From: a phage
Length of the DNA stretch: 44,537 bases
NCBI GenBank assembly: GCA_034027115.1
Contig: GCA_034027115.1_4703.1
Reading direction: 5' to 3' (one strand)
Part shown: in pieces, positions 1 through 44,537 of the stretch
Numbering within the stretch: position 1 is the stretch's first letter
How the letters are laid out: the number at the start of each line of letters is the position of its first letter
The notes under the pieces: generated by a model
Database searches by the model: none
Seen by the model: only the letters and a program-made list of their open reading frames with translations
Told to the model about the DNA's origin: nothing
Program-made: the position numbers and the translations under genes

Positions 1-1
1 A

Positions 2-1273
2 GGTACAGCCAGTTACAACATAGTCAGTAATGTTATAGGGGCAGATTGCCAGCATGTAACTTACAACGGCACTGAAGGGCCAATAGCTCCTTCTAATAAC
101 CTTATCAAGGGGGTGATGGCTAATAACCCTAAGTATGCAGCGGTTGTTGCAGGCAAAGGAAGTACGAACTTAATCTCAGACGTGCTCGTAGGTTACTCAA
201 CTTCTGATGCTAGTCAGGCTCATGGTGTTACCGTAGAAGGGTCTGATAACGTCATAAATAATGTGCTTATGTCAGGATGTGATGGTACTAACTCTTTAGG
301 ACAAAGGCAGACTGCTACAATTGCACGCTTTATAGGTACAGCTAATAACAACTATGCGTCTGTATTTCCTAGCTACAGTGCTACAGGCGTTATTACTTTC
401 GAATCCGGCTCTACCCGTAACTTCGTAGAGGTAAAGCACCCTGGCAGGAGAAACGACCTTCTCAGTTCTGCTAGTACTATTGACGGTGCATCTACTATTG
501 ACGGCACTAATAATAGTAACGTAGTACACGCACCTGCCTTAGGGCAGTACATAGGTAGTATGTCAGGTAGGTTCGAATGGCGGATTAAGTCCATGTCACC
601 CCCTTCAGGCGTTCTTACTTCTGCTGATAAGTACAGAATGCTTGGGGATGGTGCTGTATCATTAGCTTTAGGTGGGGGTACTTCTTCTCAAGTTCGCCTA
701 TTTACTTCTGATGGTACTTCTCGGACAGTGTCCCTCACCAACGGTAACGTGCGTCTTTCTACCAGTACAGGCTATTTGCAGTTAGGTGCTAATGCAATGA
801 CCCCAGATAGTACTGGTACATACGCATTAGGTTCCGCCAGTCGAGCATGGTCTGGCGGTTATACTCAAGCAGCATTCACTGTTACATCAGATGCTCGGTG
901 TAAAACAGAACCTCTTACTATCTCAGATGCCTTACTGGATGCTTGGTCTGAAGTTGACTTTGTGCAGTTTAAGTATTTGGATCGTGTTGAGGAGAAGGGT
1001 GCAGACTCAGCTAGATGGCACTTTGGCATCATAGCTCAGCGAGCTAAGGAGGCTTTCGAACGCCACGGTATAGATGCACATCGCTATGGCTTCTTGTGTT
1101 TCGACAGTTGGGATGATGTATACGAGGAAGATGCCAATGGCTCTCGTAAACTGATTACACCAGCAGGTTCCCGCTACGGTATTCGTTACGAGGAAGTACT
1201 GATATTAGAGGCTGCGTTGATGCGGCGGACTATTAAGCGTATGCAGGAAGCACTAGCTTCCTTGCCTAAGTAA
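2..1273 (+). CDS. Tailspike/tail fibre protein, C-terminal portion; ORF is open to the window edge, so the 5' end lies outside. Ends in an intramolecular-chaperone (peptidase S74-like) domain.
   Basis: Frame is open from position 2 with no stop until 1271-1273; the first in-frame ATG at 113 is not the true start. Translation has the S-D-x-R-x-K autocleavage-type motif (TSDARCK) followed by ...WHFGIIAQRAKEAFERHGIDAHRYGFLCFDSWDD, typical of endosialidase/tail-fibre C-terminal chaperone domains. Confidence 0.8.
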   Translation, partial: GTASYNIVSNVIGADCQHVTYNGTEGPIAPSNNLIKGVMANNPKYAAVVAGKGSTNLISDVLVGYSTSDASQAHGVTVEGSDNVINNVLMSGCDGTNSLGQRQTATIARFIGTANNNYASVFPSYSATGVITFESGSTRNFVEVKHPGRRNDLLSSASTIDGASTIDGTNNSNVVHAPALGQYIGSMSGRFEWRIKSMSPPSGVLTSADKYRMLGDGAVSLALGGGTSSQVRLFTSDGTSRTVSLTNGNVRLSTSTGYLQLGANAMTPDSTGTYALGSASRAWSGGYTQAAFTVTSDARCKTEPLTISDALLDAWSEVDFVQFKYLDRVEEKGADSARWHFGIIAQRAKEAFERHGIDAHRYGFLCFDSWDDVYEEDANGSRKLITPAGSRYGIRYEEVLILEAALMRRTIKRMQEALASLPK

Positions 1274-1357
1274 GCAACAGGCAGTGCGTAAGCACTGCTT
1301 TCACGCAACTTTTCTTAAAGGTTATCATGGTGGTAGCCTTTCAGAAAAGGAGGTTAC

Positions 1358-3409
1358 ATGCTTCAAAGACTAGGGGCTTCCTTGGTGAAGTTCAAGAGTA
1401 AACTCGCTGGTGCCATCGAACGTATACTCTCAGACAAGTTAATGGACACTGTAAGCGTTAAAGATTTTGGCGCTAAAGGAGATGGTATCTCAGATGATAC
1501 TGCTGCTTTCAAAGCAGCAATAACTTGTGGCGCATCTCGTGTATTAGTACCTGCTGGTAGGTATGTGATTACTGACACCCTTTCTTTGCCATCTGGGGTC
1601 TGGTTATTGGGTGAGGGTGTTGACTATTGGGATACCTATCGTCCAGACGAGGGTAGGCTTATTAAGTCATGGAGTAAAGGAACGCACCTTGTGTTCACTG
1701 GCAGTGGGCCTAAAAACAAGCAATTTCTTAATATCTCTAATGAACGCCCAACAAAGACAATAAATAAAGTAACCTGCTCTTTTACCGACTTCACCAATAG
1801 TGATGCACAAGCAACAAAACCTGCTACACCACGTAGTATGAGTATTGCTGTATCAGTACAGGCAGGCAGTGGCTTACGCGATCTTCGTATTATGGTAAAC
1901 AATGAAGGTATCTCTGGTTACAATGACTTTGTTTCTACAAACAAGCTAGGTGACAACTGGGATATTGGGTTGCATGTATATGACAGCTCAGATGCTGTAA
2001 TTGATAATGTGCAAGTTGTTGGCTATTGGAGGGTTGCAGGTACACTCTTAACGGAGAACGACGGCTCCATCACAATGCGTGGTAATCCAGAGAAGACACT
2101 ATTTAATAAGTTCTACACTCAAGGTATCAGAGGTTTACTTATTAGGAATAGCCCACAAGTAGATGTAGTATCTCAAGAGTCAGCAACCAAGTTAACCATT
2201 AAAGCGAATGCTACGTCCCGTATATTAGCACAAAATGGTTTTCGAGTAGCAGGTAGTACTACGATACATAGATGGACTAGTGTTACAAGACAAGGAGACA
2301 CTTATGTATTAGATGGCATCACACCTGCGTTACCTTCTGCTTCTGACCTCGGGGTTGTTCATTTCCCATCTATGGGTAACAATTGGTCTGGTACAGTGTT
2401 CAACAATACTGTTGCTGTGTCCTTTGAGCACTCATCCGGTAGCACCTCAAGACAACTAGGACTTCCTGTATCTTTTGCTATGGAGATTGATGGCTTCCCT
2501 TGTCGTAACCTCAAGTTCATAAACTTCAAGGCACAGACTTCTTACGATGAAGGAAATACATTGTTTGGTGATATGCGCGATGCCAAGTTTGTGGCTAGTG
2601 AGTTCGAGAATGGTAGGTTGATTGCGTACGATTTGTCTCAGACCCAAGGGTACACTGGGAATATGCGGTCTGCTGTGTCTGACATGCAGTTTCATTCTAC
2701 TAATATTGAGGGCTTCACACCACGTGATTTCTTCTATGACCTAGGACACTTTCCTACTTCTTACACTGATGGTTCTTTTATCATGAAGCATTGGAGAGAA
2801 AAGGATTTACAGGTACAATGGTATAATGGTAAAGCATTCATCCGTCTACATGAAGATGATGGCCGTGTAACACTTACCAGTAAAGATGGTCTAGATTTGT
2901 ATAACTTTAGTTCTACAAAAGACGTGACGTTCAATGGTCGCAATTTTGTATTCAAAAACGATGTAAGTGAAGACGTATTGAAGTGGTTTGGCGGTTCAGG
3001 GGATATCTCTACGAAAGGCAACATCTCGCCTATGGTAGATGGGACTGCCTCTCTGGGTACAAATTTCTATCGCTGGGGCGCAGTGCATTCAGTAAATGGG
3101 ACGTTACAAACCTCTGACGGTAGGCTAAAGGAGATCCATGATATTAAACAAGAAGAACTTGATGCGGGGATTGCATTATCAGCAAGTCTAATCAAGTACC
3201 GTTGGTATGGAGAAGAAAAGTTCCACTTTGGTTGTATTGCCCAAGAGGTAATGTTAATCATGGAGAAACATAATCTAGACCCATTACAGTATGGAATGGT
3301 GCAGTATGATGAAGAGGCAGACATCTTTAGTGTAAACTATGCTGAATTGAACAGCTTCTGCATCGCAGCTCTGTCTAGGAGGTTGAATGCCATTAATCAA
3401 ATCAGTTAA
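1358..3409 (+). CDS. Tailspike protein (683 aa) with pectate-lyase-like right-handed beta-helix and C-terminal intramolecular chaperone domain; probable capsule/LPS depolymerase.
   Basis: SD AAAGGAGG 7 nt upstream of ATG. N-terminal VKDFGAKGDGISDDTAAFKAAI...VPAGRYVI motif typical of pectate-lyase-fold tailspikes. C-terminal TSDGRLKEIHDIK...FHFGCIAQEV chaperone motif. Confidence 0.85.
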   Translation: MLQRLGASLVKFKSKLAGAIERILSDKLMDTVSVKDFGAKGDGISDDTAAFKAAITCGASRVLVPAGRYVITDTLSLPSGVWLLGEGVDYWDTYRPDEGRLIKSWSKGTHLVFTGSGPKNKQFLNISNERPTKTINKVTCSFTDFTNSDAQATKPATPRSMSIAVSVQAGSGLRDLRIMVNNEGISGYNDFVSTNKLGDNWDIGLHVYDSSDAVIDNVQVVGYWRVAGTLLTENDGSITMRGNPEKTLFNKFYTQGIRGLLIRNSPQVDVVSQESATKLTIKANATSRILAQNGFRVAGSTTIHRWTSVTRQGDTYVLDGITPALPSASDLGVVHFPSMGNNWSGTVFNNTVAVSFEHSSGSTSRQLGLPVSFAMEIDGFPCRNLKFINFKAQTSYDEGNTLFGDMRDAKFVASEFENGRLIAYDLSQTQGYTGNMRSAVSDMQFHSTNIEGFTPRDFFYDLGHFPTSYTDGSFIMKHWREKDLQVQWYNGKAFIRLHEDDGRVTLTSKDGLDLYNFSSTKDVTFNGRNFVFKNDVSEDVLKWFGGSGDISTKGNISPMVDGTASLGTNFYRWGAVHSVNGTLQTSDGRLKEIHDIKQEELDAGIALSASLIKYRWYGEEKFHFGCIAQEVMLIMEKHNLDPLQYGMVQYDEEADIFSVNYAELNSFCIAALSRRLNAINQIS

Positions 3410-3536
3410 GCAAAGTGCTGTACGCCAGAACACAGAAGAGCTTATTCAATCAGGACGTGACCCTAAGCAAGCTTATGCCGTTGCCAAGGATGTACAACGT
3501 CGTGCAATGAAGAAACCTTCTGCATCTTCTGCGTAA
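3387..3536 (+). CDS. Possible small basic protein (49 aa) at the genome right end.
   Basis: ATG 4 nt after GGAGG; overlaps the tailspike 3' end; too short for the ORF track; no recognisable motif. Confidence 0.2.
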   Translation: MPLIKSVKQSAVRQNTEELIQSGRDPKQAYAVAKDVQRRAMKKPSASSA

Positions 3537-3953
3537 GCAGGTTAATGTCTTAGTGTACACAAGGGCAGACCTAGGTTTGCTCTTAGTGTATTTACAATGG
3601 AGGTCTTATGTATATACCTATGGAAGCAATAGTAGGTTGCCTATGCTTGTTGATAGGTTTCGTTATAGGCTTAATAGTAGACCCTTAGTCCTGTACAAGG
3701 ATTAACCAAAGTCAAAATTTTGATATGGTCGTGTGTGAGGTGTCTCGCCCTCGCCCTCGCCGGGTTGCCCCCATAGGGTGGCCTGAGGGGATCCGTCTTC
3801 GACGGGCAGGGCTGATGTACTCCTTGTCTAGTACAAGGGAGGCGGAGGGAACGCCTAGGGATGCCTAGGGAATGTCTTAGTGGTGGACAAGGTGATTGCC
3901 TTAGTGAAGTCTCTTAGTGCATTCCTGAGGCCATTCAGGGCGTTTATGAGGGA

Positions 3954-3983
3954 TTGACAGGGTGGATGGGCGTGGGCTATCTA
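3954..3983 (+). promoter_or_regulatory. Possible host sigma70-type early promoter (TTGACA, 18-nt spacer, TATCTA).
   Basis: Perfect -35 hexamer; weak -10; lies in the genome-end region upstream of the early genes. Confidence 0.3.
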
Positions 3984-4371
3984 TTCGTTTCGCTACGCTT
4001 CACTCACTGCTCCTCACTTCGTTCGTCGCTGCGGTAGCCTGATGTGTACCTTAGGTTATTACTTGATGGATAGCTTAGGTTAGCCTTAGTGGATTACCTT
4101 AGTTAAAGCCTTAGTGCTTCACTTAGTATCAGCTTAGTAGTGTACCTTAGTAAGTATTAGTGTCTTCTCTTAGTGATTGCACATGCAAGCATGTAAGATG
4201 CCATTAGGTCGCGGTCGGTAGACCGCTAAAGAAGGAGAATAGTAATAAGATGCAGTAGGAGGAACACCAGAAACCTAGCCAACCTAGCCTATCCTAGCTC
4301 TGTATCTATTGCTTTTCCTTAGTCTAACACGTTAGACAACCTATCTTATTCTTAGTGATGGTAACTTAGTG

Positions 4372-4400
4372 TTGACAAGATAATCTTAGTGTAATACTAT
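4372..4400 (+). promoter_or_regulatory. Candidate host sigma70-type early promoter (TTGACA, 17-nt spacer, TACTAT).
   Basis: Perfect -35, 17-nt spacing, 4/6 -10 match; about 140 nt upstream of the first early ORF. Confidence 0.4.
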
Positions 4401-4543
4401 GCATCACGTAGGCGGTGCTGAGGCACCTAGTAGCCAGCTAGTAAGGCATACGAAGAGACTAGCGCTTACATTGCTCTTTAACAATTTGCTTAGTGTAACC
4501 TATGTATGCCGTGGTTAATTACTTATTGAATGAGGGATTAACT

Positions 4544-4723
4544 ATGACATTAAACAACCGTGAACTATCCGTTCTCTTCACTCTGTTGTGCTACATGATT
4601 CGTAACAACGAATTGCTTACAGATGACGAGTTGGCACTGTATCACCGCTTTCTTAACGAAGGTTGGACCGATACAGTTAATCAATACCGTAACATGATAG
4701 ATGAGTTGAGGGAGGGTAAATAA
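4544..4723 (+). CDS. Early hypothetical protein (about 59 aa).
   Basis: ATG at 4544 preceded by GAGGGA; the ORF track frame starts at 4502; no recognisable motif. Confidence 0.5.
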   Translation: MTLNNRELSVLFTLLCYMIRNNELLTDDELALYHRFLNEGWTDTVNQYRNMIDELREGK

Positions 4724-4947
4724 TGTATCAACATGAGGTATTCTTTGAATCAGCCAGCGAAGCTATTCGCTTCTTTGAAGATATGCTGCGAAATGGTGTA
4801 GGTGTGCATGTACACCATTTCCTATTAGATTATGATACTGAATATCACAAAGTTACCTTGGTATCTGAGTATGACAATCAGGTCATTAATGAGTATCTGG
4901 GTAGTGAAGATTACGATTACGATGAAGTAATCACGACAAATCTCTAA
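4723..4947 (+). CDS. Early hypothetical acidic protein (74 aa), rich in D/E/Y.
   Basis: GGGAGGG SD; ATG overlaps the upstream stop (TAATG); strongly acidic composition. Confidence 0.55.
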   Translation: MYQHEVFFESASEAIRFFEDMLRNGVGVHVHHFLLDYDTEYHKVTLVSEYDNQVINEYLGSEDYDYDEVITTNL

Positions 4948-4955
4948 ATTAACTG

Positions 4956-4984
4956 TTGACAGCCACGGCATACAAGGTTACATT
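4956..4984 (+). promoter_or_regulatory. Candidate host sigma70-type promoter (TTGACA, 17-nt spacer, TACATT) upstream of ocr.
   Basis: Perfect -35, 17-nt spacer, -10 with T1, A2 and T6 conserved. Confidence 0.45.
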
Positions 4985-5126
4985 AAGCATCAAGACGGCG
5001 ACGTCTTTAAACATCCCGCTCTTTAACAATTTGGATGGTAACTTCTTAGTCTGGATAGGTTAAACCTAGGAGATTCTCTTGAGTCTCCTATAATGTAACC
5101 TAACTAACTAAATGAGGATTAATAAC

Positions 5127-5486
5127 ATGGCTATGTCTAATATGACTTACTCTCAGGTTTACAACACCGCTCATGCTGCATTAGTTGAACGTATCTGGAA
5201 TGATGCTATTGATTGTATTGATAACGCACATGATGCAATCCATGATGTGGCGGATAGTGCTGTACCAATCTATTATGCTGACATCTTCTCCGTGATGGCG
5301 AGTGAAGGAATTGATCATTTCTTCGAAGACTCCGGCCTGATGCCAGACACTAAGGATGTAACGGTAGTCTTGCAAGCCCGTATCTATGAGCAACTCACAA
5401 TTGATCTATGGGAACGTGTTCAGTATATGATTGTTGAATACGTCAACTCCGCCGAATATTTAGAAGAAGAAGAAGAGGAAGAATAA
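5127..5486 (+). CDS. ocr: Ocr-like DNA-mimic anti-restriction protein (T7 gp0.3 family).
   Basis: Translation MAMSNMTY...[34 protein letters not shown]...[14 protein letters not shown]... closely matches T7 Ocr as I recall it; poly-Glu C-terminus; GAGGA SD 8 nt upstream of the ATG at 5127 (the ORF track start at 5112 is an upstream in-frame ATG). Confidence 0.9.
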
Positions 5487-5677
5487 GATGGAAAAGCTAT
5501 ACAACTTTATCTTTTCAGACGGTGTAACCCTGAAGTGTTCCCTACGATTCGCACAAATTCGTGAGGAAGTACTAGGCACTACATACAAACTATTTAGCTG
5601 ACACTATAAGAGAAGGCTTAACAAGGCGTTGCTACGGTAGCGCCTGATTAAACTTTCACTTACTAGGAGTTAAGACT

Positions 5678-5905
5678 ATGGATTTAGATAGCATCATTAT
5701 GGCATTTGCTCTTATTGGCTTAAGCTGGTGCTCCTATCACCTTTACCGTGAGTTCTTATTTGATAAAGCTAAACGCAAACTAAGAAAGGAAGGCGGTAAT
5801 TACCTTTGTGTAAGAGGTGGGCTTGTAGAATACATTGCACCTAACGGCACGGAATGCGCCATTAGCAAAGATGCATTTATAGAAACGTGGCATTACATCA
5901 AGTAA
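5678..5905 (+). CDS. Early small protein with hydrophobic N-terminus (75 aa), hypothetical.
   Basis: AGGAG SD; N-terminal hydrophobic stretch IIMAFALIGLSWCSY; a degenerate phage-promoter-like sequence (ATTTAGCTGACACTATAAGAG, about 5592..5612) lies upstream. Confidence 0.55.
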   Translation: MDLDSIIMAFALIGLSWCSYHLYREFLFDKAKRKLRKEGGNYLCVRGGLVEYIAPNGTECAISKDAFIETWHYIK

Positions 5906-5968
5906 CTAGCCTATAGCCTACCTGAGTGGGCTATGTGATATTTACTTACACTATATAAGTTGACTATT

Positions 5969-6892
5969 ATGACTACTGAAAACATCCTCCTGTCTGTCCG
6001 TGAAGCTGCAACCGCTGAGATTAAGCAGCATTTGGATAATATCGGCACTTCTTACATCAAAGTTGGCGCTTGTCTGAATGAATTACGCGGTGATTTCGAA
6101 GGTCAAAAAGACTTTTTAGCTTATGTAGAATCAGAGTTCGGCATCAAGAAAGCACAATGCTACAAGCTGATGAGTGTAGCCCGTGTCTTTGAAGGAGACG
6201 AACGCTTTAAAGGTGTGGCTATGCGTGTAATGCTGGCGCTTGTTCCTTTCGCTGATGAAAATATAATCATGGAGAAGGCAGCAGAACTCGCCGCAGATGG
6301 CAAGCTGGACACTAACGCCGTAAACGCCCTGATTGATCCTAAGAAAGAGACAAAGGCCGAGACGGTACAATCTAAGGTTGAGTCGGTAAAACCGCAGGAG
6401 AACGCGACTGAGGCCGCAGAAACTATGCAAGGACATGCAACCTTTGAGGATTTCATATTAGAGAAGGCGAAAGAGGAATTACAAAGTGTGCCGCCAGCAA
6501 GTGAGTCTGGTAACGACGAATCCGCACCGTGGGAAGACAAAAGCAAGCAGGAAGACACAAAGGCAGCGCCACGGGATAACACGGCTAACACCGAGAGTAC
6601 CGCTATTGCTGGCCTTCTGGCACAAATTAAAGCACTGACCGAGCAATTACAGGCAGCTAATGACCGCATTGCCTCCTTAAGCAGCGCACGCGAAAGCAAG
6701 AAAGCAGCCGCTCCTATGCTGCCGCAATTCAAATCTTCCTGCTTCTATGCTCGCTTAGGTTTAAGCGCTGAGGAGGCAACGAAGAAAACAGCAGTTAACA
6801 AGGCACGCCGCGAACTGGTTAAGCTAGGCTACGGCGAAGGCCATGAAGCATGGCCCTTAATCTCTGAGGCAGTAGAAGAATTAACTAAGTAA
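5969..6892 (+). CDS. Early protein of unknown function (about 307 aa) immediately upstream of the RNAP gene; N-terminal helix-rich domain, acidic low-complexity middle, coiled-coil C-terminal part.
   Basis: Long ORF with consistent coding composition; start ambiguous (TTG 5960 or ATG 5969); no kinase motifs despite occupying the slot of T7 gene 0.7. Confidence 0.65.
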   Translation: MTTENILLSVREAATAEIKQHLDNIGTSYIKVGACLNELRGDFEGQKDFLAYVESEFGIKKAQCYKLMSVARVFEGDERFKGVAMRVMLALVPFADENIIMEKAAELAADGKLDTNAVNALIDPKKETKAETVQSKVESVKPQENATEAAETMQGHATFEDFILEKAKEELQSVPPASESGNDESAPWEDKSKQEDTKAAPRDNTANTESTAIAGLLAQIKALTEQLQAANDRIASLSSARESKKAAAPMLPQFKSSCFYARLGLSAEEATKKTAVNKARRELVKLGYGEGHEAWPLISEAVEELTK

Positions 6893-6955
6893 CCTTATCG
6901 GTGGCATCTTCTTAGGCGTCACCTATTAAGGTTTCTTTCACTAGGAGTAAACAAG

Positions 6956-9583
6956 ATGCAAGACCTACACGCTATTCAACTTCAACTTGAAGAAGAAATG
7001 TTTAACGGCGGTATCCGTCGCTTTGAAGCGGACCAACAACGCCAGATTGCATCCGGTAATGAATCAGACACGGCATGGAATCGCCGCTTATTGTCCGAGT
7101 TAATCGCGCCAATGGCTGAAGGTATTCAGGCATACAAGGAAGAGTATGAAGGTAAAAGAGGCCGTGCACCGCGTGCATTAGCTTTCATTAACTGCGTAGA
7201 AAACGAAGTGGCAGCATATATCACGATGAAAATCGTTATGGATATGCTGAACACGGATGTAACCTTGCAGGCTATAGCCATGAATGTAGCTGACCGCATT
7301 GAGGACCAAGTACGTTTTAGCAAGCTGGAAGGTCACGCCGCCAAATACTTTGAGAAAGTTAAGAAGTCACTTAAGGCAAGTAAGACTAAATCATATCGCC
7401 ATGCGCACAACGTAGCGGTCGTGGCTGAGAAGTCAGTAGCTGACCGTGACGCTGATTTCTCTCGCTGGGAGGCGTGGCCTAAAGGTACCTTGCTACAAAT
7501 TGGTATGACCTTGCTAGAAATACTGGAAAATAGTGTATTCTTCAATGGTCAGCCTGTCTTTCTTCGCACCTTGCGCACTAATGGTGACAAGCATGGCGTT
7601 TACTACTTACAGACTAGCGAACACGTGGGTGAATGGATAACTGCATTTAAAGAGCACGTAGCTCAGCTGAGTCCAGCCTATGCACCTTGCGTTATTCCTC
7701 CGCGTCCGTGGGTTTCTCCGTTTAATGGTGGCTTTCACACCGAGAAGGTGGCAAGTCGCATCCGTCTAGTAAAAGGTAACCGTGAGCACGTCCGTAAGCT
7801 GACTAAAAAGCAAATGCCAGCGGTTTATAAGGCTGTTAATGCATTGCAAGCCACTAAGTGGCAGGTTAACAAGGAAGTATTGCAGGTAGTAGAAGATGTT
7901 ATTCGTCTAGACCTCGGTTATGGTGTACCTTCCTTTAAGCCGCTCATTGACCGCGAGAACAAACCAGCTAACCCTGTTCCTCTTGAGTTCCAACACCTGC
8001 GAGGCCGTGAACTGAAAGAGATGCTAACACCGGAGCAATGGCAGGCCTTCATTAACTGGAAGGGTGAATGTACTAAACTGTATACCGCTGAGACTAAGCG
8101 CGGCAGCAAGTCGGCGGCGACCGTCCGCATGGTAGGACAGGCCCGTAAATACAGCCAGTTTGACGCTATTTATTTTGTATATGCACTGGATAGCCGTTCA
8201 CGCGTTTATGCGCAATCTAGCACGCTCTCGCCGCAATCAAACGACTTAGGCAAGGCATTGCTCCGTTTTACCGAAGGGCAGCGTCTTGATAGCGCTGAGG
8301 CGCTTAAGTGGTTTTTGGTGAACGGGGCGAATAACTGGGGTTGGGATAAGAAAACTTTTGACGTGCGCACCTCTAACGTGCTGGATGGCGAATTTCAAGA
8401 CATGTGCCGCGACATTGCAGCCGATCCGCTGACCTTCACTCAATGGGTAAATGCTGATTCCCCTTACGGCTTCCTTGCATGGTGCTTTGAATATGCGCGT
8501 TATCTGGATGCACTGGATGAAGGCACGCAAGACCAATTCATGACGCACCTACCCGTCCATCAAGACGGTAGTTGCTCTGGTATCCAGCACTATAGCGCGA
8601 TGTTACGCGATGAAGTAGGTGCGAAAGCAGTAAACCTTAAGCCTTCTGACTTCCCTCAAGATATTTATGGCGCGGTTGCGCAGGTTGTTATCCAGAAGAA
8701 TTACGCCTACATGAATGCAGACGATGCAGAGACTTTCACATCTGGAAGCGTCACACTTACAGGTGCAGAACTGCGTAGCATGGCTAGCGCATGGGGTATG
8801 ATAGGTATCACTCGCGGCTTAACCAAAAAGCCGGTAATGACCTTGCCTTACGGCTCCACCCGCTTAACCTGCCGTGAGTCAGTGATTGATTATATCGTTG
8901 ATTTGGAAGAAAAAGAGGCCCAACGAGCTATTGCAGAAGGGCGGACGGCGAATCCTGTTCACCCTTTTGATAATGACCGCAAAGATTACCTGACACCGGG
9001 CGCAGCTTACAACTATATGACTGCTTTAATTTGGCCTTCTATCTCTGAGGTTGTTAAAGCTCCTATAGTGGCGATGAAAATGATTCGCCAGCTTGCACGA
9101 TTCGCAGCTAAAAGAAACGAAGGGTTAGAGTACACCTTACCTACTGGTTTCATCTTGCAACAAAAGATAATGGCTACCGACATGCTACGCGTATCCACTT
9201 GCTTGATGGGTGAAATCAAGATGAGTCTACAGATTGAGACTGATGTAGTGGATGAAACGGCTATGATGGGCGCTGCTGCTCCTAACTTTGTTCACGGGCA
9301 TGATGCTAGTCATCTCATCCTGACTGTATGTGACCTCGTTGACAAGGGCATTACATCCATCGCAGTCATCCATGATTCTTTCGGTACTCACGCAGGCCGT
9401 ACAGCCGATCTACGTGATAGTCTAAGGGCAGAAATGGTGAAGATGTATCAAGGCCGTAATGCCCTGCAAAGCCTGTTAGATGAGCATGAAGAACGCTGGT
9501 TAGTAGACACCGGAATCCAAGTGCCAGAGCAAGGAGAGTTTGACCTTAACGAAATCTTAGTATCTGACTATTGCTTCGCATAA
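6956..9583 (+). CDS. Single-subunit DNA-dependent RNA polymerase, SP6-type (875 aa).
   Basis: N-terminus [32 protein letters not shown]... and long stretches ([81 protein letters not shown]) match SP6 RNAP as I recall it; AGGAG SD. Confidence 0.97.
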
Positions 9584-9591
9584 TATTAATA

Positions 9592-9622
9592 GGCCATTCC
9601 TTCGGGAGTGGCCTTTTCTTTT
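9592..9622 (+). terminator. Rho-independent-type terminator with UUCG tetraloop just downstream of the RNAP gene.
   Basis: GGCCATTCC-TTCG-GGAGTGGCC (9-bp stem, one G-U pair) followed by TTTTCTTTT. Confidence 0.6.
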
Positions 9623-9656
9623 ACCTACTACCGGTAACATTTCATTAACATAAAGT

Positions 9657-9672
9657 GTCTCACATGTGAGAC
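9657..9672. repeat. Copy 1 of conserved 16-bp perfect palindrome GTCTCACATGTGAGAC.
   Basis: Exact sequence read; immediately upstream of a phage promoter. Confidence 0.9.
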
Positions 9673-9674
9673 TT

Positions 9675-9697
9675 ATTTACCGGACACTATAGGATAG
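9675..9697 (+). promoter_or_regulatory. Phage RNAP promoter (ATTTACCGGACACTATAGGATAG).
   Basis: Matches the window's own consensus and the SP6-type CACTATAG core. Confidence 0.6.
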
Positions 9698-9839
9698 CCG
9701 TCGGAGACGGGAAAGAAAAGGGAAGATAAAGGATATAAAAGGAAGTAATAGGTATTAAAGCCTATATAGGTTATCTAGGAATACCTATTACCTTCTTCCT
9801 TCCTCTTATTACTACTTAGAGGAAGGGCAGATCTAGGTT

Positions 9840-9855
9840 GTCTCACATGTGAGAC
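9840..9855. repeat. Copy 2 of palindrome GTCTCACATGTGAGAC.
   Basis: Exact sequence read; again directly upstream of a promoter-like site. Confidence 0.9.
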
Positions 9856-9860
9856 TTCGT

Positions 9861-9883
9861 ATTTACCGGACAGTATAGATAAG
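9861..9883 (+). promoter_or_regulatory. Phage promoter-like site, variant (ATTTACCGGACAGTATAGATAAG).
   Basis: One core mismatch (CAGTATAG instead of CACTATAG); second of two tandem promoters after the RNAP gene. Confidence 0.5.
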
Positions 9884-9908
9884 ACTAACTTACTTTGGAG
9901 ATTTAACC

Positions 9909-10037
9909 ATGCGCAACTTCGAAAAGATGGCCCGTAAAGCTAACCGTTTTGACATGGAAGAAGGGCAGAAGAAAGGCAAGAAGCTGAATAAAACTGTCCG
10001 TGACCGTGCATCTAAACGCGCTGCGTGGGAGTTCTAA
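9909..10037 (+). CDS. Possible small basic protein (42 aa) directly upstream of primase-helicase.
   Basis: GGAGA SD 8 nt upstream of ATG; K/R-rich; stop 3 nt before the primase ATG; below the ORF-track length cutoff. Confidence 0.35.
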   Translation: MRNFEKMARKANRFDMEEGQKKGKKLNKTVRDRASKRAAWEF

Positions 10038-10040
10038 GTT

Positions 10041-12029
10041 ATGGCTATTATTCAGAATGTACCGTGTCCTGCCTGTCAAAAGAATGGACATGATATTACT
10101 GGCAACCATCTTATGATATTTGAGGATGGCGCTGGTTACTGTAACCGTGGTCACTTCCATGATAATGGGAAGCCTTATTACCATAAGCCAGAGGGTGGCA
10201 CCGAGATAACCGAGTTACCTATTACTGGCAATATCAAATATACACCTTCTCAATTCAAAGAAATGGAGAAGGAAGGGAAGATAAGCGACCCTAAGCTACG
10301 CGCCATCGCTCTTGGTGGTATGCGTATGAAAGACCGTTGGGAGGTCATGAATGAGCAAGAAAGGGCAGACCAAGAAGCAGAGTGGAAACTTGATGTTGAA
10401 TGGTTCCTCACGCTTAAGCGTAAGAACCTTGTATCCCGTCACATTCGAGGTGACATCGCAGCAATGTACGATGTGCGCGTTGGACACGATGAAGAGGGAA
10501 GAGTCAACCGTCACTATTATCCACGATATGAAAAGGGTGTGCTTGTTGGAGCAAAATGCCGGACGTTGCCGAAGGATTTTAAGTTCGGACACCTAGGTAA
10601 ACTCTTTGGTATGCAAGATCTTTTCGGTATGAACACTTTGTCTCACGTGTTAGACAAGGGGAGACGAAAGGATTGCTTGCTTATTGTAGGCGGTGAACTT
10701 GATGCACTAGCAGCGCAGCAGATGCTCCTTGATTCTGCCAAGGGTACTAAGTGGGAAGGCCAGCCATACCATGTATGGTCTGTCAACAAAGGCGAGTCTT
10801 GTCTTGAAGAGATAGTGCAAAACCGTGAGCATATCGCCCAATTCAAGAAGATTATATGGGGTTTTGATGGAGATGAGGTAGGGCAGAAGCAGAATCAGCA
10901 AGCGGCTCGCCTGTTTTCTGGCAAATCCTATATCCTTGAATACCCCTCTGGTTGCAAAGATGCTAACAAGGCATTGATGGCTGGCAAGGCCAAAGAGTTT
11001 GTTGATGCATGGTTTAATGCCAAGTCATCTGATGAAGTCTTTGGTAGCCAGATTAAATCTATCGCCTCTCAAAGGGATAAGCTCAAGGCTGCACGTCCAG
11101 AGCAAGGACTATCATGGCCTTGGCCTAAGCTGAACAAGGTAACGCTAGGTATTCGTAAGAACCAACTTATCATTGTAGGCGCAGGCTCTGGTGTAGGTAA
11201 GACTGAGTTCCTTCGTGAAGTAGTTAAGCACCTCATTGAAGAACACGGTGAATCTGTAGGCATCATTTCGACAGAAGACCCGATGGTCAAGGTGTCCCGT
11301 GCTTTTATCGGCAAGTGGATTGATAAGCGTATTGAGTTACCGCCAACCAACGACCCGAAAGAAGATGGATACCGTGAGGTGTTCGACTACACCGAGGAAG
11401 AGGCTAACGCCGCCATTGATTATGTAGCTGATACAGGTAAGCTGTTTGTAGCTGACCTAGAGGGTGACTATTCGATGGAAAAGGTAGAGCAAACTTGCCT
11501 AGAGTTTGAGGCTATGGGCATTTCTAATATCATCATTGATAACTTAACGGGGATTAAATTAGATGAGCGTGCTTTTGGTGGGAAGGTTGGTGCACTTGAT
11601 GAATGCGTCAAGCGGATTGGTACTATCAAAGACCGACACCCGGTTACTATATTCCTTGTATCACACCTTACACGTCCTCCGGCAAACCGTACCCAACACG
11701 AAGAAGGTGGCGAGGTTATCCTTTCTGACTTCCGAGGTTCAGGCGCTATCGGATTCTGGGCATCTTACGCCTTGGGGATTGAGCGTAATACAAGAGCTGA
11801 AACGCTTGATGAACGGACTACCACGTACATCTCATGTGTCAAAGACCGCGACCAAGGTATCTACACTGGAACCAAGGTCATGCTTAAGGGTGACATTCAA
11901 ACCGGACGTTTAATGGAACCACAAGCCCGTACTAAGTCATTTGATACAGGTGAAGCAAGGCAACAAGAAGTGCCGGATTTACCGGACACTATAGAAGAGA
12001 CAACTTTTGACGATGAACAGGAGTTTTAA
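10041..12029 (+). CDS. DNA primase/helicase (T7 gp4-like) with acidic C-terminal tail ending in Phe.
   Basis: N-terminal Cys4 zinc ribbon (CPACQKNGH...GYCNRGH), helicase Walker A (GAGSGVGKTEF), C-terminal ...TTFDDEQEF. Confidence 0.95.
   Translation: MAIIQNVPCPACQKNGHDITGNHLMIFEDGAGYCNRGHFHDNGKPYYHKPEGGTEITELPITGNIKYTPSQFKEMEKEGKISDPKLRAIALGGMRMKDRWEVMNEQERADQEAEWKLDVEWFLTLKRKNLVSRHIRGDIAAMYDVRVGHDEEGRVNRHYYPRYEKGVLVGAKCRTLPKDFKFGHLGKLFGMQDLFGMNTLSHVLDKGRRKDCLLIVGGELDALAAQQMLLDSAKGTKWEGQPYHVWSVNKGESCLEEIVQNREHIAQFKKIIWGFDGDEVGQKQNQQAARLFSGKSYILEYPSGCKDANKALMAGKAKEFVDAWFNAKSSDEVFGSQIKSIASQRDKLKAARPEQGLSWPWPKLNKVTLGIRKNQLIIVGAGSGVGKTEFLREVVKHLIEEHGESVGIISTEDPMVKVSRAFIGKWIDKRIELPPTNDPKEDGYREVFDYTEEEANAAIDYVADTGKLFVADLEGDYSMEKVEQTCLEFEAMGISNIIIDNLTGIKLDERAFGGKVGALDECVKRIGTIKDRHPVTIFLVSHLTRPPANRTQHEEGGEVILSDFRGSGAIGFWASYALGIERNTRAETLDERTTTYISCVKDRDQGIYTGTKVMLKGDIQTGRLMEPQARTKSFDTGEARQQEVPDLPDTIEETTFDDEQEF
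11977..11999 (+). promoter_or_regulatory. Phage promoter (ATTTACCGGACACTATAGAAGAG) embedded in the 3' end of the primase-helicase gene.
   Basis: Full consensus match; lies inside codons for ...VPDLPDTIEE. Confidence 0.6.
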
Positions 12030-12190
12030 TGGAAATTATTAAACCAGTATTGAATATCGGTATTGAGATCCTATTCATGCTTGTGATCGCAGATTATGCT
12101 GCACGATATGGCTTCAAGAAAGCAGTGAAACTTATCGTTGCATCTGGTTTTATGATGTCAATGTTCTTTATTGTAACACGCCTTATCTAG
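12029..12190 (+). CDS. Possible small membrane protein (53 aa).
   Basis: ATG overlaps the primase stop (TAATG); highly hydrophobic translation (ILFMLVIADY...FMMSMFFIV); below ORF-track cutoff. Confidence 0.35.
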   Translation: MEIIKPVLNIGIEILFMLVIADYAARYGFKKAVKLIVASGFMMSMFFIVTRLI

Positions 12191-12203
12191 TGTATTTATC
12201 AGG

Positions 12204-12227
12204 GCTTGTCTCACATGTGAGACAGGC
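12204..12227. repeat. Copy 3 of the palindrome, extended form GCTTGTCTCACATGTGAGACAGGC, followed by CTCTTATT.
   Basis: Exact read; extended stem of about 11 bp with one G-U pair; U-rich 3' flank suggests terminator or processing hairpin. Confidence 0.85.
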
Positions 12228-12256
12228 TCTTATTAAGTACATTAAATAACTGGAGA

Positions 12257-12946
12257 TTGATTATGTATAAATTAGTATTGAATGTAGGTGATTATGTTCG
12301 TAACATCAATGAAGCCTCACGTCGTTATCGTTGCCGTGGTGTAGTGGCTCGTGTAAGTGAGAACATGTATCATGTAGAATATGATGATGGTATTAAGGCT
12401 TCTTATCACAAGAAAACCGCACATAAATATCTTGAAAAGGTTGTAGAGGTAAGCAATCAATGTAAGTGCATACATGATGAGGTTTGCGATAAATGTGCTC
12501 GCCAGATGCTTAAGAATTTCCTAGCCCCTCTTTATTATGGTGCTGGTCCTCAAACACTAGCAGAGTACATGGCAGAAAAGAAAACCACACTCAAGAAAGA
12601 GCGTCGCAATGTAATCACTGGTAAGACTCAGAGTGAGATGATTAAGCAATGTGGCACTGCATTAGGTGTTACACAGTTCAATACTCGTGCATTGGGTAAA
12701 TCCACAGGACAAGCTATGGTGAAAATTGGTGAAGCTATGATGCACCCAAATGTGCCTGTGCGAATCTTGGATGTTGACTATGCAATCACAGAGCATGGCA
12801 CACCACGGCGTGTAGCTAATGATCATTTCGCCGACACTATAGAAGGTATTATTCGTAAGCAAGGGTTGAAGGGTCTTCACATCTTAAATGGTGAAGAATT
12901 ACTGTACCTGCCTATCGTTACTGAAGAAACATACGTGAATATCTAA
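12257..12946 (+). CDS. Hypothetical protein (229 aa).
   Basis: GGAG SD; uninterrupted ORF; no recognisable motif. A promoter-like ATTTCGCCGACACTATAGAAGG sits inside it at 12825..12846. Confidence 0.6.
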   Translation: MIMYKLVLNVGDYVRNINEASRRYRCRGVVARVSENMYHVEYDDGIKASYHKKTAHKYLEKVVEVSNQCKCIHDEVCDKCARQMLKNFLAPLYYGAGPQTLAEYMAEKKTTLKKERRNVITGKTQSEMIKQCGTALGVTQFNTRALGKSTGQAMVKIGEAMMHPNVPVRILDVDYAITEHGTPRRVANDHFADTIEGIIRKQGLKGLHILNGEELLYLPIVTEETYVNI

Positions 12947-12956
12947 GGAGTTAATC

Positions 12957-13175
12957 ATGACTAAGGTATTAATTTATATGCGTGGACCTCATAAATGCTA
13001 TGCAGTTGTAGCACCAAATGGCGTTAAGCCTTATCGTACTTCAAAAAGATTGGCATTAATAGGTGCTAGTAGTAGTGCAAGTTTCCAAATGGAACTTTTT
13101 GGTCATCGGACTGAAAGGCAATTCCGTGAGGATTTTAAAGTCATTGGCAGTTTCATGGTGAAATATGCAGAATAA
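12957..13175 (+). CDS. Hypothetical protein (72 aa).
   Basis: AGGAG SD upstream of ATG. Confidence 0.45.
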   Translation: MTKVLIYMRGPHKCYAVVAPNGVKPYRTSKRLALIGASSSASFQMELFGHRTERQFREDFKVIGSFMVKYAE

Positions 13176-13351
13176 ACATAGTCTTAGAATGTTCGATGGT
13201 CATGAAGACCTGCAAGCCAAGATTACTAACCAAGCCTTCCTGTTCGCACAGTTAACTATGGCTGAGGCCAAGAAGAATAGTCTCACTCGTGAACAGGTTA
13301 TCAAGGAAAGTGAAGTGAAACGTAAGATTCGCAGTCGATAAGTCAAGGGTT

Positions 13352-13367
13352 GTCTCACGTGTGAGAC
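13352..13367. repeat. Copy 4 of the palindrome, variant GTCTCACGTGTGAGAC, with extended stem and U-rich tail.
   Basis: Exact read: ggttGTCTCACGTGTGAGACagcc then ttttatc. Confidence 0.85.
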
Positions 13368-13492
13368 AGCCTTTTATCATGTTGATTGGAGGTGCATTAT
13401 GCCACGTGATTATGATTCTGATTGGGACTACTATGACTCAATGAATCCAAAACCAGAACGTTCAGATGATTACTACGAAACAGAGGCAATGT

Positions 13493-13711
13493 ATGAAAAC
13501 TATTAAAGTCAGTAAGGTTTGCTCTTGCGGTAAAGGTTATCGCAGTCGTATTGATGGTAAGTGTGGACATTGTAGGTCTAAGAAAGAGGCTGCTTTGTTT
13601 GACAAGTACCACAATGAATTAGCCTATAACTACCCACATCTAACACCTAATTCTTTATTAGGGCTTGGTTATAGGGCTAAATACTTTGGAGCAATCTATG
13701 AAATCAATTGA
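13493..13711 (+). CDS. Small Cys-rich (zinc-ribbon-like) protein, hypothetical.
   Basis: C-x-C...C-x-x-C pattern (VCSCGKGY...GKCGHCRSKK); start ambiguous (13466 or 13493). Confidence 0.4.
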   Translation: MKTIKVSKVCSCGKGYRSRIDGKCGHCRSKKEAALFDKYHNELAYNYPHLTPNSLLGLGYRAKYFGAIYEIN

Positions 13712-16244
13712 TTGGAAGAAGGAGGCAGAAGGTCGTATCCTCGTGATGGATGCGGAAGCTAAAGGACTCCTTGACGCTATCCGATATGGACACCGTGAAG
13801 ATGTGCATATCATTTGCTGCATGGATTTGCTTACTACCGAGGAGTTTCTCTTCTTTGACCCGTATGAGATGCGTGACCCTGAAGCAAGAGAACGCCTGAA
13901 GGAATGGGAAGGTCATCAAGACGGAACCTTGGTTGATGGTGTTAACTTCCTGAAGCATTGTGAAGCTATTGTGTCACAGAACTTCCTAGGGTATGACGGA
14001 CTTCTCTTTGAGAAAGCATTCCCTGATATTTGGAAAGGCTTTAACTATACCGAGAAGCGCGGTAAGGGCAGACTCCGTGCTGACCTGTGTCCGGTGCGAG
14101 TCATGGATACGCTGGTGATGAGTCGCCTGTTAAACCCCGATAGACGCCTTCCTCCGCAAGCATATGCCAAAGGTATGGGTAACGTCGCCCCTCACTCAAT
14201 TGAGGCGCACGGCATCCGTATAGGTCGCTATAAACCGGAGAACGAGGACTGGTCTAAACTAACTGACCACATGGTTCACCGTGTACGTGAGGACGTGGCG
14301 ATTGGTCGTGACTTGTTCCTCTGGCTCTTTAACGGGGAATGGATGGAGCACAAACGCCGTGGCGTGAATAAACGCACGGGCCTAGGCATTGAGACAGCCT
14401 TCCACATGGAGTCCATTGTGGCGCTGGAGATGAGCCGTCAGGCCGAGCGCGGGTTCCGTCTGGACATCGACAAGGCTTTGGCCCGATGCGAAGAATTGGA
14501 CGCTAAGATTGATGAGACAGTCGCAGCGTTCCGCCCTCACATGCCTATGCGTATCAAGTCTAAACCTTTTAAACCGGAAGAAAAGAATGAAGTATGCCAA
14601 CGCGCAAATGAGTATGGAGCTAGCAACAATATACCTACTGTCCTTGACCTCTCACACTTTCTTCATGCCGAGAGACGAGGAGATCGCAAGACAGTATGGA
14701 GTGTCACTACTAAGTCTGGTGATTGGTCGGCTAGTGTCAAGAAAGACTTTCCTCACCTTAGAGGAAACCGTAATGACACGCCAAGCATCAAGTGGATTGG
14801 CGCTTACTCGCCTGTTACTTTCGAAGAGATTCCCTTGGGTAACAGGGCTACAGTTAAGCAAGTGCTCTATAAGTATGGATGGAAAGGTGTTGAATTTAAC
14901 GATACCGAGCAAGCCCATCTCGATGAGCACGGAGTGTTACCAGAACCTTGGAGTGGTAAGATAAATGAAAAGTCCCTCACTTTATGGCAAGAAAGAGCCG
15001 CACGTGAAGGTAAAACAGTCCCTGATTGGTGCTTGGGTATCGCTGCATGGTACATACTCGTATCCCGTCGTGGTCAGATACTCAATCGTGGTGACGTTGA
15101 AGCCTTCAACGAGAAGGGAACGTGGCCCTCGCAGGTTGGTGTACGAAAGTGTCGCGGCCTTGTACCTGTAGCATTCAACAAGGAGCTAGGAATTACTGCG
15201 CAGCAATACTACGAGAGGTACGGATGTTGGCCTACGTCTGACAAAGATGACGGAGAGTGGCGTGTTCCAGCTGTTGCTATTAGTATTGGCACTTCTACGT
15301 TCCGTATGCGTCATCGTAACGTGGTTAATATTCCTGCCCGTGGCTTGTATCCTTTACGTGATTTATTCATAGCAGGGAAAGGCAAGCTAATCCTTGGTTG
15401 TGACGGTGCAGGTCTTGAACTGCGTGTCCTGTCTCACTTCATGAATGATCCTGAGTACCAAGAGATTGTACTGCACGGTGATATTCATACGCATAACCAG
15501 ATGAAGGCTGGTCTTCCTAAGCGTGATATGGCGAAGACGTTTATATACGCCTTCCTCTATGGTTCTGGTATAGCCAACCTTGCAGCAGTCTGCGGTGTTA
15601 CTGAGGAAGAAATGAAGGAAGTTGTGGCAAGATTCGAGATTGAACTACCGTCTCTTGCACGTCTTCGTGAGAATGTTATCGCACAAGGTAACAAGTTTGG
15701 CTACCTGCAAGCACCTGATGGGCATTGGGGTCGCATCCGCATGTCTGGTGGTGAACTTAAAGAGCACACGATGCTTAACGTATTACTCCAGATGACTGGC
15801 TCTTTGTGTATGAAATATGCATTAGTCAAGGCATTTGCAGTAATGCGCAAGGAAGGTGTAGCTTTGGATGCTATGGGAAATCCTTGTGGTGTGGCTAACG
15901 TGCATGATGAAATCCAGATGGAAGTTCCTGAAGAGGAGGTCTTGTATCTTAACTACGACCTACCTTTCACCTTAGATGGGTTCGAAACAGAGAAGGCTGC
16001 TGTGAAAGCAGTTTTCGATGCAGAGGAGAAACGTGTTCATGTGGATTCTGAAGGACGTATGTGGTCTGCTGCAAACCTCGTTAGCGTTGATGCTGATGCT
16101 GGTGTATTGCATTGCCAGCGCCGTTATCACCGTGCAGGTCATATCATTGCCGACGCCATGACTTGGGCAGGGCAGTATCTGAAGATGCGTTGCCCGATGG
16201 CAGGAGAATATAAGATTGGCGCAAGCTGGAAGGAAACACACTGA
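13698..16244 (+). CDS. DNA polymerase, family A (T7 gp5-like).
   Basis: Pol I motifs (KTFIYAFLYGSG; VHDEIQMEV); GGAG SD before ATG 13698 (the ORF track start at 13665 overlaps the upstream gene). Confidence 0.95.
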   Translation: MKSIDWKKEAEGRILVMDAEAKGLLDAIRYGHREDVHIICCMDLLTTEEFLFFDPYEMRDPEARERLKEWEGHQDGTLVDGVNFLKHCEAIVSQNFLGYDGLLFEKAFPDIWKGFNYTEKRGKGRLRADLCPVRVMDTLVMSRLLNPDRRLPPQAYAKGMGNVAPHSIEAHGIRIGRYKPENEDWSKLTDHMVHRVREDVAIGRDLFLWLFNGEWMEHKRRGVNKRTGLGIETAFHMESIVALEMSRQAERGFRLDIDKALARCEELDAKIDETVAAFRPHMPMRIKSKPFKPEEKNEVCQRANEYGASNNIPTVLDLSHFLHAERRGDRKTVWSVTTKSGDWSASVKKDFPHLRGNRNDTPSIKWIGAYSPVTFEEIPLGNRATVKQVLYKYGWKGVEFNDTEQAHLDEHGVLPEPWSGKINEKSLTLWQERAAREGKTVPDWCLGIAAWYILVSRRGQILNRGDVEAFNEKGTWPSQVGVRKCRGLVPVAFNKELGITAQQYYERYGCWPTSDKDDGEWRVPAVAISIGTSTFRMRHRNVVNIPARGLYPLRDLFIAGKGKLILGCDGAGLELRVLSHFMNDPEYQEIVLHGDIHTHNQMKAGLPKRDMAKTFIYAFLYGSGIANLAAVCGVTEEEMKEVVARFEIELPSLARLRENVIAQGNKFGYLQAPDGHWGRIRMSGGELKEHTMLNVLLQMTGSLCMKYALVKAFAVMRKEGVALDAMGNPCGVANVHDEIQMEVPEEEVLYLNYDLPFTLDGFETEKAAVKAVFDAEEKRVHVDSEGRMWSAANLVSVDADAGVLHCQRRYHRAGHIIADAMTWAGQYLKMRCPMAGEYKIGASWKETH

Positions 16245-16526
16245 TGGATAGGCTTGACATTATTTGCCTATTCTTCACTCTCTTTCTTACACTCCTTATG
16301 CTTGCTTGTTATGGGAGTATGAGACTAGATATACCTGATGAAGAAGAGGGTTACGACTAATGCAAACTGCTTTTATTATTCTTGGTATCATATTATTTAT
16401 GGTAGTACTCTGGGCCTTCTCTGGCATTGACCCGGATTGTGATGGTAACTACGACTGAGTTATACTCAAGGTCACTTACGAGTGGCCTTTATGGATAACT
16501 TATCCCTACTTATTTTGTCTAACATG

Positions 16527-16548
16527 ATTTACTGGACACTATAGAAGG
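16527..16548 (+). promoter_or_regulatory. Phage promoter, consensus copy (ATTTACTGGACACTATAGAAGG).
   Basis: Exact consensus in an intergenic position. Confidence 0.7.
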
Positions 16549-16613
16549 AAAGCCTAGACAATCTAGGTTTATAAGGTAGTATAGGTAATTAAGTAAATAT
16601 AGGAGATATAAAC

Positions 16614-16991
16614 ATGTCTATGGTAACTACTCTGGTATTTGTAGCTCAATACTTTCGTGGTCTGGCTAATAAGTTCAAGTCCAAGGCTATCAAAGTTATT
16701 GAGTCTCGCATCGAGGCAGTACAGGCAGAGCAAGTTAAAGTTGAAGAACATCGTAGTTCTAAAATGATTGACTGCCATAACCGCTACTATGCATCTCGTG
16801 ATGACCTTAATGCACGCCAAGTCAAAGAGGTTGAAGAGATGCTGGCACGTCACCAGCAAGAGCGCGACAGTCTGAAAGCTGAATTTGAAGAGAACAAGGC
16901 ATCCATCGCCCTTGTACATCAAGCCGCATCTGACAGCCTGAAGAAAGAGATTGTTATGCTGGAAATTGAGTTAGACAACCTGACCAAATAA
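16614..16991 (+). CDS. Hypothetical protein (125 aa), hydrophobic N-terminus plus coiled-coil.
   Basis: SD TAGGAG; heptad-like charged C-terminal region. Confidence 0.55.
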   Translation: MSMVTTLVFVAQYFRGLANKFKSKAIKVIESRIEAVQAEQVKVEEHRSSKMIDCHNRYYASRDDLNARQVKEVEEMLARHQQERDSLKAEFEENKASIALVHQAASDSLKKEIVMLEIELDNLTK

Positions 16992-17010
16992 TTACTGGAC
17001 ACTATAGAAC
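16990..17010 (+). promoter_or_regulatory. Phage promoter variant (AATTACTGGACACTATAGAAC).
   Basis: Near-consensus match immediately after the upstream stop. Confidence 0.55.
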
Positions 17011-17153
17011 AATAGGTCGGCTTAGTTCGGCCTATGATTGTAAAGTGTTGAACCTTATTGTGCATCTTGCACAACCCGATGCTATATCGGGCTTTCTAGC
17101 GAGTACATGCTTGTGCTCAGTACAAAGCTAACTGACAATAGGAGACTAAATAA

Positions 17154-17960
17154 ATGGCACGTGGTGATTTTGATTTTGGTGCTCAGGTTACTAAGGCTGA
17201 AGGTAAAGTATTTAAGAACCCTGAAGTTGGTGATCATGAAGCAGTAATCTCTGGCATCATTCATGTTGGTTCCTTCCAAGATATTTTTAAGAAAGGTAAT
17301 ACCACTGAGGTTAAGAAGCCAGCAAACTTTGTTCTTGTTAAGATTATCCTGATGGGTGACGACGACAAGAATGAAGATGATTCTCGCATGGAACAGTGGA
17401 TGGCTGTGCCTCTGAAGTCTGGTGACAAGGCAACCTTGACTAAGTTCCTGAATGCAGTTGACCCTAAAGAGCTGCTTGGTGGTTTCGATGACTTCATCGG
17501 TGAATGCCTGACTGCAACTATGGTTGGCTCTGGCGACAAGAATGATGATGGTACTTTCAAGTATGTTAACTGGAAAGGCTTTGGCGGTATGCCTGATAAG
17601 TTGAAGAAGCTTGTACTGGCTCAGGTAGAAGAGGAAGGTCTGTCTATGACAGGTCATATCACCTTCGACAAGCTGACCAAAGAAATCCTTGATGACATCC
17701 CAGCTAACTTGGTGCGTCAATACTTCCTTAATGAAACACCTCGTGGTAAGAACCTGTCTGTTGCTGGTTCTCACGTAGAAGCAATCATTAAAGCTGCTCG
17801 TGAAGAAGACCCAGAGTGGAAGAAAGCCAAGAAGAAAGATGACGAGGATGCTACTCCAGCTAATCGTAAATCTCTGGATACTGGTGAGTCTGTTCCACAG
17901 GAAGTACCTGAAGCAGAAGATACTCCTGCACCGGAGATGGATGAGGACGCGGAATATTAA
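17154..17960 (+). CDS. Abundant-looking protein with acidic C-terminal tail ending in Tyr (268 aa); candidate single-stranded DNA-binding protein (function inferred).
   Basis: AGGAG SD; codon usage rich in ctg/cgt/ggt/gct; C-terminus ...EAEDTPAPEMDEDAEY resembles the acidic aromatic tail of T7 gp2.5. Confidence 0.7.
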   Translation: MARGDFDFGAQVTKAEGKVFKNPEVGDHEAVISGIIHVGSFQDIFKKGNTTEVKKPANFVLVKIILMGDDDKNEDDSRMEQWMAVPLKSGDKATLTKFLNAVDPKELLGGFDDFIGECLTATMVGSGDKNDDGTFKYVNWKGFGGMPDKLKKLVLAQVEEEGLSMTGHITFDKLTKEILDDIPANLVRQYFLNETPRGKNLSVAGSHVEAIIKAAREEDPEWKKAKKKDDEDATPANRKSLDTGESVPQEVPEAEDTPAPEMDEDAEY

Positions 17961-17969
17961 GGAGAAAGG

Positions 17970-18188
17970 ATGAAAGTACAAATCGTAACCCTGCACTGCA
18001 AGAAAGGTATCACAACGCTCGGAGGTAGCACTTTCCACTCTTTCTCCGAAGGGGAGATTTATGCTGACCTGCACTACATCTGGCGCGACGGACAGCACGT
18101 GGTGAACTACAGCGACCCAGCTACGGGGAAACGCCACGGCGTATCGCTTCCTGCGCATGACATTGCTCAGGTGAACACAGTTTTATAA
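17970..18188 (+). CDS. Hypothetical protein (72 aa).
   Basis: AAGGAG SD directly upstream of ATG. Confidence 0.55.
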   Translation: MKVQIVTLHCKKGITTLGGSTFHSFSEGEIYADLHYIWRDGQHVVNYSDPATGKRHGVSLPAHDIAQVNTVL

Positions 18189-18189
18189 A

Positions 18190-18205
18190 GTCTCACATGT
18201 GAGAC
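18190..18205. repeat. Copy 5 of palindrome GTCTCACATGTGAGAC.
   Basis: Exact read; 15 nt upstream of a consensus promoter. Confidence 0.9.
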
Positions 18206-18220
18206 AAATCGGTGTCCGGT

Positions 18221-18243
18221 ATTTACTGGACACTATAGAAGAG
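18221..18243 (+). promoter_or_regulatory. Phage promoter, consensus copy (ATTTACTGGACACTATAGAAGAG).
   Basis: Exact consensus. Confidence 0.7.
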
Positions 18244-18292
18244 AAGAATTTTAATCGGCGATAATGCCACAACTAACAAAGGAGAATTTAAT

Positions 18293-18667
18293 ATGTTCAA
18301 GATTGAAACTATCGTAAACCGTGTTGTTAAAGGTGCTGCTCTGGTATCCGTTGAGTCTTTCATTATCGTCGATGAAGCTGATCAACTGGTAGCTGGTACT
18401 AAGGCTTATGATACTCGTGAAGAAGCTCAGGCTAAGATTGACAGCATGGGTAACTTCGCTGCGGGTCTGGAGTTCGCTCGTGCTTGCTTCCCTGAGCAGG
18501 CTGACAAAGCTCAGATTGGTAAGGCTAATATCGTAGCTGAATATCTGGATTGGATTGCTGCTGGTAAGCCGGTGAAAGAAGTTAAAGCTGCGGAAGAAGT
18601 TGAATCTCCGGCAGTAGAAGAAGTAGCTGCACCGGAAGTTCCGGTAAGCGAAGAAGAAGAGTTTTAA
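18293..18667 (+). CDS. Small acidic protein (124 aa) ending ...VSEEEEF; likely highly expressed; function unknown.
   Basis: AAGGAGA SD; optimal-codon-rich; flanked by a consensus promoter upstream and a hairpin plus T-run downstream. Confidence 0.75.
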   Translation: MFKIETIVNRVVKGAALVSVESFIIVDEADQLVAGTKAYDTREEAQAKIDSMGNFAAGLEFARACFPEQADKAQIGKANIVAEYLDWIAAGKPVKEVKAAEEVESPAVEEVAAPEVPVSEEEEF

Positions 18668-18672
18668 TTGAT

Positions 18673-18706
18673 GCCCTGTCTGCCTTAGTGTAGGCAGGGT
18701 CTTTTG
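18673..18706 (+). terminator. Putative rho-independent terminator.
   Basis: GCCCTGTCTGCC-ttagtgta-GGCAGGGTC followed by TTTT. Confidence 0.5.
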
Positions 18707-18934
18707 CGTAATAGTTATTGGAGAATGAATTATGCCGACTATTGAAGAACGTTTCCTGATTCACGTGAGCTTCTCATCCATACATCTTGGTTATCTTATC
18801 ACTATTCTCTTAGGTGAAGAGATTTATCTGCATAACCACTTAATACCAGAGTATGTATGTCACCGAGATAAGATACACCCTGCTAATTGGGCGAAAGAGT
18901 GGCTGCGTGAACATGTGCTGAAGGAGTGGCCTAC

Positions 18935-19963
18935 ATGCGACCAAACTTCGACTTCGGAGCTACAGTATCGGAAGACAATAACCTGTTGCTGTGGCCAACT
19001 GAAGGTAATAGAATCGCTTTAATAGATGCTGACATGTTACCCTACATCGTAGGTTATACAATCAGTGACATGACTTATGTACGAGCCACAACTCGTGTTA
19101 AGTCAGGACAAGTCCCATCAATCAAAGATACACCTGAGTGTAAGCAAGCGTGTGACCGTGTGAACTCCTTGCTTAACTCTTGGGTGTATGCAGCAGAGTG
19201 TGATGCTGCTAAGTTATTCATGACGAAATCAGAAGCTAACTTCCGAGTTCGCCTAGCCTTCACCAAACCTTATAAGGGTCAACGTAAGACCGAGAAGCCT
19301 CCGTTCTTCTATGAATTGCGAGAGCATCTCTTAGAGGTTCATGGTGCAATATTGGCAGATGGAGAAGAGGCTGATGACCTCATGAGCATTGCACAATGGG
19401 ACAGCCACCGCCGCTTCCAGCAAGATACAGGTAACGAGTTCCCTATCGGTAGTCCAGAGCATAAAGCATTCTCTGATACTTGCATCGTTTCCTTAGATAA
19501 GGATTTGATGATTGTTCCCGGTTGGCATCTTCAGCCGGGTCAAGAGAAGAAATGGGTAGAGCCTATGGGTTGGCTTGAGTTACGCCGTAAGGCTAATGGT
19601 CAGGTTAAAGACCTTAAAGGTGCTGGCCTCATGTTTCATTATGCACAGATGATTATCGGTGATGATATTGATAACTATGCTGGCATACCTGGACGTGGTG
19701 CTAAATACGCCTATGATCTTCTCAAAGATTGTAAGACAGAGAAAGAGTTGTACATGGCAGTGCTTGGTGCTTACAAGGCTAAGTTCGGACATGGACAAGT
19801 TAAGATTAAGAATTACCGAGGTGGTTATCGTATCGGCAAGGCTTTTGACCTGATGCTCGAATGTGGTCGCCTAGCTCACATGGCAAGATTCAAAGGTGAT
19901 ATATGGCGAGCCGATAAGAACCCAATCTTGTGGGGAGATGATGCAGAATGGTTAGCAAATTAA
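18935..19963 (+). CDS. 5'-3' exonuclease (T7 gp6-like, FEN family).
   Basis: AAGGAG SD 8 nt before ATG 18935; IALIDADMLPYIVG acidic motif resembles the gp6 N-terminal catalytic region. Confidence 0.85.
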   Translation: MRPNFDFGATVSEDNNLLLWPTEGNRIALIDADMLPYIVGYTISDMTYVRATTRVKSGQVPSIKDTPECKQACDRVNSLLNSWVYAAECDAAKLFMTKSEANFRVRLAFTKPYKGQRKTEKPPFFYELREHLLEVHGAILADGEEADDLMSIAQWDSHRRFQQDTGNEFPIGSPEHKAFSDTCIVSLDKDLMIVPGWHLQPGQEKKWVEPMGWLELRRKANGQVKDLKGAGLMFHYAQMIIGDDIDNYAGIPGRGAKYAYDLLKDCKTEKELYMAVLGAYKAKFGHGQVKIKNYRGGYRIGKAFDLMLECGRLAHMARFKGDIWRADKNPILWGDDAEWLAN

Positions 19964-20358
19964 AATCATCGGAGGTAGCAGCTTATAAGAGGGAACTGCT
20001 AGAGAAGCAAGGATGGAAGTGCCCCCTATGTGGCGGCAGCCTCAAGGCTGTTACTCCTATAAACCGTGTACTTGACCATGACCATGAGACAGGATTCTGC
20101 CGTGCTGTTGTATGCCGAGGCTGCAATGGTGCAGAAGGAAAGATTAAGGGTGTTATCTCTGGTTATGGTAAGGCTGGTAACAACCGTTACTTCCAGCTTC
20201 AATGGTTAGAGCGACTATATGAATACTGGAAGTTACATAGTACGCCTCAGACAGATAAGTTATATCACAAACATCAAACGGAGGCAGAGAAGCGCGAGGT
20301 TAAGAACCGTAAGGCACGCCTTGCTTATGCAAGAAAGAAGGAGGTTAAAGTTGGGTAA
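19948..20358 (+). CDS. Endonuclease VII-type Holliday junction resolvase.
   Basis: CPLCGG...LDHDHETGFCRAVVCRGCNGAEG matches the Endonuclease_7 signature (CxxC, DHDH, CxxCN). Confidence 0.85.
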   Translation: MVSKLKSSEVAAYKRELLEKQGWKCPLCGGSLKAVTPINRVLDHDHETGFCRAVVCRGCNGAEGKIKGVISGYGKAGNNRYFQLQWLERLYEYWKLHSTPQTDKLYHKHQTEAEKREVKNRKARLAYARKKEVKVG

Positions 20359-21358
20359 GCTTCGCAGCTTGTACAAAGACTCCGAGGTACTTGATGCAAT
20401 CGAGCAAGCTACCGACGAGAAAGGTAATGTTAATTACAATGAGATGGCACGTGTATTATCGTGTCACCCTGTGGGTAAGAAGATTACCCGCCAGTTGGCT
20501 CGATACTGGCATGGTCAATTCAAGAAGACCAAGAAGAATGGTGATTATTACCAGACCCTTCTGCAAGAAGATAAGCGTATCAAAGAAGAGCGTAAGCTCA
20601 GGACTCCTGACCGCTACGAGGATTTGGCTATTGTACCATTGCCTGACTCGCCTCATCGAAGTGTATTGGTAATCCCTGATACTCATGCACCTTATGAGCA
20701 TCCAGATACCTTAGAGTTCCTTGCAGCAGTCGCGGCACGTTACCGTCCAGATACAGTGGTTCACTTAGGAGATGAGGCAGATAAACACGCCCTCTCCTTC
20801 CATGACTCTGACCCGAATCTGGATAGTGCTGGCATGGAGCTAGAGAAGGCTCGTGTCTTCATGCACAAGTTGCACAAGATGTTCCCTGTGATGCGCCTGT
20901 GTCATTCTAATCACGGCTCTATGCACTTCCGTAAGGCAAGCGCCAAGGGTATTCCAGTGCAATATCTTCGCACCTACCGTGAAGTCTTCTTCCCAAATGG
21001 AGGTGGCGACCAGTGGGATTGGCAGCATACACATGTTCTTGAGTTGCCGAATGGCGAACAGGTGGCATTCAAGCATCAACCTGCTGGCTCTGTCCTAGCA
21101 GATGCAGCGCATGAGCGTATGAACCTTGTGTGTGGTCACTTGCACGGTAAGATGTCTGTGGAGTACGCACGTAATACACATGAACAGTATTGGGCTGTGC
21201 AAGGTGGCTGCTTAATTGATGAGTCATCCCGTGCATTTGCCTATGGGCGTGAGTCTAAATACAAGCCAGCATTAGGTTGTGTGGTTATTCTGGAGGGTGT
21301 ACCTCATATTGTCCCGATGCAAACCAATAGCGACAACCGTTGGATTGGCAAGATTTAG
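20353..21358 (+). CDS. Calcineurin-like metallophosphoesterase (start uncertain: TTG 20353 after AGGAGG, or a later ATG).
   Basis: Ordered motifs DTHAP, GDEAD, SNHG and GHLHG are the phosphoesterase signature set (DxH, GDxxD, GNH[DE], GHxH). Confidence 0.8.
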
Positions 21359-21373
21359 TTGACACTATAGAAC
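21353..21373 (+). promoter_or_regulatory. Phage promoter variant (ATTTAGTTGACACTATAGAAC).
   Basis: Overlaps the phosphoesterase stop codon; core CACTATAGAA intact. Confidence 0.55.
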
Positions 21374-21458
21374 AAAGGGCTAGGTAAGACTTTATCGGCT
21401 GGCGTATCCAAATGATATTGCACTAGCCCTTGATTGTATAGTGAATGGAGGATTCAAT

Positions 21459-21962
21459 ATGTCACACTATGAATGTAAGAAGTGTCATAAGCGTTATGAT
21501 TACTGTACTTGTGGTCAAGAGAAAACATCTTTTAAAGTTGGAGACAAGGTATTTCGTAATGAAAAAGATTCTATTCCTTGGAATCAATTCTGCAAAGAAG
21601 CTGGTATTGACCCTGATAGCCCTGTAACCATAGATGATATTGATGGCATTAACTTGTGCTTTCGTGAGGTGAGGGGTACAGGTTGGGATTCCAAAAAATT
21701 CAAACTTGCATCTGATAAGTTAGACAACAATATGGTAACTCAGCCTAAGCACTACGAGTTCTTTGATGGTGTAGAGGCAATCACTATCATTGCCCGCAGT
21801 ATGACTGAAAAGCAATTCGCTGGGTACTGCATGGGTAATGCCCTTAAGTATCGCCTGCGTGCAGGTAAGAAGTTCAATACTGAAGAAGACTTGAAGAAGG
21901 CAGACTATTATAAAGAGTTATTCCAGAAGCATCGTCACGAATGTATTGATGAGGATATTTAA
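21459..21962 (+). CDS. DUF3310-like phage protein with N-terminal Cys cluster.
   Basis: GGAGG SD 8 nt before ATG 21459; PKHYEFFDGVEAITII...GYCMGNALKYRLRAGKK...DLKKADYY resembles the DUF3310 signature as I recall it. Confidence 0.7.
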   Translation: MSHYECKKCHKRYDYCTCGQEKTSFKVGDKVFRNEKDSIPWNQFCKEAGIDPDSPVTIDDIDGINLCFREVRGTGWDSKKFKLASDKLDNNMVTQPKHYEFFDGVEAITIIARSMTEKQFAGYCMGNALKYRLRAGKKFNTEEDLKKADYYKELFQKHRHECIDEDI

Positions 21963-21963
21963 T

Positions 21964-22137
21964 ATGGAAGGTAAACTGTATAGAGGGTGCTTCGGTAACT
22001 TATATAAAGTAAGCTCTCGCGGTTTTGTATTGACCTCTGATGATGAAGGTGCAATGTGGCACCTAAGTGCATATGGTTCTAACTTAGCACACTTTAAAGA
22101 GGCAATAGTCAAAGGTGTGATGAAGGAGGTGAAATGA
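21964..22137 (+). CDS. Hypothetical small protein (57 aa).
   Basis: ATG two nt after the upstream stop; ends overlapping the ligase start. Confidence 0.35.
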   Translation: MEGKLYRGCFGNLYKVSSRGFVLTSDDEGAMWHLSAYGSNLAHFKEAIVKGVMKEVK

Positions 22138-23081
22138 ACATCTTCCAATTCCTAGGTCTTCCAGAAGACCACCGCAATCATCCATTCATGCTGGTGAAGC
22201 ATCGCGGTGAAGTTCCTGAGAAGAAACTTACTTTTCCATGTTATGCACAGGTGAAACGAGATGGAATATTCAGTGCTGTTGTGGTGCGCAATGATGGTGC
22301 TGTTGCCATCTTTGGTCGTACTGGTAAGAAGCTCGCAAATGTTGAATCCTTGGAAAAGACGTTTAGTGTATTTCCTGTCGGGTTGTATCTTGGTGAGTTG
22401 CAATCTATGGCTGTTGATGTTTATCTTGAAGCTCTGTCAGGAGTGGTAAACCCTAATCGTACAGAGCCACTTGACTTCATAGGCCAGCAGATTAAAGACA
22501 ACCTGTATATCGACTTCTTCGATATGTTAACTATTAAGGCATTCCATGATGGATTCACTGATGTTTCTTATCTCAAACGTTACGATGCTTTACATCGTCG
22601 CATCGGCGCCCATCTTAGCGGGTACAACGCTATCCTTCCTATTACTCCTTGCCATAATGAGCGAGAAGTTGAAGCGTTTGCGCAAGAGCAGATAGACGCA
22701 GGCCGAGAAGGTGCGGTATTTAAACTTGACGTGGAGTACGAAAGTGGGCACAAGGGCTATCGTCAAACGAAGATCGTTCGTATGGTATCTTATGACCTCA
22801 CCTGCATTGGGTGGGAGGAAGGAAAAGGTAAGTATAAAGGTAAAGTAGCTAATTTAATCTTTAAATGGAAAGGTGGTAAGTCCGTTAAGGCTATGCTGGG
22901 GCGTGGCTGGTCACATGAGGATGCAGCACAGATGTATCACGATATTAAACACGGTGGCGAACTAAACGTCATTGGGAAAATCTTCGCTGTTAAGGCGTTA
23001 CAGGAATCTAGTAAGGGAGTCCTGAGACTTCCCAAGGTTTCTGAACTTAGGTTTGATAAGGAAGTCCCTGATGTCTTCTAA
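22134..23081 (+). CDS. ATP-dependent DNA ligase.
   Basis: Active-site KxDG motif (QVKRDGIFSAV); GAAGGAGG SD. Confidence 0.85.
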   Translation: MNIFQFLGLPEDHRNHPFMLVKHRGEVPEKKLTFPCYAQVKRDGIFSAVVVRNDGAVAIFGRTGKKLANVESLEKTFSVFPVGLYLGELQSMAVDVYLEALSGVVNPNRTEPLDFIGQQIKDNLYIDFFDMLTIKAFHDGFTDVSYLKRYDALHRRIGAHLSGYNAILPITPCHNEREVEAFAQEQIDAGREGAVFKLDVEYESGHKGYRQTKIVRMVSYDLTCIGWEEGKGKYKGKVANLIFKWKGGKSVKAMLGRGWSHEDAAQMYHDIKHGGELNVIGKIFAVKALQESSKGVLRLPKVSELRFDKEVPDVF

Positions 23082-23556
23082 TCCAAATTATCGAAAACCA
23101 CCTCGTACACCGCCAAGACCACTTGCCTACTGTCCTTTTACTGGAAAGCTTTTCCGTAAGTTCAAAGATGGCTGGAGAGAAACAGGACTTAGCAGAAAGA
23201 GTGATGGATATTTACAGTGTAAAGTCGATGGTAAGACTGTAAGTGTTCATGTTTTAGCAATGAATATGATGGGTTATGACACTACCGGCTTTACAGTAGA
23301 TCACATAAATCATATACGCTGGGATAATAGGTTTATTAATCTACGTCTATTATCTCATAAAGATAATTGTTTAAATAGAGAGGCGATACATATAAGTAAG
23401 CTGCCGAGTGGTAACTACAGAGCGCGATGTGGAAATGTTCATCTTGGCGTATTTGAGGATAAGTTACTTGCTCGTGGTGCTATCCTATGGTATCGCCATA
23501 GGGGATTTAATAATGTTAAATTCAATGAAGGCAACGCGTGCCGTAGAAGTAGCTGA
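23071..23556 (+). CDS. HNH homing endonuclease.
   Basis: DHINHIRWDNRFINLRLLSHKDN HNH signature; overlaps the ligase 3' end. Confidence 0.8.
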   Translation: MSSNPNYRKPPRTPPRPLAYCPFTGKLFRKFKDGWRETGLSRKSDGYLQCKVDGKTVSVHVLAMNMMGYDTTGFTVDHINHIRWDNRFINLRLLSHKDNCLNREAIHISKLPSGNYRARCGNVHLGVFEDKLLARGAILWYRHRGFNNVKFNEGNACRRSS

Positions 23557-23707
23557 AGCTATCTTTGAAACTTTATCCTGCGGCATGGAAGTGCCATATA
23601 CTTTACTTGCTGATGCAGAAGAACTTGGTCTTTCTGTAGAAGCTATCCAAGAGAAGGTTGACGAATTATATGGTACAGACGAAGAAGAAACCGACGATTT
23701 CATTTGA
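23513..23707 (+). CDS. Small acidic protein (64 aa), hypothetical.
   Basis: In-frame ATG at 23513; C-terminus ...GTDEEETDDFI. Confidence 0.4.
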   Translation: MLNSMKATRAVEVAEAIFETLSCGMEVPYTLLADAEELGLSVEAIQEKVDELYGTDEEETDDFI

Positions 23708-23836
23708 AGGAATGGAGATGCTTGAGATGATTCTCAAGCCTTCTTCTCCTAAGGTGACTAAGACTCATGAAGAGTTAATCGTTGATGAAGTTAAGCGTTA
23801 CATCATGGATTGTGTCAGAGCACAACTGGTGATCCA

Positions 23837-24298
23837 ATGATACGTCCAGCTTCCTTCCTAGATATTCCTGAGATTATAAACCTTGGGAATAAATATGTGG
23901 AAGAGGAAGTCAAGGTTGTAGCCCACCACTCAGCCTCATGGAATGCAGAACAAAGTGCACATAACCTTTGTGCATCTCTTAGTAGAGAAGATTTATTCCT
24001 ATGGGTTGCTGTAGATGAAGGGCAGATTGTAGGGTTCCTGTGGGCTGGCTATCACGAGTTGGCCCCTTGGACACCTGTAAGAGTTGCCTCTGACATTCTC
24101 TTTTATATTATACCAGAGAGGCGAGGAACACTTCTTGGTATGCGTCTCATCAAAGCCCTAAAGCAATGGGCTAGTGATAATGAATGCTCTGAGGTTCGCC
24201 TGTCTATCGCCTCTGGTATCAATGAAGAACGTGTCGGACGTATGTATAAGCGACTTGGCTTTGAACCGTTTGGCACTGTGTATAACCTGAAGTTCTAA
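23837..24298 (+). CDS. GNAT-family N-acetyltransferase.
   Basis: IVGFLWAGY...RRGTLLGMRLIKALKQWASDNECSEVRLSI...YKRLGF resembles the acetyl-CoA-binding core of GNAT enzymes; start taken at ATG 23837. Confidence 0.7.
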   Translation: MIRPASFLDIPEIINLGNKYVEEEVKVVAHHSASWNAEQSAHNLCASLSREDLFLWVAVDEGQIVGFLWAGYHELAPWTPVRVASDILFYIIPERRGTLLGMRLIKALKQWASDNECSEVRLSIASGINEERVGRMYKRLGFEPFGTVYNLKF

Positions 24299-24307
24299 GG
24301 AGATAAC

Positions 24308-24517
24308 ATGGGTGTTGTAAAGAAAGCATTTAAGGCTATCGGTCTTGCTCAAGATGCACCACGTATTGAAGCGAAAGTGCCAGCACAGCAGCTTGAGCGT
24401 AAGCCAGAGACTGAAGCTGAAGATATTCAGATTGGTGCAGGAGATGATGATGCTACTGCATCTGCAAAAGGCAAGCGTGGCCTTGTCCGTCCGGTAGCTT
24501 CTAGCTTGAAGGTGTAA
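24308..24517 (+). CDS. Small protein upstream of the portal gene (69 aa); possible minor virion protein.
   Basis: AAGGAGA SD; by position only. Confidence 0.5.
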   Translation: MGVVKKAFKAIGLAQDAPRIEAKVPAQQLERKPETEAEDIQIGAGDDDATASAKGKRGLVRPVASSLKV

Positions 24518-24518
24518 T

Positions 24519-26069
24519 ATGAAACAGAGCACAGATTTGGAGTATGGAGGTAAGCGGTCTAAGATACCTAAGCTATGGGAGAAATTCTCCACTAAACGTA
24601 GCTCTTTCCTTGATAGGGCGAAGCATTACTCCAAATTAACCTTGCCCTATCTGATGAATGACAAAGGTGATAACGAGACTTCGCAGAATGGATGGCAAGG
24701 TGTAGGTGCTCAGGCAACCAACCATCTAGCCAACAAGCTAGCGCAAGTACTATTCCCTGCACAGCGTTCCTTCTTCCGTGTAGACTTAACTGCACAAGGT
24801 GAGAAGGTTCTTAATCAGCGTGGCCTGAAGAAGACAGAGCTAGCTACCATCTTCGCTCAAGTGGAAACACGGGCAATGAAAGAGTTAGAGCAACGTCAAT
24901 TCCGGCCTGCTGTAGTAGAAGCATTTAAGCATCTTATTGTTGCTGGCAGCTGTATGCTATACAAGCCGAGCAAAGGTGCAATCAGTGCTATCCCAATGCA
25001 TCACTACGTAGTTAACCGTGATACCAATGGCGACCTGTTAGACATTATCTTGCTACAAGAGAAAGCCTTACGTACCTTTGACCCAGCTACACGTGCTGTA
25101 GTAGAGGTTGGCCTGAAAGGTAAGAAGTGCAAAGAAGATGACAGCGTTAAGCTGTACACACATGCTAAGTATCTTGGTGATGGATTTTGGGAACTCAAGC
25201 AATCTGCTGATGATATCCCTGTGGGTAAGGTGAGTAAAATCAAATCAGAAAAGCTACCTTTCATCCCATTAACTTGGAAGCGAAGCTATGGTGAGGATTG
25301 GGGTCGCCCTCTTGCAGAGGATTACTCCGGTGATTTATTCGTTATCCAATTCTTATCTGAAGCGGTTGCCCGTGGTGCTGCGCTGATGGCAGATATCAAG
25401 TACCTGATTCGTCCGGGTGCTCAAACTGATGTTGACCACTTTGTTAACTCTGGCACTGGTGAGGTTATCACTGGTGTAGAAGAAGACATCCATATTGTAC
25501 AGTTAGGTAAGTATGCAGACCTCACACCTATTAGCGCGGTTCTAGAGGTATACACTCGCCGTATCGGTGTTGTCTTCATGATGGAGACAATGACACGCCG
25601 TGACGCCGAACGTGTTACTGCTGTAGAAATCCAGCGAGATGCGTTAGAGATTGAGCAGAACATGGGTGGTGTATACTCCCTCTTTGCTACTACTATGCAA
25701 TCGCCAGTAGCGATGTGGGGTCTGCTGGAGGCAGGGGAGTCCTTCACTAGTGACCTAGTGGACCCTGTGATTATCACAGGTATTGAAGCTTTAGGACGCA
25801 TGGCTGAGTTGGATAAACTGGCTAACTTTGCTCAGTATATGTCACTGCCATTACAATGGCCTGAGCCTGTCCTAGCTGCTGTGAAATGGCCTGACTATAT
25901 GGATTGGGTGCGTGGTCAAATCTCTGCTGAACTGCCGTTCCTTAAATCGGCTGAAGAGATAGCACAAGAACAGGAAGCACAGATGCAAGCACAGCAAGCA
26001 CAGATGCTTGAAGAAGGTGTGGCTAAGGCCGTGCCGGGTGTAATTCAACAAGAACTTAAGGAGGCGTAA
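24519..26069 (+). CDS. Portal (head-tail connector) protein, T7 gp8-like.
   Basis: Size (516 aa), position before scaffold and capsid, acidic C-terminal region. Confidence 0.9.
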   Translation: MKQSTDLEYGGKRSKIPKLWEKFSTKRSSFLDRAKHYSKLTLPYLMNDKGDNETSQNGWQGVGAQATNHLANKLAQVLFPAQRSFFRVDLTAQGEKVLNQRGLKKTELATIFAQVETRAMKELEQRQFRPAVVEAFKHLIVAGSCMLYKPSKGAISAIPMHHYVVNRDTNGDLLDIILLQEKALRTFDPATRAVVEVGLKGKKCKEDDSVKLYTHAKYLGDGFWELKQSADDIPVGKVSKIKSEKLPFIPLTWKRSYGEDWGRPLAEDYSGDLFVIQFLSEAVARGAALMADIKYLIRPGAQTDVDHFVNSGTGEVITGVEEDIHIVQLGKYADLTPISAVLEVYTRRIGVVFMMETMTRRDAERVTAVEIQRDALEIEQNMGGVYSLFATTMQSPVAMWGLLEAGESFTSDLVDPVIITGIEALGRMAELDKLANFAQYMSLPLQWPEPVLAAVKWPDYMDWVRGQISAELPFLKSAEEIAQEQEAQMQAQQAQMLEEGVAKAVPGVIQQELKEA

Positions 26070-26989
26070 TGTCTTTCTCATTTACTGAACCGTCAACCAC
26101 TCACCCTACTGCTGAAGAGGGTCCGGTAGAAACCAAGGAGGTAACAACTGATGCTGCTACTACTGATGCTACTGCTGACGCTGGCACTGCTGTACAAGAT
26201 GACAATGCTGGTGCACAACCTACTGAAGACACCGGAGGAGGGGCTTCTGGACAGCCTTCAGAAAAAGGAGACAATGGCGGAGAGAATGGTGAATCTAAGC
26301 CAGATGATACCGCGACCGACACTGAGGAAGTGCAATACTTCTTCGGAGAACATGAAGTAACAATAGACATCCCACAGGATGTAACTGACAGCCTTAAAGA
26401 GAAAGGCATTGATGCCAAGCAGGTTGCCAAGGAACTCTATTCCAAAGGTGGCAAGTTTGAACTGTCAGATGCAACCAAGCAGAAATTGTATGATGCTTTT
26501 GGCAAGTTTGCGGTAGATGCTTACCTGTCAGGTCTTAAGGCTCAAAATGAAGCCTTCTTCCTGAAAGAAGCCAGCGCAGCTAAAGAGTTGGAAGCAGCTA
26601 ACACCCAACGCTTCTCTGATGTTTCTAAGGAAATTGGTGGCGAAGAAGGTTGGTCCCGTCTTGAGGAGTGGGCGCTTGAAACGCTATCCGATGACGAACT
26701 CACGGCATTCAATGCTGTGATGGAGTCTGGCAACCAGTACCTCCAGCAGTACGCTGTGCGTGAACTGGAGAGCCGCCGTAAGGCTGCACAGGGTGATGAT
26801 AGGCCATCCCTGATTGAGCCATCAGCACCTGCTAAGGCTAATGAAGAGAATGGCCCACTGACGCGAGATCAGTACGTTCAAGCAATCGCAACTCTTAGCC
26901 AGAAGTACGGCAATGACCGTAAAGCTATGGCAGAAGCTCAGGCTAAACTGGACGCCCGTCGCCGTGCTGGCATGGCTCGCGGTATCTAA
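26069..26989 (+). CDS. Capsid assembly scaffolding protein.
   Basis: Start overlaps the portal stop (TAATG) with AAGGAGG SD; acidic low-complexity N-terminus; position. Confidence 0.85.
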   Translation: MSFSFTEPSTTHPTAEEGPVETKEVTTDAATTDATADAGTAVQDDNAGAQPTEDTGGGASGQPSEKGDNGGENGESKPDDTATDTEEVQYFFGEHEVTIDIPQDVTDSLKEKGIDAKQVAKELYSKGGKFELSDATKQKLYDAFGKFAVDAYLSGLKAQNEAFFLKEASAAKELEAANTQRFSDVSKEIGGEEGWSRLEEWALETLSDDELTAFNAVMESGNQYLQQYAVRELESRRKAAQGDDRPSLIEPSAPAKANEENGPLTRDQYVQAIATLSQKYGNDRKAMAEAQAKLDARRRAGMARGI

Positions 26990-26995
26990 TTCAGT

Positions 26996-27018
26996 ATTTA
27001 CTGGACACTATAGAAGGG
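26996..27018 (+). promoter_or_regulatory. Phage promoter, consensus copy, upstream of the major capsid gene.
   Basis: ATTTACTGGACACTATAGAAGGG. Confidence 0.7.
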
Positions 27019-27068
27019 AGAAAAGTTCTCCCTAGTTATCAATTTGATTTATAAGGAGATTATAAGAC

Positions 27069-28277
27069 ATGTCTACACCGAATACTCTGACTAACGTTGC
27101 TGTATCTGCATCCGGTGAGGTTGACAGCCTTCTCATTGAGAAGTTTAATGGTAAGGTCAATGAGCAGTACCTGAAAGGTGAGAACATTCTGTCCTACTTT
27201 GATGTACAAACTGTTACTGGCACTAACACAGTGAGCAACAAATATTTGGGCGAAACTGAGTTGCAGGTGCTAGCACCGGGTCAGTCTCCTAATGCCACCC
27301 CTACTCAGGCGGATAAAAACCAGTTGGTAATTGATACCACTGTCATTGCTCGTAACACTGTGGCTCACATCCACGATGTACAAGGTGACATCGATAGCCT
27401 GAAACCAAAATTGGCTATGAACCAAGCCAAGCAACTGAAACGTCTGGAAGACCAGATGGCAATTCAGCAGATGCTGTTAGGCGGTATTACTAACACCAAG
27501 GCCAACCGTGACAAGCCGCGTGTTAAAGGGCATGGCTTCTCTATCAACGTTAACGTAATTGAGAGGGAAGCACTGGCTAACCCTCAGTATGTTATGGCTG
27601 CGGTAGAGTATGCTCTGGAGCAACAGCTTGAGCAGGAAGTGGACATCTCTGATGTAGCTATCATGATGCCGTGGAAGTTCTTCAATGCTCTGCGTGATGC
27701 AGACCGAATTGTAGATAAGACTTACACTATCAGCCAGTCTGGTGCAACCGTTAATGGCTTCGTTCTCTCTTCTTATAACTGCCCTGTGATTCCGTCTAAC
27801 CGATTCCCTACCTTCGCTCCGAATCAGGCTCACCACCTGTTGTCTAATGAAGATAACGGCTATCGTTATGACCCTATCGCAGCGATGAATGGTGCAATTG
27901 CTGTTCTGTTCACTGCCGACGCACTGCTGGTGGGTCGTACCATTGAAGTGACTGGTGACATCTTCTATGAGAAGAAAGAGAAGACTTATTACATTGACAC
28001 CTTCATGGCTGAGGGTGCAATCCCTGACCGTTGGGAAGCAGTGTCTGTAGTTACCACTAAACGTAATACAACTACTGGTACTGCTGAAGCTTCTGGTGGG
28101 GATCACGCAACCGTACTGGCTCGTGCACAGCGTAAGGCTGTATATGTCAAAACTGTAGGTGCTGCGGCTGCATCCTCTGCTGCCCCAGCAGGTGTCCAAG
28201 CGGAAGACCTTGTAGCGGCGGTACGTGCTGTAATGGCAAATGACATCAAGCCGACTGCAATGAAACCTGCTGAGTAA
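27069..28277 (+). CDS. Major capsid protein.
   Basis: 402 aa; strong SD TAAGGAGA; highly biased codon usage; position between scaffold and tail tube genes; terminator downstream. Confidence 0.92.
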   Translation: MSTPNTLTNVAVSASGEVDSLLIEKFNGKVNEQYLKGENILSYFDVQTVTGTNTVSNKYLGETELQVLAPGQSPNATPTQADKNQLVIDTTVIARNTVAHIHDVQGDIDSLKPKLAMNQAKQLKRLEDQMAIQQMLLGGITNTKANRDKPRVKGHGFSINVNVIEREALANPQYVMAAVEYALEQQLEQEVDISDVAIMMPWKFFNALRDADRIVDKTYTISQSGATVNGFVLSSYNCPVIPSNRFPTFAPNQAHHLLSNEDNGYRYDPIAAMNGAIAVLFTADALLVGRTIEVTGDIFYEKKEKTYYIDTFMAEGAIPDRWEAVSVVTTKRNTTTGTAEASGGDHATVLARAQRKAVYVKTVGAAAASSAAPAGVQAEDLVAAVRAVMANDIKPTAMKPAE

Positions 28278-28285
28278 TACCTATG

Positions 28286-28318
28286 CCCTATCTACCTTGC
28301 GTAGGTAGGGTTCTTTTT
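28286..28318 (+). terminator. Putative rho-independent terminator after the capsid gene.
   Basis: CCCTATCTACC-ttgcgta-GGTAGGG followed by TTCTTTTT. Confidence 0.55.
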
Positions 28319-28331
28319 GTTAGGAGGATTC

Positions 28332-29069
28332 ATGCCTGTTATTAAACAACAAAGTTACACTGGCTATACTGTCTCAGATGTAGCCTTTCAAGTGATTGAT
28401 AGTAAGCTGGAGGCTGTTAACCTTTGTATGCGAGCCATTGGTCGTGAGGGTGTGGATTCTCTCGACTCAGGCGACCTTGATGCTGAAGATGCTAGCAAAA
28501 TGATTGATATCGTCTCCCAACGTTTCCAATACAACAAAGGCGGTGGCTGGTGGTTCAATCGTGAACCTAACTGGCAGCTTGCACCAGACACGAACGGTGA
28601 GATTAACTTGCCTAATAACTGCCTAGCTGTATTGCAGTGCTACGCATTGGGTGAGAAGAAAGTGCCTATGACTATGCGTGCAGGTAAGCTCTACTCTACT
28701 TGGAGTCACACCTTTGATATGCGTAAGCATGTTAATGCTAATGGTATGATTCGTCTTACCTTACTCACCTTACTACCCTACGAGCATTTACCTACAAGTG
28801 TAATGCAGGCTATTGCCTATCAAGCTGCTGTAGAGTTTATTGTGTCTAAGGATGCAGATCAGACTAAGCTAGCCACTGCGCAGCAGATAGCCACTCAGCT
28901 TCTTATGGATGTACAATCTGAGCAAATGTCACAGAAGCGATTAAACATGCTGGTACATAACCCCACTCAGCGTCAGTTTGGTATCATGGCTGGTGGCTCT
29001 CAGAATGTACCTGCTTACTCTCATTCACCTTATGAGAGTTGGGCGCTCCGTCCGTGGGAGGATCGTTAA
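28332..29069 (+). CDS. Tail tubular protein A (T7 gp11-like).
   Basis: AGGAGG SD before ATG 28332; conserved GGGWWFN motif (T7 gp11 has GWTFN); position. Confidence 0.88.
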   Translation: MPVIKQQSYTGYTVSDVAFQVIDSKLEAVNLCMRAIGREGVDSLDSGDLDAEDASKMIDIVSQRFQYNKGGGWWFNREPNWQLAPDTNGEINLPNNCLAVLQCYALGEKKVPMTMRAGKLYSTWSHTFDMRKHVNANGMIRLTLLTLLPYEHLPTSVMQAIAYQAAVEFIVSKDADQTKLATAQQIATQLLMDVQSEQMSQKRLNMLVHNPTQRQFGIMAGGSQNVPAYSHSPYESWALRPWEDR

Positions 29070-31471
29070 TGGAAGTACAAGGTTCATTAGGTAGACAAAT
29101 CCAAGGGATTAGCCAGCAGCCGCCAGCGGTACGCTTGGATGGTCAGTGCACAGCTATGGTTAATATGATACCTGATGTAGTGAATGGTACTCAATCACGC
29201 ATGGGTACAACTCATATTGCAAAGATACTTGATGCTGGGACTGATGACATGGCTATTCATCATTATCGCAGAGGTGATGGTGATGAAGAGTATTTCTTCA
29301 CGTTGAAGAAAGGACAAGTTCCTGAGATATTTGATAAGTATGGGCGCAAATGTAATGTGACTTCACAAGATGCACCTATGACCTACCTCTCTGAGGTTGT
29401 TAATCCAAGGGAAGATGTACAATTCATGACGATAGCTGATGTTACTTTCATGCTTAATCGTAGGAAAGTAGTTAAAGCTAGTAACAGGAAGTCACCTAAA
29501 GTTGGAAACAAAGCCATTGTGTTTTGTGCGTATGGTCAATATGGTACATCTTATTCCATTGTAATTAATGGGACCAACGCTGCTAGTTTTAAAACACCGG
29601 ATGGTGGAAGTGCAGACCATGTTGAACAAATTCGAACTGAACGTATCACTTCTGAATTGTACTCTAAGTTGCAGCAATGGAGCGGTATGAGTGACTATGA
29701 AATACAAAGAGACGGTACTAGTATATTTATCGAGAGACGGGATGGTGCTAGCTTTACAATAACAACCACCGATGGTGCAAAAGGTAAGGACTTAGTGGCT
29801 ATCAAGAATAAAGTTAGCTCTACTGACCTACTCCCTTCTCGTGCGCCTGCTGGTTATAAAGTACAAGTGTGGCCTACTGGCAGCAAACCTGAGTCTCGTT
29901 ACTGGCTGCAAGCTGAGCCTAAAGAGGGAAACCTTGTATCTTGGAAAGAAACAATAGCTGCCGATGTATTACTTGGGTTTGATAAAGGCACAATGCCTTA
30001 TATCATTGAACGTACAGGTATCTTAGACGGCATAGCTCAATTCAAGATAAGACAAGGCGATTGGGAAGATCGTAAAGTAGGAGATGACCTGACTAACCCT
30101 ATGCCTTCTTTTATTGATGAAGAAGTACCTCAGACAATAGGTGGGATGTTCATGGTGCAGAACCGCCTATGCTTTACAGCAGGTGAAGCTGTTATTGCCT
30201 CTCGTACATCATACTTCTTCGATTTCTTTCGTTATACGGTTATCTCTGCATTGGCGACTGACCCATTTGATATTTTCTCAGATGCTAGTGAAGTCTACCA
30301 GCTAAAACATGCAGTGACCTTAGATGGCGCTACCGTGTTGTTCTCTGATAAGTCACAATTCATACTGCCAGGAGATAAGCCTTTAGAGAAGTCAAATGCA
30401 TTGCTTAAGCCTGTTACAACATTTGAAGTGAACAATAAAGTGAAGCCAGTAGTAACTGGTGAATCGGTAATGTTTGCCACTAATGATGGTTCTTACTCTG
30501 GTGTACGAGAGTTCTATACAGACTCTTATAGTGACACTAAGAAGGCACAAGCAATCACAAGTCATGTGAATAAACTCATCGAAGGTAACATTACCAACAT
30601 GGCAGCAAGCACCAATGTCAACAGGTTACTTGTCACTACCGATAAGTATCGTAACATAATCTACTGCTACGATTGGTTATGGCAAGGAACAGACCGTGTA
30701 CAATCAGCATGGCATGTGTGGAAGTGGCCTATAGGTACAAAGGTGCGAGGTATGTTTTATTCTGGCGAATTACTTTACCTGCTCCTTGAGAGAGGCAATG
30801 GTGTCTATCTGGAGAAGATGGATATGGGTGATGCATTAACCTATGGTTTAAATGATCGCATCCGAATGGATAGACAGGCAGAGTTAATCTTCCAGCATTT
30901 CAAAGCAGAAGATGAATGGGTATCTGAACCACTCCCTTGGGTTCCTACTAACCCAGAACTTTTAGATTGCATCTTAATCGAGGGTTGGGATTCATATATT
31001 GGTGGTTCTTTCCTATTCAAATACAACCCCGGTGATAACACCTTGTCTACAACCTTTGATATGCATGATGATAGCCACGTAAAAGCGAAGGTTATTGTTG
31101 GTCAGATTTACCCTCAAGAGTTTGAACCAACACCTGTAGTTATCAGAGATAGGCAAGACCGTGTATCCTATATTGATGTACCTGTTGTGGGATTAGTTCA
31201 CCTTAATCTTGATATGTATCCTGATTTCTCCGTGGAGGTTAAGAATGTGAAGAGGGGTAAAGTACGCAGGGTGCTAGCGTCAAACCGTATAGGTGGTGCT
31301 CTCAACAATACAGTAGGTTATGTTGAACCAAGAGAAGGTGTCTTCAGATTCCCACTGAGAGCTAAGAGTACGGATGCTGTTTATCGTATTATTGTAGAAT
31401 CACCTCACACATTCCAGCTTCGTGATATTGAGTGGGAAGGGAGCTACAATCCAACCAAAAGGAGGGTCTAA
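29069..31471 (+). CDS. Tail tubular protein B (T7 gp12-like).
   Basis: ATG overlaps the upstream stop (TAATG); N-terminal GISQQPPAVRLDGQ resembles the gp12 N-terminus (GISQQP); about 800 aa. Confidence 0.9.
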   Translation: MEVQGSLGRQIQGISQQPPAVRLDGQCTAMVNMIPDVVNGTQSRMGTTHIAKILDAGTDDMAIHHYRRGDGDEEYFFTLKKGQVPEIFDKYGRKCNVTSQDAPMTYLSEVVNPREDVQFMTIADVTFMLNRRKVVKASNRKSPKVGNKAIVFCAYGQYGTSYSIVINGTNAASFKTPDGGSADHVEQIRTERITSELYSKLQQWSGMSDYEIQRDGTSIFIERRDGASFTITTTDGAKGKDLVAIKNKVSSTDLLPSRAPAGYKVQVWPTGSKPESRYWLQAEPKEGNLVSWKETIAADVLLGFDKGTMPYIIERTGILDGIAQFKIRQGDWEDRKVGDDLTNPMPSFIDEEVPQTIGGMFMVQNRLCFTAGEAVIASRTSYFFDFFRYTVISALATDPFDIFSDASEVYQLKHAVTLDGATVLFSDKSQFILPGDKPLEKSNALLKPVTTFEVNNKVKPVVTGESVMFATNDGSYSGVREFYTDSYSDTKKAQAITSHVNKLIEGNITNMAASTNVNRLLVTTDKYRNIIYCYDWLWQGTDRVQSAWHVWKWPIGTKVRGMFYSGELLYLLLERGNGVYLEKMDMGDALTYGLNDRIRMDRQAELIFQHFKAEDEWVSEPLPWVPTNPELLDCILIEGWDSYIGGSFLFKYNPGDNTLSTTFDMHDDSHVKAKVIVGQIYPQEFEPTPVVIRDRQDRVSYIDVPVVGLVHLNLDMYPDFSVEVKNVKRGKVRRVLASNRIGGALNNTVGYVEPREGVFRFPLRAKSTDAVYRIIVESPHTFQLRDIEWEGSYNPTKRRV

Positions 31472-32196
31472 TGGCTATAGGTTCAGCCGTTATGGCTGGT
31501 ATGTCTTCTATTGGTAGTATGTTTGCAGGTAGCGGTGCAGCAGCCGCAGCAGGAGGGACAGCCGCCGCAGGTGGCGGAGGTTTGCTTGGCTCCCTTGGTA
31601 GTTTCTTAGGAGGTTCTTCTGCTGGCTTCTCTAATGCAGGACTGCTTAGTGCAGGTATGCAAGGTCTTGGTCTTCTAGGCAATCTTTTTGGTGGAAGTGA
31701 TGAAGCCAAAGCTATGAAGAAAGCTCAGGAGGAGCAATGGCGGCAGCAGTTAATTGCTACACAAGAAGCATATAAGACAGTAGCAGATGCAGAACGCTCT
31801 GCTGCTAAACAGTATCATGCAGATGCAATCAGTAATCAGGCTTCACTGCTACAGCAAAGAGCACAGGTTGCATTACTTGCTGGTGCTACTGGTACTGGTG
31901 GTAACTCTGTGTCTTCTATGCTGAATGACTTAGCAGCAGAAGGCGGAAGGAACCAGAGTACAATTATCGATAACTATGAGAATCAGAAGATTAACTTCAC
32001 CAACCAGCTTAAGTCCATCCAACGGGGTGGTCAGATGCAGATGCGTGAGTTTAAGAAACCTTCTGCCGTGAGCACCTTGGTGCAAGGTATACCGAGTCTG
32101 GCATCTGCCTATGTAACAGGTAGTAAGTCCGGCATGGCTTTAGGTAAAGCTTTAACTGATTCTCGTACATATTCATCTGGAACAAGAGGTATTTAA
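31471..32196 (+). CDS. Internal virion protein (Gly/Ala-rich N-terminus, about 241 aa).
   Basis: AAGGAGGG SD; start overlaps tail tube B stop; position equivalent to T7 gp13/gp14. Confidence 0.75.
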   Translation: MAIGSAVMAGMSSIGSMFAGSGAAAAAGGTAAAGGGGLLGSLGSFLGGSSAGFSNAGLLSAGMQGLGLLGNLFGGSDEAKAMKKAQEEQWRQQLIATQEAYKTVADAERSAAKQYHADAISNQASLLQQRAQVALLAGATGTGGNSVSSMLNDLAAEGGRNQSTIIDNYENQKINFTNQLKSIQRGGQMQMREFKKPSAVSTLVQGIPSLASAYVTGSKSGMALGKALTDSRTYSSGTRGI

Positions 32197-35144
32197 TGGC
32201 AATTGAGCGACAAGCAGTACAAGGTCTGCCACAAGTGCAGGCCACTTCTCCTAATGTCATGACCTTTGCACCTCAGCAAGTTGGAGGTGTGGAGGCTGGC
32301 GTAGCTTCTACCTCCGGTAGTCGATTTATCGAAGACCTTATTCGAGCAGCCAGTAGTGTAGCTGATGTTACCACGGGTATCCTTAATCAGAAGATTGAGG
32401 AGGATAAGGTTGTTCAAATGGAACAGGCATATAATGGATTAATGCCCTCTGAGGATGCAACTCGTGGTGGCGCTCGTGCTAACATGCTTGTCAAAGCTCA
32501 ACTGCTAGCTAATGATGAAGCAGCACGAATGAAAGACATGGCTACTCGTTTCCAAGGAACGGATGACGAGTGGACACAACTTATGGTTGACTCTCGTAAT
32601 GAGATGCAGAATAAGCTGTTCCAGCAATACCCTGAGTTGCAAGGTGACAAAGATACTATGCGTATGGTCACTAATGTCTTCCAAGAACAGCAGCCTCAGA
32701 TTTGGGCTACACGAACCCAGCATAAACTTGACCGTGAACAAGCAGACCGTGAGGATACCTTTGACGGGCGAGTGGCTTCTACTTGGGATTCTAATATTGA
32801 CCCTGAAGCCTCTGGCTATGCTTTACAGGAACGAATCCGCGAAGGTCTTACTCAAGGATTACTACCTGAACAGATGCACAAGAAGTTAGTCCAGCGAGCA
32901 ATTTCACTTGCACAAGGCGGTGATGTTAGCATGGCTGAAGCCCTGAAGTATGTGAAGGACGATAAGGGTGTTTCTGTTTATGCTAAGAATCCACAGCTTA
33001 TCACAGCCATCACTAGTGGTAATGCAGTTTGGGCTAGGAATAATGTAGCTGATGTAACTCGTATGTCTTTCGAAGTTAAAGAATCATACCTTGCAGGTGA
33101 TTTAACTGATGAAGAATTGTTGGAACGAGCACAGCACATTAATAATCTGACAGGTAACTCTGTCTTCTCTAACCCAGAACTAGAGGCACTGATGCGCCAA
33201 CGAGCTAAGCAGAATGCAGAGCTAGGTGCAATGCAGGATATGCGCCGTGAGCTTTACTCCGACCGCCTGACTGGCTTCCAAGGTAAGACTGATAAAGAGA
33301 AGAAGGCTTACATTGATGTTATCAAACAAGATAGCCAACTTTATGCAGACCAGCAAATCAAACAACGTGGCTTGGACCCTTACAGTCAAGAGGCTGAAGC
33401 TATTCGTGGTGCAGTGGAAGTGCAGCGCCTACAATTCATGAACTCCAAAGGCTTAGTGGATGATACCTTTGAGTCTCGTATCAAAGCCATGGAATCTATG
33501 CTATCTCCTGAGCACTTTGCCAAGGGCGAACCACAAGAGTTGATGACTATTCGCCAGTTGTGGGAACAGTTGCCAGAAGAGAGCCGAGGTGTCTTTGGTG
33601 ACACGGTGAATGGCTACATGGATAACTACAACACTGCACTACAAATGGGAGAGACACCTTTGCAGGCTGCAAGGTTTGCGCGTGAAGCACAGCAGAAATT
33701 CTCTCGTACTGAGAAGGAAACCAAGAAGTTCAACTCAGCTATTGGAGATGCACTGGATGAGGTATCTGGTGCTGGCTGGTTCGATGGTAAAACCGAAGTG
33801 TCAGACTTAGGTAAAGCTATTGCAGAAGAGGAGTTACGAGCTAAGGCTAATATGCTGTGGTCTAGTGGTATGCGTAACATGGATTCCATCAAGAAGGCTT
33901 TAATTACTTGGGGCAATAAACGCTACACTCAATCAGAGGATGCAAAGACTTCCGGTGGCTATTTCATTAAAGGTGATTACACTTCTGCATCTGATATGCT
34001 TATGTCAGTTGGGAAAGGCGTAAATCCTACTGATGTACCTCTGGCGCTTGGTAGGTATGTAGAAACACAGATGCCAGAATTGAAGAAGGAGCTTCAAGAG
34101 TGGGAAACTAAAGATGATATATACATTGATTACAATGAACAGAAAGGTACTTTCGTGATTCGTGCTGGTGCAGCAGGTCGCCCTCTTTCTGGAGTAATCC
34201 CTGTAACCTCTTTAGATACCACTTCACTACTAGATTCTGCCTATCAGAAGAAAGTAGAGGAACGAGATAAAGGCGAGTATGTTCACCCTTATCGTACAGA
34301 TATTGGTGCACAAGAGCCTATGCCAGCTAAACCAACTGCCAAAGATATTGGTAAATTTGGACTAGCTAACTTCCTCATGTCTTCTGCTTTTGCTTCTGGT
34401 GAGAATCTGCCTTCTAACTTCGAGATTAACTATCGAGGTAATATGCAACAATTCTATGACAAGCTAGCTATGGATGAGAATAAAGATAAAGTTGGCTTTA
34501 ATAAGGCAACTGGAACCTTTACTCCATATAAAGATGCTCACGGTGAGTCTATCGGTTACGGTCATTTCTTAACGGAAGAAGAGAAGCGAAACGGGTATAT
34601 TAAGATTGGTGATGAACTAGTTCCCTATCGAGGGTCTATGTCTCAGCTTACAGAGAGCAAGGCTCGCGCTCTTATGGAGCAAGATGCCAAGAAGCATGTG
34701 CCTCCTACTCGTGACTGGAAGATTCCGTTTGACCAGATGCATCCTGCACAGCAACGTGGCTTGATGGATTTAACCTACAATTTAGGTAAAGGTGGAATCC
34801 AGAACTCACCGCGTGCTCTTGCTGCATTCAAAGCTGGTAAGCTTACGGAAGGCTTTATCGAAATGCTGGGCACTGCATCAAGTGAAGGTAAGCGTATCCC
34901 TGGTCTACTGAAGCGACGCGCTGAGGCATACAATATGGCATCTGCTGGTGGTGTGCCTAAGATTACCGAAGTGGAGACTCGTGAAGATGGCTCCATGTGG
35001 GTTAGGTTTGGTGGACCTATGCCAGCAGGTTCTGTCTCGGCATGGACTCATAAACGTATTGGCGCGGATGGTTGGTATCAGGTTTATGAGGCTGCACCTA
35101 CCAAGTTAGCTAAAGGTTCTAAGGTAGGTAAATTTAAGTTGTAG
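32196..35144 (+). CDS. Internal virion (ejection) protein, 982 aa, with an embedded lysozyme-like (T4-lysozyme/GH24-type) domain in the C-terminal third.
   Basis: KDAHGESIGYGHFLTEEE...MDLTYNLGKGG...GLLKRRAEAYNMA resembles the catalytic N-terminus and C-terminal lobe of phage lysozymes; position equivalent to T7 gp15. Confidence 0.85.
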   Translation: MAIERQAVQGLPQVQATSPNVMTFAPQQVGGVEAGVASTSGSRFIEDLIRAASSVADVTTGILNQKIEEDKVVQMEQAYNGLMPSEDATRGGARANMLVKAQLLANDEAARMKDMATRFQGTDDEWTQLMVDSRNEMQNKLFQQYPELQGDKDTMRMVTNVFQEQQPQIWATRTQHKLDREQADREDTFDGRVASTWDSNIDPEASGYALQERIREGLTQGLLPEQMHKKLVQRAISLAQGGDVSMAEALKYVKDDKGVSVYAKNPQLITAITSGNAVWARNNVADVTRMSFEVKESYLAGDLTDEELLERAQHINNLTGNSVFSNPELEALMRQRAKQNAELGAMQDMRRELYSDRLTGFQGKTDKEKKAYIDVIKQDSQLYADQQIKQRGLDPYSQEAEAIRGAVEVQRLQFMNSKGLVDDTFESRIKAMESMLSPEHFAKGEPQELMTIRQLWEQLPEESRGVFGDTVNGYMDNYNTALQMGETPLQAARFAREAQQKFSRTEKETKKFNSAIGDALDEVSGAGWFDGKTEVSDLGKAIAEEELRAKANMLWSSGMRNMDSIKKALITWGNKRYTQSEDAKTSGGYFIKGDYTSASDMLMSVGKGVNPTDVPLALGRYVETQMPELKKELQEWETKDDIYIDYNEQKGTFVIRAGAAGRPLSGVIPVTSLDTTSLLDSAYQKKVEERDKGEYVHPYRTDIGAQEPMPAKPTAKDIGKFGLANFLMSSAFASGENLPSNFEINYRGNMQQFYDKLAMDENKDKVGFNKATGTFTPYKDAHGESIGYGHFLTEEEKRNGYIKIGDELVPYRGSMSQLTESKARALMEQDAKKHVPPTRDWKIPFDQMHPAQQRGLMDLTYNLGKGGIQNSPRALAAFKAGKLTEGFIEMLGTASSEGKRIPGLLKRRAEAYNMASAGGVPKITEVETREDGSMWVRFGGPMPAGSVSAWTHKRIGADGWYQVYEAAPTKLAKGSKVGKFKL

Positions 35145-35161
35145 TATCTAACTCAAGGCTT

Positions 35162-35177
35162 GTCTCACATGTGAGAC
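35162..35177. repeat. Copy 6 of palindrome GTCTCACATGTGAGAC (extended stem, U-rich tail).
   Basis: Exact read: ggcttGTCTCACATGTGAGACaggtctttatg. Confidence 0.9.
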
Positions 35178-35208
35178 AGGTCTTTATGATAGGCACTATG
35201 GAGGAATT

Positions 35209-38200
35209 ATGGAACAAGACATTAAGACTAATTGGGCTGGATATGTCCAGTCTACTCCTGAGCCGTTTTCTATTGAGGCGGCTCCGGTATCGGCTCCTAC
35301 GATACGCCAGCGTAATGAGTTACAAGAGCAAGTTCTTGAAGCTAAAGCTGATGCTGATATCTTAGGTGCTGTAGGTGCTGCCTTCCAGAATGAGTGGTTG
35401 GCATTCGGAGGCAAGCGGTGGTATGACCGTGCCACTGCTGATTTCACACCTCAACCAGACTTCGAGATACAACCTGAGCAACGTGAAGCACTACGTTTCA
35501 AATATGGTACAGATATGATGCAGACAATCACTGAGGGTGTTCGTTCTGAGGGTGAATTGAACTTCCGTATTCAGAATGCTGATGAAGACCTTGAGCGCAA
35601 TAAGCGCATTGCTCAGGCTGGCTGGGTTGGCTCTGTGGCGACGATTGGCGCTGCTGTGCTTGACCCAGTGGGTTGGGTTGCCTCTATCCCAACTGGCGGT
35701 GCAGCCAAAGTCGGCCTCGTAGGTCGTGCCGTGCGTGGCGCTATCGCCGCTGGCGTGAGCAATGCCGCTATTGAATCCGTATTGGTCCAAGGTGACATGA
35801 CTCGTGATTTAGATGACATTATGGTAGCACTAGGTTCTGGTATGGCTATGGGTGGCGTTATTGGCGCTGTAGCGCGTGGTAGGGCCACTAAGCTCAGTGA
35901 GCAAGGGGATGACAGGGCTGCGAGCATTGTGCGCAGTGCAGACGCAGGGGACCGCTATGTGCGTGCTGTTGCTGATGACAGTATCGGTGCGATGCGTGTT
36001 AAGGGCGAAGAGGTACTCACTGAGGGCGCATTTGATATATCTAGTAAAGGCGAAGACTTGCTGAAAACATTGCAGAGGGAGGGGAACTCTATTGATATGA
36101 CCCCTCGCCGCTGGGCCGGAACCATGTCTGCCCTTGGGACTGTCGTGCACTCCTCTCATGATGCTAGTGTTCGTGGCCTCGGTGCTCGCCTGTTTGAGTC
36201 TCCGCAAGGTTTAGGTATGCAAAAGGCATCTGCCAGTCTTATGCAGAATACCAACTTGAATCGCCTGAAGTCTGCTGATATGAACCGTTTCAATGACGGG
36301 TTTGACTTATGGCTCAAAGAAAATAATATCAATCCAGTTGCAGGCCATACTAACTCTCACTATGTGCAGCAATATAATGAGAAGGTATGGGAAGCTGTAC
36401 GCATCGGTATGGATGAGTCTACGCCTAAGTCTATCCGTATGGCAGCAGAGGGGCAGCAAGCTATGTACCGAGAAGCCTTAGCTTTAAGGAAGCGCTCCGG
36501 TGAAGCTGGCTTTGAAAACATTAAAGCAGATAGTAAGTATATGCCTGATATCTTTGACACTATGAAAGCTCGCCGTCAATTTGATAGGATAGGAAAGGAT
36601 ATAGATAAAGAAGATATCATTGAGTTATTCTCTCGTGCTTATCAGAACGGCGCTCGTAAAATTCCAAAAGAAGTAGCGGATGAAATTGCACGAGCACAAG
36701 TAAACCGTGTTGTGGATGCCACTCTGACAGGACGTATGAGTTTCGAAAAGGCTATGTCTGGTCAGACTAAAGCCGAGTATGAAGCAATAATGCGCAAGGC
36801 AGGCTTCAGTGATGAAGAAATTGAAAAGATGGTAGAAGCTCTGGATAACAAAGAAACCAGAGATAACATCTCTAACCGAGCTAAAATGAGTTTAGGACTA
36901 GATGTTACTCAAGAATACAATGGTATTCGTATGCGTGACTTCATGAATACCAACGTGGAAGAGCTAACAGATAACTATATGAAGGAGGCAGCAGGTGGCG
37001 CTGCATTGGCCCGTCAAGGATTCTCTACCTATCAGGCTGCACTTAATGCAATTGACCTTGTAGAGCGAAATGCACGAAACGCGGCTAAGGATAGCAAGGC
37101 TAGCTTAGCACTAGATGAAGAGATTCGTCAAATGCGAGAAGGGCTTCGCTTGATTATGGGTAAATCTATCGATGTAGACCCACAGGCTTTGTCTACTAAA
37201 ATACTGCGACGTGGTCGTGACATTACAGGTGTACTTCGCTTAGGTCAGATGGGCTTCGCACAGCTAGGCGAACTTGCTAACTTCATGGGTGAGTTTGGTA
37301 TTGCTGCAACCACTATAGCTTTAGGTAAGCAATTCCGCTTTACATCTAAGGCTTTGCGGAGCGGTGATGGCTTCTTTCGAGATAAGAATTTGGCAGAAGT
37401 AGAGAGAATGGTAGGTTACATTGGTGAGGATAACTGGCTAACAACCAAGGGTGCACGTCCAGATGAGTTTGGTGATGTAACCACAGTAAAAGGAATGATG
37501 GCTCACTTTGACCAATCCATGAACTCAATACGTCGTGCTCAGACCAACCTATCACTTTTCCGCATGGCACAGGGTTCTCTGGAGCGAATGACCAATAGGC
37601 AAATAGCTTTGTCTTTCATTGACCACCTTGAAGGCAAGAAGATTATTCCTCAGAAGAAACTGGAGGAACTTGGTCTTACTCAGGAGTTCATGACTAATCT
37701 ACAGAAGCACTATGATGCTAACTCTAAAGGTTCTGGCTTGCTTGGCTTTGATACAATGCCTTATGCCATGGGTGAAACTTTAGCTAATGCTATTCGTCGT
37801 AAGTCAGGTCTAATTATCCAACGTAACTTCATTGGTGATGAAGGTATCTGGATGAACAAAGCACTAGGTAAGACATTTGCACAGCTTAAGTCATTCTCTC
37901 TTGTATCTGGTGAGAAGCAATTTGGTCGAGGGATTCGCCACGATAAAATTGGTCTTGCTAAGAAGACAGCTTACGGGTTTGCTTTGGGTTCAATAGTGTA
38001 TGCGGCAAAAGCCTATGTGAACTCTATTGGGCGAGAAGACCAAGATGAATATTTGGAAGAGAAGTTATCTCCTAAAGGGTTGGCCTTTGGTGCAATGGGT
38101 ATGATGAGTACAACTGCTGTATTTAGTCTAGGTGGAGATTTCTTAGGTGGCCTAGGTGTTCTACCTTCTGAGTTAGTACAATCCCGTTATGAGGCTGGCT

Positions 38201-38406
38201 TTCAGACTAAGGGTTTGATAGACCAAATACCACTAGTAGGTGTTGGTCAAGATGCATATCGTTTAGCAGATTCTATAACTAAATATGCAGAAGGTGATAC
38301 AGAAGGTGTAGATGTGGCACGTAGGGCTTTACGCTTAGTGCCTCTAACTAATGTAATAGGAATCCAGAACGCATTGCGTTATGGCTTAGATGAACTGGAG
38401 GATTGA
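35209..38406 (+). CDS. Large internal virion/ejection protein (1065 aa), T7 gp16-equivalent.
   Basis: GGAGGA SD; size; position between internal virion protein and tail adaptor. Confidence 0.85.
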   Translation: MEQDIKTNWAGYVQSTPEPFSIEAAPVSAPTIRQRNELQEQVLEAKADADILGAVGAAFQNEWLAFGGKRWYDRATADFTPQPDFEIQPEQREALRFKYGTDMMQTITEGVRSEGELNFRIQNADEDLERNKRIAQAGWVGSVATIGAAVLDPVGWVASIPTGGAAKVGLVGRAVRGAIAAGVSNAAIESVLVQGDMTRDLDDIMVALGSGMAMGGVIGAVARGRATKLSEQGDDRAASIVRSADAGDRYVRAVADDSIGAMRVKGEEVLTEGAFDISSKGEDLLKTLQREGNSIDMTPRRWAGTMSALGTVVHSSHDASVRGLGARLFESPQGLGMQKASASLMQNTNLNRLKSADMNRFNDGFDLWLKENNINPVAGHTNSHYVQQYNEKVWEAVRIGMDESTPKSIRMAAEGQQAMYREALALRKRSGEAGFENIKADSKYMPDIFDTMKARRQFDRIGKDIDKEDIIELFSRAYQNGARKIPKEVADEIARAQVNRVVDATLTGRMSFEKAMSGQTKAEYEAIMRKAGFSDEEIEKMVEALDNKETRDNISNRAKMSLGLDVTQEYNGIRMRDFMNTNVEELTDNYMKEAAGGAALARQGFSTYQAALNAIDLVERNARNAAKDSKASLALDEEIRQMREGLRLIMGKSIDVDPQALSTKILRRGRDITGVLRLGQMGFAQLGELANFMGEFGIAATTIALGKQFRFTSKALRSGDGFFRDKNLAEVERMVGYIGEDNWLTTKGARPDEFGDVTTVKGMMAHFDQSMNSIRRAQTNLSLFRMAQGSLERMTNRQIALSFIDHLEGKKIIPQKKLEELGLTQEFMTNLQKHYDANSKGSGLLGFDTMPYAMGETLANAIRRKSGLIIQRNFIGDEGIWMNKALGKTFAQLKSFSLVSGEKQFGRGIRHDKIGLAKKTAYGFALGSIVYAAKAYVNSIGREDQDEYLEEKLSPKGLAFGAMGMMSTTAVFSLGGDFLGGLGVLPSELVQSRYEAGFQTKGLIDQIPLVGVGQDAYRLADSITKYAEGDTEGVDVARRALRLVPLTNVIGIQNALRYGLDELED

Positions 38407-39368
38407 TGAGTTATACTTTCACAGAACATATAGCCAACGGTACGCAAGTAACCTATCCCTTTAGATTTGCTGGCAGGGATAAAGGCTATCTTCGTGCCTC
38501 AGATGTGATAGTGGAATCTCTTCAAGGTAACACTTGGATTGAGGTTACATCTGGCTGGCAACTAACTGGCACGCACCAGATTACTTTTGATGTAGCACCA
38601 GTTGCAGGTTTGAAGTTCCGTATTCGAAGGGAAGTACAAAAGGAGTATCCATACGCTGAGTTTGACCGTGGTGTTACCTTGGATATGAAGTCTTTAAATG
38701 GTTCTTTCATTCATATACTGGAGATTACACAGGAGTTACTTGACGGGTTTTATCCAGAAGGATACTTCATTAAACAGAATGTAAGCTGGGGCGGCAATAA
38801 GATTACTGATTTGGCTGATGGCACAAATCCTGGAGATGCAGTAAATAAAGGGCAGCTTGATGCCATCGACAAGAAGCATACAGATTGGAACGCCAAACAG
38901 GACATTGAGATTGCTGGCCTTAAGGCTGGTATGACTTCTGGTATTGCGCACAGAACTGTTCCTTGGTACACGATAGCCAAAGTTGGTGAGATTTCCGTAA
39001 AACCACCTTATGAATTTCAAGATGCACTAGTTTTCCTTAATGGGGTGTTGCAGCACCAAATTGTAGGCGCATACTCTATAAGCAACAACACTATCACTTT
39101 CGCAGAGCCGCTTGTGGCGGGTACAGAGGTGTATGTGCTGATTGGTAGTCGTGTGGCTACATCTGAACCTAATATTCAGTTAGAGTTGAACTTTGACTTA
39201 GTAGAAGGCCAACAAGTAGTACAGATTGGCTCTGCATTTAAGTACATTGAGGTCTACCTTGATGGATTATTACAACCTAAACTTGCTTATCAGGTAGACG
39301 GTGACATTGTTACTTTCTCAGAAAGAGTACCAGAATGCCGGATGACTGCTAAGATTATCACAGCATAA
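38406..39368 (+). CDS. Tail fibre N-terminal-domain homologue acting as tailspike adaptor.
   Basis: GGAGG SD; ATG overlaps upstream stop (TGATG); about 320 aa, the size of a gp17 N-terminal domain without a receptor-binding part, as in SP6-like phages where separate tailspikes dock on an adaptor. Confidence 0.8.
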   Translation: MSYTFTEHIANGTQVTYPFRFAGRDKGYLRASDVIVESLQGNTWIEVTSGWQLTGTHQITFDVAPVAGLKFRIRREVQKEYPYAEFDRGVTLDMKSLNGSFIHILEITQELLDGFYPEGYFIKQNVSWGGNKITDLADGTNPGDAVNKGQLDAIDKKHTDWNAKQDIEIAGLKAGMTSGIAHRTVPWYTIAKVGEISVKPPYEFQDALVFLNGVLQHQIVGAYSISNNTITFAEPLVAGTEVYVLIGSRVATSEPNIQLELNFDLVEGQQVVQIGSAFKYIEVYLDGLLQPKLAYQVDGDIVTFSERVPECRMTAKIITA

Positions 39369-39377
39369 GGAGGTGGG

Positions 39378-39572
39378 ATGATTAACTCCGAACTGGTAGA
39401 TAGTGGTGTGAAGCTTGCGCCACCTGCACTCGTATCAGGTGGGTACTTCCTCGGTATCAGTTGGGATAATTGGGTGTTAATAGCAACATTCATTTATACC
39501 GTGTTGCAAATTGGGGACTGGTTTTATAATAAGTTCAAGATTTGGAGGGAGAAGCGTGAGCGTACACAATAA
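39378..39572 (+). CDS. Holin (T7 gp17.5-like, class II).
   Basis: AAGGAGG SD; WVLIATFIYTVLQIGDWF resembles the T7 holin core (WFYVAAIAYTVVQIG); basic C-terminus. Confidence 0.75.
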   Translation: MINSELVDSGVKLAPPALVSGGYFLGISWDNWVLIATFIYTVLQIGDWFYNKFKIWREKRERTQ

Positions 39573-39855
39573 ACATGCAGCTACAGAGGACGAGGTTGGC
39601 ATTCTGCATGGTGCTATTACCAAAATCTTCAATAAGAAAGCACAGGCAATACTGGACACTATAGAAGAAGACCCTGATGCAGCATTACATTTAGTGTCTG
39701 GTAAGGATATTGGTGCGATGTGTAAGTGGGTTCTTGATAACGGCATTACCGCCACACCTGCTGCACAGCAGGAAGAGTCCAAGTTATCTAAGCGCCTCAA
39801 GGCTATCCGAGAGGCATCCAGTGGTAAGATTATTCAGTTTACAAAAGAGGAGTGA
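39556..39855 (+). CDS. Putative terminase small subunit (positional call; GTG start after GGAGGG).
   Basis: About 99-aa ORF between holin and large terminase as in T7 gene 18; no motif I can verify. A promoter-like AATACTGGACACTATAGAAGAAG lies inside at 39646..39668. Confidence 0.45.
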   Translation: MSVHNKHAATEDEVGILHGAITKIFNKKAQAILDTIEEDPDAALHLVSGKDIGAMCKWVLDNGITATPAAQQEESKLSKRLKAIREASSGKIIQFTKEE

Positions 39856-39856
39856 T

Positions 39857-40300
39857 ATGCATAGATGGTGTGAATCTCAAGGTTATACCATCTTACCTTC
39901 TGGTGTCATCCTTTCAAAGGGTGGCACCCCTCTCAAACCATTCAAGGCGGGTAGGGGTTATTTAGCAGTTAAAATTAAAAATAAAGAAGGTAAATGGCGT
40001 AATGTCTATGTTCATCAATTAGTGGCTTATAAGTATTTACCTAAAACTAATAATGAAGTAAACCACAAAGACGGCGATAAGCACAACAATGATGTTAGCA
40101 ACTTGGAGTGGGTAACAAGAAGCGAGAATAACTATTTAAAATGCAATGGAAATGATAGGAGTGCCTTAAATAGCTATTTAGCAAGATTAAAAGATTGCTT
40201 CTTGCAAGGTAAGGGTGTAGCAGAAACCGCTAGACTTACTGGTAAAAGTGAACCAAGAGTTTCTTCTCTCTTTAAGGAGTGGCGAAATGGCAAAGGCTAG
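39857..40300 (+). CDS. HNH endonuclease inserted between the terminase subunit genes.
   Basis: AGGAG SD; NHKDGDKHNNDVSNLEWVTRSEN HNH signature; overlaps the large terminase start. Confidence 0.8.
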   Translation: MHRWCESQGYTILPSGVILSKGGTPLKPFKAGRGYLAVKIKNKEGKWRNVYVHQLVAYKYLPKTNNEVNHKDGDKHNNDVSNLEWVTRSENNYLKCNGNDRSALNSYLARLKDCFLQGKGVAETARLTGKSEPRVSSLFKEWRNGKG

Positions 40301-42185
40301 AGAATCACAGGCAGAGGCATTAAAGCGGTGGGAAAACCTTAAAGAACTACAAGACACTTTTAAATATACAGCGGAAGGTTTGCTTCTCTTTGCAGATACA
40401 GTTATCCATAACTTGATTGCAGGCAACCCTCATCTGATTCGTATGCAGGCTGATATCTTGAAGTTCCTATTCTACGGACATAAGTATCGCCTCATCGAAG
40501 CGCCTCGTGGTATCGCTAAGACAACACTATCAGCAATCTATACGGTATTTCGTATTATCCACGAACCTCATAAGCGTATCATGGTTGTATCCCAAAACGC
40601 TAAGCGAGCAGAGGAAATCGCAGGTTGGGTAGTTAAAATCTTCCGTGGCCTAGACTTCCTTGAGTTTATGCTGCCGGATATCTACGCAGGGGACCGTGCA
40701 TCCGTTAAGGCGTTCGAGATTCATTACACCCTACGTGGTAGTGATAAGTCTCCTTCTGTATCCTGTTACTCAATCGAAGCAGGTATGCAAGGTGCTCGTG
40801 CGGATATTATCCTAGCGGATGACGTAGAGTCGATGCAGAATGCTCGTACGGCAGCGGGCCGTGCCTTGCTTGAGGAACTGACTAAGGAGTTTGAATCTAT
40901 CAACCAGTTTGGGGATATCATTTACCTTGGTACGCCTCAGAACGTAAACTCTATCTACAACAACCTACCTGCTCGTGGTTACTCTGTTCGTATCTGGACT
41001 GCGCGTTACCCTTCAGTAGAGCAAGAGCAATGTTATGGCGACTTCCTTGCACCTATGATTGTTCAAGATATGAAGGACAACCCAGCACTTCGCTCAGGGT
41101 ACGGGTTGGATGGTAATAGTGGTGCACCTTGTGCCCCTGAAATGTATGATGATGAAGTCCTGATTGAGAAGGAAATCTCTCAGGGTGCTGCTAAGTTCCA
41201 GCTTCAGTTCATGCTTAACACTCGCATGATGGATGCTGACAGATACCCATTACGCCTGAACAATCTAATCTTCACCTCGTTTGGTACAGAGGAAGTCCCT
41301 GTGATGCCTACGTGGAGTAATGATTCCATAAACATCATTGGTGATGCACCTAAGTATGGTAACAAGCCTACGGATTTCACGTACAGACCTGTAGCTCGCC
41401 CATACGAATGGGGTGCTGTCTCCCGCAAGATTATGTATATTGACCCTGCGGGTGGTGGTAAGAACGGAGACGAGACGGGTGTAGCCATCGTATTCCTGCA
41501 CGGCACATTCATTTATGTGTATCAGTGCTTTGGTGTACCTGGCGGATACCGAGAGTCGTCCCTGAATCGCATTGTGCAGGCCGCAAAGCAGGCGGGTGTT
41601 AAAGAGGTATTCATTGAGAAGAACTTTGGTCATGGCGCGTTTGAGGCGGTAATTAAGCCGTACTTTGAACGAGAGTGGCCTGTAACTCTGGAAGAGGATT
41701 ACGCCACCGGACAGAAAGAGTTGCGTATCATTGAGACGCTGGAGCCGCTCATGGCAGCACATAGGCTTATCTTCAATGCAGAGATGGTGAAGTCAGACTT
41801 TGAGTCGGTACAGCACTATCCGCTTGAACTACGCATGTCCTACAGTCTTTTCAATCAAATGTCGAACATAACGATTGAGAAGAACAGCCTCCGGCACGAT
41901 GACCGCCTAGACGCCCTGTATGGCGCTATACGGCAATTAACTTCTCAGATAGACTATGACGAGGTTACACGGATTAATCGCCTCAGAGCGCAGGAGATGC
42001 GCGATTACATCCATGCTATGAATACACCTCATCTACGCAGGGCAATGCTATATGGAGATTACGGTACTGAGCGAAGAGTGACCAACACTTCCGTAGCGAT
42101 GCAGCAGCGAGTTTACGGGCAGAACTACCGAAATAAATCGGCAAGCAGAAATACACTTTCTGCAAGGATTTCAAGGACTTATTAA
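40287..42185 (+). CDS. Terminase large subunit (T7 gp19-like).
   Basis: Walker A-like PRGIAKTT, ADDVES, YLGTPQ, KFQLQFMLN, IETLEPLMAAHRLIF and HDDRLDAL motifs match the gp19 family; AAGGAG SD before ATG 40287. Confidence 0.95.
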   Translation: MAKARESQAEALKRWENLKELQDTFKYTAEGLLLFADTVIHNLIAGNPHLIRMQADILKFLFYGHKYRLIEAPRGIAKTTLSAIYTVFRIIHEPHKRIMVVSQNAKRAEEIAGWVVKIFRGLDFLEFMLPDIYAGDRASVKAFEIHYTLRGSDKSPSVSCYSIEAGMQGARADIILADDVESMQNARTAAGRALLEELTKEFESINQFGDIIYLGTPQNVNSIYNNLPARGYSVRIWTARYPSVEQEQCYGDFLAPMIVQDMKDNPALRSGYGLDGNSGAPCAPEMYDDEVLIEKEISQGAAKFQLQFMLNTRMMDADRYPLRLNNLIFTSFGTEEVPVMPTWSNDSINIIGDAPKYGNKPTDFTYRPVARPYEWGAVSRKIMYIDPAGGGKNGDETGVAIVFLHGTFIYVYQCFGVPGGYRESSLNRIVQAAKQAGVKEVFIEKNFGHGAFEAVIKPYFEREWPVTLEEDYATGQKELRIIETLEPLMAAHRLIFNAEMVKSDFESVQHYPLELRMSYSLFNQMSNITIEKNSLRHDDRLDALYGAIRQLTSQIDYDEVTRINRLRAQEMRDYIHAMNTPHLRRAMLYGDYGTERRVTNTSVAMQQRVYGQNYRNKSASRNTLSARISRTY

Positions 42186-42205
42186 TTACTGGACACTATA
42201 GAAGG
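42184..42205 (+). promoter_or_regulatory. Phage promoter immediately after the terminase gene (AATTACTGGACACTATAGAAGG).
   Basis: Near-exact consensus; positionally like T7 phiOR. Confidence 0.7.
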
Positions 42206-42346
42206 AAGGCCCAGATAATAAGAGAAAATAATAGGTAATATATAGTTTAACCTAGGTTATATAGGTATGCCTTAGTATGGGTGTACTCCTGTACACCCTA
42301 TTCCTTACTACCTTACTATATTTACATAATAGGAGAGAGAGAGACA

Positions 42347-42625
42347 ATGGCTAAGGATTATAGTAGTCAACCATTAACAGGTAAGTCTAAGAGAGAGCAG
42401 GTACAACCTGTAAGTGAAGAACTAATGCTTCCGGTAATCAAAAAAGAGGAAGCTAGTAAGAAAAGCAATGCTATTAATGATGCCACCAAATCAGGTAAAC
42501 AGAAAGGTGCAATGGTGTGCCTTGAAGGGAAAGATGGTATATTGAAGATTGCTATCGCGGTTGATGGCAAAGAAGATTCAGAGTGGAAGTTAGTAACAGT
42601 GGTATCAACTGTTAAACCATTTTAA
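42347..42625 (+). CDS. Small protein, paralogue A (about 92 aa) with SGKQKGAMV-LEG motif.
   Basis: AGGAGAGAGAGAGA leader then ATG; shares a near-identical 27-nt segment (tcaggtaaacagaaaggtgcaatggt) with the next gene. Confidence 0.6.
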   Translation: MAKDYSSQPLTGKSKREQVQPVSEELMLPVIKKEEASKKSNAINDATKSGKQKGAMVCLEGKDGILKIAIAVDGKEDSEWKLVTVVSTVKPF

Positions 42626-42643
42626 GATAAGGAGGAAGATTAC

Positions 42644-42934
42644 ATGGCTGAATATGGTACTGCAGGTTCTGTTACTGGTCAGGTTTTTCGAGTAAAAGCA
42701 GTACAAACTATTGCAACGGCAATCCCGATGCCTGTTGTTAAAGCAGCAGACCTTAATAAAAAAGATCACCCTATCAACATCAAACATTTATCAGGTAAAC
42801 AGAAAGGTGCAATGGTTGCTCTTGAGACAGATGCCGAAACCTTATGTATTGCTGTTGCACGTGGTAGTGAACCAACAGACCCTTGGGATGTAACTGGCAT
42901 GGAATCGACCGCTGTCATTCCAACAGGTGGATAA
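42644..42934 (+). CDS. Small protein, paralogue B (96 aa) with SGKQKGAMV-LET motif.
   Basis: TAAGGAGG SD; same conserved segment as paralogue A. Confidence 0.6.
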   Translation: MAEYGTAGSVTGQVFRVKAVQTIATAIPMPVVKAADLNKKDHPINIKHLSGKQKGAMVALETDAETLCIAVARGSEPTDPWDVTGMESTAVIPTGG

Positions 42935-42936
42935 TA

Positions 42937-43281
42937 ATGCTTAACAAATACTTCAAGCGCCGTGAGTTCGCTTGCCGTTGTGGGTGCGGTACATCCACTG
43001 TTGATGCTGAATTACTACAAGTAGTCACAGATGTGCGTGAGCACTTTGGTTCTCCTGTAGTTATCACTTCGGGGCACCGCTGTGCTAAGCACAATGCTAA
43101 TGTAGGAGGGGCTAAGAACTCCATGCATCTTACTGGTAAGGCTGCTGACATTAAGGTACGAGGCATCTTACCTTCTGATGTACATAAGTATCTTACTGAT
43201 AAGTACCAAGGCAAGTATGGTATTGGTAAGTATACCTCCTTTACTCATATTGATGTACGTAACGGGTGTGCACGATGGTAG
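42937..43281 (+). CDS. Endolysin, peptidase M15-type zinc peptidase.
   Basis: SGHRCAKHNANVGGAKNSMHLTGKAADIKV matches the M15 signature (His/Asp zinc ligands); start taken at ATG 42937 (ORF track frame begins 42883). Confidence 0.85.
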   Translation: MLNKYFKRREFACRCGCGTSTVDAELLQVVTDVREHFGSPVVITSGHRCAKHNANVGGAKNSMHLTGKAADIKVRGILPSDVHKYLTDKYQGKYGIGKYTSFTHIDVRNGCARW

Positions 43282-43389
43282 GTTGTGTTGCATGGTGTGA
43301 ACGCATGGTTGCTAAGGCTTCAGAGGAAGGCAACTATGAAGATTGGCAGAACTACTCAACTTTATTAGCTCAATGGAAAGAGAGATGCA

Positions 43390-43539
43390 ATGAAAAAGCT
43401 GTTCAAATCTAAGAAGGTTGTAGGTGCACTAGTTGCATTGGCAATTGCTCTTGTTTCTGTAGGTCTTGGTGTAGACCTTGGCTCTGGCACGGAATCCTCT
43501 GTGACAGATGTGGTCTGCCAAGTGATCACCTGTGAATAA
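43390..43539 (+). CDS. Possible small membrane protein (49 aa) in the lysis cluster.
   Basis: Basic N-terminus followed by one hydrophobic helix (VVGALVALAIALVSVGLGV); weak SD; below ORF-track cutoff. Confidence 0.35.
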   Translation: MKKLFKSKKVVGALVALAIALVSVGLGVDLGSGTESSVTDVVCQVITCE

Positions 43540-43753
43540 GTTTCTAGAAGTGCTGGCAGGTCTTATTGGCCTGCTTGTCTCTGCTAAGAAGAAACAAGAA
43601 GAGAAGGAGGCACAAAGTGAAGCGAATCATGTTAGTGACAATCCTGCTGATTGGTTCGCTGACCACTTCCGGGTGTCAGCAGGCGTTACCAGAGAAAGCA
43701 ATGGTGAAACCTCTGAGGCCGACGCTGACGGAAGTTTACGAGGTAGACGATAA
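43532..43753 (+). CDS. Candidate i-spanin (Rz-like); start uncertain (GTG).
   Basis: N-terminal transmembrane segment FLEVLAGLIGLLVSA then a charged region; contains the o-spanin candidate in another frame. Shorter than typical Rz proteins. Confidence 0.45.
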   Translation: MNKFLEVLAGLIGLLVSAKKKQEEKEAQSEANHVSDNPADWFADHFRVSAGVTRESNGETSEADADGSLRGRR

Positions 43754-43823
43754 GGTCTGCTTTAGTAAGCCTGACGCTACAAAAATTAGGTTTGTATATT
43801 CTTTCGCTAGAACGCGGATATAA
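43629..43823 (+). CDS. Candidate o-spanin (Rz1-like outer-membrane lipoprotein) overlapping the i-spanin candidate in a different frame.
   Basis: MLVTILLIGSLTTSGC: short hydrophobic signal with lipobox-like TSGC; Pro-containing mature part. Confidence 0.5.
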   Translation: MLVTILLIGSLTTSGCQQALPEKAMVKPLRPTLTEVYEVDDKVCFSKPDATKIRFVYSFARTRI

Positions 43824-43856
43824 TTAATACATAGCTTTATGTATCAGTGTCTTACG

Positions 43857-43880
43857 ATTTACTGGACACTATAGAAGAGG
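43857..43880 (+). promoter_or_regulatory. Phage promoter, consensus copy, upstream of the tailspike gene.
   Basis: ATTTACTGGACACTATAGAAGAGG. Confidence 0.7.
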
Positions 43881-43958
43881 TAAGATAGCGCCGTTCTTTT
43901 GAGCGGCCTATTACTAGCCAATCTTCATAGGGAGGGTTGGAAAGTAATAGGAGATAGC

Positions 43959-44537
43959 ATGGCTAAATTAACCAAACCTAATACTGAAGGAATCTTGCAT
44001 AAAGGACAATCTTTGTATGAGTACCTTGATGCGAGAGTTTTAACATCAAAGCCGTTTGGTGCTGTAGGTGACGCCACTACTGATGATACGGAGGTTATAG
44101 CTGCTTCATTAAACTCTCAGAAAGCTGTCACAATCTCAGACGGTGTATTCTCTAGCTCTGGTATTAATAGTAATTACTGTAACTTAGACGGTAGAGGTAG
44201 TGGGGTGCTAAGTCACTGTTCCAGTACAGGTAACTACTTAGTATTTAATAATCCACGTACAGGTCGCTTAAGTAATATTACGGTAGAAAGTAATAAGGCG
44301 ACTGATACAACTCAGGGACAGCAGGTATCTCTTGCTGGTGGAAGTGATGTTACTGTAAGTGACGTTAACTTCTCAAACGTTAAAGGTACTGGTTTCAGTT
44401 TAATCGCATACCCTAATGATGCGCCACCTGATGGTCTTATGATTAAAGGCATTCGAGGTAGCTATTCAGGCTATGCTACTAATAAGGCAGCCGGATGCGT
44501 ACTTGCTAACTCCTCAGTTAACTCCCTCATAGATAAC
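43959..44537 (+). CDS. Tailspike protein, N-terminal portion (3' end beyond the window).
   Basis: AGGAG SD before ATG 43959; no stop through the window end; FGAVGDATTDDTEVIAASL matches the N-terminal signature of pectate-lyase-fold tailspikes; not in the ORF track because it has no stop. Confidence 0.8.
   Translation, partial: MAKLTKPNTEGILHKGQSLYEYLDARVLTSKPFGAVGDATTDDTEVIAASLNSQKAVTISDGVFSSSGINSNYCNLDGRGSGVLSHCSSTGNYLVFNNPRTGRLSNITVESNKATDTTQGQQVSLAGGSDVTVSDVNFSNVKGTGFSLIAYPNDAPPDGLMIKGIRGSYSGYATNKAAGCVLANSSVNSLIDN

Follow-up and report, generated by a model that had tools for sequence, protein, structure and literature searches.

Phage K1-5 carries two tailspikes, the K5 lyase gp46 and the K1 endosialidase gp47, together with the adaptor gp37 (Scholl 2001 and Leiman 2007, via PMC6966330 and PMC5380687). 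The adaptor is the platform for both spikes, and in the published model the mounting of two spikes on one adaptor gives dual host specificity (PMC6966330, PMC5380687). The K1-5 ORF46 product is reported as a 67 kDa protein with a mature form of 52 kDa, which fits the loss of a fragment of ~15 kDa (PMC5380687). The twin-tailspike layout is a textbook case that is already well understood, and it is not new.

The window, by which we mean the whole stretch of 44,537 nucleotides that was analysed, is a circularly permuted Vectrevirus genome (K1-5/SP6-like), and K1-5-like phages are its top DNA matches at 94-97% identity. Two plus-strand tailspike genes, gene A and then gene B, adjoin each other at the right genome end, and window 3745-3979, a short way downstream of both, corresponds to the terminal repeat of K1-5. 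The genus, gene order, promoter and intergenic spacer are those of K1-5 gp46/gp47/gp37, and in both phages each spike ends in a Peptidase_S74 chaperone domain. The features are as follows.

38406..39368, plus strand: gp37, the adaptor protein (320 aa), whose N-terminal tail-binding domain is of the T7 gp17 type
43857..43879, plus strand: phage-RNA-polymerase promoter ATTTACTGGACACTATAGAAGAG, an exact match to the window's own consensus
43959..44537, plus strand: gene A, N-terminal 193 codons, 97% identical to K1-5 gp46 residues 1-193; runs off the window end
2..1273, plus strand: gene A, C-terminal 424 codons and stop codon, 97% identical to K1-5 gp46 residues 209-632
887..1270, plus strand: gene A intramolecular chaperone domain, 128 aa, beginning at the Ser of T-SDARCK (887-904)
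1274..1357, plus strand: spacer between A and B, 84 nt, containing a stem-loop of 7 bp (1281-1298) and, at 1347-1353, the ribosome-binding site AAGGAGG of gene B
1358..3409, plus strand: gene B in the gp47 slot, 683 aa, comprising anchor peptide, beta-helix body, stalk and short chaperone domain
1358..1487, plus strand: gene B N-terminal anchor peptide, about 43 codons, conserved with K1-5 gp47
1451..2740, plus strand: gene B right-handed parallel beta-helix, about residues 32-460, from the structure model
3113..3406, plus strand: gene B intramolecular chaperone domain, 98 aa, beginning at Ser586 of T-SDGRLK (3113-3130)
3387..3536, plus strand: conserved gene 48 (49 aa), whose start overlaps the 3' end of gene B; called at 5030-5179 in contig L005 (see below); phrog_2423, E 1e-22

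The adaptor is identical to K1-5 gp37 at 316/320 residues (99%) and matches Pfam Phage_T7_tail (PF03906, E 3.6e-6), a domain that the Pfam search did not find in A or B. An earlier note on this DNA had proposed two spikes on one adaptor in the manner of K1-5, and the Vectrevirus DNA, the 97% identity of gp46, the gp47 anchor and the 99% identity of gp37 all bear this out. We consider it highly probable that this is a Vectrevirus podophage of the K1-5 kind whose genes A and B make up its receptor-recognition module, with both spikes on gp37. The promoter lies about 80 nt upstream of gene A; its consensus has 8 matches with ≤3 mismatches in the window, where 0 are expected by chance. A scan of the window with this consensus found no phage promoter between A and B, and the two spikes are therefore probably co-transcribed. 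Matches resembling sigma-70 promoters are at chance level (9 found against 8.1 expected).

The earlier note had placed both genes within 2-3409. There are indeed two genes, but the first is not complete in that interval, since its N-terminal part lies at 43959-44537; the interval 2..1273 supplies what remains of the beta-helix, together with the triple-beta-helix stalk and the chaperone domain. At the window junction (base 44537 to base 1) gene A lacks 44 nt, or fifteen codons. Over the 1,599 nt and 5,200 nt compared on the two sides of the junction, a Logan assembly contig (L005, SRR22684248_106) agrees with the window at 100% identity; it fills in the 44 nt to give an uninterrupted gene A of 631 aa. 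We considered whether gene A might be a truncated copy or pseudogene like that of K1E and rejected this; the break is an artefact of the window edge, and the copy in the contig is intact. The protein is about 97% identical in amino acids to K1-5 gp46, from which it differs by 19 substitutions and one deletion. It matches the solved K5 lyase structure 2X3H over the whole mature region (E 2.9e-180), its C-terminal part also matches PDB 9VVR (E 2.1e-254), and phrog_14895 (tail spike) matches it over its full length (1-631 of 632). Spike A is the K5 (heparosan) lyase known as gp46 in K1-5, and lyase activity is predicted for it from this likeness.

One could argue that spike A is kept as a conserved "resident" whose activity is altered or lost, so that K5 is not used and the host range comes from B alone. 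K1E does carry a truncated gp46. The records that match the spike region include phages from non-K5 hosts, such as O18ac:K1:H7 and CFT073; KMB47, from CFT073, matches 45% of the query at 97.7% identity. Compared with K1-5, gene A has one deletion and 19 substitutions, among them D272G and R279S, neither of which occurs in K1-5, KMB14 or DIJ06P1 (four copies compared). However, gene A encodes a complete protein that shares 97% identity with an active enzyme, and the loss of the K1E type is a truncation, of which gene A has none. The residues E206, K208 and Y229, which we take to be the active site of KflA, are all present in gene A and also count against loss of activity. We regard this explanation as unlikely and continue to treat spike A as a K5 lyase.

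Both spikes end in a chaperone domain of the Peptidase_S74 family (PF13884). The match of A is strong (55 bits, E 1e-14), and that of B (25.5 bits, E 1.7e-5) is only just above the gathering cut-off of 22 bits. The profile of B and its homologues matches the endoNF chaperone 3GW6 (E 5.6e-42) and the GA-1 chaperone 3GUD (E 1e-39), and S586, D587 and K591 of B are invariant in 57 aligned homologues. Because of the Pfam matches, the matches of this profile to 3GW6 and 3GUD and the invariance of these three residues, the motif S-D-x-R-x-K does not occur here by chance. SDARCK corresponds to residues 296-301 of the A fragment and SDGRLK to residues 586-591 of B. The motif Ser and Lys of A align with those of endoNF 3GW6 (S911A/K916), and the crystal chain of 2X3H stops exactly at the motif Ser of A, with 3GUD beginning at the aligned Ser. 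In B, D561, R572, S586 and K591 align with T5 pb1 D1239, R1250, S1264 (Ala in the crystal) and K1269. In T5 pb1, D1239 and R1250 of the triple beta-helix sense correct folding (PMC4690869); D561 and R572 of B lie at -25 and -14 from the Ser, spacings equal to those in T5 pb1. An Asp and an Arg read off the sequence of A at -27 and -15 from its Ser are plausible folding sensors.

These data agree with the earlier note on the tandem arrangement and on the self-cleaving chaperone ends, as both spikes match Peptidase_S74 with the catalytic residues in place and the TSDARCK and TSDGRLK motifs are found at window 887-904 and 3113-3130. Going by T5 pb1 and K1F, the cut is expected at T|S, ahead of the motif Ser and not behind it (PMC4690869). 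By analogy with K1-5 ORF46, A probably loses its chaperone by self-cleavage (PMC5380687), and the residue conservation suggests that B would self-cleave at its chaperone domain. The two domains share only about 30% identity. The B chaperone is the shortest among the motif-bearing homologues, 98 aa compared with 101-200. Its model has a helix at 598-608, strands at 612-614 and 623-625, a helix at 628-637, an unusually short beta-hairpin (648-651/656-659) and a helix at 661-682, and Foldseek matches it to T5 pb1 (4UW8) with probability 1.00.

The spacer between A and B is kept in K1-5 and falls inside a block of 95% DNA identity (1-1487). The first 58 residues of B are 65% identical in amino acids to residues 1-58 of K1-5 gp47, and this anchor peptide presumably binds gp37. 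The predicted structure contains the beta-helix that the earlier note had assigned to the second spike, and on this model the helix is presumably the glycan-binding and catalytic body. In 57 homologues with an overall identity of only 26-55%, six residues of the helix never vary: the acidic D202, E376 and E417, and also H358, R263 and R383. The profile search with the B family found no solved structure that spans the catalytic body at sequence level. Spike B is a putative glycan-active enzyme.

A spike of this fold might bind its receptor without degrading it. B would then be an adhesin recognising but not cutting a glycan or a protein, and since B would be non-enzymatic, the phage would have one depolymerase (the K5 lyase) and one receptor-binding spike. 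Invariance of six acidic, basic and histidine residues is typical of an active site, and the podophage beta-helix tailspikes characterised so far are nearly all enzymes (PMC6966330); both observations argue against such an adhesin, which we think distinctly improbable. We therefore favour an enzymatic spike B. The earlier note had described both catalytic portions as likely depolymerases of capsule or O-antigen. For A, a predicted K5 lyase, this is supported; for B the label is reasonable but unproven.

DNA homology to K1-5 and KMB14 breaks off at 1487 and 1485, respectively, within gene B, and homology to K1-5 returns at 3384. On this pattern of homology the gp47 slot is an exchangeable cassette, with the segment coding for the anchor peptide at its left edge and gene 48 at its right. 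A query with the spike region is matched by 105 phage records, only one of which covers more than 80% of that query; the partial matches that were mapped, K1-5 and KMB14, have gene A and the flanks in common with it but not the B body. Among 50,697 phage records searched at the protein level, close copies of the B body were found only in Vectrevirus DIJ06P1 and in NTNC80A, all other matches having 57% identity or less. At about 35-55% identity the body recurs in tailspikes with other virion-attachment heads; it aligns from about residue 5-50 with proteins that bear N-terminal heads of 100-420 aa, among them the P22 head-binding domain PF09008, PF18668, the T7 domain PF03906 and PF12571.

This distribution bears on the substrate of B. 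Copies of the body with 45-86% identity occur behind P22-type PF09008 and PF18668 heads and in E. coli prophage tailspikes, both of which would suit an O-antigen endoglycosidase rather than a capsule depolymerase, giving the phage a specificity for K5 capsule and for LPS. The copy at 86%, which draft genomes carry, has a P22-type head. Spikes with PF09008 or PF18668 heads mostly target O-antigens, and we have counted this in favour of such an endoglycosidase. In SP6, which belongs to the same subfamily, both spikes act on O-antigens (PMC6966330). Against this, the characterised Vectrevirus spikes of E. coli phages act on K antigens (K1, K5), no homologue of B with known specificity was found in our searches and specificity is not transferable at about 50% identity, and no copy of B above 67% DNA identity turned up in 5,426 complete E. 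coli genomes. We judge the chance that B is an O-antigen endoglycosidase to be close to even, if leaning slightly towards doubt. Returning to the wider description of B as a depolymerase, we suggest, tentatively and with rather more doubt than belief, that it acts on an E. coli capsule or O-antigen type without a characterised phage enzyme, that its body is one of a small family, counted as 224 clusters at 50% identity in 1.84 billion representatives, whose members pass by head swapping from one tail type to another (podophage, P22-like and others), and that its 98-aa chaperone, with a nearly absent hairpin "tentacle", is the smallest working self-cleaving tailspike chaperone known.

Taken together, the data lead us to propose the following mechanism. 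A single late phage promoter would drive both spike genes, and the C-terminal chaperone domain of each spike would help that spike to trimerise. After correct folding of the triple beta-helix, the Ser-Lys pair would cut before the Ser of T-S-D-x-R-x-K and release the chaperone, as a fragment of 128 aa from spike A and of 98 aa from spike B. The mature spikes would dock on gp37, itself presumably fixed to the tail through its T7-gp17-like head. Because both would attach to gp37, one of each kind would be expected at every one of the six tail positions, a stoichiometry of the virion that we derive by analogy from work on K1-5, K1E and SP6. Spike A would cleave the heparosan (K5) capsule by beta-elimination; spike B, a beta-helix enzyme in this scheme, would bind another surface polysaccharide of E. 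coli and most probably cut it as well. With A on the K5 capsule and B on a different polysaccharide, the phage should therefore be able to adsorb to two types of glycan. The gp47 cassette is here filled with a body that is also found behind other kinds of N-terminal attachment head.

The predicted targets are K5-encapsulated E. coli and, through B, a second glycan type. Spike B is a candidate enzyme for depolymerase catalogues or for the retargeting of phages and pyocins, and the clean borders of the cassette, at the anchor peptide and at gene 48, mark where spikes can be swapped. The value of the locus is practical and not conceptual; the current understanding of these phages is unchanged.

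Compared with known systems, the locus differs from K1-5 mainly in the body of its second spike. The body of K1-5 gp47 is an endosialidase beta-propeller, whereas B has an unrelated beta-helix and a shorter chaperone; since the two bodies are unrelated, the second specificity that we predict is not K1. Gene A differs from KflA of coliphage K5A (2X3H) by a few substitutions only. The closest body to that of B is in DIJ06P1 (OZ035817.1, unannotated), with 96.9% identity at the protein level; at positions 272 and 279 the gp46 of that phage has the K1-5-type residues, unlike gene A. Escherichia phage NTNC80A (OP018999.1) is 92% identical to B over the part retained, its record beginning inside the gene and labelling the fragment "cell wall surface anchor family protein". 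A literature search found no host-range data for either phage. The N-terminal anchor peptide of the type I tail fibre gp51 of Klebsiella phage Kp7 (7Y5S) aligns with that of B, but its beta-helix body has no detectable sequence relation to B, and its host and substrate differ. The K1F endosialidase (3GW6), the GA-1 neck appendage (3GUD) and T5 pb1 (4UW8) belong to one Pfam family with the chaperones of A and B. They share with B the aligned Ser and Lys (i, i+5), the upstream Asp and Arg, the order of secondary structure and the long terminal coiled-coil helix. Their chaperones have 129-133 aa or more, compared with 98 aa in B, which is smaller because its beta-hairpin "tentacle" is short.

The first 3.6 kb of the window has 94-97% DNA identity to K1-5-like phages (Vectrevirus, Autographiviridae), and among the 105 matching phage records Vectrevirus DIJ06P1 alone exceeds 80% query coverage. 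The earlier note read this region as two tandem tailspike genes, both ending in self-cleaving chaperone domains, in the dual-depolymerase arrangement of SP6-like phages such as K1-5; both the observation and its interpretation stand. The motif T-S-D-x-R-x-K of the chaperone domain (Peptidase_S74, PF13884) is real in both spikes, at 887-904 in gene A (first tailspike) and 3113-3130 in gene B (second tailspike, in the gp47 slot). The gp37 adaptor carries a T7 tail-fibre N-domain and is almost identical to that of K1-5; in K1-5, K1E and SP6 this protein joins two different spikes to the tail, and reviews of these phages describe six copies per spike and two host specificities (PMC6966330, PMC5380687). 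Every testable defining feature of the K1-5-type dual-spike system is present in the window, whose large ORFs all lie on the + strand.

Features of the window
1281-1298: GC-rich stem-loop of 7 bp (GCAGTGC GTAA GCACTGC), right after the K5-lyase stop
1358-3409, + strand: gene B, 683 aa
3113-3406: chaperone domain of spike B, 98 aa
5112-5486: early gene for an Ocr-type DNA mimic (PF08684, E 5e-41) with a poly-Glu tail; anti-restriction function
38406-39368: gp37 adaptor, 316/320 identical to K1-5 gp37
39710-40300: HNH_3 homing-endonuclease ORF, flanked by the genes for the small and large terminase subunits
9675, 11977, 16527, 16990, 18221, 26996, 42184 and 43857, + strand: phage-RNA-polymerase promoter, consensus ATTTACTGGACACTATAGAAGAG, 0-3 mismatches

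The window is a circularly permuted phage genome. The direct terminal repeat of K1-5 (234 bp) occurs in it as a single copy at 3745-3979, which places the predicted physical ends near 3745 (left) and 3979 (right). Beyond genes A and B there is thus no further large gene before the right end, and the same holds for the two spike genes of K1-5. The stretch 3537-4500 is without a sizeable ORF. The eight SP6/K1-5-type promoters, where none would be expected by chance, probably outline the transcription units; a consensus copy occupies 43857-43879, and the interval between genes A and B has none.

Gene A starts with an ATG at 43959, so that its first 193 codons stand at the opposite window edge and the open frame at 2-1273 holds only the C-terminal 424. 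The 44 nt missing between base 44537 and base 1, GTCATTGCTAAGAACTACCCTCGGTTCGGAGCAGTAGAGTTGAA, cut the K5-lyase gene in two with the loss of codons 194-208 (15 codons). They are supplied at 1600-1643 of Logan contig SRR22684248_106, in which gene A is intact (631 aa) and the gene B protein is exactly that of the window; the flanks compared, 1,599 nt on one side of the junction and 5,200 nt on the other, are 100% identical to the window. The gene A protein differs from the K5 lyase gp46 of K1-5 by 19 substitutions and one deletion and hits 2X3H, a solved structure of K5 lyase (E 2.9e-180); it is thus a known enzyme, a heparosan-capsule lyase. Two of its changes, D272G (815-817) and R279S (836-838), lie seven residues apart, whereas D and R occupy these positions in K1-5, KMB14 and DIJ06P1; the pair could have cost the protein a salt bridge or changed a binding surface.

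The chaperone domains of the two spikes share only about 30% identity. In gene A, the motif Ser is where the 2X3H crystal chain stops; its aligned counterpart opens the GA-1 chaperone structure 3GUD, and the Ser and Lys of the endoNF S911A structure also align. Release of a 128-aa fragment from the gene A product fits the reported maturation of K1-5 ORF46 from 67 to 52 kDa (PMC5380687). In gene B, D561, R572, S586 and K591 each have an aligned counterpart in T5 pb1, respectively D1239, R1250, S1264 and K1269; in that protein Lys activates Ser, the chain is cut before Ser, and Arg from the neighbouring chain acts as a sensor of correct triple-helix folding (PMC4690869). The spike B domain is the shortest among the motif-carrying homologues (range 98-200 aa) because the usual long hairpin is cut down to two four-residue strands; gp47 of phage KMB14 has a similar short version.

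Gene B is preceded by an 84-nt spacer containing AAGGAGG and the stem-loop, which is conserved with K1-5. With only three T residues after it, the stem-loop is not a canonical terminator; a role in RNA processing or attenuation between the two spike genes is possible. DNA homology to K1-5 is continuous from base 1 to 1487, breaks, and restarts at 3384, where the small conserved gene 48 (3387-3536) starts, which marks 1488-3383 as a replaced cassette; homology to KMB14 restarts earlier, at 3092, where the chaperone domain begins. Residues 1-58 of gene B retain 65% identity to K1-5 gp47.

A profile of the gene B family matches solved structures at the N-cap and chaperone only, with none over the rest. 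D202, E376 and E417 are invariant in the family alignment, as are H358, R263 and R383, and the three acidic residues suggest an active site, which would be of the glycosidase type. Among 50,697 phage records, the predicted beta-helix body has close copies only in DIJ06P1 (96.9%) and NTNC80A (92%, partial). The NTNC80A record (OP018999.1, 1-819) begins within the same spike gene; its name for the fragment, 'cell wall surface anchor family protein', seems to be a misannotation owing to the start point of the record. An exhaustive search of 1.84 billion representatives with the body alone gave 224 matches at E <=1e-3 and 55 at E <=1e-30. Some 75 clusters have 35-86% identity to nearly the whole body, aligning from residue 5-50 of gene B, and carry different N-terminal heads of 100-420 aa, including the P22 head-binding domain, PF18668, the T7 fibre head and PF12571. 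Complete E. coli genomes hold no copy above 67% DNA identity, so specificity is not transferable; the occurrence of related bodies on P22-type heads is a slight hint that the target is an O-antigen.

The HNH_3 ORF is shared with the Vectreviruses VEc3, AAPEc6 and KMB47, unlike K1-5, in which gp39 abuts gp40. The twin-spike finding is correct but ordinary: the two spikes follow the design published for K1-5, and the first of them is the published K5 lyase; the second belongs to the beta-helix tailspike class, is uncharacterised and has a compact chaperone domain.

What the first reader, a model, noticed from the sequence alone, without database searches (positions are those of the whole stretch)
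3872..4500. Genome-end noncoding region with a dispersed CTTAGTG motif array, a CCCTCG triplet and host-type promoters
The only ~1 kb stretch without ORFs holds at least 12 copies of CTTAGTG/CCTTAGT at irregular 10-30 bp spacing, a GC-rich island with CCCTCGCCCTCGCC (about 3745..3760), and two to three TTGACA-N17/18 promoter candidates. This is the expected architecture of a T7-supergroup left end (terminal repeat, repeat arrays, strong early host promoters) and probably carries the packaging/concatemer junction signals.
Basis: partly seen in the sequence, partly recalled or inferred. Interest (0 to 1): 0.5.

Follow-up and report, generated by a model that had tools for sequence, protein, structure and literature searches.

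The report
K1-5-type phage genome end region
This non-coding stretch is the ordinary, already described genome end (concatemer junction plus early control region) of a K1-5/SP6-like T7-supergroup coliphage, sitting mid-window only because the assembly is circularly permuted with its terminal repeat collapsed to one copy.

Summary
CTTAG(T(G)) occurs 20 times on the + strand and never on the - strand in 3540-4500, against about 1.3 expected. The TCTCGCCCTCGCCCTCGCC island and one strong sigma-70 promoter are also present.

The window is a Vectrevirus (K1-5-like) genome, 94% identical to deposited phages. Six GenBank records begin at the base matching window 3743-3745. K1-5 has an exact 234-bp terminal repeat and SP6 a 174-bp one. 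Both end on the A of ATCTGTT, the phage-polymerase class II pause heptamer, which sits at this boundary in T7 and T3 too. By homology the terminal repeat is 3743-3979, present once.

Its layout parallels T7:
- three motif copies before the repeat and three inside it
- nine phased copies after it, about 12 bp apart over 101 bp
- a conserved block, then promoter P1 (4372-4400) and an rrn-type boxA (4473)
- a second promoter-boxA pair (4956, 5018) ahead of the ocr-like gene

Across 12 relatives the motif columns are almost invariant while spacers drift. This implies selection, probably for a packaging-related binding site, but that function is untested even in T7.

The only oddity is a private G-to-A change in the pause heptamer (ATCTATT).

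The parts
3549..3690 (+). Three CTTAG copies (3549, 3582, 3684) left of the terminal repeat. They correspond to the short repeats left of T7's right-hand terminal repeat and overlap the last small ORFs.
   Evidence: K1-5 and SP6 also have three copies within about 230 bp before their right-end repeat copy, and T7 has CCTAAAG at 39671 and 39700 before its repeat at 39778.
3706..3742 (.). Conserved block just before the repeat, holding the perfect 12-bp palindrome TCAAAATTTTGA (3712-3723). It ends at the predicted left-end cleavage point.
   Evidence: Nearly identical sequence precedes the right-end repeat copy in K1-5 and SP6.
3743..3979 (+). Direct terminal repeat, 237 bp, present once because the assembly collapsed it. 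It starts TCTC + (CTCGCC)x3, holds CCCCCATAGGG at 3768-3778 and three CTTAGTG copies at 3876, 3900 and 3913, and ends ...GGGCGTGGGCTA.
   Evidence: K1-5 position 1 matches window 3745; EEc4, EEc2 and R4596 match 3743; VEc3 and Ro_P3a match 3744. The exact K1-5 repeat is 234 bp and ends ...GGGCTA; SP6's is 174 bp. Only one copy is in the window. T7, T3, K1F and SP6 also start TCTC, and T7 has CCCATAGGG at 28.
3954..3995 (+). Most conserved block at the right edge of the repeat: TTGACAGGGTG...GGGCGTGGGCT-ATCTATT-CGTTTCG. It is the candidate right-end processing signal. Its TTGACA lacks a usable -10 element.
   Evidence: TTGACA lies 25 nt before the heptamer in 9 of 12 relatives carrying both elements (26, 29 and 40 nt in the others; L010 has TTGACT). 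No -10 element was found.
3979..3985 (+). Class II (HATCTGTT-type) phage-polymerase pause heptamer at the repeat boundary. Here it reads ATCTATT, a private G-to-A change at 3983.
   Evidence: ATCTGTT starts at K1-5 234 (repeat 234), SP6 174 (repeat 174), Ro_P3a 284 (annotated repeat 283), T7 161 (repeat 160) and T3 232 (repeat 231). Nineteen of 19 relatives have G; the window alone has A. Consensus from PMC11347151.
4050..4175 (+). Main short-repeat array to the right of the repeat. CTTAGG at 4050 and 4074; CTTAGT at 4085, 4098, 4110, 4122, 4133, 4146 and 4169; degenerate ATTAGTG at 4157. Nine of these, starting with the CTTAGG at 4074, are phased at about 12 bp over 101 bp (4074-4174).
   Evidence: In 12 aligned relatives the motif columns have a mean majority frequency of 0.98 (34 of 42 invariant) against 0.80 for spacers (8 of 50 invariant), Mann-Whitney P=3e-11. 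Array length is 92 nt in the nine K1-5/K1E-type sequences and 88-89 in SP6, L010 and L037.
4176..4345 (+). Highly conserved non-coding block of unknown role. It holds TAAGATGC twice (4194-4201, 4246-4253), the hairpin GCGGTC-GGTA-GACCGC (4211-4226), CCTAGC three times (4274-4298), a second ATCTATT (4304-4310), CTTAGT at 4318, and the inverted repeat GTCTAAC-AC-GTTAGAC (4322-4337).
   Evidence: Near-invariant across K1-5, K1E, SP6 and the metagenomic relatives. No Rfam match. No phage-polymerase promoter core.
4351..4400 (+). Early host-type promoter P1: -35 TTGACA at 4372-4377, 17-nt spacer, -10 TACTAT at 4395-4400. CTTAGTG copies at 4351, at 4365 (abutting the -35) and at 4385 (in the spacer).
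   Evidence: 10 of 12 matches. The -35 is invariant in 12 of 12. The -10 sequence differs between lineages (TACTAT, TACATT, CATAAT, TATTAT) but stays a valid hexamer at N16-17. The same scan recovers the annotated T3 A1-A3 -35 hexamers exactly (443, 572, 683) and gives three hits upstream of the annotated T7 A1-A3 sites (498, 626, 750).
4414..4427 (+). Leader hairpin GGTGC-TGAG-GCACC in the P1 transcript.
   Evidence: Ro_P3a and L004 have AGCAC-TGAG-GTGCT, three compensatory pair changes. It is part of the minimum-energy fold.
4472..4495 (+). rrn-type boxA (TGCTCTTTAACAATTTG) followed directly by a CTTAGTG copy at 4489.
   Evidence: Exact GCTCTTTAACAA at 4473 and 5018 only. Present in 11 of the 12 aligned sequences, absent only from L028. 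boxA is at T7 814, T3 782 and K1F 670.
4544..4723 (+). First gene, the K1-5 gp1 homologue. It marks the right limit of the non-coding end region.
   Evidence: phrog_9275, E=2e-40. K1-5 CDS 781-960 is the same 180 nt.
4956..5029 (+). Second early promoter P2 (TTGACA-N17-TACATT, 4956-4984) and its own boxA (5018-5029), upstream of the ocr-like gene at 5127-5486.
   Evidence: The same promoter-plus-boxA pairing is found in K1-5, K1E, Ro_P3a and PM116.
39511..42185 (+). Trans-acting packaging genes: small terminase of the T7 gp18 family (39511-39855) and large terminase (40248-42185), with an HNH endonuclease ORF between them.
   Evidence: phrog_891, phrog_17672 and phrog_59. Pfam PF11123 DNA_Packaging_2.

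Best explanation
Shown by homology. Window 3540-4545 is the concatemer junction plus early leader of a K1-5-like (Vectrevirus, Autographiviridae) phage. The virion DNA is linear, starts at 3743 (TCTCGCC...), and carries a direct terminal repeat of about 237 bp (3743-3979) at both ends. The assembly is circularly permuted and holds the repeat once.

Inferred from T7. Replication gives head-to-tail concatemers with one repeat per junction. Phage RNA polymerase reading rightwards out of the late genes pauses at the HATCTGTT-type site that straddles the right edge of the repeat. Terminase (small subunit 39511-39855, large subunit 40248-42185) then cuts there and at 3742/3743, and the repeat is duplicated.

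The motif copies. The strictly one-directional CTTAGT(G) copies number three before the repeat, three inside it, a phased nine-copy array after it, and stragglers around P1 and boxA. They are the Molineuxvirinae counterpart of T7's CCTAAAG arrays. Most likely they are lineage-specific binding or phasing sites for a packaging protein at the junction. I put this at about 0.4; it is inferred and not tested in any member.

On infection the left end enters first. E. coli RNA polymerase starts at P1 (4372-4400, about 630 bp from the end) and at P2 (4956-4984). Each transcript carries an rrn-type boxA, probably giving Nus-dependent antitermination, and expresses the early genes including the ocr-like anti-restriction protein.
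For: Identity of the window:
- 94% identical to Vectrevirus genomes and 95% to K1-5 from its base 1.
- A T7-type RNA polymerase and a gp18-family small terminase are present.

Position of the end:
- Six records begin at window 3743-3745.
- K1-5 has an exact 234-bp repeat and SP6 a 174-bp one.
- The window has a single copy.
- Window start and end are contiguous inside a K5-lyase gene in relatives.
- Short-read assemblers are documented to collapse and misplace such repeats (PMC10438801).

The pause heptamer:
- It sits at the repeat boundary in five phages whose repeats are 160-283 bp long.
- A polymerase pause at the junction is linked to packaging in T7/T3 (PMC3276506). The class II consensus is given.

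The motif:
- Enrichment and strand bias.
- It is the top k-mer in K1-5, EEc4, SP6, K1E and the Raoultella phage, and among the top k-mers (CTTAGT top 6-mer, CCTTAGT top 7-mer) in Proteus phage PM116.
- Motif columns are invariant, spacers drift, and phase is kept.
- T7 has 11 one-directional CCTAAAG copies, three of them in its repeat and a run at 13-bp period.

Promoters and boxA:
-, with T3 (exact -35 match) and T7 as positive controls.
Against: - No read or terminus data exist for this genome, so the end is placed by homology only.
- One experimentally mapped relative, UAB_Phi78, is annotated with its repeat starting 16 nt further left and ending 10 nt before the heptamer. The exact cut sites therefore carry an uncertainty of about 10-16 nt.
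- The window's heptamer is ATCTATT, not the strictly conserved ATCTGTT. Pausing may be weakened, or the base may be an error.
- No exact phage-promoter core lies between 43866 and the repeat (about 4.4 kb), unlike T7's phiOR about 550 bp upstream.
- No experiment in any T7-group phage, to my knowledge, assigns a function to the short-repeat arrays.
Confidence: 0.85

Rival explanations
1. The CTTAGT(G) copies act in genome entry or early transcription rather than packaging. For example, they could bind E. coli RNA polymerase, a host nucleoid protein or an early phage regulator that holds or silences the leading end.
For: Copies abut the -35 of P1 (4365), sit in its spacer (4385) and follow boxA directly (4489); the copies at 4365 and 4489 are each kept in 10 of 12 relatives. 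T7 promoter A1 likewise has a motif-like TAAAG at 468, inside its spacer.
Against: Fifteen of the 20 copies lie 200-820 bp upstream of P1, and three lie left of the repeat, that is, at the right genome end, which enters last. The spacer copy at 4385 is kept in only 4 of 12 relatives. The motif resembles no host-factor consensus I know (own knowledge).
Confidence: 0.15
2. The arrays serve replication, as a secondary origin, as primase start sites or in end replication at the genome terminus.
For: T7's left end holds a secondary origin linked to promoter phiOL (own knowledge; phiOL is annotated at 405). The arrays flank the repeat that mediates concatemer formation.
Against: There is no phage-polymerase promoter core anywhere in 3400-5500 and no AT-rich unwinding stretch (GC 0.42-0.49). 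The motif lacks the GCA triplet that I recall as the SP6 primase recognition site (own knowledge, not checked).
Confidence: 0.07
3. The repeats are functionless products of slippage or a by-product of base composition.
For: Short tandem-like units can arise by slippage. Tandem Repeats Finder reports a 24-bp period array at 74% match.
Against: Local dinucleotide shuffles give 2.55 +/- 1.5 copies against 20 observed. The strand bias is 20:0. Motif columns are invariant while spacers diverge, and phase is kept, across three genera.
Confidence: 0.03
4. In this particular phage the region is an internal intergenic control region, and the genome is packaged differently (headful or cos).
For: It lies mid-record with a single copy, and no read data are available.
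Against: Six related records start at the homologous base and carry exact terminal repeats. Terminal repeats were shown by Bal31 digestion and run-off sequencing in UAB_Phi78 (PMC4837284). The terminase genes are of the T7 type.
Confidence: 0.03

Closest known systems
Left end / concatemer junction of phages K1-5 (AY370674) and SP6 (AY288927), Molineuxvirinae
   Same: Homologous sequence: 95% identity to K1-5 from its base 1. Same terminal TCTC(G)CC repeat start, same CTTAGTG arrays in the same positions and phase, same conserved block, same P1 and boxA.
   Different: Here the repeat is collapsed and the record is permuted. There is a private G-to-A change in the boundary heptamer, and one array copy is degenerate (ATTAGTG at 4157). 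The variable spacer at 3986-4040 differs.
Phage T7 left end (NC_001604): 160-bp terminal repeat, CCTAAAG short-repeat arrays on both sides, class II pause site at the concatemer junction, promoters A1-A3, boxA before gene 0.3
   Same: Same order of parts. Starts TCTC and has CCCATAGGG near the end. Has three motif copies in the repeat, ATCTGTT at the repeat's right edge, a phased one-directional heptamer array after it (13 bp against 12 bp), strong sigma-70 promoters within about 750 bp of the end, and boxA before the ocr gene.
   Different: The heptamer differs (CCTAAAG against CTTAGTG). T7 has a phage promoter (phiOL) in the region and three clustered host promoters with one boxA. Here there is no phage promoter, and there are two separate promoters, each with its own boxA.
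Small-terminase recognition arrays of other phages (lambda cosB R sites, SPP1 pac boxes). Analogy only, from own knowledge.
   Same: Several short repeated sites lie next to the terminase cleavage site.
   Different: No binding of a T7-gp18-type small terminase to these heptamers has been shown. The repeats here are 6-7 bp at a 12-bp period and also occur inside the terminal repeat.
rrn / lambda boxA antitermination elements
   Same: TGCTCTTTAACAATTT equals the rrn-type boxA core as I recall it (own knowledge). It lies 26-65 nt downstream of each early promoter start.
   Different: Function was not tested here. No clear boxB or boxC partners were defined.

Membership tests
T7-supergroup (Autographiviridae) genome end / concatemer junction | Phage with a single-subunit RNA polymerase and T7-type terminase genes | tested here: met
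   PF00940 and PF14700 on 6956-9583; PF11123 (gp18 family) on 39511-39855; large terminase phrog_17672.
T7-supergroup (Autographiviridae) genome end / concatemer junction | Non-permuted linear genome with an exact short direct terminal repeat | not testable with these tools
   Only a collapsed single copy is in the window. Inferred from K1-5 (234 bp), SP6 (174 bp) and six records that start at the homologous base.
T7-supergroup (Autographiviridae) genome end / concatemer junction | Class II pause heptamer HATCTGTT at the right boundary of the repeat | tested here: inconclusive
   The homologous site at 3979-3985 reads TATCTATT, 6 of 7 heptamer bases. Nineteen of 19 relatives plus T7 and T3 have ATCTGTT, and K1F has ATCTGTA.
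T7-supergroup (Autographiviridae) genome end / concatemer junction | One-directional short-repeat arrays flanking and inside the terminal repeat | tested here: met
   Twenty + strand and no - strand copies: three before, three inside, nine phased after the repeat. The T7 equivalent is shown.
T7-supergroup (Autographiviridae) genome end / concatemer junction | Strong host sigma-70 promoters within the first ~850 bp, followed by boxA and an early anti-restriction gene | tested here: met
   Met by sequence only. P1 is 630 bp from the end, boxA is at 4473, P2 and boxA at 4956 and 5018, and the ocr-like gene at 5127-5486. Promoter activity is not testable here.
Vectrevirus (K1-5-like) left end | Nucleotide homology across the whole end region to K1-5-type genomes | tested here: met
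   94.0% over 1201 nt to Vectrevirus T147P9 and 95.1% to K1-5 positions 1-837.
Iteron-type replication origin | 17-22-bp iterons next to an AT-rich stretch and an initiator gene | tested here: not met
   The repeat core is 6-7 bp at a 12-bp period. GC content is 0.42-0.49. The neighbouring genes are small early genes and tail spikes.
Known structured RNA family (Rfam) | Covariance-model match | tested here: not met
   No match at E<=1 in 3300-5300.

The most novel reading that the evidence does not exclude
The nine phased CTTAGT(G) copies (about 12 bp apart, about 101 bp in all) to the right of the repeat, with the flanking copies, could be the wrapping or nucleation site for the ring-shaped gp18-type small terminase. 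They would then set packaging specificity in Molineuxvirinae, with T7's 13-bp-phased CCTAAAG arrays as the counterpart. That would give a function to repeat arrays which, as far as I know, have had none since the T7 sequence was published.
Probability: 0.3. Interest if true: 0.45.

Novelty: already known. Interest (0 to 1): 0.15.

Why it matters
The main value is for annotation. The true genome start is 3743, the record is permuted, and it lacks its second terminal-repeat copy. ORF calls inside 3725-4500, which several related GenBank records carry, are probably spurious.

Beyond that, the comparison gives a clean, testable picture of the short-repeat arrays at T7-group genome ends. The heptamers are invariant, one-directional and phased at 12-13 bp, and their sequence is specific to each lineage. 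Their function is still unassigned. The private change in the otherwise invariant pause heptamer offers a natural variant for testing whether the polymerase pause is needed for concatemer processing.

Tried and rejected
- **Rfam scan of 3300-5300 at E<=1:** nothing found.
- **Array motif as a decoy for the phage-polymerase promoter:** the window's promoter consensus is ATTTACTGGACACTATAGAAG, with 11 exact cores and none in 3400-5500. From memory, the SP6 promoter upstream half differs from the K1-5 type (not checked here). SP6 nevertheless has the identical CTTAGTG motif, so there would be no co-variation. Rejected.
- **TTGACA at 3954 as an early promoter:** it is conserved, but no -10 element sits at N16-18. 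It is kept as part of the conserved junction block, not as a promoter.
- **A sigma-70 promoter at TTGCAC...TAAGAT (4178-4199):** the spacing is only about 10 nt. Rejected.
- **Primase-site idea:** the motif lacks the SP6 primase triplet as I recall it (own knowledge). Not pursued.
- **Leader RNA fold of 4405-4545:** z-score is only -1.4, so no claim is made beyond the small hairpin with compensatory changes.
- **IMG/VR scan with the 15-mer GTGGGCTATCTRTTC:** mostly unrelated hits. It needed filtering by downstream CTTAG count.
- **Original SP6 and K1-5 genome papers (Dobbins 2004, Scholl 2004) and the K1F paper:** not held in the library. Full-text searches for CTTAGTG, CCTAAAG and SRL/SRR found nothing relevant. 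What those papers say about the repeats could not be checked.

Full report
**What the window is.** Region 3400-4600 is 94.0% identical over its full length to Vectrevirus T147P9. From base 3745 onward it is 95.1% identical to positions 1-837 of phage K1-5. The window encodes a T7-type single-subunit RNA polymerase (6956-9583), a gp18-family small terminase (39511-39855), a large terminase (40248-42185) and an ocr-like protein (5127-5486). Its first and last bases lie inside a K5-lyase tail-spike gene that is continuous in relatives, apart from about 44 nt missing at the junction. The window is therefore an almost complete, circularly permuted K1-5-like genome.

**Checking the observation.**
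- CTTAGTG occurs 21 times in the window against 7.9 expected, and 12 of these are on the + strand between 3549 and 4495.
- CTTAGT has 18 + strand copies there.
- The core CTTAG has 20 + strand copies and no - strand copies in 3540-4500. The density elsewhere predicts 1.26. Local dinucleotide shuffles give a mean of 2.55 and a maximum of 8. No other window of the same size exceeds 5.
- The TCTCGCCCTCGCCCTCGCCGGG island is at 3743-3764.
- One strong sigma-70 site lies in the stated span (TTGACA-N17-TACTAT, 4372-4400), and a second lies at 4956-4984. The TTGACA at 3954 has no usable -10 element.

One correction: the core array is regular, with nine copies from 4074 to 4174 at a mean spacing of 11.9 bp.

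**Where the genome end is.** GenBank records K1-5, EEc4, EEc2, R4596, VEc3 and Raoultella phage Ro_P3a all begin at the base matching window 3743-3745. The first 234 bases of K1-5 are repeated exactly at its right end, and the first 174 bases of SP6 likewise. Both repeats end ...GGGCGTGGGCTA. By alignment the window's terminal repeat is 3743-3979, and BLAST finds no second copy. Short-read assemblers are documented to collapse such repeats and to linearise T7-like genomes mid-genome (PMC10438801). One caveat: the experimentally mapped relative UAB_Phi78 is annotated with its repeat shifted 16 nt left at the start and 10 nt short of the heptamer at the end (methods in PMC4837284). The exact cut sites therefore carry about 10-16 nt of uncertainty. 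T7, T3, K1F, SP6 and EEc4 all start TCTC, which favours 3743.

**The repeat boundary.**

| Phage | Repeat length (bp) | Position of ATCTGTT |
|---|---|---|
| K1-5 | 234 | 234 |
| SP6 | 174 | 174 |
| Ro_P3a | 283 (annotated) | 284 |
| T7 | 160 | 161 |
| T3 | 231 | 232 |

In each phage the heptamer ATCTGTT starts at the last base of the repeat or the base after it. This is the class II pause/termination signal for phage RNA polymerases (HATCTGTT followed by a T-rich run; PMC11347151). [quoted passage not shown] All 19 relatives examined have ATCTGTT. The window alone has ATCTATT at 3979-3985, and no related IMG/VR or GenBank sequence shares the change. K1F naturally has ATCTGTA, so some variation is tolerated.

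**Anatomy and conservation.** An alignment of 12 left ends was built from K1-5, EEc4, SP6, K1E, Ro_P3a, six metagenomic relatives and the window. It shows these elements in order:
- an invariant terminal TCTCGCCCTCGCCCTCGCCGGG..CCCCATAGGG (T7 also has CCCATAGGG, at 28)
- three CTTAGTG copies in the right half of the repeat
- a conserved TTGACAG...GGGCGTGGGCTATCTGTTCG block
- a variable CT-rich spacer
- the phased array
- a near-invariant 170-bp block (4176-4345) holding a hairpin (4211-4226), TAAGATGC twice, CCTAGC three times, a second ATCTATT and an inverted repeat
- promoter P1
- a leader hairpin with three compensatory pair changes in Ro_P3a and L004
- an rrn-type boxA followed directly by another CTTAGTG

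In the array, motif columns have a mean majority frequency of 0.98 (34 of 42 invariant) against 0.80 for spacer columns (8 of 50 invariant), P=3e-11. Array length is nearly constant. CTTAGT(G) is the top-ranked k-mer of the first kilobase in K1-5, EEc4, SP6, K1E and the Raoultella phage; in Proteus phage PM116 the top 6-mer is CTTAGT and the top 7-mer CCTTAGT. In every one of them the strand bias is 11-18 to 0-2. Left of the repeat, the window, K1-5 and SP6 each have three more copies, plus a conserved block containing the palindrome TCAAAATTTTGA.

**Comparison with T7.** T7 has 11 one-directional CCTAAAG copies in its first 340 bp: three inside the repeat and a run at an exact 13-bp period after it. 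It has two more before the right-end repeat. It also has ATCTGTT at the repeat edge, promoters A1-A3 at 498-750, and boxA at 814 before the ocr gene. The window shows the same plan with a different heptamer. The differences are that no phage-type promoter lies in the region and that there are two separate host promoters, each with its own boxA (4372 and 4473; 4956 and 5018). That pairing is shared by K1-5, K1E, Ro_P3a and PM116. The simple promoter scan used here recovers the annotated T3 A1-A3 -35 hexamers exactly (443, 572, 683) and gives three hits upstream of the annotated T7 A1-A3 sites, a positive control. The -35 of P1 is invariant, while its -10 changes sequence but stays a valid hexamer at N16-17. 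That is good comparative evidence for a real promoter.

**Mechanism.**
- *Shown by homology:* this is the genome end and concatemer junction plus the early leader.
- *Inferred from T7/T3 biology:* concatemers carry one repeat per junction. The phage polymerase pauses at the boundary heptamer. Terminase cuts at both edges of the repeat, and the repeat is duplicated. On infection the left end enters first, and host polymerase starts at P1, which lies 630 bp from the end. In T7 the first ~850 bp enter without transcription (own knowledge).
- *Arrays:* their function is not established in any member, as far as I know. Their position on both sides of and inside the repeat, their strict orientation, their conserved 12-13-bp phase and their lineage-specific sequence best fit a packaging-related protein-binding array. 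The gp18-type small terminase is the obvious candidate (about 0.4). T3/T7 packaging specificity maps within 5% of the genome termini (PMC3276506), which is consistent with this.
- *Rivals:* a role in entry or early transcription, since copies abut P1 and follow boxA; a replication role; or no function. The last is contradicted by the conservation pattern.

**Verdict.** The feature is an already known architecture, homologous to published K1-5 and SP6 ends, so interest is low. The small points of note are the private change in the pause heptamer and the clean comparative signature of the still unexplained heptamer arrays.

Noticed in passing
window 3979-3985 (base 3983): The class II pause heptamer at the repeat boundary reads ATCTATT. 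All 19 related sequences examined have ATCTGTT, and none shares the G-to-A change. It is either a real private variant or a sequencing error.
   Followed up: yes
window 1 and 44537 (junction): The window starts and ends inside a K5-lyase tail-spike gene. Joining end to start aligns to relatives with about 44 nt missing (an 800-nt query spans 844 nt in two pieces), so the record is permuted and slightly incomplete at the junction.
   Followed up: partly
window 39710-40300: An HNH endonuclease ORF (phrog_59, match from residue 47) sits between the small and large terminase genes.
   Followed up: no
window 3712-3723: A perfect 12-bp palindrome, TCAAAATTTTGA, lies 19 bp left of the predicted left-end cut. 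It is conserved before the right-end repeat copy of K1-5 and SP6.
   Followed up: partly
window 4176-4345: A near-invariant 170-bp non-coding block between the array and P1. It holds the hairpin GCGGTC-GGTA-GACCGC (4211-4226), TAAGATGC twice (4194, 4246), CCTAGC three times (4274-4298), a second conserved ATCTATT (4304) and the inverted repeat GTCTAAC-AC-GTTAGAC (4322-4337). It has no Rfam match and no phage promoter, and its function is unknown.
   Followed up: partly
window 4414-4427: The leader hairpin GGTGC-TGAG-GCACC downstream of P1 has three compensatory base-pair changes in Ro_P3a and L004 (AGCAC-TGAG-GTGCT).
   Followed up: partly
window 4473-4484 and 5018-5029: Each of the two early host-type promoters is followed by its own exact rrn-type boxA (GCTCTTTAACAA). 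T7 and T3 have one boxA after three clustered promoters.
   Followed up: yes
window 4157-4163: One array unit is degenerate here (ATTAGTG) where the other 11 aligned sequences have CTTAGTG.
   Followed up: yes
L177 (UAB_Phi78, NC_020414.2) 1-190: This experimentally mapped relative is annotated with a terminal repeat at 1-180. It starts 16 nt left of the TCTC start used by SP6 and K1-5 and ends 10 nt before ATCTGTT. This discrepancy in end placement between records is unresolved.
   Followed up: partly
L164 (MZ234012.1) 703-1508, matching window about 3800-4500: Some related GenBank records annotate several 'hypothetical protein' CDSs inside the terminal repeat and the repeat array. These are probably spurious calls in non-coding DNA.
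   Followed up: no

What the first reader, a model, noticed from the sequence alone, without database searches (positions are those of the whole stretch)
5969..6892. About 307-aa early protein in the slot of T7 gene 0.7 but without kinase motifs
The gene directly upstream of the RNAP gene is the position of the T7 gp0.7 protein kinase/host shut-off protein, yet this product has no glycine loop or catalytic-loop motif. Instead it has a helical N-terminal domain, a long acidic low-complexity linker (about residues 125-200) and a coiled-coil C-terminal region. It looks like an uncharacterised host-takeover factor.
Basis: inference. Interest (0 to 1): 0.6.

Follow-up and report, generated by a model that had tools for sequence, protein, structure and literature searches.

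The report
Phage DNA-binding regulator with J-like domain
The gene just before the phage RNA polymerase gene is not a kinase: it most likely encodes a DNA-binding protein that recognises short palindromes on the phage's own genome, and it ends in a degenerate chaperone-partner (J) domain.

Summary
The ORF is real: 5969-6892, 307 aa, 64 nt upstream of the RNA polymerase gene of a K1E/SP6-like podophage. It has no kinase motif and no similarity to T7 gp0.7.

It belongs to a widespread unannotated family (phrog_4571), almost always next to the RNAP gene. The AlphaFold2 model shows four parts:
- an N-terminal helical DUF3102-type domain with a ParB/KorB-like helix-turn-helix fold
- an ~80-residue disordered, mildly acidic linker
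- a short heptad helix
- a C-terminal four-helix J-like domain with YGE in place of HPD; rare relatives keep HPD and pass Pfam DnaJ

The window also carries eight copies of the palindrome GTCTCAC-AT-GTGAGAC. One lies upstream of the early host promoter, three just upstream of phage promoters, three in terminator-like hairpins and one in the primase ORF. Across 21 lineages, residue 66 of the predicted recognition helix tracks half-site base 5 without exception: K with C, N/H with A, E/D with G. Predictions for new contigs held.

Best reading: a dimeric site-specific regulator acting on the phage genome. DNA binding is inferred, not shown. The regulatory effect and the J-like domain's partner are unknown.

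The parts
5969..6892 (+). Gene for the 307-aa early protein (homolog of K1E/K1-5 gene 6; phrog_4571)
   Evidence: ORF list and sequence; phrog_4571 E = 3e-129; 97-99% identical genes in Vectrevirus phages
5996..6334 (+). N-terminal helical domain (residues 10-122), DUF3102-type with a ParB/KorB-like HTH fold
6104..6190 (+). Predicted helix-turn-helix (helix 46-57, turn G58-I59-K60, recognition helix 61-74 'KKAQCYKLMSVARV'); K66 is the residue that covaries with the DNA half-site
   Evidence: Helix boundaries. This is the most conserved segment of the family. Position 66 is the only column that separates the two half-site classes while being invariant in class C
6335..6589 (+). Disordered, mildly acidic, length-variable linker (residues ~123-207)
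   Evidence: pLDDT 43-63; 18 D+E against 10 K+R; 13-residue length difference between the 307-aa and 294-aa forms; poorly aligned among homologs
6590..6697 (+). Long helix (residues 208-243) with heptad-like hydrophobic spacing; likely dimerising coiled coil
   Evidence: AF2 helix 208-243 with pLDDT ~90; hydrophobic residues at 213, 216/217, 220, 223, 227, 234, 237; weak bZIP/TSC22 matches in a relative
6716..6889 (+). C-terminal J-like domain (residues 250-307); Y288-G289-E290 occupy the place of the HPD tripeptide
4322..4337 (.). Palindrome variant GTCTAAC-AC-GTTAGAC, 34 nt upstream of the -35 box of the first strong sigma-70-type early promoter (4372-4400)
   Evidence: Syntenic copies lie upstream of TTGACA boxes in VEN, Nerthus, cp4 and Proteus PM116
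9657..9672 (.). Palindrome GTCTCACATGTGAGAC, 2 nt upstream of the phage promoter ATTTACCGGACACTATAG (9675-9692), just after the RNAP gene
   Evidence: As RNA it forms only a 6-bp stem, z = -1.3
9840..9855 (.). Palindrome GTCTCACATGTGAGAC, 5 nt upstream of phage promoter 9861-9878
   Evidence: weak as RNA, z = -0.16
10640..10655 (.). Palindrome variant GTCTCACGTGTTAGAC inside the primase/helicase ORF (encodes S-H-V-L-D)
   Evidence: The syntenic copy in class-A phages reads GTCCAAC...GTTGGAC and encodes S-N-V-L-D (primase column 203)
12208..12223 (.). Palindrome embedded in a 13-bp hairpin followed by a T-run (terminator-like), after the primase/helicase gene
   Evidence: RNA fold -19.7 kcal/mol, z = -5.3. 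The syntenic copy in Proteus PM116 is annotated as a Rho-independent terminator
13352..13367 (.). Palindrome GTCTCACGTGTGAGAC embedded in a 13-bp hairpin followed by a T-run
   Evidence: -17.9 kcal/mol, z = -4.2
18190..18205 (.). Palindrome 15 nt upstream of phage promoter 18221-18238
   Evidence: Syntenic palindrome-promoter pairs occur in SP6 (14255), cp4 (14307), Proteus (15692), Erwinia S2 (14275) and VEN (16151)
35162..35177 (.). Palindrome embedded in a 13-bp hairpin followed by a T-run, in the late region
   Evidence: -18 kcal/mol, z = -3.6. Syntenic copies: SP6 30569 and Proteus 31971

Best explanation
The protein is an early, probably dimeric, sequence-specific DNA-binding protein that acts on the phage's own genome.

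Proposed mechanism:
- The N-terminal DUF3102-type domain carries a ParB/KorB-like helix-turn-helix.
- Its recognition helix (residues 61-74, with K66 reading base pair 5 of the half-site) binds the 16-bp palindrome GTCTCAC-NN-GTGAGAC.
- The heptad helix 208-243 probably pairs two chains. The long flexible linker would let the two HTH domains reach both half-sites, and could explain why 2-nt and 3-nt spacers both occur among relatives.
- The eight sites in this genome lie upstream of the first early host-RNAP promoter, directly upstream (2-15 nt) of three phage-RNAP promoters, inside three terminator-like hairpins and inside the primase ORF.
- The most likely role is therefore KorB-like global control of phage transcription, such as feedback on the early promoter and modulation of particular phage promoters or transcription-unit boundaries.
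- The C-terminal domain descends from a J domain but has YGE in place of HPD. It probably cannot stimulate DnaK's ATPase in the canonical way and more likely serves as a protein-interaction module with an unknown partner.

Shown here: the ORF, the family, the domain folds at model or profile level, the palindromes and their positions, and the residue-base covariation.

Inferred, not shown: DNA binding itself, dimerisation, the regulatory outcome, and any chaperone link.

For: 2. Palindrome. There are 8 matches within 3 mismatches against 0.21 expected, 5 of them exact. T7, which has no homolog, has no such repeat.

3. Co-occurrence. In an IMG/VR scan, 8 of 13 loci with two or more copies encode a homolog within the fetched stretch, against 1 of 107 single-copy loci.

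4. Covariation of residue 66 with half-site base 5:
- K66 with C5 in 7 lineages (window, Erwinia S2, Vibrio VEN, Pseudomonas Nerthus, P0188, P0172, KL01/Reminis).
- N66 or H66 with A5 in SP6, Kenya-K31, cp4, POP72, H01 and Proteus PM116.
- R66 with A5 in the PP99 group and P0148.
- E66 with G5 in P0247 and Marinomonas.

5. Not simple phylogeny. The window's N-domain is 76-83% identical to N66/H66 proteins but only 41-52% identical to other K66 proteins. Position 66 is the only one of ~300 columns that separates the classes while being invariant in class C. Control proteins give 0 of 863 such columns (RNAP) and 1 of 652 (primase).

6. Prediction test, made before the contigs were read. N66 proteins P0231, P0184 and P0143 all have A5. 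D66 protein P0224 has G5. Overall 21 lineages show no exception; label permutation gives p <= 5e-6, ignoring phylogeny.

7. Chemistry. The pairings are the canonical ones (Lys-G, Asn-A, Glu/Asp-C; established knowledge of protein-DNA recognition).

8. RNA structure does not explain all sites. Five of the eight window sites fold only into 6-bp stems (z from -0.2 to -2.2), so RNA structure alone does not explain their conservation. Left-end and coding copies in relatives keep both half-sites even where RNA pairing would be C.A.

9. Placement is syntenic across distant phages: upstream of TTGACA early promoters and 2-16 nt upstream of phage promoters.
Against: - Three window sites are good RNA hairpins followed by a U-run, and one syntenic copy has been annotated as a terminator. 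The motif therefore has, at least partly, an RNA-level role.
- In SP6 and Kenya-K31 the intergenic copies show a consistent T...G asymmetry, which reads as a G.U wobble in RNA.
- The lineages are not independent, and the covariation was noticed post hoc for the first classes.
- R66 with A5 and A66 with G5 have no simple chemical rationale.
- Contigs for the G66 and S66 members showed no site.
- Another conserved phage protein could be the true reader of the palindrome.
- The window's own GYGxGHEA subfamily does not reach J domains by sequence alone.
Confidence: 0.6

Rival explanations
1. Origin or genome-organising factor. The protein binds the same palindromes, but its job is replication initiation or DNA organisation rather than transcription control. 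It would mark the region just after the RNAP gene (the two sites at 9657 and 9840 next to two phage promoters, the arrangement of T7's primary origin) and use the J-derived domain to bring in or handle host DnaK. That would parallel lambda O/P with DnaJ/DnaK, P1 RepA, or polyomavirus T antigen, which combines a J domain with an origin-binding domain.
Against: HPD is replaced by YGE, so canonical DnaK activation is unlikely. Sites are scattered over 31 kb, including a late-region terminator, rather than clustered like an origin. There is no ParB CTPase N-domain and no ParA partner (ORFs). The replication origin of these phages was not mapped here.
Confidence: 0.15
2. Host-directed J-like factor. 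The protein mainly targets the host chaperone network through its J-derived domain, for example by binding DnaK or DnaJ without activating them. That would perturb sigma-32 control, as the RB43 J-domain protein Rki does. On this reading the palindromes are unrelated RNA hairpins or terminators.
For: The J-domain ancestry of the C-terminal domain. Helix II keeps its basic residues (TKKTAVNKARRELVK). The replacement loop GYGxGHEA is itself strongly conserved, with G, Y and H invariant in 21 sequences, which implies a selected interaction surface. There is precedent for a phage J-domain protein that acts on DnaK and sigma-32 (PMC3486835). Three palindromes are convincing terminator-like hairpins.
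Against: This reading does not explain the exception-free covariation between residue 66 of the N-domain and the half-site in 21 lineages, or the successful predictions. It does not explain the weakly folding promoter-proximal and coding copies. HPD, shown to be essential in Rki chimeras (H38Q control, PMC3486835), is absent.
Confidence: 0.12
3. Functional analogue of T7 gp0.7: a protein kinase and/or host-transcription shut-off protein, as assumed from position. The phiA318 genome paper calls the homolog 'similar to gene 0.7 ... could encode a kinase'.
For: Only the position directly upstream of the RNAP gene and the statement in PMC4099482.
Against: No kinase motifs. No kinase family matches the protein or any of 102 relatives. 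No similarity to T7 gp0.7 (E = 5.2). Both globular domains have different, identifiable folds.
Confidence: 0.03

Closest known systems
KorB of plasmid RK2 (ParB-family global repressor)
   Different: There is no detectable sequence similarity. There is no ParB/Srx-type N-terminal CTPase domain, no ParA/IncC partner and no KorA-like partner. The C-terminal dimerisation domain is replaced by a coiled coil plus a J-like domain. The promoters next to most sites are for a single-subunit phage RNAP.
DUF3102 (Pfam PF11300)
   Same: 35 of 102 family members match it, best E = 1.5e-7, over the HTH-containing segment. The closest non-family structural neighbours in BFVD are named DUF3102 proteins.
   Different: The window protein itself does not reach any Pfam threshold. 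DUF3102 has no assigned function and no literature.
J-domain proteins (PF00226), especially J-like proteins without HPD such as Tim16/Pam16
   Different: HPD is replaced by YGE within a conserved GYGxGHEA loop. The window protein and its subfamily do not reach J domains by sequence alone. The domain is C-terminal and fused to a DNA-binding domain.
Rki (gene 057w) of phage RB43, the first functional phage J-domain protein
   Same: It is a phage-encoded protein with a J-type domain (PMC3486835).
   Different: Rki has a functional HPD and acts on DnaK and sigma-32. It has no DUF3102/HTH domain. The phage family and gene context are unrelated.
E. coli CbpA and polyomavirus large T antigen (J domain combined with DNA binding)
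   Different: In both, the J domain is N-terminal and carries HPD. CbpA binds curved DNA without sequence specificity. T antigen has an origin-binding domain and a helicase. There is no homology outside the J fold.
T7 gp0.7 (protein kinase / host shut-off)
   Same: Only the gene position immediately upstream of the RNAP gene.
   Different: No sequence, motif or fold similarity.

Membership tests
phrog_4571 (unannotated phage protein family) | Full-length match to the family profile | tested here: met
   E = 3e-129; residues 1-307 against profile positions 1-287 of 289. All 102 aligned relatives also match.
T7 gp0.7 protein kinase | Sequence similarity to gp0.7 | tested here: not met
   BLASTP against T7 gp0.7 (L135:2021-3097): best E = 5.2 over 15 residues.
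T7 gp0.7 protein kinase | Kinase catalytic or nucleotide-binding motifs | tested here: not met
   No GxGxxG, HRD, DFG, D.K..N, APE or Walker A. No kinase family in Pfam or NCBIfam for the protein or 102 relatives.
T7 gp0.7 protein kinase | Gene position immediately upstream of the phage RNAP gene in the early region | tested here: met
   5969-6892 against RNAP 6956-9583. T7 gene 0.7 is at 2021-3100 against gene 1 at 3171.
J-domain proteins (PF00226 DnaJ) | Score above Pfam's gathering threshold | tested here: not met
   No DnaJ hit for the window protein even at E = 10. Among relatives only P0247 passes (43.7 bits against 27.8); others score 16.9-26 bits.
J-domain proteins (PF00226 DnaJ) | Four-helix J fold with the helix II-III hairpin | tested here: met
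J-domain proteins (PF00226 DnaJ) | HPD tripeptide between helices II and III (required to stimulate the Hsp70 ATPase) | tested here: not met
   The aligned position reads Y-G-E within LGYGEGHEAW. HPD is present only in P0247 and P0240.
J-domain proteins (PF00226 DnaJ) | Stimulation of DnaK ATPase, or binding to DnaK | not testable with these tools
   Requires biochemistry.
DUF3102 (PF11300) | Match to the Pfam profile | tested here: inconclusive
   The window protein has no hit. 35 of 102 relatives match at E <= 0.01; the examples examined score below the 24.4-bit cut-off. Structural neighbours are named DUF3102.
ParB/KorB family | HTH DNA-binding domain of ParB/KorB type | tested here: inconclusive
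ParB/KorB family | N-terminal ParB/Srx CTP-binding domain (GxxR box) | tested here: not met
   No ParBc family among the Pfam hits of 102 members. The helical domain starts at residue 10.
ParB/KorB family | Multiple palindromic sites on the same replicon recognised by the protein | tested here: inconclusive
   The sites exist, and their half-site covaries with residue 66 in 21 lineages. Binding itself was not tested.

The most novel reading that the evidence does not exclude
SP6-type phages encode a dedicated site-specific DNA-binding factor for their single-subunit RNA polymerase system. It would sit at -20 to -35 of selected phage promoters, at the early host promoter and at terminators, and would control the transcription programme. 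That would be a phage counterpart of upstream factors such as mitochondrial TFAM or mTERF. Its J-derived domain would couple these sites to host Hsp70 or to the phage RNAP. It would be the first DNA-bound regulator described for T7-supergroup transcription, and the residue-66/base-5 code would make its specificity reprogrammable.
Probability: 0.2. Interest if true: 0.85.

Novelty: new variant of a known kind. Interest (0 to 1): 0.66.

Why it matters
- T7-supergroup phages are textbook examples of transcription programmes run only by promoter strength, RNAP inhibitors and genome entry. No sequence-specific DNA-binding regulator is known for them.
- A conserved early HTH protein with its own operator set would add a missing regulatory layer to the SP6/K1E/K1-5 group and to many marine and plant-pathogen podophages. 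These phages are widely used in therapy and as the source of SP6 RNAP.
- It would correct positional mis-annotations ('gp0.7-like kinase', 'endolysin', 'VLTF-4').
- It would give DUF3102 a first functional hypothesis.
- It would provide a natural series of matched protein and operator variants (K with C, N with A, E/D with G) usable as orthogonal repressor-operator pairs.
- The degenerate J domain is a test case for how viruses repurpose the Hsp70 co-chaperone fold.

Tried and rejected
- Single-sequence searches of Pfam, NCBIfam and the PDB gave only noise.
- The N-domain profile against PDB sequences found nothing.
- Foldseek of the whole model against the PDB was weak, with KorB at E = 3.2. 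The afdb50 library was not available.
- A C-terminal profile restricted to the window's own GYGxGHEA subfamily did not reach J domains (DnaJ E = 0.35). The J assignment for this protein therefore rests on the family-wide profile, on homology to members that do hit PF00226, and on the model's fold.
- The search for related loci with alignments A1 and A3 failed because no stretch was conserved enough.
- The SP6 genome paper (PMC374404) could not be read.
- A literature hit for 'J-like domain' turned out to concern baseplate-J-like domains of DruH and was irrelevant.
- Rfam gave no family anywhere in the window.
- I considered that the palindromes are only intrinsic terminators. I rejected this as a full explanation because five of eight fold weakly and because the half-site tracks the protein. 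It stands for three sites.
- I considered a link between GTCTC and type IIS restriction sites. I dropped it because the half-site varies with lineage.
- Contigs for P0187 (G66) and P0189 (S66) were 2 kb long and showed no palindrome, so they are uninformative.

Full report
**Context.** The window is a circularly permuted genome of a K1E/SP6-like podophage (Vectrevirus, Molineuxvirinae). Region 5600-7000 is 97.9% identical to Escherichia phage 6948 and 95% identical to K1E, where the gene is 'gene 6'. All genes run on the + strand. The early region starts near 4.3 kb, and the 875-aa single-subunit RNA polymerase is at 6956-9583.

**Observation.**
- The ORF 5969-6892 (ATG, 307 aa) exists and ends 64 nt before the RNAP gene.
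- It has no kinase or P-loop motif and no Pfam, NCBIfam or PDB sequence match.
- It has no similarity to T7 gp0.7 (E = 5.2).
- It is a real, conserved gene: phrog_4571 at E = 3e-129, 340 clusters at 90% identity, 129 representatives at 50% identity in an exhaustive HMMER scan, and full-length matches in 214 phage records. Those records infect Escherichia, Klebsiella, Salmonella, Proteus, Erwinia, Pectobacterium, Vibrio, Pseudomonas, Aeromonas, Ralstonia and Marinomonas.
- In every genome inspected it lies directly upstream of the RNAP gene, or one to two small ORFs upstream.

**Anatomy.** AlphaFold2 with a 102-sequence alignment gives mean pLDDT 81.7.
- Residues 10-122: six helices, pLDDT 89-98.
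- Residues ~125-205: disordered, pLDDT 43-63.
- Residues 208-243: one long helix.
- Residues 250-307: a compact four-helix domain, pLDDT 94-98.

The linker has 18 acidic and 10 basic residues and varies in length among relatives. The long helix has hydrophobic residues at 213, 216/217, 220, 223, 227, 234 and 237, a heptad-like pattern.

**C-terminal domain.**
- Scanning each of 102 relatives against Pfam gives DnaJ (PF00226) in 12, always on the C-terminal block that aligns with window residues 250-307.
- One member (P0247, HHPDK) passes the curated threshold: 43.7 bits against 27.8.
- A profile of 47 C-terminal domains, none containing HPD, hits about 45 J domains among 51 PDB matches. The best is E = 2.1e-5 (DNAJA1), aligned over helices I-III.
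- In the window protein the HPD position reads Y-G-E inside a loop GYGxGHEA. G, Y and H are invariant in 21 subfamily sequences.
- A profile of that subfamily alone does not reach J domains.
- I therefore call this a J-derived ('J-like') domain, not a J domain: the defining HPD is tested and absent.

**N-terminal domain.**
- Pfam DUF3102 matches 35 of 102 relatives, mostly below threshold, over the segment 'FL.W....FGIKKAQ.Y.LMKV'.
- BFVD structural neighbours are DUF3102 proteins (E = 7e-4).
- There is no sequence-level match.
- The model shows helix 46-57, turn G-I-K, helix 61-74. This is the most conserved stretch of the family and has the form of a helix-turn-helix.

**The palindromes.** While scanning the surroundings I found GTCTCACATGTGAGAC five times exactly, plus three variants. 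That is 8 matches within 3 mismatches against 0.21 expected.

Placement:
- 4322 is 34 nt upstream of the first strong sigma-70-type promoter (4372-4400).
- 9657, 9840 and 18190 are 2, 5 and 15 nt upstream of phage promoters (ATTTAC[CT]GGACA[CG]TATAG).
- 12208, 13352 and 35162 are embedded in longer hairpins followed by T-runs.
- 10640 is inside the primase/helicase ORF.

As RNA, only the three embedded copies fold strongly (13-bp stems, -18 to -20 kcal/mol, z from -3.6 to -5.3). The other five form 6-bp stems with z from -0.2 to -2.2. Rfam has nothing in the window.

**Comparative test.**
- Distant phages that carry a homolog carry the same kind of repeat at syntenic places, including upstream of TTGACA early promoters and 2-16 nt upstream of their own phage promoters. 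T7, without a homolog, has none.
- In IMG/VR, 8 of 13 loci with two or more copies of GTCTCAC-N2-3-GTGAGAC encode a homolog within the fetched stretch, against 1 of 107 single-copy loci.
- The half-site is not constant, and it tracks residue 66, the sixth residue of the predicted recognition helix:

| Residue 66 | Half-site | Lineages |
|---|---|---|
| K66 (Q63) | GTCTCAC | window, Erwinia S2, Vibrio VEN, Pseudomonas Nerthus, IMG/VR P0188, P0172, P0139-like |
| N66 (H66 in SP6) | GTCCAAC / GTCTAAC | SP6, Kenya-K31, cp4, POP72, H01, Proteus PM116 |
| K66 (W63) | GTCTCCT | KL01, Reminis |
| R66 | GTCTAGT or GTCTACC | PP99 group, P0148 |
| E66 | GTCTGAC or GTTCGAG | P0247, Marinomonas CPP1m |

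- This is not plain phylogeny. The window N-domain is 76-83% identical to the N66/H66 proteins but 41-52% identical to other K66 proteins. Of ~300 alignment columns, only position 66 separates 8 class-C proteins from 6 class-A proteins while being invariant in class C.
- The same test gives 0 of 863 such columns for the RNAP and 1 of 652 for the primase.
- I then predicted base 5 for untested variants and fetched their contigs. N66 proteins P0231, P0184 and P0143 have A5. D66 protein P0224 has G5. A66 protein P0225 has G5 (about 14 copies). Two 2-kb contigs (G66, S66) were uninformative.
- Altogether 21 lineages show no exception. Label permutation gives p <= 5e-6, ignoring relatedness.
- Lys-G, Asn-A and Glu/Asp-C are the classic side-chain/base pairings (established knowledge).
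- The copy inside the primase ORF also switches with class, changing the encoded residue from H to N.

**Interpretation.**
- The most economical reading is that this protein binds these palindromes as a dimer, through an HTH whose residue 66 reads base pair 5. This is inferred, not shown.
- The sites lie at the early host promoter, next to several phage promoters and at transcription-unit ends. I therefore favour a KorB-like global transcription regulator of the phage's own genome, expressed early by host RNAP.
- Some sites double as RNA hairpins or terminators. In SP6-type phages the intergenic copies keep RNA-compatible G.U asymmetry. The element is therefore probably read at both DNA and RNA level, or the protein modulates termination there.
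- A replication or organisation role is the main variant I cannot exclude: there are two sites plus two promoters right after the RNAP gene, as at T7's primary origin.
- The role of the J-like domain is open. Its ancestry suggests Hsp70, but the loss of HPD and the conserved replacement loop suggest a changed partner.

**Comparison with what is known.**
- No paper on the family, on DUF3102 function or on the palindrome was found.
- The phiA318 genome paper labels the homolog a gp0.7-like kinase from position alone. This is not supported.
- The only characterised phage J-domain protein, RB43 Rki, has a functional HPD and no DNA-binding domain.
- The protein is thus a new combination of known modules (ParB/KorB-like HTH, coiled coil, degenerate J domain) with a testable operator set.

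**Verdict.**
- The 'host-takeover' interpretation is only partly supported.
- Best explanation: a site-specific DNA-binding regulator of the phage genome, confidence 0.6.
- Novelty: new variant of a known kind. Interest 0.66.

Noticed in passing
window 10640-10655 (inside primase/helicase ORF 10041-12029): A copy of the palindrome lies in coding sequence and encodes S-H-V-L-D. In phages whose palindrome is GTCCAAC, the syntenic copy encodes S-N-V-L-D, so the DNA motif appears to dictate an amino-acid change in the primase. A second coding copy sits in the RNAP gene of Erwinia S2, Kenya-K31, POP72, VEN and Nerthus, but it is degenerate in the window (8366: ACCTCTAACGTGCTGGAT).
   Followed up: partly
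window 5912-5961: Directly upstream of the gene there is a 10-bp hairpin (5912-5935) and then ATTTACTTACACTATATAAG. This resembles the phage promoter consensus ATTTAC(C/T)GGACACTATAGAAG but is one base shorter in the specificity region and has T at +1. It may be a decayed or weak phage promoter ending 8 nt before the ATG. No clear Shine-Dalgarno sequence is seen.
   Followed up: no
L133 (Pectobacterium PP99), L134 (Vibrio JSF38), L132 (Klebsiella KL01), L131 (Ralstonia Reminis), L142: These phages carry a second, different repeated palindrome (GTACTAG-N4-CTAGTAC) beside the GTCT-type one. This suggests a second site-specific factor, or a second specificity, in that lineage.
   Followed up: no
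L152 (metagenomic contig with P0225), 9628-18192: About 14 copies of GTCTGAC-ACT-GTCAGAC lie within ~9 kb, including copies inside the homolog's own gene (10309, 10825) and just upstream of GGACCAGTATAAT-like promoters. This is much denser than in the window.
   Followed up: no
L138 (Salmonella phage Kenya-K31) 6620: One GTCTCAC-AT-GTGAGAC site (the window's class) occurs in a genome whose other seven sites are GTCYAAC-type and whose protein has N66. This is a site-level exception, possibly acquired by recombination.
   Followed up: no
window 5112-5486: A 124-aa early ORF ends in EEEEEEE. It is a very acidic small protein two genes upstream. A paper on SP6 relatives mentions an SP6 Gp5 'putative anti-restriction protein' in this neighbourhood. 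It was not analysed here.
   Followed up: no
window 1-3409: The window starts with two large tail-spike-like ORFs (113-1273, 1358-3409), and the early region begins only near 4.3 kb. The record is therefore circularly permuted relative to the physical genome ends.
   Followed up: no
public records of homologs: Homologs are mis-named in databases and literature: 'endolysin'/'andolysin', 'late transcription factor VLTF-4', 'putative prolipoprotein diacylglyceryl transferase', and 'similar to gene 0.7 ... kinase' in PMC4099482. None of these names is supported by the analyses here.
   Followed up: yes
family members P0129-P0235: Many relatives carry 60-150 extra N-terminal residues, for example MKDLKDQLQDAVIIMRMDNKATIKGMVEKLTEQGFD in KL01 and PP99. 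These are covered by phrog_1733 and phrog_15609 and have no annotation. This may be an additional small DNA- or protein-binding module that is absent from the window protein.
   Followed up: no

Follow-up and report, generated by a model that had tools for sequence, protein, structure and literature searches.

The non-coding interval between the RNA polymerase (RNAP) and primase/helicase genes is the early-to-middle switch of this SP6-group phage, and our best reading of its synteny and architecture is that it may double as a T7-type transcription-primed replication origin, a proposal to which we give a little less than an even chance. The window, by which we mean the whole 44,537-nucleotide stretch analysed, is a complete, circularly permuted Vectrevirus genome (K1-5/K1E-like, SP6 group), and the locus was compared among ~40 related phages. 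We prefer the origin reading because a periodic purine-rich array occupies both positions equivalent to T7 origins and because the terminator that opens the interval appears homologous to the T7 R1.1 hairpin. The genes that frame the interval are as follows.

6956..9583, + strand: phage single-subunit RNA polymerase gene, the last early gene (Pfam RNA_pol and RPOL_N; BLAST matches annotated RNA polymerase)
9897-9900, + strand: Shine-Dalgarno sequence GGAG of the gp1.1 homologue
9909..10037, + strand: gp1.1 homologue, 42 aa (Pfam Phage_1_1, E = 3.5e-14)
10041..12029, + strand: primase/helicase gene, the first replication gene served by the promoters P1 and P2 (Pfam DnaB_C, Toprim_2)

Relatives differ in the RNAP-primase interval by indels of 9-10-nt units, and no credible ORF is found there. 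Small ORFs were considered and rejected, being chance frames of only 23-27 aa, with unit indels that are not multiples of 3. The interval itself contains the following features, from 5' to 3'.

9591..9623, + strand: intrinsic (host RNAP) terminator with a 10-bp stem, a UUCG loop and a TTTTCTTTT tail (terminator scan)
9615..9655, + strand: pyrimidine-rich spacer TTTTCTTTTACCTACTACCGGTAACATTTCATTAACA, nearly invariant in 13 phages, its first part aligning with T7 DNA upstream of phi1.1B
9657..9672, no strand assigned: first copy of the perfect 16-bp palindrome GTCTCACATGTGAGAC, its centre ~28 nt before the P1 start
9674..9696, + strand: promoter P1 (TATTTACCGGACACTATAG-GATA, with the break before GATA), start site G9692 by analogy with the SP6 consensus (motif family)
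9698..9710, + strand: hairpin H1, CCGTC-GGA-GACGG (CCGTCGGAGACGG), +7..+19 of the P1 transcript (covariation)
9711..9781, + strand: tandem array of ~7 purine-rich 9-10-nt units, 70% A+T and 75% purine
9739..9797, + strand: inverted repeat H2, formed by pairing of the final array units with the beginning of the pyrimidine tract and enclosing the genome-specific CCTATATAGG
9783..9811, + strand: pyrimidine-rich tract, 17% purine, with counterparts that follow the array in relatives as well as at 42201
9798..9826, + strand: hairpin H3, CCTTCCTCT(11 nt)AGAGGAAGG (fold)
9830..9839, + strand: conserved (C/T)CTAGGTT box just 5' of palindrome copy 2 (alignment)
9840..9855, no strand assigned: second copy of the 16-bp palindrome, its centre ~30 nt before the P2 start
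9860..9882, + strand: promoter P2 (TATTTACCGGACAGTATAG-ATAA, with the break before ATAA), start site G9878 (motif family, alignment)

Read in order, and with the comparison of relatives, these elements show how the switch operates. Host RNA polymerase stops at the UUCG-loop terminator directly 3' of the RNAP gene, and the new phage RNAP initiates at P1 and then, 186 nt downstream, at P2, leading to expression of gp1.1 and primase/helicase. The P1 transcript starts with a small hairpin, traverses ~70 nt of A+T-rich DNA composed of 9-10-nt units, whose non-template strand is purine-rich, and then passes the pyrimidine tract and a second hairpin. The order of terminator, 16-bp palindrome, P1, 5' hairpin, purine-rich array, pyrimidine tract with hairpin, palindrome copy and P2 emerges as conserved from the comparison with ~40 relatives, and this architecture is kept despite sequence change in Vectrevirus, Zindervirus, the Klebsiella SP6-like phages and lineages with other promoter specificities.

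The terminator, which a first-pass annotation of this DNA had described as a UUCG-tetraloop structure after the RNAP gene, was recovered there by the terminator scan. Its stem (9591-9600/9605-9614) closes the TTCG loop with 10 pairs, 6 of them G-C, and together with the TTTTCTTTT tail has the form of a Rho-independent terminator; the stem covaries in ~20 relatives of the SP6 group, in which the (U/C)UCG loop and the T-run are retained. Positions 9605-9635 align with T7 5874-5905, from the 3' half of R1.1 to phi1.1B, with 25/31 identity (score 30 against a shuffle maximum of 24), and GGTCATTC-GCAA-GAGTGGCC of R1.1 with its 3' flank matches GGCCATTCC-TTCG-GGAGTGGCC of the window with its flank. 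Judged by this alignment, the terminator is the sequence homologue of the R1.1 hairpin, and P1 would therefore correspond to phi1.1B and the array to the T7 AT-rich origin segment. The two hairpins differ in that the one in the window is followed by the T-rich tail, scores as an intrinsic terminator and precedes the first phage promoter, whereas R1.1 is an RNase III site between the T7 promoters. As the window homologue is a terminator, early transcription would end there, in contrast to T7, in which TE lies 1.7 kb further on.

In T7, replication begins at phi1.1A/B, with phiOR and phi6.5 as further possible starting points, every T7 origin requires a phage promoter, and T7-origin plasmids require loss of RNase H, indicating an R-loop (PMC8373140). 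The likeness of our interval to the T7 primary origin begins with the shared order of RNAP gene, promoters and Phage_1_1 (gp1.1) homologue. Both loci come immediately after the RNAP gene and ahead of the gp1.1 homologue, at ~13-15% of the genome length from the left end (with the left physical end of our phage at ~3741, P1 is at 13.3%, and the T7 promoters are at 14.7%). Each has a tandem pair of phage promoters directed rightward and, ~20 nt after a promoter, the start of a non-coding A+T-rich stretch (70% A+T against 55% for the genome here; 73% at T7 5928-6006 against 52% for the T7 genome); upstream of P1/phi1.1B the two sequences are partly homologous. The differences are that the T7 AT-rich segment follows both promoters, whereas the array lies between P1 and P2; that the stretch in the window is a 9-10-nt periodic purine-rich array, whereas the T7 segment is not significantly periodic; that the module in the window is flanked by 16-bp palindromes; and that T7 alone has demonstrated origin activity. 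Treating the T7 segment as a 10-nt TTAAG array was rejected as not significant. The T7-like primary origin put forward in the first-pass annotation is partly supported, by the synteny of RNAP, promoters and gp1.1 and by the 25/31 alignment of the R1.1 region, but its A+T-rich part sits between the promoters and the palindrome it stressed is unconserved.

P1 and P2, proposed earlier as two tandem promoters, are indeed members of a 12-strong phage promoter family in the window, for which the chance expectation is 0 matches. The placement of both is conserved across all relatives, for P1 also in those with other promoter specificities; P2 deviates from the consensus at one conserved position, as it does in most relatives. 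The GTCTCACATGTGAGAC palindrome belongs to a dispersed family with 8 copies in the window against 0.21 expected, and its symmetry is retained as GTCCAACGTGTTGGAC in SP6 and the Klebsiella phages. The earlier annotation had omitted this palindrome upstream of both promoters (9657 and 9840), along with the +7..+19 hairpin and the 9-10-nt periodicity. In Pseudomonas phage Nerthus and Vibrio phage VEN, the corresponding promoters have GTCTCAC half-sites upstream. Stems of the palindrome family at 12208, 13352 and 35162 are lengthened by G.U pairs on the + strand only and are followed by U-rich tails, and by sequence the family looks like a transcript hairpin elsewhere in the window.

The main rival to the origin reading is a role in mRNA leader function and processing, in which the P1-P2 interval would be purely an RNA-level 5' leader of the first middle transcript without a replication role. 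H1 would protect the 5' end, and the array and pyrimidine tract would form a long irregular hairpin for RNase III, processing or stability, or the SD-like AGG units would hold 30S subunits; we consider this possible, though on the unlikely side. H1 is 100% paired in 15 distinct sequences, with the third pair being GC in 8, AU in 4, UA in 2 and CG in 1, and its covariation score was reached by 0 of 500 shuffles, a pattern resembling that of an RNA hairpin; similar 5' hairpins follow the promoters at 16544 and 27013 as well as T7 phi10, phi17 and phi2.5. The array can fold on the pyrimidine tract in every lineage, with MFE z-scores over this stretch negative on both strands in 12/12 lineages (-0.8 to -6.9), and two of the relatives (L034 and L038) give 21-bp two-part stems like T7 RNase III sites. 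The presence of an RNase III site between the two T7 promoters, and the resemblance of array units to ribosome-binding contexts of the phage itself (one being AGTAATAGGAG at 43940), point the same way. Leaders of mRNAs in T7-like phages ordinarily show 5' hairpins, A+T richness and pyrimidine tracts as well, which counts against the origin reading.

However, the long fold-backs predicted at 9739-9826 in all lineages have modest z-scores (~ -2 for the window) that are equal on the antisense strand, and RNAalifold recovers H1 alone, so a single long conserved RNA helix was rejected. The arrays at 42201 and 16544 fold no better than shuffles (z = +0.4 and -1.4, respectively), whole-unit indels of the 5' arm are uncompensated in the 3' arm, and a helix does not call for a period of 9-10 nt that is conserved while the unit sequence is free. 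The hairpins of 9739-9826 are without R1.1 homology, R1.1 aligning instead to the terminator at 9591-9635, and a search of the whole window returned 0 Rfam families at gathering score. As to the individual folds, the inverted repeat claimed earlier is real (H2 arms 9739-9756/9780-9797, 18 nt, 89% complementary), though the 15-nt arms originally drawn pair at 13/15 positions, and the CCTATATAGG palindrome within it exists at 9761-9770 but is private to this genome, relatives having AAAGGTTATATAGG. A hairpin of different sequence stands at the H3 place in L034, L035 and L038, and the (C/T)CTAGGTT box pairs with array-internal CCTAGG in the L034 and L038 folds.

The array is the most distinctive element of the interval, and we know of no prior description of a 9-10-nt periodic purine-rich promoter-proximal array. 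Its AGG cores lie at 9719, 9730, 9740, 9750, 9768 and 9777, the unit at 9758 having decayed to AGC, and 9709-9745 is 92% purine, bearing out the purine-rich tract noted earlier after the first promoter. Relatives carry from 3 to >10 units and differ by whole units, and the unit sequence varies between lineages (AGGTA, AAGAG, AGTAG). By TRF, arrays of period 9-10 were found 3' of the RNAP stop in 22/24 close and 9/55 distant loci (31/79 in total), against 0/80 loci in upstream control regions and 3/78 further downstream. Plain TAGGT counts were unremarkable genome-wide (80 on the + strand, 52 on the - strand) and were replaced by AGG-chain and lag self-match tests. In the unbiased whole-genome lag-9/10 self-match scan, 9703-9772 ranked #2, 42213-42282 #3 and 16541-16610 #6; of the three TAGGT-rich AT-rich segments described in the first-pass annotation, the motif counts thus give no sign, whereas the periodicity ranks pick out all three. 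Mimicry of positions -5..+3 of the cognate promoter by the array units was rejected, since the Uliginvirus loci L051-L054 differ there yet keep AGTAG units.

That the array has no specific function, being a slippage-prone A+T-rich spacer between promoters with incidental inverted repeats, seems to us highly improbable. The AGG chain of the window has only 4 members, a length reached in 22/200 simulated genomes, and copy number drifts freely among close relatives, as such a spacer would. Yet the chains of SP6 reach 6 and 7, beyond the maximum of 4 in 200 Markov-simulated copies of the window, no array was found in the 80 upstream control loci, and the architecture persists at both syntenic positions in Molineuxvirinae and Colwellvirinae despite full turnover of unit and promoter sequence. 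Those positions include the last of two further promoter-array sites in the window.

16528..16610, + strand: second site, comprising a phage promoter (start site 16544), a 5' hairpin and a short AGG array, 73% A+T; SP6 counterpart at 12559
42185..42330, + strand: third site, comprising a phage promoter (start site 42201), an AGG array, a GC hairpin and pyrimidine repeats, directly 3' of the terminase large-subunit gene

The array segments of these sites (16541-16610 and 42213-42282) lie within the 120-bp segments ranked 2nd and 3rd for low GC in the genome. The post-terminase array has 7 units in SP6 (37792-37849) and 5.6 units in Nerthus (43563-43614), whose genome has only 4 arrays in all; it is less clear in VEN, a composite recognised by eye, and in the window, with ~3 units by TRF. 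The whole Nerthus and VEN genomes were used in place of a post-terminase scan, which was uninformative in lineages beyond Vectrevirus owing to the divergent terminase C-terminus and unreliably placed stop codons.

Lying directly 3' of the terminase large-subunit gene, the 42201 promoter-array is at the syntenic position of T7 phiOR. The leader of phiOR is likewise periodic (lag 11, 99.95th percentile) and is the most hybrid-favourable among the T7 promoter leaders by nearest-neighbour values. The earlier placement of 42206..42270 at the phiOR position is therefore correct as synteny, but, as the window is circularly permuted, the site lies ~6 kb short of the right physical end. In the SP6 group, unlike in T7, the site is followed on its right by lysis and tailspike genes spanning ~6 kb, which keeps it away from the genome end. 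Chung and Hinkle reportedly proposed in 1990 an end-processing role for phiOR, one that the 42201 site, far from the genome end, therefore cannot serve.

A DNA-level alternative is that the units, phased on one helix face, together with the 16-bp palindromes serve as sites for a protein of phage or host origin. By bending or coating the DNA, this protein would regulate P1 and P2 or organise the region, possibly as an origin accessory. The period is near the helical repeat and conserved across subfamilies, the copy number is variable as in iterons, and dyad-symmetric 16-mers lie at -28 and -30 of P1 and P2, with GTCTCAC half-sites in Nerthus and VEN. However, the unit sequence is unconserved between lineages and therefore unreadable by any single conserved protein, the units are half the classical iteron length, and the resemblance of the palindrome family elsewhere to a transcript hairpin (the 12208, 13352 and 35162 stems) does not speak for a protein site. 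No initiator- or repressor-like gene adjoins the interval, the neighbours by Pfam being only RNAP, gp1.1 and primase/helicase. We regard this alternative as quite improbable. The iteron origins of plasmids and phages share with the interval variable-copy tandem direct repeats beside an A+T-rich dyad-containing region, but their units are 17-22 bp against 9-10 bp here, the sequence here turns over between relatives and a cognate Rep gene is lacking; an iteron/Rep origin was rejected on these grounds.

Returning to a transcription-primed origin, the array, which melts readily and favours RNA:DNA hybrids, would retain the P1 transcript as a hybrid, on the model of T7 phi1.1B with its AT-rich segment, and the phage DNA polymerase would take over the 3' end of that transcript for rightward synthesis. 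Primase/helicase would load on the displaced purine-rich strand and prime the leftward fork, and the promoter-array copies at 42201 and 16544 may be secondary origins, like T7 phiOR. In its predicted mode, though not by homology, such an origin would resemble phage T4 oriF(uvsY)/oriG and ColE1 RNA II, in which a promoter and a downstream unwinding element give a persistent R-loop primer: here, too, a promoter precedes an easily melted element with a predicted favourable RNA:DNA hybrid. Polymerases and sequences are unrelated in those systems, and the R-loop in the window is a prediction.

Nearest-neighbour values place 9691-9770 5th among the 80-nt segments of the genome for RNA:DNA-hybrid favourability and first among the 12 promoter leaders, and in SP6 the two array sites take ranks 1 and 2. 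With these values, R-loop thermodynamics fits P1 of the window, the SP6 sites and T7 phiOR but fails T7 phi1.1B and phiOL, and was rejected as a universal rule. The P1 leader is only the fifth-least stable duplex of the 12 promoter leaders, those of 16544 and 42201 being less stable; on low duplex stability alone, the latter two are better T7-like candidates than P1. By the measures applied, neither periodicity nor a favourable hybrid marks the primary AT-rich segment of T7, and the most distinctive feature of the window is therefore not a known origin determinant.

The cumulative GC-skew curve is monotonic in the window, with a weak change point at ~9.9 kb that coincides with the early/middle boundary. 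GC skew was discarded as origin evidence, the T7 control giving a change point at 1.2 kb or 9.5 kb against the known origin at 5.9 kb. The SP6 primase is said to use 5'-GCA-3' (attributed to Tseng, Frick and Richardson, 2000). Between the P1 and P2 starts there is one GCA trinucleotide on the top strand (9827) and none on the bottom strand; a GGGCAGA box is kept in Vectrevirus and Zindervirus and absent from the Klebsiella phages.

In the literature that could be searched, we found no mapping of the replication origin of an SP6/K1-5-type phage. The only proposal traced, as relayed in PMC4837284, is that of Dobbins et al. 2004, who are said there to place the SP6 origin within the DNA polymerase gene; as relayed, it appears to be a skew-type prediction, as made for phiKMV-like phages. 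P1 with its array (9692-9781) offers a concrete, deletable origin candidate, with 16544 and 42201 as back-ups, which makes origin mapping and engineering testable in a group of phages in use for phage therapy, as a source of capsule depolymerases and as SP6 transcription tools. Origin plasmids, therapeutic phages defective in replication and in vitro replication systems are among the conceivable applications.

A broader and more speculative proposal, which we think rather unlikely, is that transcription-primed origins throughout Autographiviridae (in Molineuxvirinae, in Colwellvirinae and at T7 phiOR) have as a functional determinant the periodic 9-10-nt purine-rich array that starts ~20 nt 3' of a phage promoter. 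If so, array phase and not sequence would be under selection, and each unit would be a point of RNAP pausing or hybrid retention, or a loading register for helicase-primase on the displaced strand, the units jointly setting where RNA primers pass to DNA polymerase. The conservation of array phase without sequence, at both T7 origin positions, raises a mechanistic question for these phages, namely how the transcripts of their RNAP turn into primers.

The kilobase around the interval between the RNA polymerase (RNAP) gene and the gp1.1 homologue shares 93-99% identity with many Vectrevirus genomes, among them K1-5, K1E, VEc3 and EC120; alignment of its intergenic part extends, at about 70%, to Zindervirus (SP6) and the Klebsiella SP6-like phages. 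The window is a complete linear genome in circular permutation. The left terminus of SP6 aligns to window 3743, placing the physical left end at about 3741; taken with the alignment of the right end of SP6 to 3488-3789, this indicates that the terminal repeat has been collapsed to one copy. Dense CTTAGTG/CTTAGGT repeats (about 17 copies) fill the non-coding left end at 3880-4500, which also has a short array of two GCCTAGGGA units (3836-3867) and 2.8 copies of AACCTAGCCT (4272-4298).

Features of the genome, with the basis of each assignment
6956-9583: RNAP gene (Pfam)
9591-9623: intrinsic terminator (terminator prediction)
TSS G9692: promoter P1 (member of a 12-promoter family)
TSS G9878: promoter P2 (member of the same family)
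9909-10037: Phage_1_1 (gp1.1) homologue, 42 aa (Pfam)
10041-12029: primase/helicase gene (Pfam)
13665-16244: family A DNA polymerase gene (Pfam)
40248-42185: T7-type terminase large-subunit gene (Pfam)
4322, 9657, 9840, 10640, 12208, 13352, 18190, 35162: copies of a 16-bp palindrome

All features listed by the first-pass annotation exist in the window. In its UUCG-tetraloop terminator a 10-bp stem closes a TTCG loop and is followed by the tail TTTTCTTTT; its two tandem promoters, P1 and P2, both belong to the phage promoter family, whose 12 members compare with a chance expectation of no match. The purine-rich tract (9709-9745) is 92% purine and the arms of the inverted repeat (9739-9756 and 9780-9797) are 89% complementary. 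The CCTATATAGG palindrome is present at 9761-9770 but owes its existence to a GG-to-CC change found in this genome only; relatives read AAAGGTTATATAGG. ATTTACCGGACA is common to P1 (9675), P2 (9861) and a promoter at 11977; in the later promoters the sequence is A(T/A)TTACTGGACA, and the two groups may correspond to class II and class III.

Alignment of 13 named phages, together with 80 loci fetched by the RNAP C-terminus, revealed an element order kept across the SP6 group, including lineages with different promoter specificity: terminator, pyrimidine-rich spacer, 16-bp palindrome, P1, hairpin H1, a purine-rich array, pyrimidine tract with hairpin, CCTAGGT box, second palindrome and P2. The terminator stem varies freely among the relatives compared (its forms include GGCCAUUCC, GGGCCAGCC, GGGAGGC, GGUCAGCC and GGCAGAC) with retention of the (U/C)UCG loop and T-run, and the spacer 3' of it is nearly invariant. 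H1 (CCNTC-GRA-GANGG, +7 to +19 of the P1 transcript) is paired in 100% of 15 distinct sequences, and its third position shows all four Watson-Crick pairs.

SP6 and the Klebsiella phages have GTCCAACGTGTTGGAC where the window has the palindrome GTCTCACATGTGAGAC; changes in both halves have thus left its symmetry intact. There are eight copies in the window (five exact, three variant; 0.2 expected) and nine in SP6, the copy within the primase/helicase gene (+599 nt) having the same position in SP6. Those at 9657, 9840 and 18190 lie 18-33 nt 5' of a phage promoter; in Pseudomonas phage Nerthus and Vibrio phage VEN the equivalent promoters have GTCTCAC half-sites in front of them. In the copies at 12208, 13352 and 35162, G.U pairs that are possible on the + strand only lengthen the stem to about 12 bp, and a U-rich run lies 3'; these three resemble transcript hairpins (attenuators, 3' ends or processing sites).

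The array is a tandem series of 9-10-nt units; its non-template strand is 75% purine and its A+T content 70%. It has AGG cores at 9719, 9730, 9740, 9750, 9768 and 9777, the unit at 9758 having decayed to AGC. In the window alone its AGG chain of four is within chance (reached in 22 of 200 simulated genomes); the SP6 chains of six and seven are beyond it. Relatives' arrays vary by whole units, from three to more than ten (K1E 8, T205P4 8, SP6 6). In the Salmonella phage PST_H2 (locus L011, 483-760) an array of more than ten units is followed, still between P1 and gp1.1, by some 340 additional bp that include a small annotated ORF, and the interval thus tolerates large insertions. HNH or other insertions lie directly 3' of P2 in VEc3 or within the array region in PST_H2; in the window, an HNH endonuclease ORF (Pfam HNH_3, 39710-40300) sits immediately 5' of the terminase large-subunit gene, whose start it overlaps.

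With an array defined by TRF as period 9-10, at least 2.6 copies and at most 400 nt 3' of the RNAP stop, 22 of 24 close and 9 of 55 distant loci carry one; such repeats occurred in 3 of 78 loci at +500 to +900 and in none of 80 in the 400 nt upstream. The distant lineages include Colwellvirinae (Nerthus, VEN), and their units differ (AGTAG, AAGAG) with an identical period. A phased protein-binding array would account for this period, though not for the way in which unit sequences turn over. The first-pass annotation had also described TAGGT-rich segments at two other promoters; the plain TAGGT count is unremarkable, but an unbiased genome-wide scan for lag 9-10 self-similarity ranked 9703-9772, 42213-42282 and 16541-16610 second, third and sixth, the first being the GAA-repeat tail of an ORF. 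The 16.5-kb and 42.2-kb sites fall in the second and third lowest-GC 120-bp windows. In SP6, a seven-unit array, ranked first in that genome by the lag-9/10 scan, begins at the promoter (TSS 37790) directly 3' of the terminase large-subunit gene; its counterpart here is the promoter at 42201, followed by an array and then a GC hairpin and pyrimidine repeats. Nerthus has only four such arrays in its whole genome, two being post-RNAP (6432-6463) and post-terminase (43563-43614), both with the same promoter type in front and GTCTCAC palindromes before, and in VEN both sites are visible by eye. This two-site conservation across subfamilies does not fit pure slippage, and the phase-conserved array looks to be a new feature.

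The T7 order is gene 1, phi1.1A, R1.1 hairpin, phi1.1B, AT-rich leader and gene 1.1, and phiOR lies 99 nt 3' of the terminase large-subunit gene. Window 9605-9635 matches T7 5874-5905 at 25 of 31 positions (score 30; shuffles mean 14.5, maximum 24), which makes R1.1 (T7 5860-5905) and the SP6-group terminator (9591-9635) homologous in sequence, one hairpin serving as processing site in one subfamily and terminator in the other. P1 is thus the counterpart of phi1.1B, and the array that of the AT-rich origin segment. Among the T7 leaders, that of phiOR shows lag-11 periodicity (99.95th percentile), and the same scan found none in that of phi1.1B. As a control of our measures, the lowest-stability T7 promoter leaders were those of phiOL, which we take to be an origin, phi1.1B, phi6.5 and phiOR. 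The last three are named as origins, replication beginning at phi1.1A/B with phiOR and phi6.5 as other possible starts (PMC8373140, citing Rabkin and Richardson 1988). Every T7 origin requires a phage promoter, and T7-origin plasmids require RNase H loss (PMC8373140), which implies an R-loop.

In a nearest-neighbour calculation, 9691-9770 comes fifth among all 80-nt windows of the genome in hybrid favourability, the P1 leader is the most favourable of the 12 promoter leaders, and the two SP6 array sites rank first and second. The same computation gave no such result for the phi1.1B leader, so hybrid favourability cannot be the whole story, and it leaves the conserved period unexplained. GC skew is positive throughout, with a weak change point at about 9.9 kb (the early/middle boundary), and is uninformative for the origin since the method fails on T7. 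According to a citing paper (PMC4837284), Dobbins et al. proposed an SP6 origin inside the DNA polymerase gene; skew-based claims of similar kind exist for phiKMV-like phages.

The strongest rival is an RNA leader or processing element, as 5' hairpins are frequent after T7-type promoters and the array can fold onto the pyrimidine tract in all lineages. The fold is, however, modest and the same for either strand; neither the array at 16544 nor that at 42201 folds better than shuffles, unit indels are uncompensated and there is no Rfam match. The primary origin proposed by the first-pass annotation is supported in part: homology to the T7 primary and phiOR origins is good in position and architecture, and origin function itself is putative.

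Sequence and comparison show that early host transcription stops at the terminator after the RNAP gene and that P1 and P2 are the first phage promoters, serving gp1.1 and primase/helicase. A phage-promoter-like sequence, TTTAGCTGACACTATAAGAG (5596-5612, TATAAG replacing TATAG), lies 5' of the RNAP gene; if it is active, phage RNAP would transcribe past the early terminator into P1. The P1 transcript begins with a hairpin and continues through the A+T-rich array; it would remain hybridised within the array and prime rightward DNA synthesis, with the helicase-primase loading onto the displaced strand. The P1-P2 interval may be a new T7-type origin, a candidacy that we judge to fall a little short of probable.

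Follow-up and report, generated by a model that had tools for sequence, protein, structure and literature searches.

Among the closest described counterparts of the sequence family treated here is OB of plasmid RK2, a short palindrome of the dimeric helix-turn-helix (HTH) protein KorB, present in about 12 copies which lie directly upstream of promoters, at a distance from them, or within genes. ParB-parS and SopB-sopC are comparable in that 16-bp palindromes (the 16-bp parS; the dispersed SopB sites of the phage-plasmid N15) occur in dispersed copies, often intragenic and clustered in one part of a genome, and in that a few HTH residues set the specificity and co-evolve with the site. On the RNA side, RNase III sites of phage T7 (R0.3, R0.5, R1.1, R4.7 and R18.5) are two-stem hairpins with an asymmetric internal loop. 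How does a palindrome family of a lytic phage compare with these? The window, as we call the whole stretch of 44,537 nucleotides analysed, is the complete genome of a Vectrevirus (K1E/K1-5-like) belonging to the SP6/K1E-like phages, a group that includes the classic model and therapy phages SP6 and K1-5/K1E.

Copies of the palindrome and their placement

An exact search of the whole window for GTCTCAC(A/G)TGTGAGAC returned copies at 9657, 9840, 12208, 13352 (the central-G version), 18190 and 35162, in agreement with a first-pass annotation that had reported six copies differing by one central A/G change. All six are intergenic, as had been stated, and the exact palindrome appeared in 0 of 100 dinucleotide-preserving shuffles; the copies are real and their number is far above chance. 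When up to three mismatches were tolerated over the whole window, two copies overlooked in the earlier count were added (4322 and 10640, against 0.21 expected), which makes eight in the genome, six exact and two degenerate. Phage promoters, of which the window has 13 matches to TTTACYGGACACTATAGRA, follow closely after the copies at 9657, 9840 and 18190, again as had been noted (Table 1). The first of these copies lies 43 nt past the early terminator hairpin 9591-9614, and the promoter behind the second drives gene 8, the helicase. The first sigma70-like early promoter has its -35 hexamer, TTGACA, 34 nt downstream of the left-end copy at 4322; the orthologue of this copy is present in all relatives compared and adjoins a phage promoter in Era103 and BigMira. 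The half-palindrome of Table 1 is kept in K1E-type phages and in BP12B. As for folding, dG is -18 to -20 kcal/mol for the 13-bp stems at 12208, 13352 and 35162, and about -7 kcal/mol for the 6-bp stems of the remaining copies.

Table 1. Palindrome copies, hairpins and the gp6 gene, with their positions in the window
Feature	Position	Strand	Remarks
Left-end copy, variant GTCTAACACGTTAGAC	4322-4337		Symmetric double variant in the left-end non-coding region
gp6 gene, 307 aa	5969-6892	+	Early gene directly upstream of the RNAP gene; proposed cognate DNA binder
Stand-alone palindrome	9657-9672		2-3 nt before phage promoter 9675-9694
Stand-alone palindrome	9840-9855		5 nt before phage promoter 9861-9880
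Intragenic copy GTCTCACGTGTTAGAC	10640-10655		Within the primase/helicase ORF, codons S-H-V-L-D
T7-type RNase III hairpin, gp9.5/gp10 gap	12190-12247	+	Apex is palindrome 12208-12223
T7-type RNase III hairpin, gp11/gp11.5/12 gap	13334-13391	+	Apex is palindrome 13352-13367
Half-palindrome GTCTAACATGA	16517-16527		Fused straight onto phage promoter 16528
Stand-alone palindrome	18190-18205		15 nt before phage promoter 18221-18240, which drives gp18
T7-type RNase III hairpin, gp35/gp36 gap	35144-35199	+	Apex is palindrome 35162-35177

Sites of the ParB/KorB type are palindromes of 13-16 bp dispersed over intergenic and intragenic positions, and the phage family has this character, its copy number and positions being similar to those of OB. 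Its site, GTCTCAC-N2-GTGAGAC, is 16 bp while that of KorB is 13 bp, and, unlike in the ParB/SopB systems, the spacing between half-sites is flexible, 2 or 3 bp, as is seen in BigMira and L166.

RNase III-type hairpins around three copies

The three extended copies share with the T7 RNase III sites a lower stem, an internal loop of 2/3 nt, an upper stem and the flanks (A)CUCAAGG...CCUUUAUGAU, and their MFE folds are identical in shape to those of R1.1/R0.5. Like the T7 sites, they are intergenic, on the transcribed strand and often beside promoters; they differ in having an upper stem longer by about 3 bp, with the conserved palindrome in place of the apex. In the hairpin between gp35 and gp36, the flanks ACTCAAGG...TCTTTATGAT match those of R1.1/R0.5/R18.5. 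A covariance model trained on seven T7 RNase III sites only, with which 89 kb was searched, ranked the three hairpins 2nd, 4th and 5th, all full-length and on the + strand (35144-35199, 25.9 bits, E 1.6e-4; 13334-13391, 16.9 bits, E 0.06; 12190-12247, 15.9 bits, E 0.11), and also recovered T7 R6.5, which is outside its training set. Orthologues of the gp35-gp36 hairpin score 27-44 bits in seven relatives including Era103, whose orthologue is without the palindrome. Another window site without the palindrome, 16457-16506, scores 50 bits, and its stem is strongly alike that of T7.

Covariation, assessed by RNAalifold and pair counting, agrees with these folds. For 13334-13391, 98.7% of cells are paired among 28 orthologues compared with 30-47% in slid controls, and 10 pairs have double compensatory changes (0/500 shuffles); five such pairs were found among the 23 aligned orthologues of 12190-12247, and seven in 35144-35199, and many G.U pairs occur across relatives. 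These data support the view that the three extended copies are the tips of RNase III processing hairpins of the T7 type, for which cleavage is predicted from sequence. For the promoter-adjacent copies at 9657, 9840 and 18190 the T7 model gave no match at E <= 10, and RNAalifold yielded just a core hairpin of 6-7 bp whose second stem is not conserved; these copies are bare 16-mers of another type and not RNase III sites. The family of RNase III sites that had been suggested is therefore borne out, by architecture, flanks, model and covariation, for the three extended copies and does not extend to the three beside promoters. The extended stems had been recognized correctly as well, while their supposed U-rich 3' flank is really a conserved internal loop and lower stem.

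The palindromes had also been suspected to be a set of intrinsic terminators. As class I terminators or attenuators acting on the RNA polymerase of phage or host, they would be in line with a consensus scan that flags 9657 and 9840 as terminator-like, and with the extended copies being stable hairpins followed by U-containing sequence; SP6 hairpins at these places may have been so annotated, and a 2024 paper quotes the original genome papers for seven terminators of SP6 RNAP (PMC11347151). We hold this reading to be highly improbable. In the extended copies, none of which is flagged by the same scan, the U-rich flank is paired in the lower stem or lies in the internal loop, covaries and is the same in T7 RNase III sites; the short copies have only their 6-bp stems, with no U-tract in SP6, in ULIP33 or at 18190 and none conserved among relatives. 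The hairpin of the validated SP6 t5 terminator is another one, unrelated to these, and termination requires neither a shared stem sequence nor intragenic copies. A stable G+C-rich hairpin with an immediate unpaired run of U was found at neither the extended nor the short copies. If the RNase III assignment is true, the likely annotation of the three hairpins changes from terminators to RNase III sites, which is relevant to genome engineering.

Constraint on the half-sites among relatives

Comparison with related genomes, which the first-pass annotation had proposed, showed that the palindrome is conserved, with compensatory changes strong in the three RNase III-type hairpins. The motif GTC-xxxx-N2/3-xxxx-GAC was found at orthologous positions in every member of the Molineuxvirinae examined and in lineages farther away, with 8-12 copies per genome. 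Copies within one genome carry a common half-site variant, except that K1-5 and CrRp3 have one 'foreign' CCAAC-type copy each in a genome otherwise of CTCAC type, with flanks otherwise identical; if a protein reads these sites, such copies would mean relaxed specificity or unused sites. Half of the L158 copies are located in ORFs as perfect palindromes.

Is it the DNA or the RNA that is conserved? Pairing at positions 4/13 and 5/12 was compared over 217 distinct sites. In RNase III copies these positions are paired in 58 of 58 cases (7 T.G, 0 C.A), while outside the RNase III hairpins T.G and C.A are about equal (17 versus 18) and hybrids of legitimate half-sites with C.T or A.G are abundant. 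Intragenic copies of CTCAC-type phages have a His codon that fits the half-site and breaks pairing, although the Asn codon used in other phage types would have preserved it. Thus, outside the RNase III hairpins the sequence of the half-site is conserved and its pairing is not, which indicates recognition at the level of DNA.

It might be thought instead that only RNA matters: the 16-mer would be a module forming the hairpin top of RNase III sites and, when alone, a stem-loop that insulates or protects 3' ends in read-through transcripts just before promoters, its sequence being conserved through RNase III preferences or common descent. The core is indeed integral to the RNA stems of the three extended copies and always paired there, the changes between variants count formally as compensatory (U-A to U.G to C-G; C-G to A-U), the stem is retained with a loop of 2 or 3 nt, and T7-type RNase III stems are strongly conserved between T7 and the window phage, as at the 50-bit site. 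Still, we think it unlikely that this accounts for the family, because outside the RNase III hairpins G.U is not favoured over C.A and the mismatched hybrids persist, many copies lie in ORFs and would be unfolded by ribosomes, RNase III needs a longer hairpin than one of 6 bp, the T7 model misses the stand-alone copies, and the His codons put half-site identity above pairing; moreover, the co-variation with gp6 described below would be left unexplained.

gp6 and its co-variation with the site

In its AF2 model, gp6 has a KorB/ParB-like HTH N-domain, a disordered linker, a long helix and a J-like C-domain. Both domains are modelled with confidence, the predicted structure resembles the DNA-binding domains of KorB, ParB and SopB with the J-like domain added, and K66 is in the predicted recognition helix, within FGIKKAQCYKLM. 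When gp6 and 31 homologues were searched against Pfam, no ParB domain (N-terminal/CTPase) and no DNA-binding family was found; the sole match was DUF3102 (PF11300), in 10 of the 32 (best E 6e-5), the window's own gp6 falling below threshold. Its structural neighbours in BFVD are DUF3102 phage proteins as well, a family to which the papers found to mention it assign no function. The J-like domain was not found to be a J fold with the catalytic HPD tripeptide. Thus gp6 differs from KorB in this C-domain, in having no detectable ParB N-terminal (CTP-binding) domain, in that no ParA/IncC or KorA partner is seen, and in belonging to a strictly lytic phage of the T7 supergroup with its own RNAP, its binding being proposed. 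It differs from ParB/SopB in that partition is not an obvious function in a lytic phage, that no ParB-box domain turned up, and that the annotations of K1E, SP6 and Era103 hold no ParA-like gene.

Only one column of the gp6 alignment separates the site types, and it is in the HTH recognition helix. As specificity residues do in ParB/KorB-type systems, this residue co-varies with the site: it matches the half-site variant in 21 of 21 lineages, K going with GTCTCAC (7 lineages), N or H with GTC(C/T)AAC (11), and R with GTCCCAC where Q is retained (1) or with GTCTAC(A/C) where Y replaces Q (2), although the lineages are phylogenetically related, so that this concordance overstates the independent events, of which about 4-6 switches are counted. 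Independent K/N switches occurred within both the Vectrevirus-related and the Era103-related clades. Seven of the 21 lineages were retrieved only after the link between gp6 and site had been put forward; among them K and N were borne out at base pair 5 in 5/7, while the half-sites of later-retrieved N and R lineages deviate from the literal prediction at other positions. The R-type lineages indicate that one residue is not the full determinant of the site. Lys or Arg facing C:G and Asn or His facing A:T are ordinary amino-acid/base preferences, with which the gp6/site pairs agree.

Could such a correlation arise with no dedicated binder? The copies might be dispersed repeats homogenized by gene conversion or recombination, or module-exchange junctions (cf. 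T4 PeSL cassettes), and the correlation with gp6 might come from linkage or ancestry. T7-like phages recombine very actively, the hybrid half-sites resemble partial conversion tracts, and the single foreign variants of K1-5 and CrRp3 would fit; intragenomic gene conversion could give concerted evolution without a protein. We consider this history quite improbable, as five of the seven stem positions are invariant across lineages with proteins just 33-67% identical, copies 28 kb away from gp6 still match its type, K/N switches accompanied by the corresponding site switches happened in each of two separate clades, and gp6 is predicted to have a DNA-binding fold.

The first-pass suggestion that best accounts for the whole family, in view of half-site conservation and gp6 co-variation, is a DNA site for a dimeric protein acting near promoters. 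With a probability of about 0.6, we infer from these sequence comparisons that the palindrome is a multi-copy operator for the early protein gp6, three copies of which are nested in RNase III hairpins. It also seems, on balance, that gp6, as a KorB/ParB-like and DUF3102-related early protein with a J-like domain, constitutes together with its 8-12 co-evolving palindromes a previously undescribed regulatory or organizing system of SP6/K1E-like phages (Molineuxvirinae and related lineages), whose sites would mark the region of the early promoter, the first promoters used by the phage RNAP, a promoter of the mid-region and several genes.

Under the gp6 operator reading, gp6 would be produced from the host-RNAP early transcript and dimerize, probably via its long central helix, to place one HTH domain on each GTCTCAC half-site of the proposed target GTCTCACATGTGAGAC, where K66 of the recognition helix would read base pair 5 (C:G); spacers of 2 or 3 bp would be tolerated through a flexible linker that joins the dimerizing helix to the DNA-binding domain. 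Three of the proposed sites would lie at about -20 to -35 upstream of phage-RNAP promoters, one before gp18 and two just past the RNAP-gene terminator, at the position of the primary origin in T7. Distances of 0-15 bp between site and promoter are awkward for a fixed activator geometry. Our guess is that gp6 might control the use of promoters or the initiation of replication, in the manner of KorB, at the early-to-middle switch. At hairpin tips the same sequence lengthens the upper stem of a processing site in mRNA, and thus one sequence would have both DNA-protein and RNA-processing roles. By analogy with T7, the cut would be in the 3' internal loop, around 12232, 13376 and 35186, and would part the gp9.5|gp10, gp11|gp12 and gp35|gp36 messages, leaving a protective 3' hairpin.

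Such a system would bear on the early-to-middle switch and the start of replication in SP6/K1E-like phages, which are without T7 gp0.7, gp2 and lysozyme. If true, it would provide a sequence-specific early DNA-binding protein with a complete site map, a simple specificity code in which K, N/H or R is set against base pairs 5-7, an initial hint to the function of the DUF3102 proteins widespread in phages, and a case of compact-genome sequence under joint constraint at the DNA and RNA levels.

The placement also invites the idea of ssDNA hairpins or cruciforms acting in replication or recombination, as origin- or primosome-like signals at the promoters past the RNAP gene, with gp6 as origin binder or with no protein. 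Two copies flank the tandem promoters there, and others are at left-end and mid-region promoters, in parallel with the primary and secondary origins of T7. We regard this idea as very unlikely, since mismatched hybrids would form no hairpin and 16 bp is short for cruciform extrusion, and it coincides partly with the operator reading if gp6 binds. In its favour, Lamassu senses palindromic T7 RNase III DNA as ssDNA hairpins (PMC11707656). The present palindromes, too, could be detected by palindrome-sensing defences such as Lamassu/DdmABC.

Of the remaining proposed gp6 sites, one would be beside the early promoter region (4322), one within the helicase gene and three in short gaps between genes. 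Orthologues of the helicase-gene copy match the variant of each phage, with S-N-V-L-D encoded in phages of CCAAC/CTAAC type, and in the window a perfect 3' half at this place would give a TGA stop in the helicase ORF.

The palindrome family in the genome and among its relatives

The window is a complete, circularly permuted 44.5-kb Vectrevirus genome (K1E/K1-5 group, Molineuxvirinae, SP6-like), to which Escherichia phage EEc4 is 98.5% identical across 10 kb, and all of its genes lie on the + strand. The six copies of GTCTCAC(A/G)TGTGAGAC reported in the first-pass annotation, named here by their start positions, were found exactly at the places given, with none in 100 shuffles. If up to three mismatches are allowed, two further, degenerate copies appear against 0.21 expected. 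Thirteen phage promoters were located, and the adjacency noticed earlier also holds, as copies 9657, 9840 and 18190 end 2-3, 5 and 15 nt upstream of three of them. The stem reaches 13 bp (dG -18 to -20 kcal/mol) at copies 12208, 13352 and 35162, and the remaining copies form 6-bp hairpins (dG about -7 kcal/mol).

Features of the window discussed in the text
Feature	Position	Strand	Remark
Tail-spike genes	113-3409	+	
Weaker matches to the T7 model	1309-1350, 3555-3596, 5058-5105, 5902-5950	+	E 0.04-0.8
Genome left end	near 3764		
Degenerate copy	4322		GTCTAACACGTTAGAC; left-end non-coding region
gp6 gene	5969-6892	+	
gp6 C-terminal domain (residues 250-307)	6716-6892	+	FKSxCxYARLGLSxEE...KAxRELVKLGYGxGH
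RNAP gene	6956-9583	+	
Purine-rich tract and repeat region	9690-9840		between two post-RNAP-gene promoters; fold z-score only -2.4
Long imperfect inverted repeat	about 9739-9795		
Second hairpin	9798-9826		
Primase/helicase gene	10041-12029	+	
Degenerate copy	10640		GTCTCACGTGTTAGAC; within helicase ORF
gp10 gene	12257-12946	+	
DNAP gene	13665-16244	+	
Palindrome-free match to the T7 model	16457-16506	+	CUCAAGGUCACUUACGAGUGGCCUUUAUGG
Lone half-palindrome	16517-16527		GTCTAACATGA
gp16 gene	17154-17960	+	
gp18 gene	18293-18667	+	
Hairpin at promoter	18210-18236		

Comparison with related phages, a check proposed earlier, revealed copies at the same places in every relative examined: at the left end, inside the helicase gene, one to three between the RNAP-gene terminator, which they closely follow, and the first phage promoters, in the helicase-gp10, pre-gp12 and gp35-gp36 intergenic regions, and before the gp18 promoter. 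The half-site is GTCTCAC in Vectrevirus and the Erwinia/Pantoea phages, GTCCAAC in the Klebsiella, Pectobacterium, Proteus and Lelliottia phages, and a mixture of GTCTAAC and GTCCAAC in SP6. The palindromes are a conserved family evolving concertedly. In BigMira, the stem is retained around a 3-nt centre in 5/6 sites.

Several variants are to be noted. A 3-bp rather than 2-bp spacer occurs in BigMira (L009; 6721, 9265, 10343, 14585 and 30707), in contig L166 (5529 and 11716) and in contig L158 (13665); BigMira has both spacings within one genome, and an additional half-site standing alone 11 nt before its post-RNAP copy. Single GTCCAAC-type copies are found in the GTCTCAC-type genomes of K1-5 (9570), CrRp3 (3222) and contig L140 (17412), and since the flanks of these foreign copies are identical to those of K1E-type phages, short-tract exchange between phage lineages at palindrome sites is suggested. 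When IMG/VR was scanned for the exact motif, most matches were single and due to chance, and one cluster (L074) was false, coming from a collagen-like repeat gene. Three unrelated viral contigs (L084 2411-2512, L111 8702-8812, L130 7782-7820) carry two to three closely spaced GTCTCAC-YR-GTGAGAC copies adjoining AT-rich, promoter-like sequence, which look like operators of some repressor with the same half-site.

No Rfam family matched the window at gathering thresholds. Searches of the accessible literature, to which the 2004 SP6 and K1-5 genome papers do not belong, turned up nothing about the palindrome or about RNase III sites in SP6-like phages; those papers may mention the hairpins.

T7-type RNase III hairpins at the extended copies

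The first-pass annotation raised three possibilities, the first being a family of RNase III processing sites. This is supported for 12208, 13352 and 35162, by T7-type design, a T7-only covariance model and covariation, and not for 9657, 9840 and 18190. T7 RNase III sites, at positions attributed to Dunn & Studier (1983) and verified by folding, were folded beside the three extended copies, and both groups have one design, in which a 2-nt/3-nt internal loop separates a lower from an upper stem. Their flanks are also common, reading ACUCAAGG-stem-CCUUUAUGAUUG at T7 R1.1 and ACUCAAGG-stem-UCUUUAUGAUAG at 35162. In an unfiltered window search with a covariance model built from seven T7 sites only, the three extended copies took the second, fourth and fifth ranks, at full length and on the + strand, and none of the promoter-adjacent copies was matched. 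Seven relatives have a gp35-gp36 orthologue that the same model found with scores of 27-44 bits, and T7 R6.5, which lies outside the training set, was detected too.

Alignments of orthologues of the extended copies (23, 28 and 9 sequences) gave a two-stem consensus with 5, 10 and 7 doubly compensated pairs, the compensatory changes in relatives that had been proposed as a check. In the 28-sequence set, 98.7% of cells are paired versus 30-47% with slid partners, the observed covariation was matched by 0/500 shuffles, and G.U occupies about 15% of cells, so the structure is that of the + strand RNA. Alignments of the promoter-adjacent copies showed no conserved structure outside the 16-mer. By these comparisons the three extended copies would be T7-type RNase III sites, from which the promoter-adjacent ones differ in kind. 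Era103 has the orthologous gp35-36 hairpin without the palindrome; the palindrome is therefore an optional apex.

The second possibility was an intrinsic terminator set. Given the covarying two-stem consensus structures, the U-rich 3' flanks belong to the processing site, as its lower stem and internal loop, and not to a terminator-like tail; the terminator reading was discarded. A 2024 paper counts seven SP6 terminators, citing the original genome papers (PMC11347151), and that second-hand count may include palindrome hairpins.

For the promoter-adjacent copies, a composite RNase III site with the promoter within its loop, as in T7 R6.5 and R13, was also considered, and conservation of an outer stem was not found.

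The top match of the T7-only model in the window contains no palindrome (50.4 bits, E 2e-11). It is a classic example of a T7-type RNase III site, with an upper stem almost the same as that of T7; K1E and SP6 carry the identical site, and promoter 16528 follows 20 nt downstream. The lone half-palindrome is joined directly to this promoter, and is kept in K1E-type phages and in BP12B, whose promoter specificity region differs. Each of the four weaker matches folds into a stable hairpin in an intergenic position, three of them in the early region and the fourth between the two tail-spike genes, and they are possible additional processing sites. The gp10 gene, flanked by two RNase III/palindrome sites and absent from Era103, evolves far faster than its neighbours (34-49% identity to SP6, ULIP33, PP1 and pKV, where helicase and DNAP reach 77-91%).

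The segment GGTGTCC, located between palindrome 18190 and its promoter, pairs with the promoter specificity region GGACAC, and the pairing co-varies with promoter specificity (GGTGCAGCA/TGTTGCAC in contig L155, CCGCCC/GGGCGG in PP1, GGTGGTCT/AGACCAC in BigMira). This hairpin is probably promoter-sequestering. The region with the purine-rich tract and the inverted repeat corresponds in position to T7 R1.1 and the T7 primary origin.

Probable duplex DNA recognition and co-variation with gp6

What, then, recognizes the copies outside the processing sites? The third possibility, a DNA site for a dimeric protein, gains a candidate in gp6, whose binding is predicted from co-variation with the half-site and from signs of duplex recognition. 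A strand test of G.U against C.A on the whole family was uninformative until the 217 distinct sites were split by context. In RNase III hairpins, both variable positions are paired in 58/58 sites (7 T.G, 0 C.A). Elsewhere, T.G (17) and C.A (18) are about equal, and C.T and A.G hybrids, each built from two legitimate half-sites, occur often. Intragenic copies of GTCTCAC-type phages read GTCTCAC-GT-GTTAGAC (Ser-His-Val-Leu-Asp), of which the 3' half cannot be perfect because the perfect form would introduce TGA as a stop codon; the 5' half nevertheless keeps to the half-site of its own phage and pays for this with a C.U mismatch. The Asn codon of other phages would have kept pairing. Outside RNase III hairpins, it is half-site sequence that is conserved and not pairing, which indicates that stand-alone and intragenic sites are probably recognized as duplex DNA.

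The gp6 gene is early and directly precedes the RNAP gene; its product belongs to the universally conserved proteins without a known function and contains an HTH-like segment, DFLAYVESEFGIKKAQCYKLMSV. When 21 core proteins were screened for columns separating GTCTCAC-type from GTCCAAC-type genomes, gp6 had exactly one, inside the HTH-like helix. Among the genomes compared, all GTCTCAC-type phages have K at this position, Era103 (44% identity) and the distant L032 lineage (33%) being no exceptions; all those of GTCCAAC type have N, and SP6 has H. Contig L158, where gp6 has R together with Q to Y within the helix, lacks the motif and instead carries a family of a different sequence, GTCTACA-NN-TGTAGAC, found 12 times within 22 kb at analogous promoter-proximal places (6/12 inside ORFs). 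Site types of seven more lineages were predicted from gp6 homologues before their contigs were retrieved: two with K carry GTCTCAC, three with N carry GTCCAAC or GTCTAAC, one with R and Y carries GTCTACC, and one with R and Q carries GTCCCAC. At base pair 5, K/R goes with C:G and N/H with A:T in 19/19 lineages keeping the helix Q, these lineages not being independent; K/N switches occur inside two separate clades. Pfam and PHROG scans of ten middle-region proteins found no DNA-binding family.

This co-variation is stronger evidence than the fold of gp6, for which support is moderate. AF2 with a diverse alignment gave confident N-terminal (10-122) and C-terminal (250-306) domains, between which lie a disordered linker and a helix of 40 residues; an earlier run on a shallow alignment (pLDDT 50) was set aside. 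Foldseek against PDB gave no significant match, BFVD neighbours are DUF3102 phage proteins, and DUF3102 is matched by 10/32 gp6 homologues; searches of the accessible literature gave no paper on gp6 or DUF3102 function. The C-terminal domain, the most conserved part, resembles a J domain in fold but lacks the HPD motif, and is therefore likely a protein-protein interaction module.

None of the host transcription-factor sites considered (CRP, SlmA, MatP, MetJ, NrdR, DnaA) matches the palindrome, whose variants differ among same-host phages. A primase recognition site (GTC in T7, GCA in SP6) was discarded as a reading, the flanks being inconsistent.

A proposed model and candidate roles

The reading that these sequences support best pairs a KorB/ParB-like early protein with a set of 8-12 palindromic cognate sites. 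Of DNAs such as GTCTCACATGTGAGAC and GTCCAACATGTTGGAC, gp6 would by hypothesis bind its phage's own variant specifically and with nanomolar affinity. A flexible tether between its DNA-binding domain and a dimerising helix would explain why spacers of 2 or 3 bp are tolerated, why hybrid half-sites exist, and why an isolated half-site is fused to promoter 16528. Three sites would be nested in the sole part of the RNase III hairpin whose sequence RNase III leaves unconstrained, so that they must also pair as RNA; the always-paired pattern there is exactly as such nesting requires.

Since sites adjoin early promoters, the first phage promoters and the gp18 promoter, their positions suggest that gp6 binding may control the early-to-middle switch and/or replication initiation. 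The zone just upstream of the first phage promoters corresponds to the position of the T7 primary origin. In L158, one palindrome (2198-2213, GTCTACAATTGTAGAC) contains a -10 hexamer; the early promoter concerned is sigma70-like (TTGACA-17 nt-TACAAT), and the arrangement is apparently that of a classical repressor and its operator.

Products of the gp16 and gp18 genes are acidic, and each ends in an acidic tail whose last residue is aromatic (…DEDAEY, …EEEEF), resembling in this the C-terminus of gp2.5, the single-strand-binding protein of T7; of the two, gp16 is probably the SSB.

Follow-up and report, generated by a model that had tools for sequence, protein, structure and literature searches.

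The window (the whole 44,537-nucleotide stretch of phage DNA that was analysed) is a circularly permuted Vectrevirus genome, 95–97% identical to Vectrevirus genomes and syntenic with those of phages K1-5 and K1E (genus Vectrevirus, Molineuxvirinae) throughout. Its gene 7 encodes a single-subunit RNA polymerase, corresponding to gp7 of these phages, which shares 99% and 98% identity with the K1-5/K1E enzymes, respectively, 86% with that of SP6 and 35% with that of T7. Dispersed over the window are twelve strong copies of the motif ATTTAC[T/C]GGACACTATAGAAG and two degenerate ones, all on the + strand; the motif is 21 bases long and is numbered here with its G as +1. The relevant features are as follows:

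5592–5612, + strand: degenerate promoter-like site ATTTAGCTGACACTATAAGAG, with A (not G) at +1, upstream of the polymerase gene and overlapping the end of gene 4
6956–9583, + strand: gene 7, for the single-subunit RNA polymerase of 875 aa, in which Pfam identifies RNA_pol and RPOL_N
9158–9265, + strand: segment of gene 7 coding for the specificity loop (from the translation, a MAFFT alignment with T7 and SP6, and phmmer to T7 chain 1aro_P)
9591–9614, + strand: terminator-like hairpin with T-run, directly 3' of the polymerase gene (-18.2 kcal/mol, z-score -4.8)
9675–9695, + strand: predicted promoter ATTTACCGGACACTATAGGAT, +1 at 9692, the first after the polymerase-gene terminator
9861–9881, + strand: predicted promoter ATTTACCGGACAGTATAGATA, +1 at 9878, carrying G rather than C at -5, ahead of gene 8
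11977–11997, + strand: predicted promoter ATTTACCGGACACTATAGAAG, +1 at 11994, within the 3' end of the primase/helicase gene (10041–12029)
12825–12845, + strand: predicted promoter ATTTCGCCGACACTATAGAAG, +1 at 12842, within the 3' end of gene 10 (12263–12946)
16527–16547, + strand: predicted consensus promoter ATTTACTGGACACTATAGAAG, +1 at 16544, preceding gene 15
16990–17010, + strand: predicted promoter AATTACTGGACACTATAGAAC, +1 at 17007, overlapping the gene 15 stop codon, upstream of gene 16
18221–18241, + strand: predicted consensus promoter, +1 at 18238, preceding gene 18
21353–21373, + strand: predicted promoter ATTTAGTTGACACTATAGAAC, +1 at 21370, overlapping the gene 22 stop codon, upstream of gene 23
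26996–27016, + strand: predicted consensus promoter, +1 at 27013, immediately ahead of the major capsid gene
28285–28311, + strand: terminator-like hairpin with T-run, directly 3' of the major capsid gene (-17.3 kcal/mol, z-score -3.4), where T-phi lies in T7
39647–39667, + strand: predicted promoter CAATACTGGACACTATAGAAG, +1 at 39664, within the small terminase gene (39556–39855), with an ORF for an HNH endonuclease and the gene for the large terminase downstream
42184–42204, + strand: predicted promoter AATTACTGGACACTATAGAAG, +1 at 42201, overlapping the large terminase stop codon
43857–43877, + strand: predicted consensus promoter, +1 at 43874, ahead of the tail-spike genes, a module that spans the arbitrary end-to-start junction of the window

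The frequency of the motif was assessed by scanning the window with the consensus and with two shorter cores. The consensus ATTTACTGGACACTATAGAAG gave 10 matches at three or fewer mismatches, all on the + strand (0.01 expected), while the core CACTATAGAAG gave 12 matches at no more than one mismatch (1.06 expected). Furthermore, the -9 to +1 core GACACTATAG, again with at most one mismatch, found every strong site of the original prediction, from 9675 to 43857, together with the degenerate site at 5592; a single coordinate moved by one base (39646 to 39647). The degenerate site is conserved at the corresponding location in both K1-5 and K1E, and SP6 has a diverged version of it. A second degenerate copy, which had been placed near 5940, is probably not a phage promoter, because the sequence at 5939–5958 (ATTTACTTACACTATATAAG) is one base short, carries T at +1 and is overlapped by a sigma-70-like match (5941–5970). 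Near-matches on the minus strand are most simply explained as coding-sequence coincidences, as in the case of AGTTCTGTGACACAATAG inside the DNA polymerase gene, which has A in place of T at -4 and is conserved in SP6 too. A search against Rfam returned no match anywhere in the window.

All copies of the motif lie on the coding strand of all conserved genes and are sited upstream of genes or gene blocks; those at 11977 (helicase), 12825 (gene 10) and 39647 (small terminase) do so from within coding sequence, as had been noted originally. The site lists of K1-5 and K1E correspond one-for-one to that of the window in the same gene order, and the 21-mers are nearly all the same, with ATTTACTGGACACTATAGAAG preceding the capsid gene in all three genomes. 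Individual sites depart from one another by single bases in a few cases; at the helicase site, for example, K1-5 reads GATACTATAG, and at the gene 16 site it reads CTA. Extra HNH genes and a different tail-spike set distinguish the window from the two phages, while the promoter system itself is without difference. SP6 has the same number of sites in the same positions relative to genes, and its promoter, for which the originally given consensus ATTTAGGTGACACTATAGAAG proved correct when checked in the SP6 genome, shares with the window ATTTA at -17 to -13, GACACTATAG at -9 to +1 and the GAAG start. This supports the original assignment of the motifs as SP6-group phage-polymerase promoters. Conversely, T7-group (Studiervirinae) promoters are of the TAATACGACTCACTATAG type with CT at -9 and -8, where the window has GA in addition to ATTTA at -17 to -13, and these differing bases, together with the 35% identity of the polymerases, place the window outside that group. 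Nor are the sites SP6 promoters of the strict Zindervirus type, as they lack G at -11 and the polymerase lacks Arg at the equivalent of T7 N748.

Taken together, these comparisons of sequence and gene context argue, with a probability of roughly 0.9, that the motif family comprises the middle and late promoters of a phage of the K1-5/K1E type, a Vectrevirus related to SP6. Since the motif matches the already described K1-5/K1E set, and the promoter-polymerase pair is thus known, the finding is real but ordinary. K1-5 promoters were reportedly listed by Scholl et al. in 2004 (J Mol Biol). The GenBank records of K1-5, K1E and SP6 contain no annotated promoter features. Transcription from the predicted +1 G has been described for the same sequence with near-identical enzymes, from sources other than this genome (PMC13029058, PMC12231593, PMC6412113), and the polymerases of K1E and K1.5, paired with their promoters, serve as functioning expression systems (PMC6412113, PMC12231593, PMC13453018) with synthetic-biology uses that include the C3P3 system and insulated promoter design.

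The original prediction located the difference from SP6 at -12 to -10, and the consensus forms indeed contrast there (GGT versus CTG or CCG); however, only -11, and not the whole block, is diagnostic for K1-5-type versus SP6-type promoters. In the window, a pyrimidine (C or T) occupies -11 in 12 of 12 strong copies, and G, which characterizes SP6 promoters in the strict sense, is found at none of 13 sites; at 21353 the -12 and -10 bases are SP6-like, but -11 is T. The same position was compared across 30 related loci, comprising 20 Vectrevirus loci whose polymerases carry Ser at the T7-N748 equivalent (Ser-loop, 190 sites) and 10 SP6-like loci that carry Arg (Arg-loop, 101 sites). A pyrimidine was present at 186 of the 190 Ser-loop sites (C 93, T 93, G 3, A 1), whereas 99 of the 101 Arg-loop sites have G, the two exceptions being A sites which both carry C at +1. 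At -12 and -10 the two groups have bases in common and exhibit weaker preferences (G in SP6-type versus C here at -12; T versus G at -10), the SP6-type forms being GGT, GGG, CGT or AGT, so that -11 alone separates the promoter types.

The specificity loop encoded in the window is of the K1-5 type, which is identical in K1-5 and K1E. When this loop is aligned with that of SP6, as had been proposed, the two are not identical: the sole non-conservative difference is Ser747 (nucleotides 9194–9196) in place of Arg at the T7-N748 equivalent, an assignment on which two independent methods agree (MAFFT, and phmmer against T7 chains). The remaining changes in the loop are conservative (Glu753 versus Asp and Ile761 versus Val), and the equivalents of T7 R756 and Q758 are Lys and Ser in both polymerases. 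Established structural and genetic work has shown that T7 N748 contacts -10 and -11. As the PDB copy searched contained no solved structure of an SP6-group polymerase, the residue-base contacts considered here are taken from the alignment with T7. If the complex of T7 polymerase with its promoter is used as a model, the AT-rich recognition loop near the N-terminus, almost the same as in SP6, would bind ATTTA (-17 to -13), the specificity loop would contact bases -12 to -8 from the major groove, and CACTATA would be the common region for melting and initiation. The difference from SP6 would then lie essentially at -11, paired with the Arg to Ser747 substitution, and Ser747 may be the cause of the changed base preference.

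The switch between T7 and T3 follows the same logic, as these related polymerases differ at the T7-748 equivalent and their promoters at -11 and -10, the bases read by T7 N748 and T3 D749. It differs in the residues and bases involved (Arg/Ser with G/pyrimidine in the SP6 group), and in that the Ser-type enzyme of the SP6 group still uses the SP6 promoter, with exclusivity and a causal role of the residue being only putative. Direct coupling analysis (DCA) couples T7 position 748 to promoter positions -11 and -10, and the same 2025 study places K1E and SP6 in separate specificity clusters and reports that K1E- and SP6-type enzymes break rules derived for other T7-like polymerases (PMC11880802). 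As it derives in essence from a single divergence, that of two clades, the link between Ser/Arg and -11 is a correlation only. Indeed, a general rule by which Arg reads G at -11 is ruled out by more distant Arg-loop relatives with T or A at this position, namely L005 (TAATAGTGGCGAGTATAG) and L020 (AATTAGAGACCACTATAG). In favour of a link between loop and promoter, other loop variants are accompanied by other promoter variants, as in L017, with Phe at the T7-R756 equivalent and ATTTGTGTTGCACTATAG, and in L020.

It is conceivable, although we consider it unlikely, that the difference in specificity is real but is set by residues other than Ser747, such as Glu753, Ile761, those of the N-terminal domain, or a combination of the substitutions that affect roughly 14% of the protein. 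The distant Arg-loop relatives without G at -11 are in keeping with such a view, as is the observation that the three key residues of K1E or SP6, when grafted alone into T7 polymerase, yielded no active pairs (PMC11880802). Against this, Ser/Arg is the lone non-conservative change in the specificity loop and occupies the canonical -10/-11 contact position, while in the AT-rich loop Arg68 versus Lys is the one difference from SP6.

A less probable explanation is that the -12 to -10 difference is neutral, with both polymerases reading both promoter types about equally and the pattern reflecting drift and shared clade ancestry. The overlap of -12 and -10 between the clades is compatible with neutrality, and so is the behaviour in vitro of polymerase No. 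2049, the loop of which we checked to be of the same Ser type as that of the window: this enzyme does about equally well on the two promoters, reaching 3.5% of the T7 signal on the SP6 promoter versus about 2% on its own consensus (PMC13029058). Additionally, an exact SP6-consensus promoter is present upstream of tail-spike genes in two Vectrevirus genomes (L012:2709 and L038:4575). However, -11 splits almost perfectly over about 12 independent sites per genome, and it is difficult to see how all of these could have changed in concert unless the polymerase had imposed selection. Moreover, no real promoter lacking G at -11 was found in the Arg-loop genomes, which suggests that the SP6-type enzyme requires this base, and the sole non-conservative loop change falls on the very residue that in T7 is known to read -10 and -11. 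The notion that the repeats have a role unrelated to transcription, for example as dispersed signals for packaging, replication or recombination, has nothing specific in its favour beyond the copies within coding sequence and the tail-spike copy at a recombination boundary. It is opposed by the CACTATAG initiation core common to experimentally defined SP6 and T7 promoters and by the placement of all copies co-directional with, and just upstream of, genes or gene blocks, and is effectively refuted by published work in which K1-5-type polymerases use the same sequence as a promoter, both in vitro and in cells.

Returning to the promoter reading, the suggestion that the polymerase has a distinct specificity thus stands insofar as loop type co-varies with -11 across the 30 loci, but not in the sense of exclusivity. 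In a 2026 paper, TATTTACTGGACACTATAG was used with a Ser-loop polymerase, which is active on it (PMC13029058). Given that Ser-loop polymerase No. 2049 also accepts the SP6 promoter and that two Vectrevirus genomes harbour the SP6-consensus form, the difference from SP6 is a shifted preference and exclusive specificity is not proven. The literature searched yielded no report of SP6 polymerase activity on a K1-5-type promoter, and nothing on -12 to -10 in work citing SP6 promoter mutagenesis. Tentatively, recognition within the SP6 group may be asymmetric, whereby Arg-loop enzymes strictly need G at -11 and Ser-loop enzymes, having lost this need, accept both promoter types; the activity of No. 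2049 on the SP6 promoter would fit this proposal, as would the position of the exact SP6-consensus promoter in the two Vectrevirus genomes, before a foreign tail-spike cassette. If true, a Vectrevirus could immediately express tail-spike cassettes that recombination brings in, promoter included, from SP6-like phages, and exchange of host-range modules would be made easier.

From the positions of these elements a temporal expression programme may be proposed. The early region, from the genome left end (approximately window position 3745) and including gene 7, would be read by the host RNA polymerase, after which the T7-like gene 7 product would start at the G that lies 17 bases into each 21-base motif. 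The CCG-type promoters (9675–12845) would drive the DNA-metabolism genes, and the CTG-type promoters (16527 onwards) the structural, packaging and tail-spike genes, with transcription predicted to run rightward throughout and the hairpins after the polymerase and capsid genes acting as putative terminators.

As the promoter-polymerase pair has been described and is in use as an orthogonal expression system, these results carry little weight as new biology. Their practical value lies in a full promoter and terminator map for annotating the genome, and Ser747 versus Arg is the obvious candidate residue for engineering SP6-group polymerases. A separate family of 16-bp palindromes is also present in the window and may merit its own look.

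It was hypothesised that the phage RNA polymerase recognises a promoter distinct from that of SP6, as a family of promoter-like copies in the window carries different bases at positions -12 to -10. The 21-base motif ATTTACTGGACACTATAGAAG was found 10 times in the window when up to three mismatches were allowed, always on the + strand (chance expectation 0.01), and its core CACTATAGAAG, allowing one mismatch at most, was found 12 times against 1.06 expected. Individual sites were defined by scanning with the -9 to +1 block GACACTATAG (no more than one mismatch), which returned the following copies.

Phage promoters of the window, with the bases at -12 to -10
9675, + strand: CCG
9861, + strand: CCG
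11977, + strand: CCG; within the 3' end of the helicase gene
12825, + strand: GCC; within the 3' end of gene 10
16527, + strand: CTG
16990, + strand: CTG; overlaps a stop codon
18221, + strand: CTG
21353, + strand: GTT; overlaps a stop codon
26996, + strand: CTG
39647, + strand: CTG; within the small terminase gene
42184, + strand: CTG; overlaps a stop codon
43857, + strand: CTG

The same scan returned 5592, where +1 is A and not G, so that every strong site of the original prediction and one of its two degenerate copies were recovered, with one coordinate corrected from 39646 to 39647. The placement of 11977, 12825 and 39647 within coding sequence was confirmed, the SP6 consensus used for comparison proved correct when checked against the SP6 genome, and the two consensus sequences do differ at -12, -11 and -10, taking G as +1. 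Conversely, the second degenerate copy, near 5940, was not counted as a phage promoter, since ATTTACTTACACTATATAAG lacks one base, carries T at +1 and is overlapped by a sigma-70-like match. The three CCG sites lie ahead of DNA-metabolism genes, while the seven CTG sites precede genes 15, 16 and 18 and the structural, packaging and tail-spike genes; only 12825 and 21353 carry neither triplet. This pattern of sub-types is kept across 20 Vectrevirus loci (CTG 79 sites, CCG 55). Additionally, a promoter-like near-match, AGTTCTGTGACACAATAGCTT, with A for T at -4, lies on the minus strand at 13963-13983, antisense within the DNA polymerase gene; it recurs in every Vectrevirus locus and in SP6, and conserved coding sequence is the simplest explanation for it.

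Vectrevirus is the K1-5/K1E group of the Autographiviridae, subfamily Molineuxvirinae, and the first 25 kb of the window are 95-97% identical to its genomes over 88-95%. All conserved K1-5 genes were found in the window, in the same order and on the + strand. The window represents a phage genome assembled in circularly permuted form; base 1 of K1-5 (the left end) aligns to 3745, the 234-bp direct terminal repeat of K1-5 has a single match (3745-3979), and the end-to-start junction is spanned (from about 43960 to 1273) by a tail-spike gene with homology to the K5 lyase of K1-5 (its C-terminal two thirds). Scanning K1-5 (AY370674) and K1E (AM084415) with GACACTATAG gave a matching set of sites, unchanged in gene order and, with few exceptions, identical to those of the window as 21-mers; SP6 also has promoters at the equivalent positions, but with its own consensus. 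On every testable feature the window family belongs to the K1-5/K1E promoters, and its members are not SP6 promoters in the strict sense.

The single-subunit RNA polymerase of the phage, with the Pfam domains RNA_pol and RPOL_N, is the 875-aa product of gene 7 (6956-9583); it is 99% identical to that of K1-5, 98% to K1E, 86% to SP6 and 35% to T7. The alignment of specificity loops proposed in the original prediction revealed a sequence common to the window, K1-5 and K1E and different in SP6, with the sole non-conservative difference from SP6 at the expected residue, namely Ser747 (nt 9194-9196), which is Arg in SP6. Ser747 was aligned with N748 of T7 by MAFFT and, independently, by phmmer against T7 polymerase chains. 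At the positions of T7 R756 and Q758, the window phage and SP6 both have Lys and Ser. In T7, N748 reads -10 and -11, which was established by the switch in specificity between T7 and T3 and by the T7 promoter complex. Furthermore, across the polymerase family, position 748 shows coupling to -11 and -10 of the promoter (PMC11880802). The AT-rich recognition loop differs from that of SP6 only by Arg68 in place of Lys, which fits the ATTTA at -17 to -13 common to both promoters.

Covariation of loop and promoter was assessed in 29 loci from viral contigs and further complete phage genomes, which were sorted by loop sequence before the promoter bases were tallied.

Base counts in the promoters of Ser-loop loci (20 loci, 190 sites) and Arg-loop, SP6-like loci (10 loci, 101 sites)
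-12: Ser-loop C 139, G 49, T 2; Arg-loop G 70, C 15, T 10, A 6
-11: Ser-loop C 93, T 93, G 3, A 1; Arg-loop G 99, A 2 (the two A sites, where +1 is C, are not promoters)
-10: Ser-loop G 135, T 35, C 16, A 4; Arg-loop T 70, G 20, A 10, C 1

Based on these tallies, -11 is the one diagnostic position, as -12 and -10 overlap between the groups. Other loop variants carry other promoter families: the polymerase of L017 (IMGVR_UViG_3300045988_000861), 83% identical and with Phe at the T7 R756 equivalent, is paired with ATTTGTGTTGCACTATAG; L020, of the Proteus type, with AATTAGAGACCACTATAG (also written AATTAGAGACCACTATAGAAG); L005, L023 and L033, of the Klebsiella F4M1D group, with TAATAGTGGCGAGTATAG (also written TAATAGTGGCGAGTATAGAAG); and L021 with AATTAGGGCGGACTATAG (also written AATTAGGGCGGACTATAGAAC). 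Loop and promoter thus co-evolve within the subfamily, and these loci constitute a natural series of polymerase-promoter pairs. A simple code in which Arg reads G at -11 does not apply across the subfamily, since two relatives with an Arg loop, L005 and L020, carry T or A at this position. As the split between Ser and Arg represents one evolutionary event, the link between loop and -11 is a correlation.

The proposed distinct specificity is partly supported: the loop departs from that of SP6 at the residue where this was expected, and loop type varies together with the base at -11. This specificity need not be exclusive, cross-use being documented in one direction. The published sequence of No. 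2049, a polymerase with the cognate promoter TATTTACTGGACACTATAG, contains a Ser-type loop; relative to T7, it gave 3.5% signal on the SP6 promoter versus about 2% on its own consensus, and it failed on the T3 promoter (PMC13029058). Similarly, two Ser-loop Vectrevirus genomes carry an exact SP6-consensus promoter, ATTTAGGTGACACTATAGAAG (L012:2709-2729 and L038:4575-4595), at the tail-spike position corresponding to 43857, followed by a different tail-spike cassette. The approximately 150 bp upstream of it are a conserved stretch common to SP6 and K1-5, and similarity to the window is lost just upstream of the promoter (a recombination boundary), as if promoter and cassette had moved together. 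The Ser-type enzyme thus appears to tolerate G at -11, whereas the constant presence of G in Arg-loop genomes suggests that the SP6-type enzyme may require it; no data on SP6 polymerase activity on the promoter of the window family were found in the literature searched.

The promoter-polymerase pair is already known, and the original prediction, sound and mostly upheld, rediscovers published biology. K1E and SP6 were placed in separate clusters based on the residues at T7 positions 748, 756 and 758 and bases -12 to -8 (PMC11880802), and K1E/K1.5 polymerases and promoters already serve in the C3P3 expression system (PMC6412113), in a virus rescue platform (PMC13453018) and in the design of insulated promoters, with a large mutant library (PMC12231593).

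A second repeat family consists of the 16-bp palindrome GTCTCACATGTGAGAC, present in eight copies versus 0.21 expected.

Copies of the palindrome in the window
4322-4337
9657-9672, upstream of promoter 9675
9840-9855, upstream of promoter 9861
10640-10655
12208-12223
13352-13367
18190-18205, upstream of promoter 18221
35162-35177

The three promoter-associated copies end 2-15 nt upstream of their promoters, and one copy lies within the helicase gene. At three intergenic copies the flanks lengthen the stem to 13 bp (hairpins of -17.6 to -19.7 kcal/mol), and each hairpin precedes a U-rich tract some 25-35 nt ahead of the next start codon. K1-5 and K1E carry the unchanged palindrome at the same gene positions, while its form is GTCTAAC..GTTGGAC in SP6 and GTCCAAC..GTTGGAC in other Molineuxvirinae. 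In each lineage the arms can mostly still pair, so that the substitutions appear compensatory, and the G-U pair of the SP6 form, possible on the + strand only, points to a sequence-conserved RNA or single-strand hairpin. A hairpin of this kind (for processing, attenuation or protein binding) is favoured over a simple double-stranded operator. The family had no match in Rfam, and no mention of its sequences was found in the open literature searched.

The two promoters following the polymerase gene, each with a palindrome ahead of it, enclose about 150 bp of non-coding, purine-rich and AT-rich DNA (9692-9840). The primary replication origin of T7 lies downstream of phi1.1A and 1.1B, and by this shared position 9692-9840 is a candidate origin. 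Further features of the window are listed below.

Additional features of the window
4372-4400: sigma-70-like match (TTGACA-17-TACTAT)
4956-4984: sigma-70-like match (TTGACA-17-TACATT)
9591-9614, + strand: terminator-like hairpin and T-run, 3' of the polymerase gene
23053-23556: open reading frame with an HNH endonuclease domain, after the ligase gene
28285-28311, + strand: terminator-like hairpin and T-run, 3' of the capsid gene
39710-40300: open reading frame with an HNH endonuclease domain, separating the small from the large terminase gene and immediately following promoter 39647
1358-3409: second tail-spike gene

Hairpins after the polymerase and capsid genes are laid out as in T7-like phages. 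Both sigma-70-like matches precede the early genes close to the left end of the genome, as would be expected of early promoters for the host polymerase; in total, such matches are no more frequent in this region than chance predicts. The two HNH reading frames (Pfam HNH_3), absent from K1-5 at those places, likely encode homing endonucleases. The second tail spike (683 aa) combines a pectate-lyase-like domain with a Peptidase_S74 chaperone domain at its C-terminus. It is not the K1 endosialidase of K1-5/K1E, which it matches only weakly and at the C-terminus, and host capsule specificity therefore probably differs.
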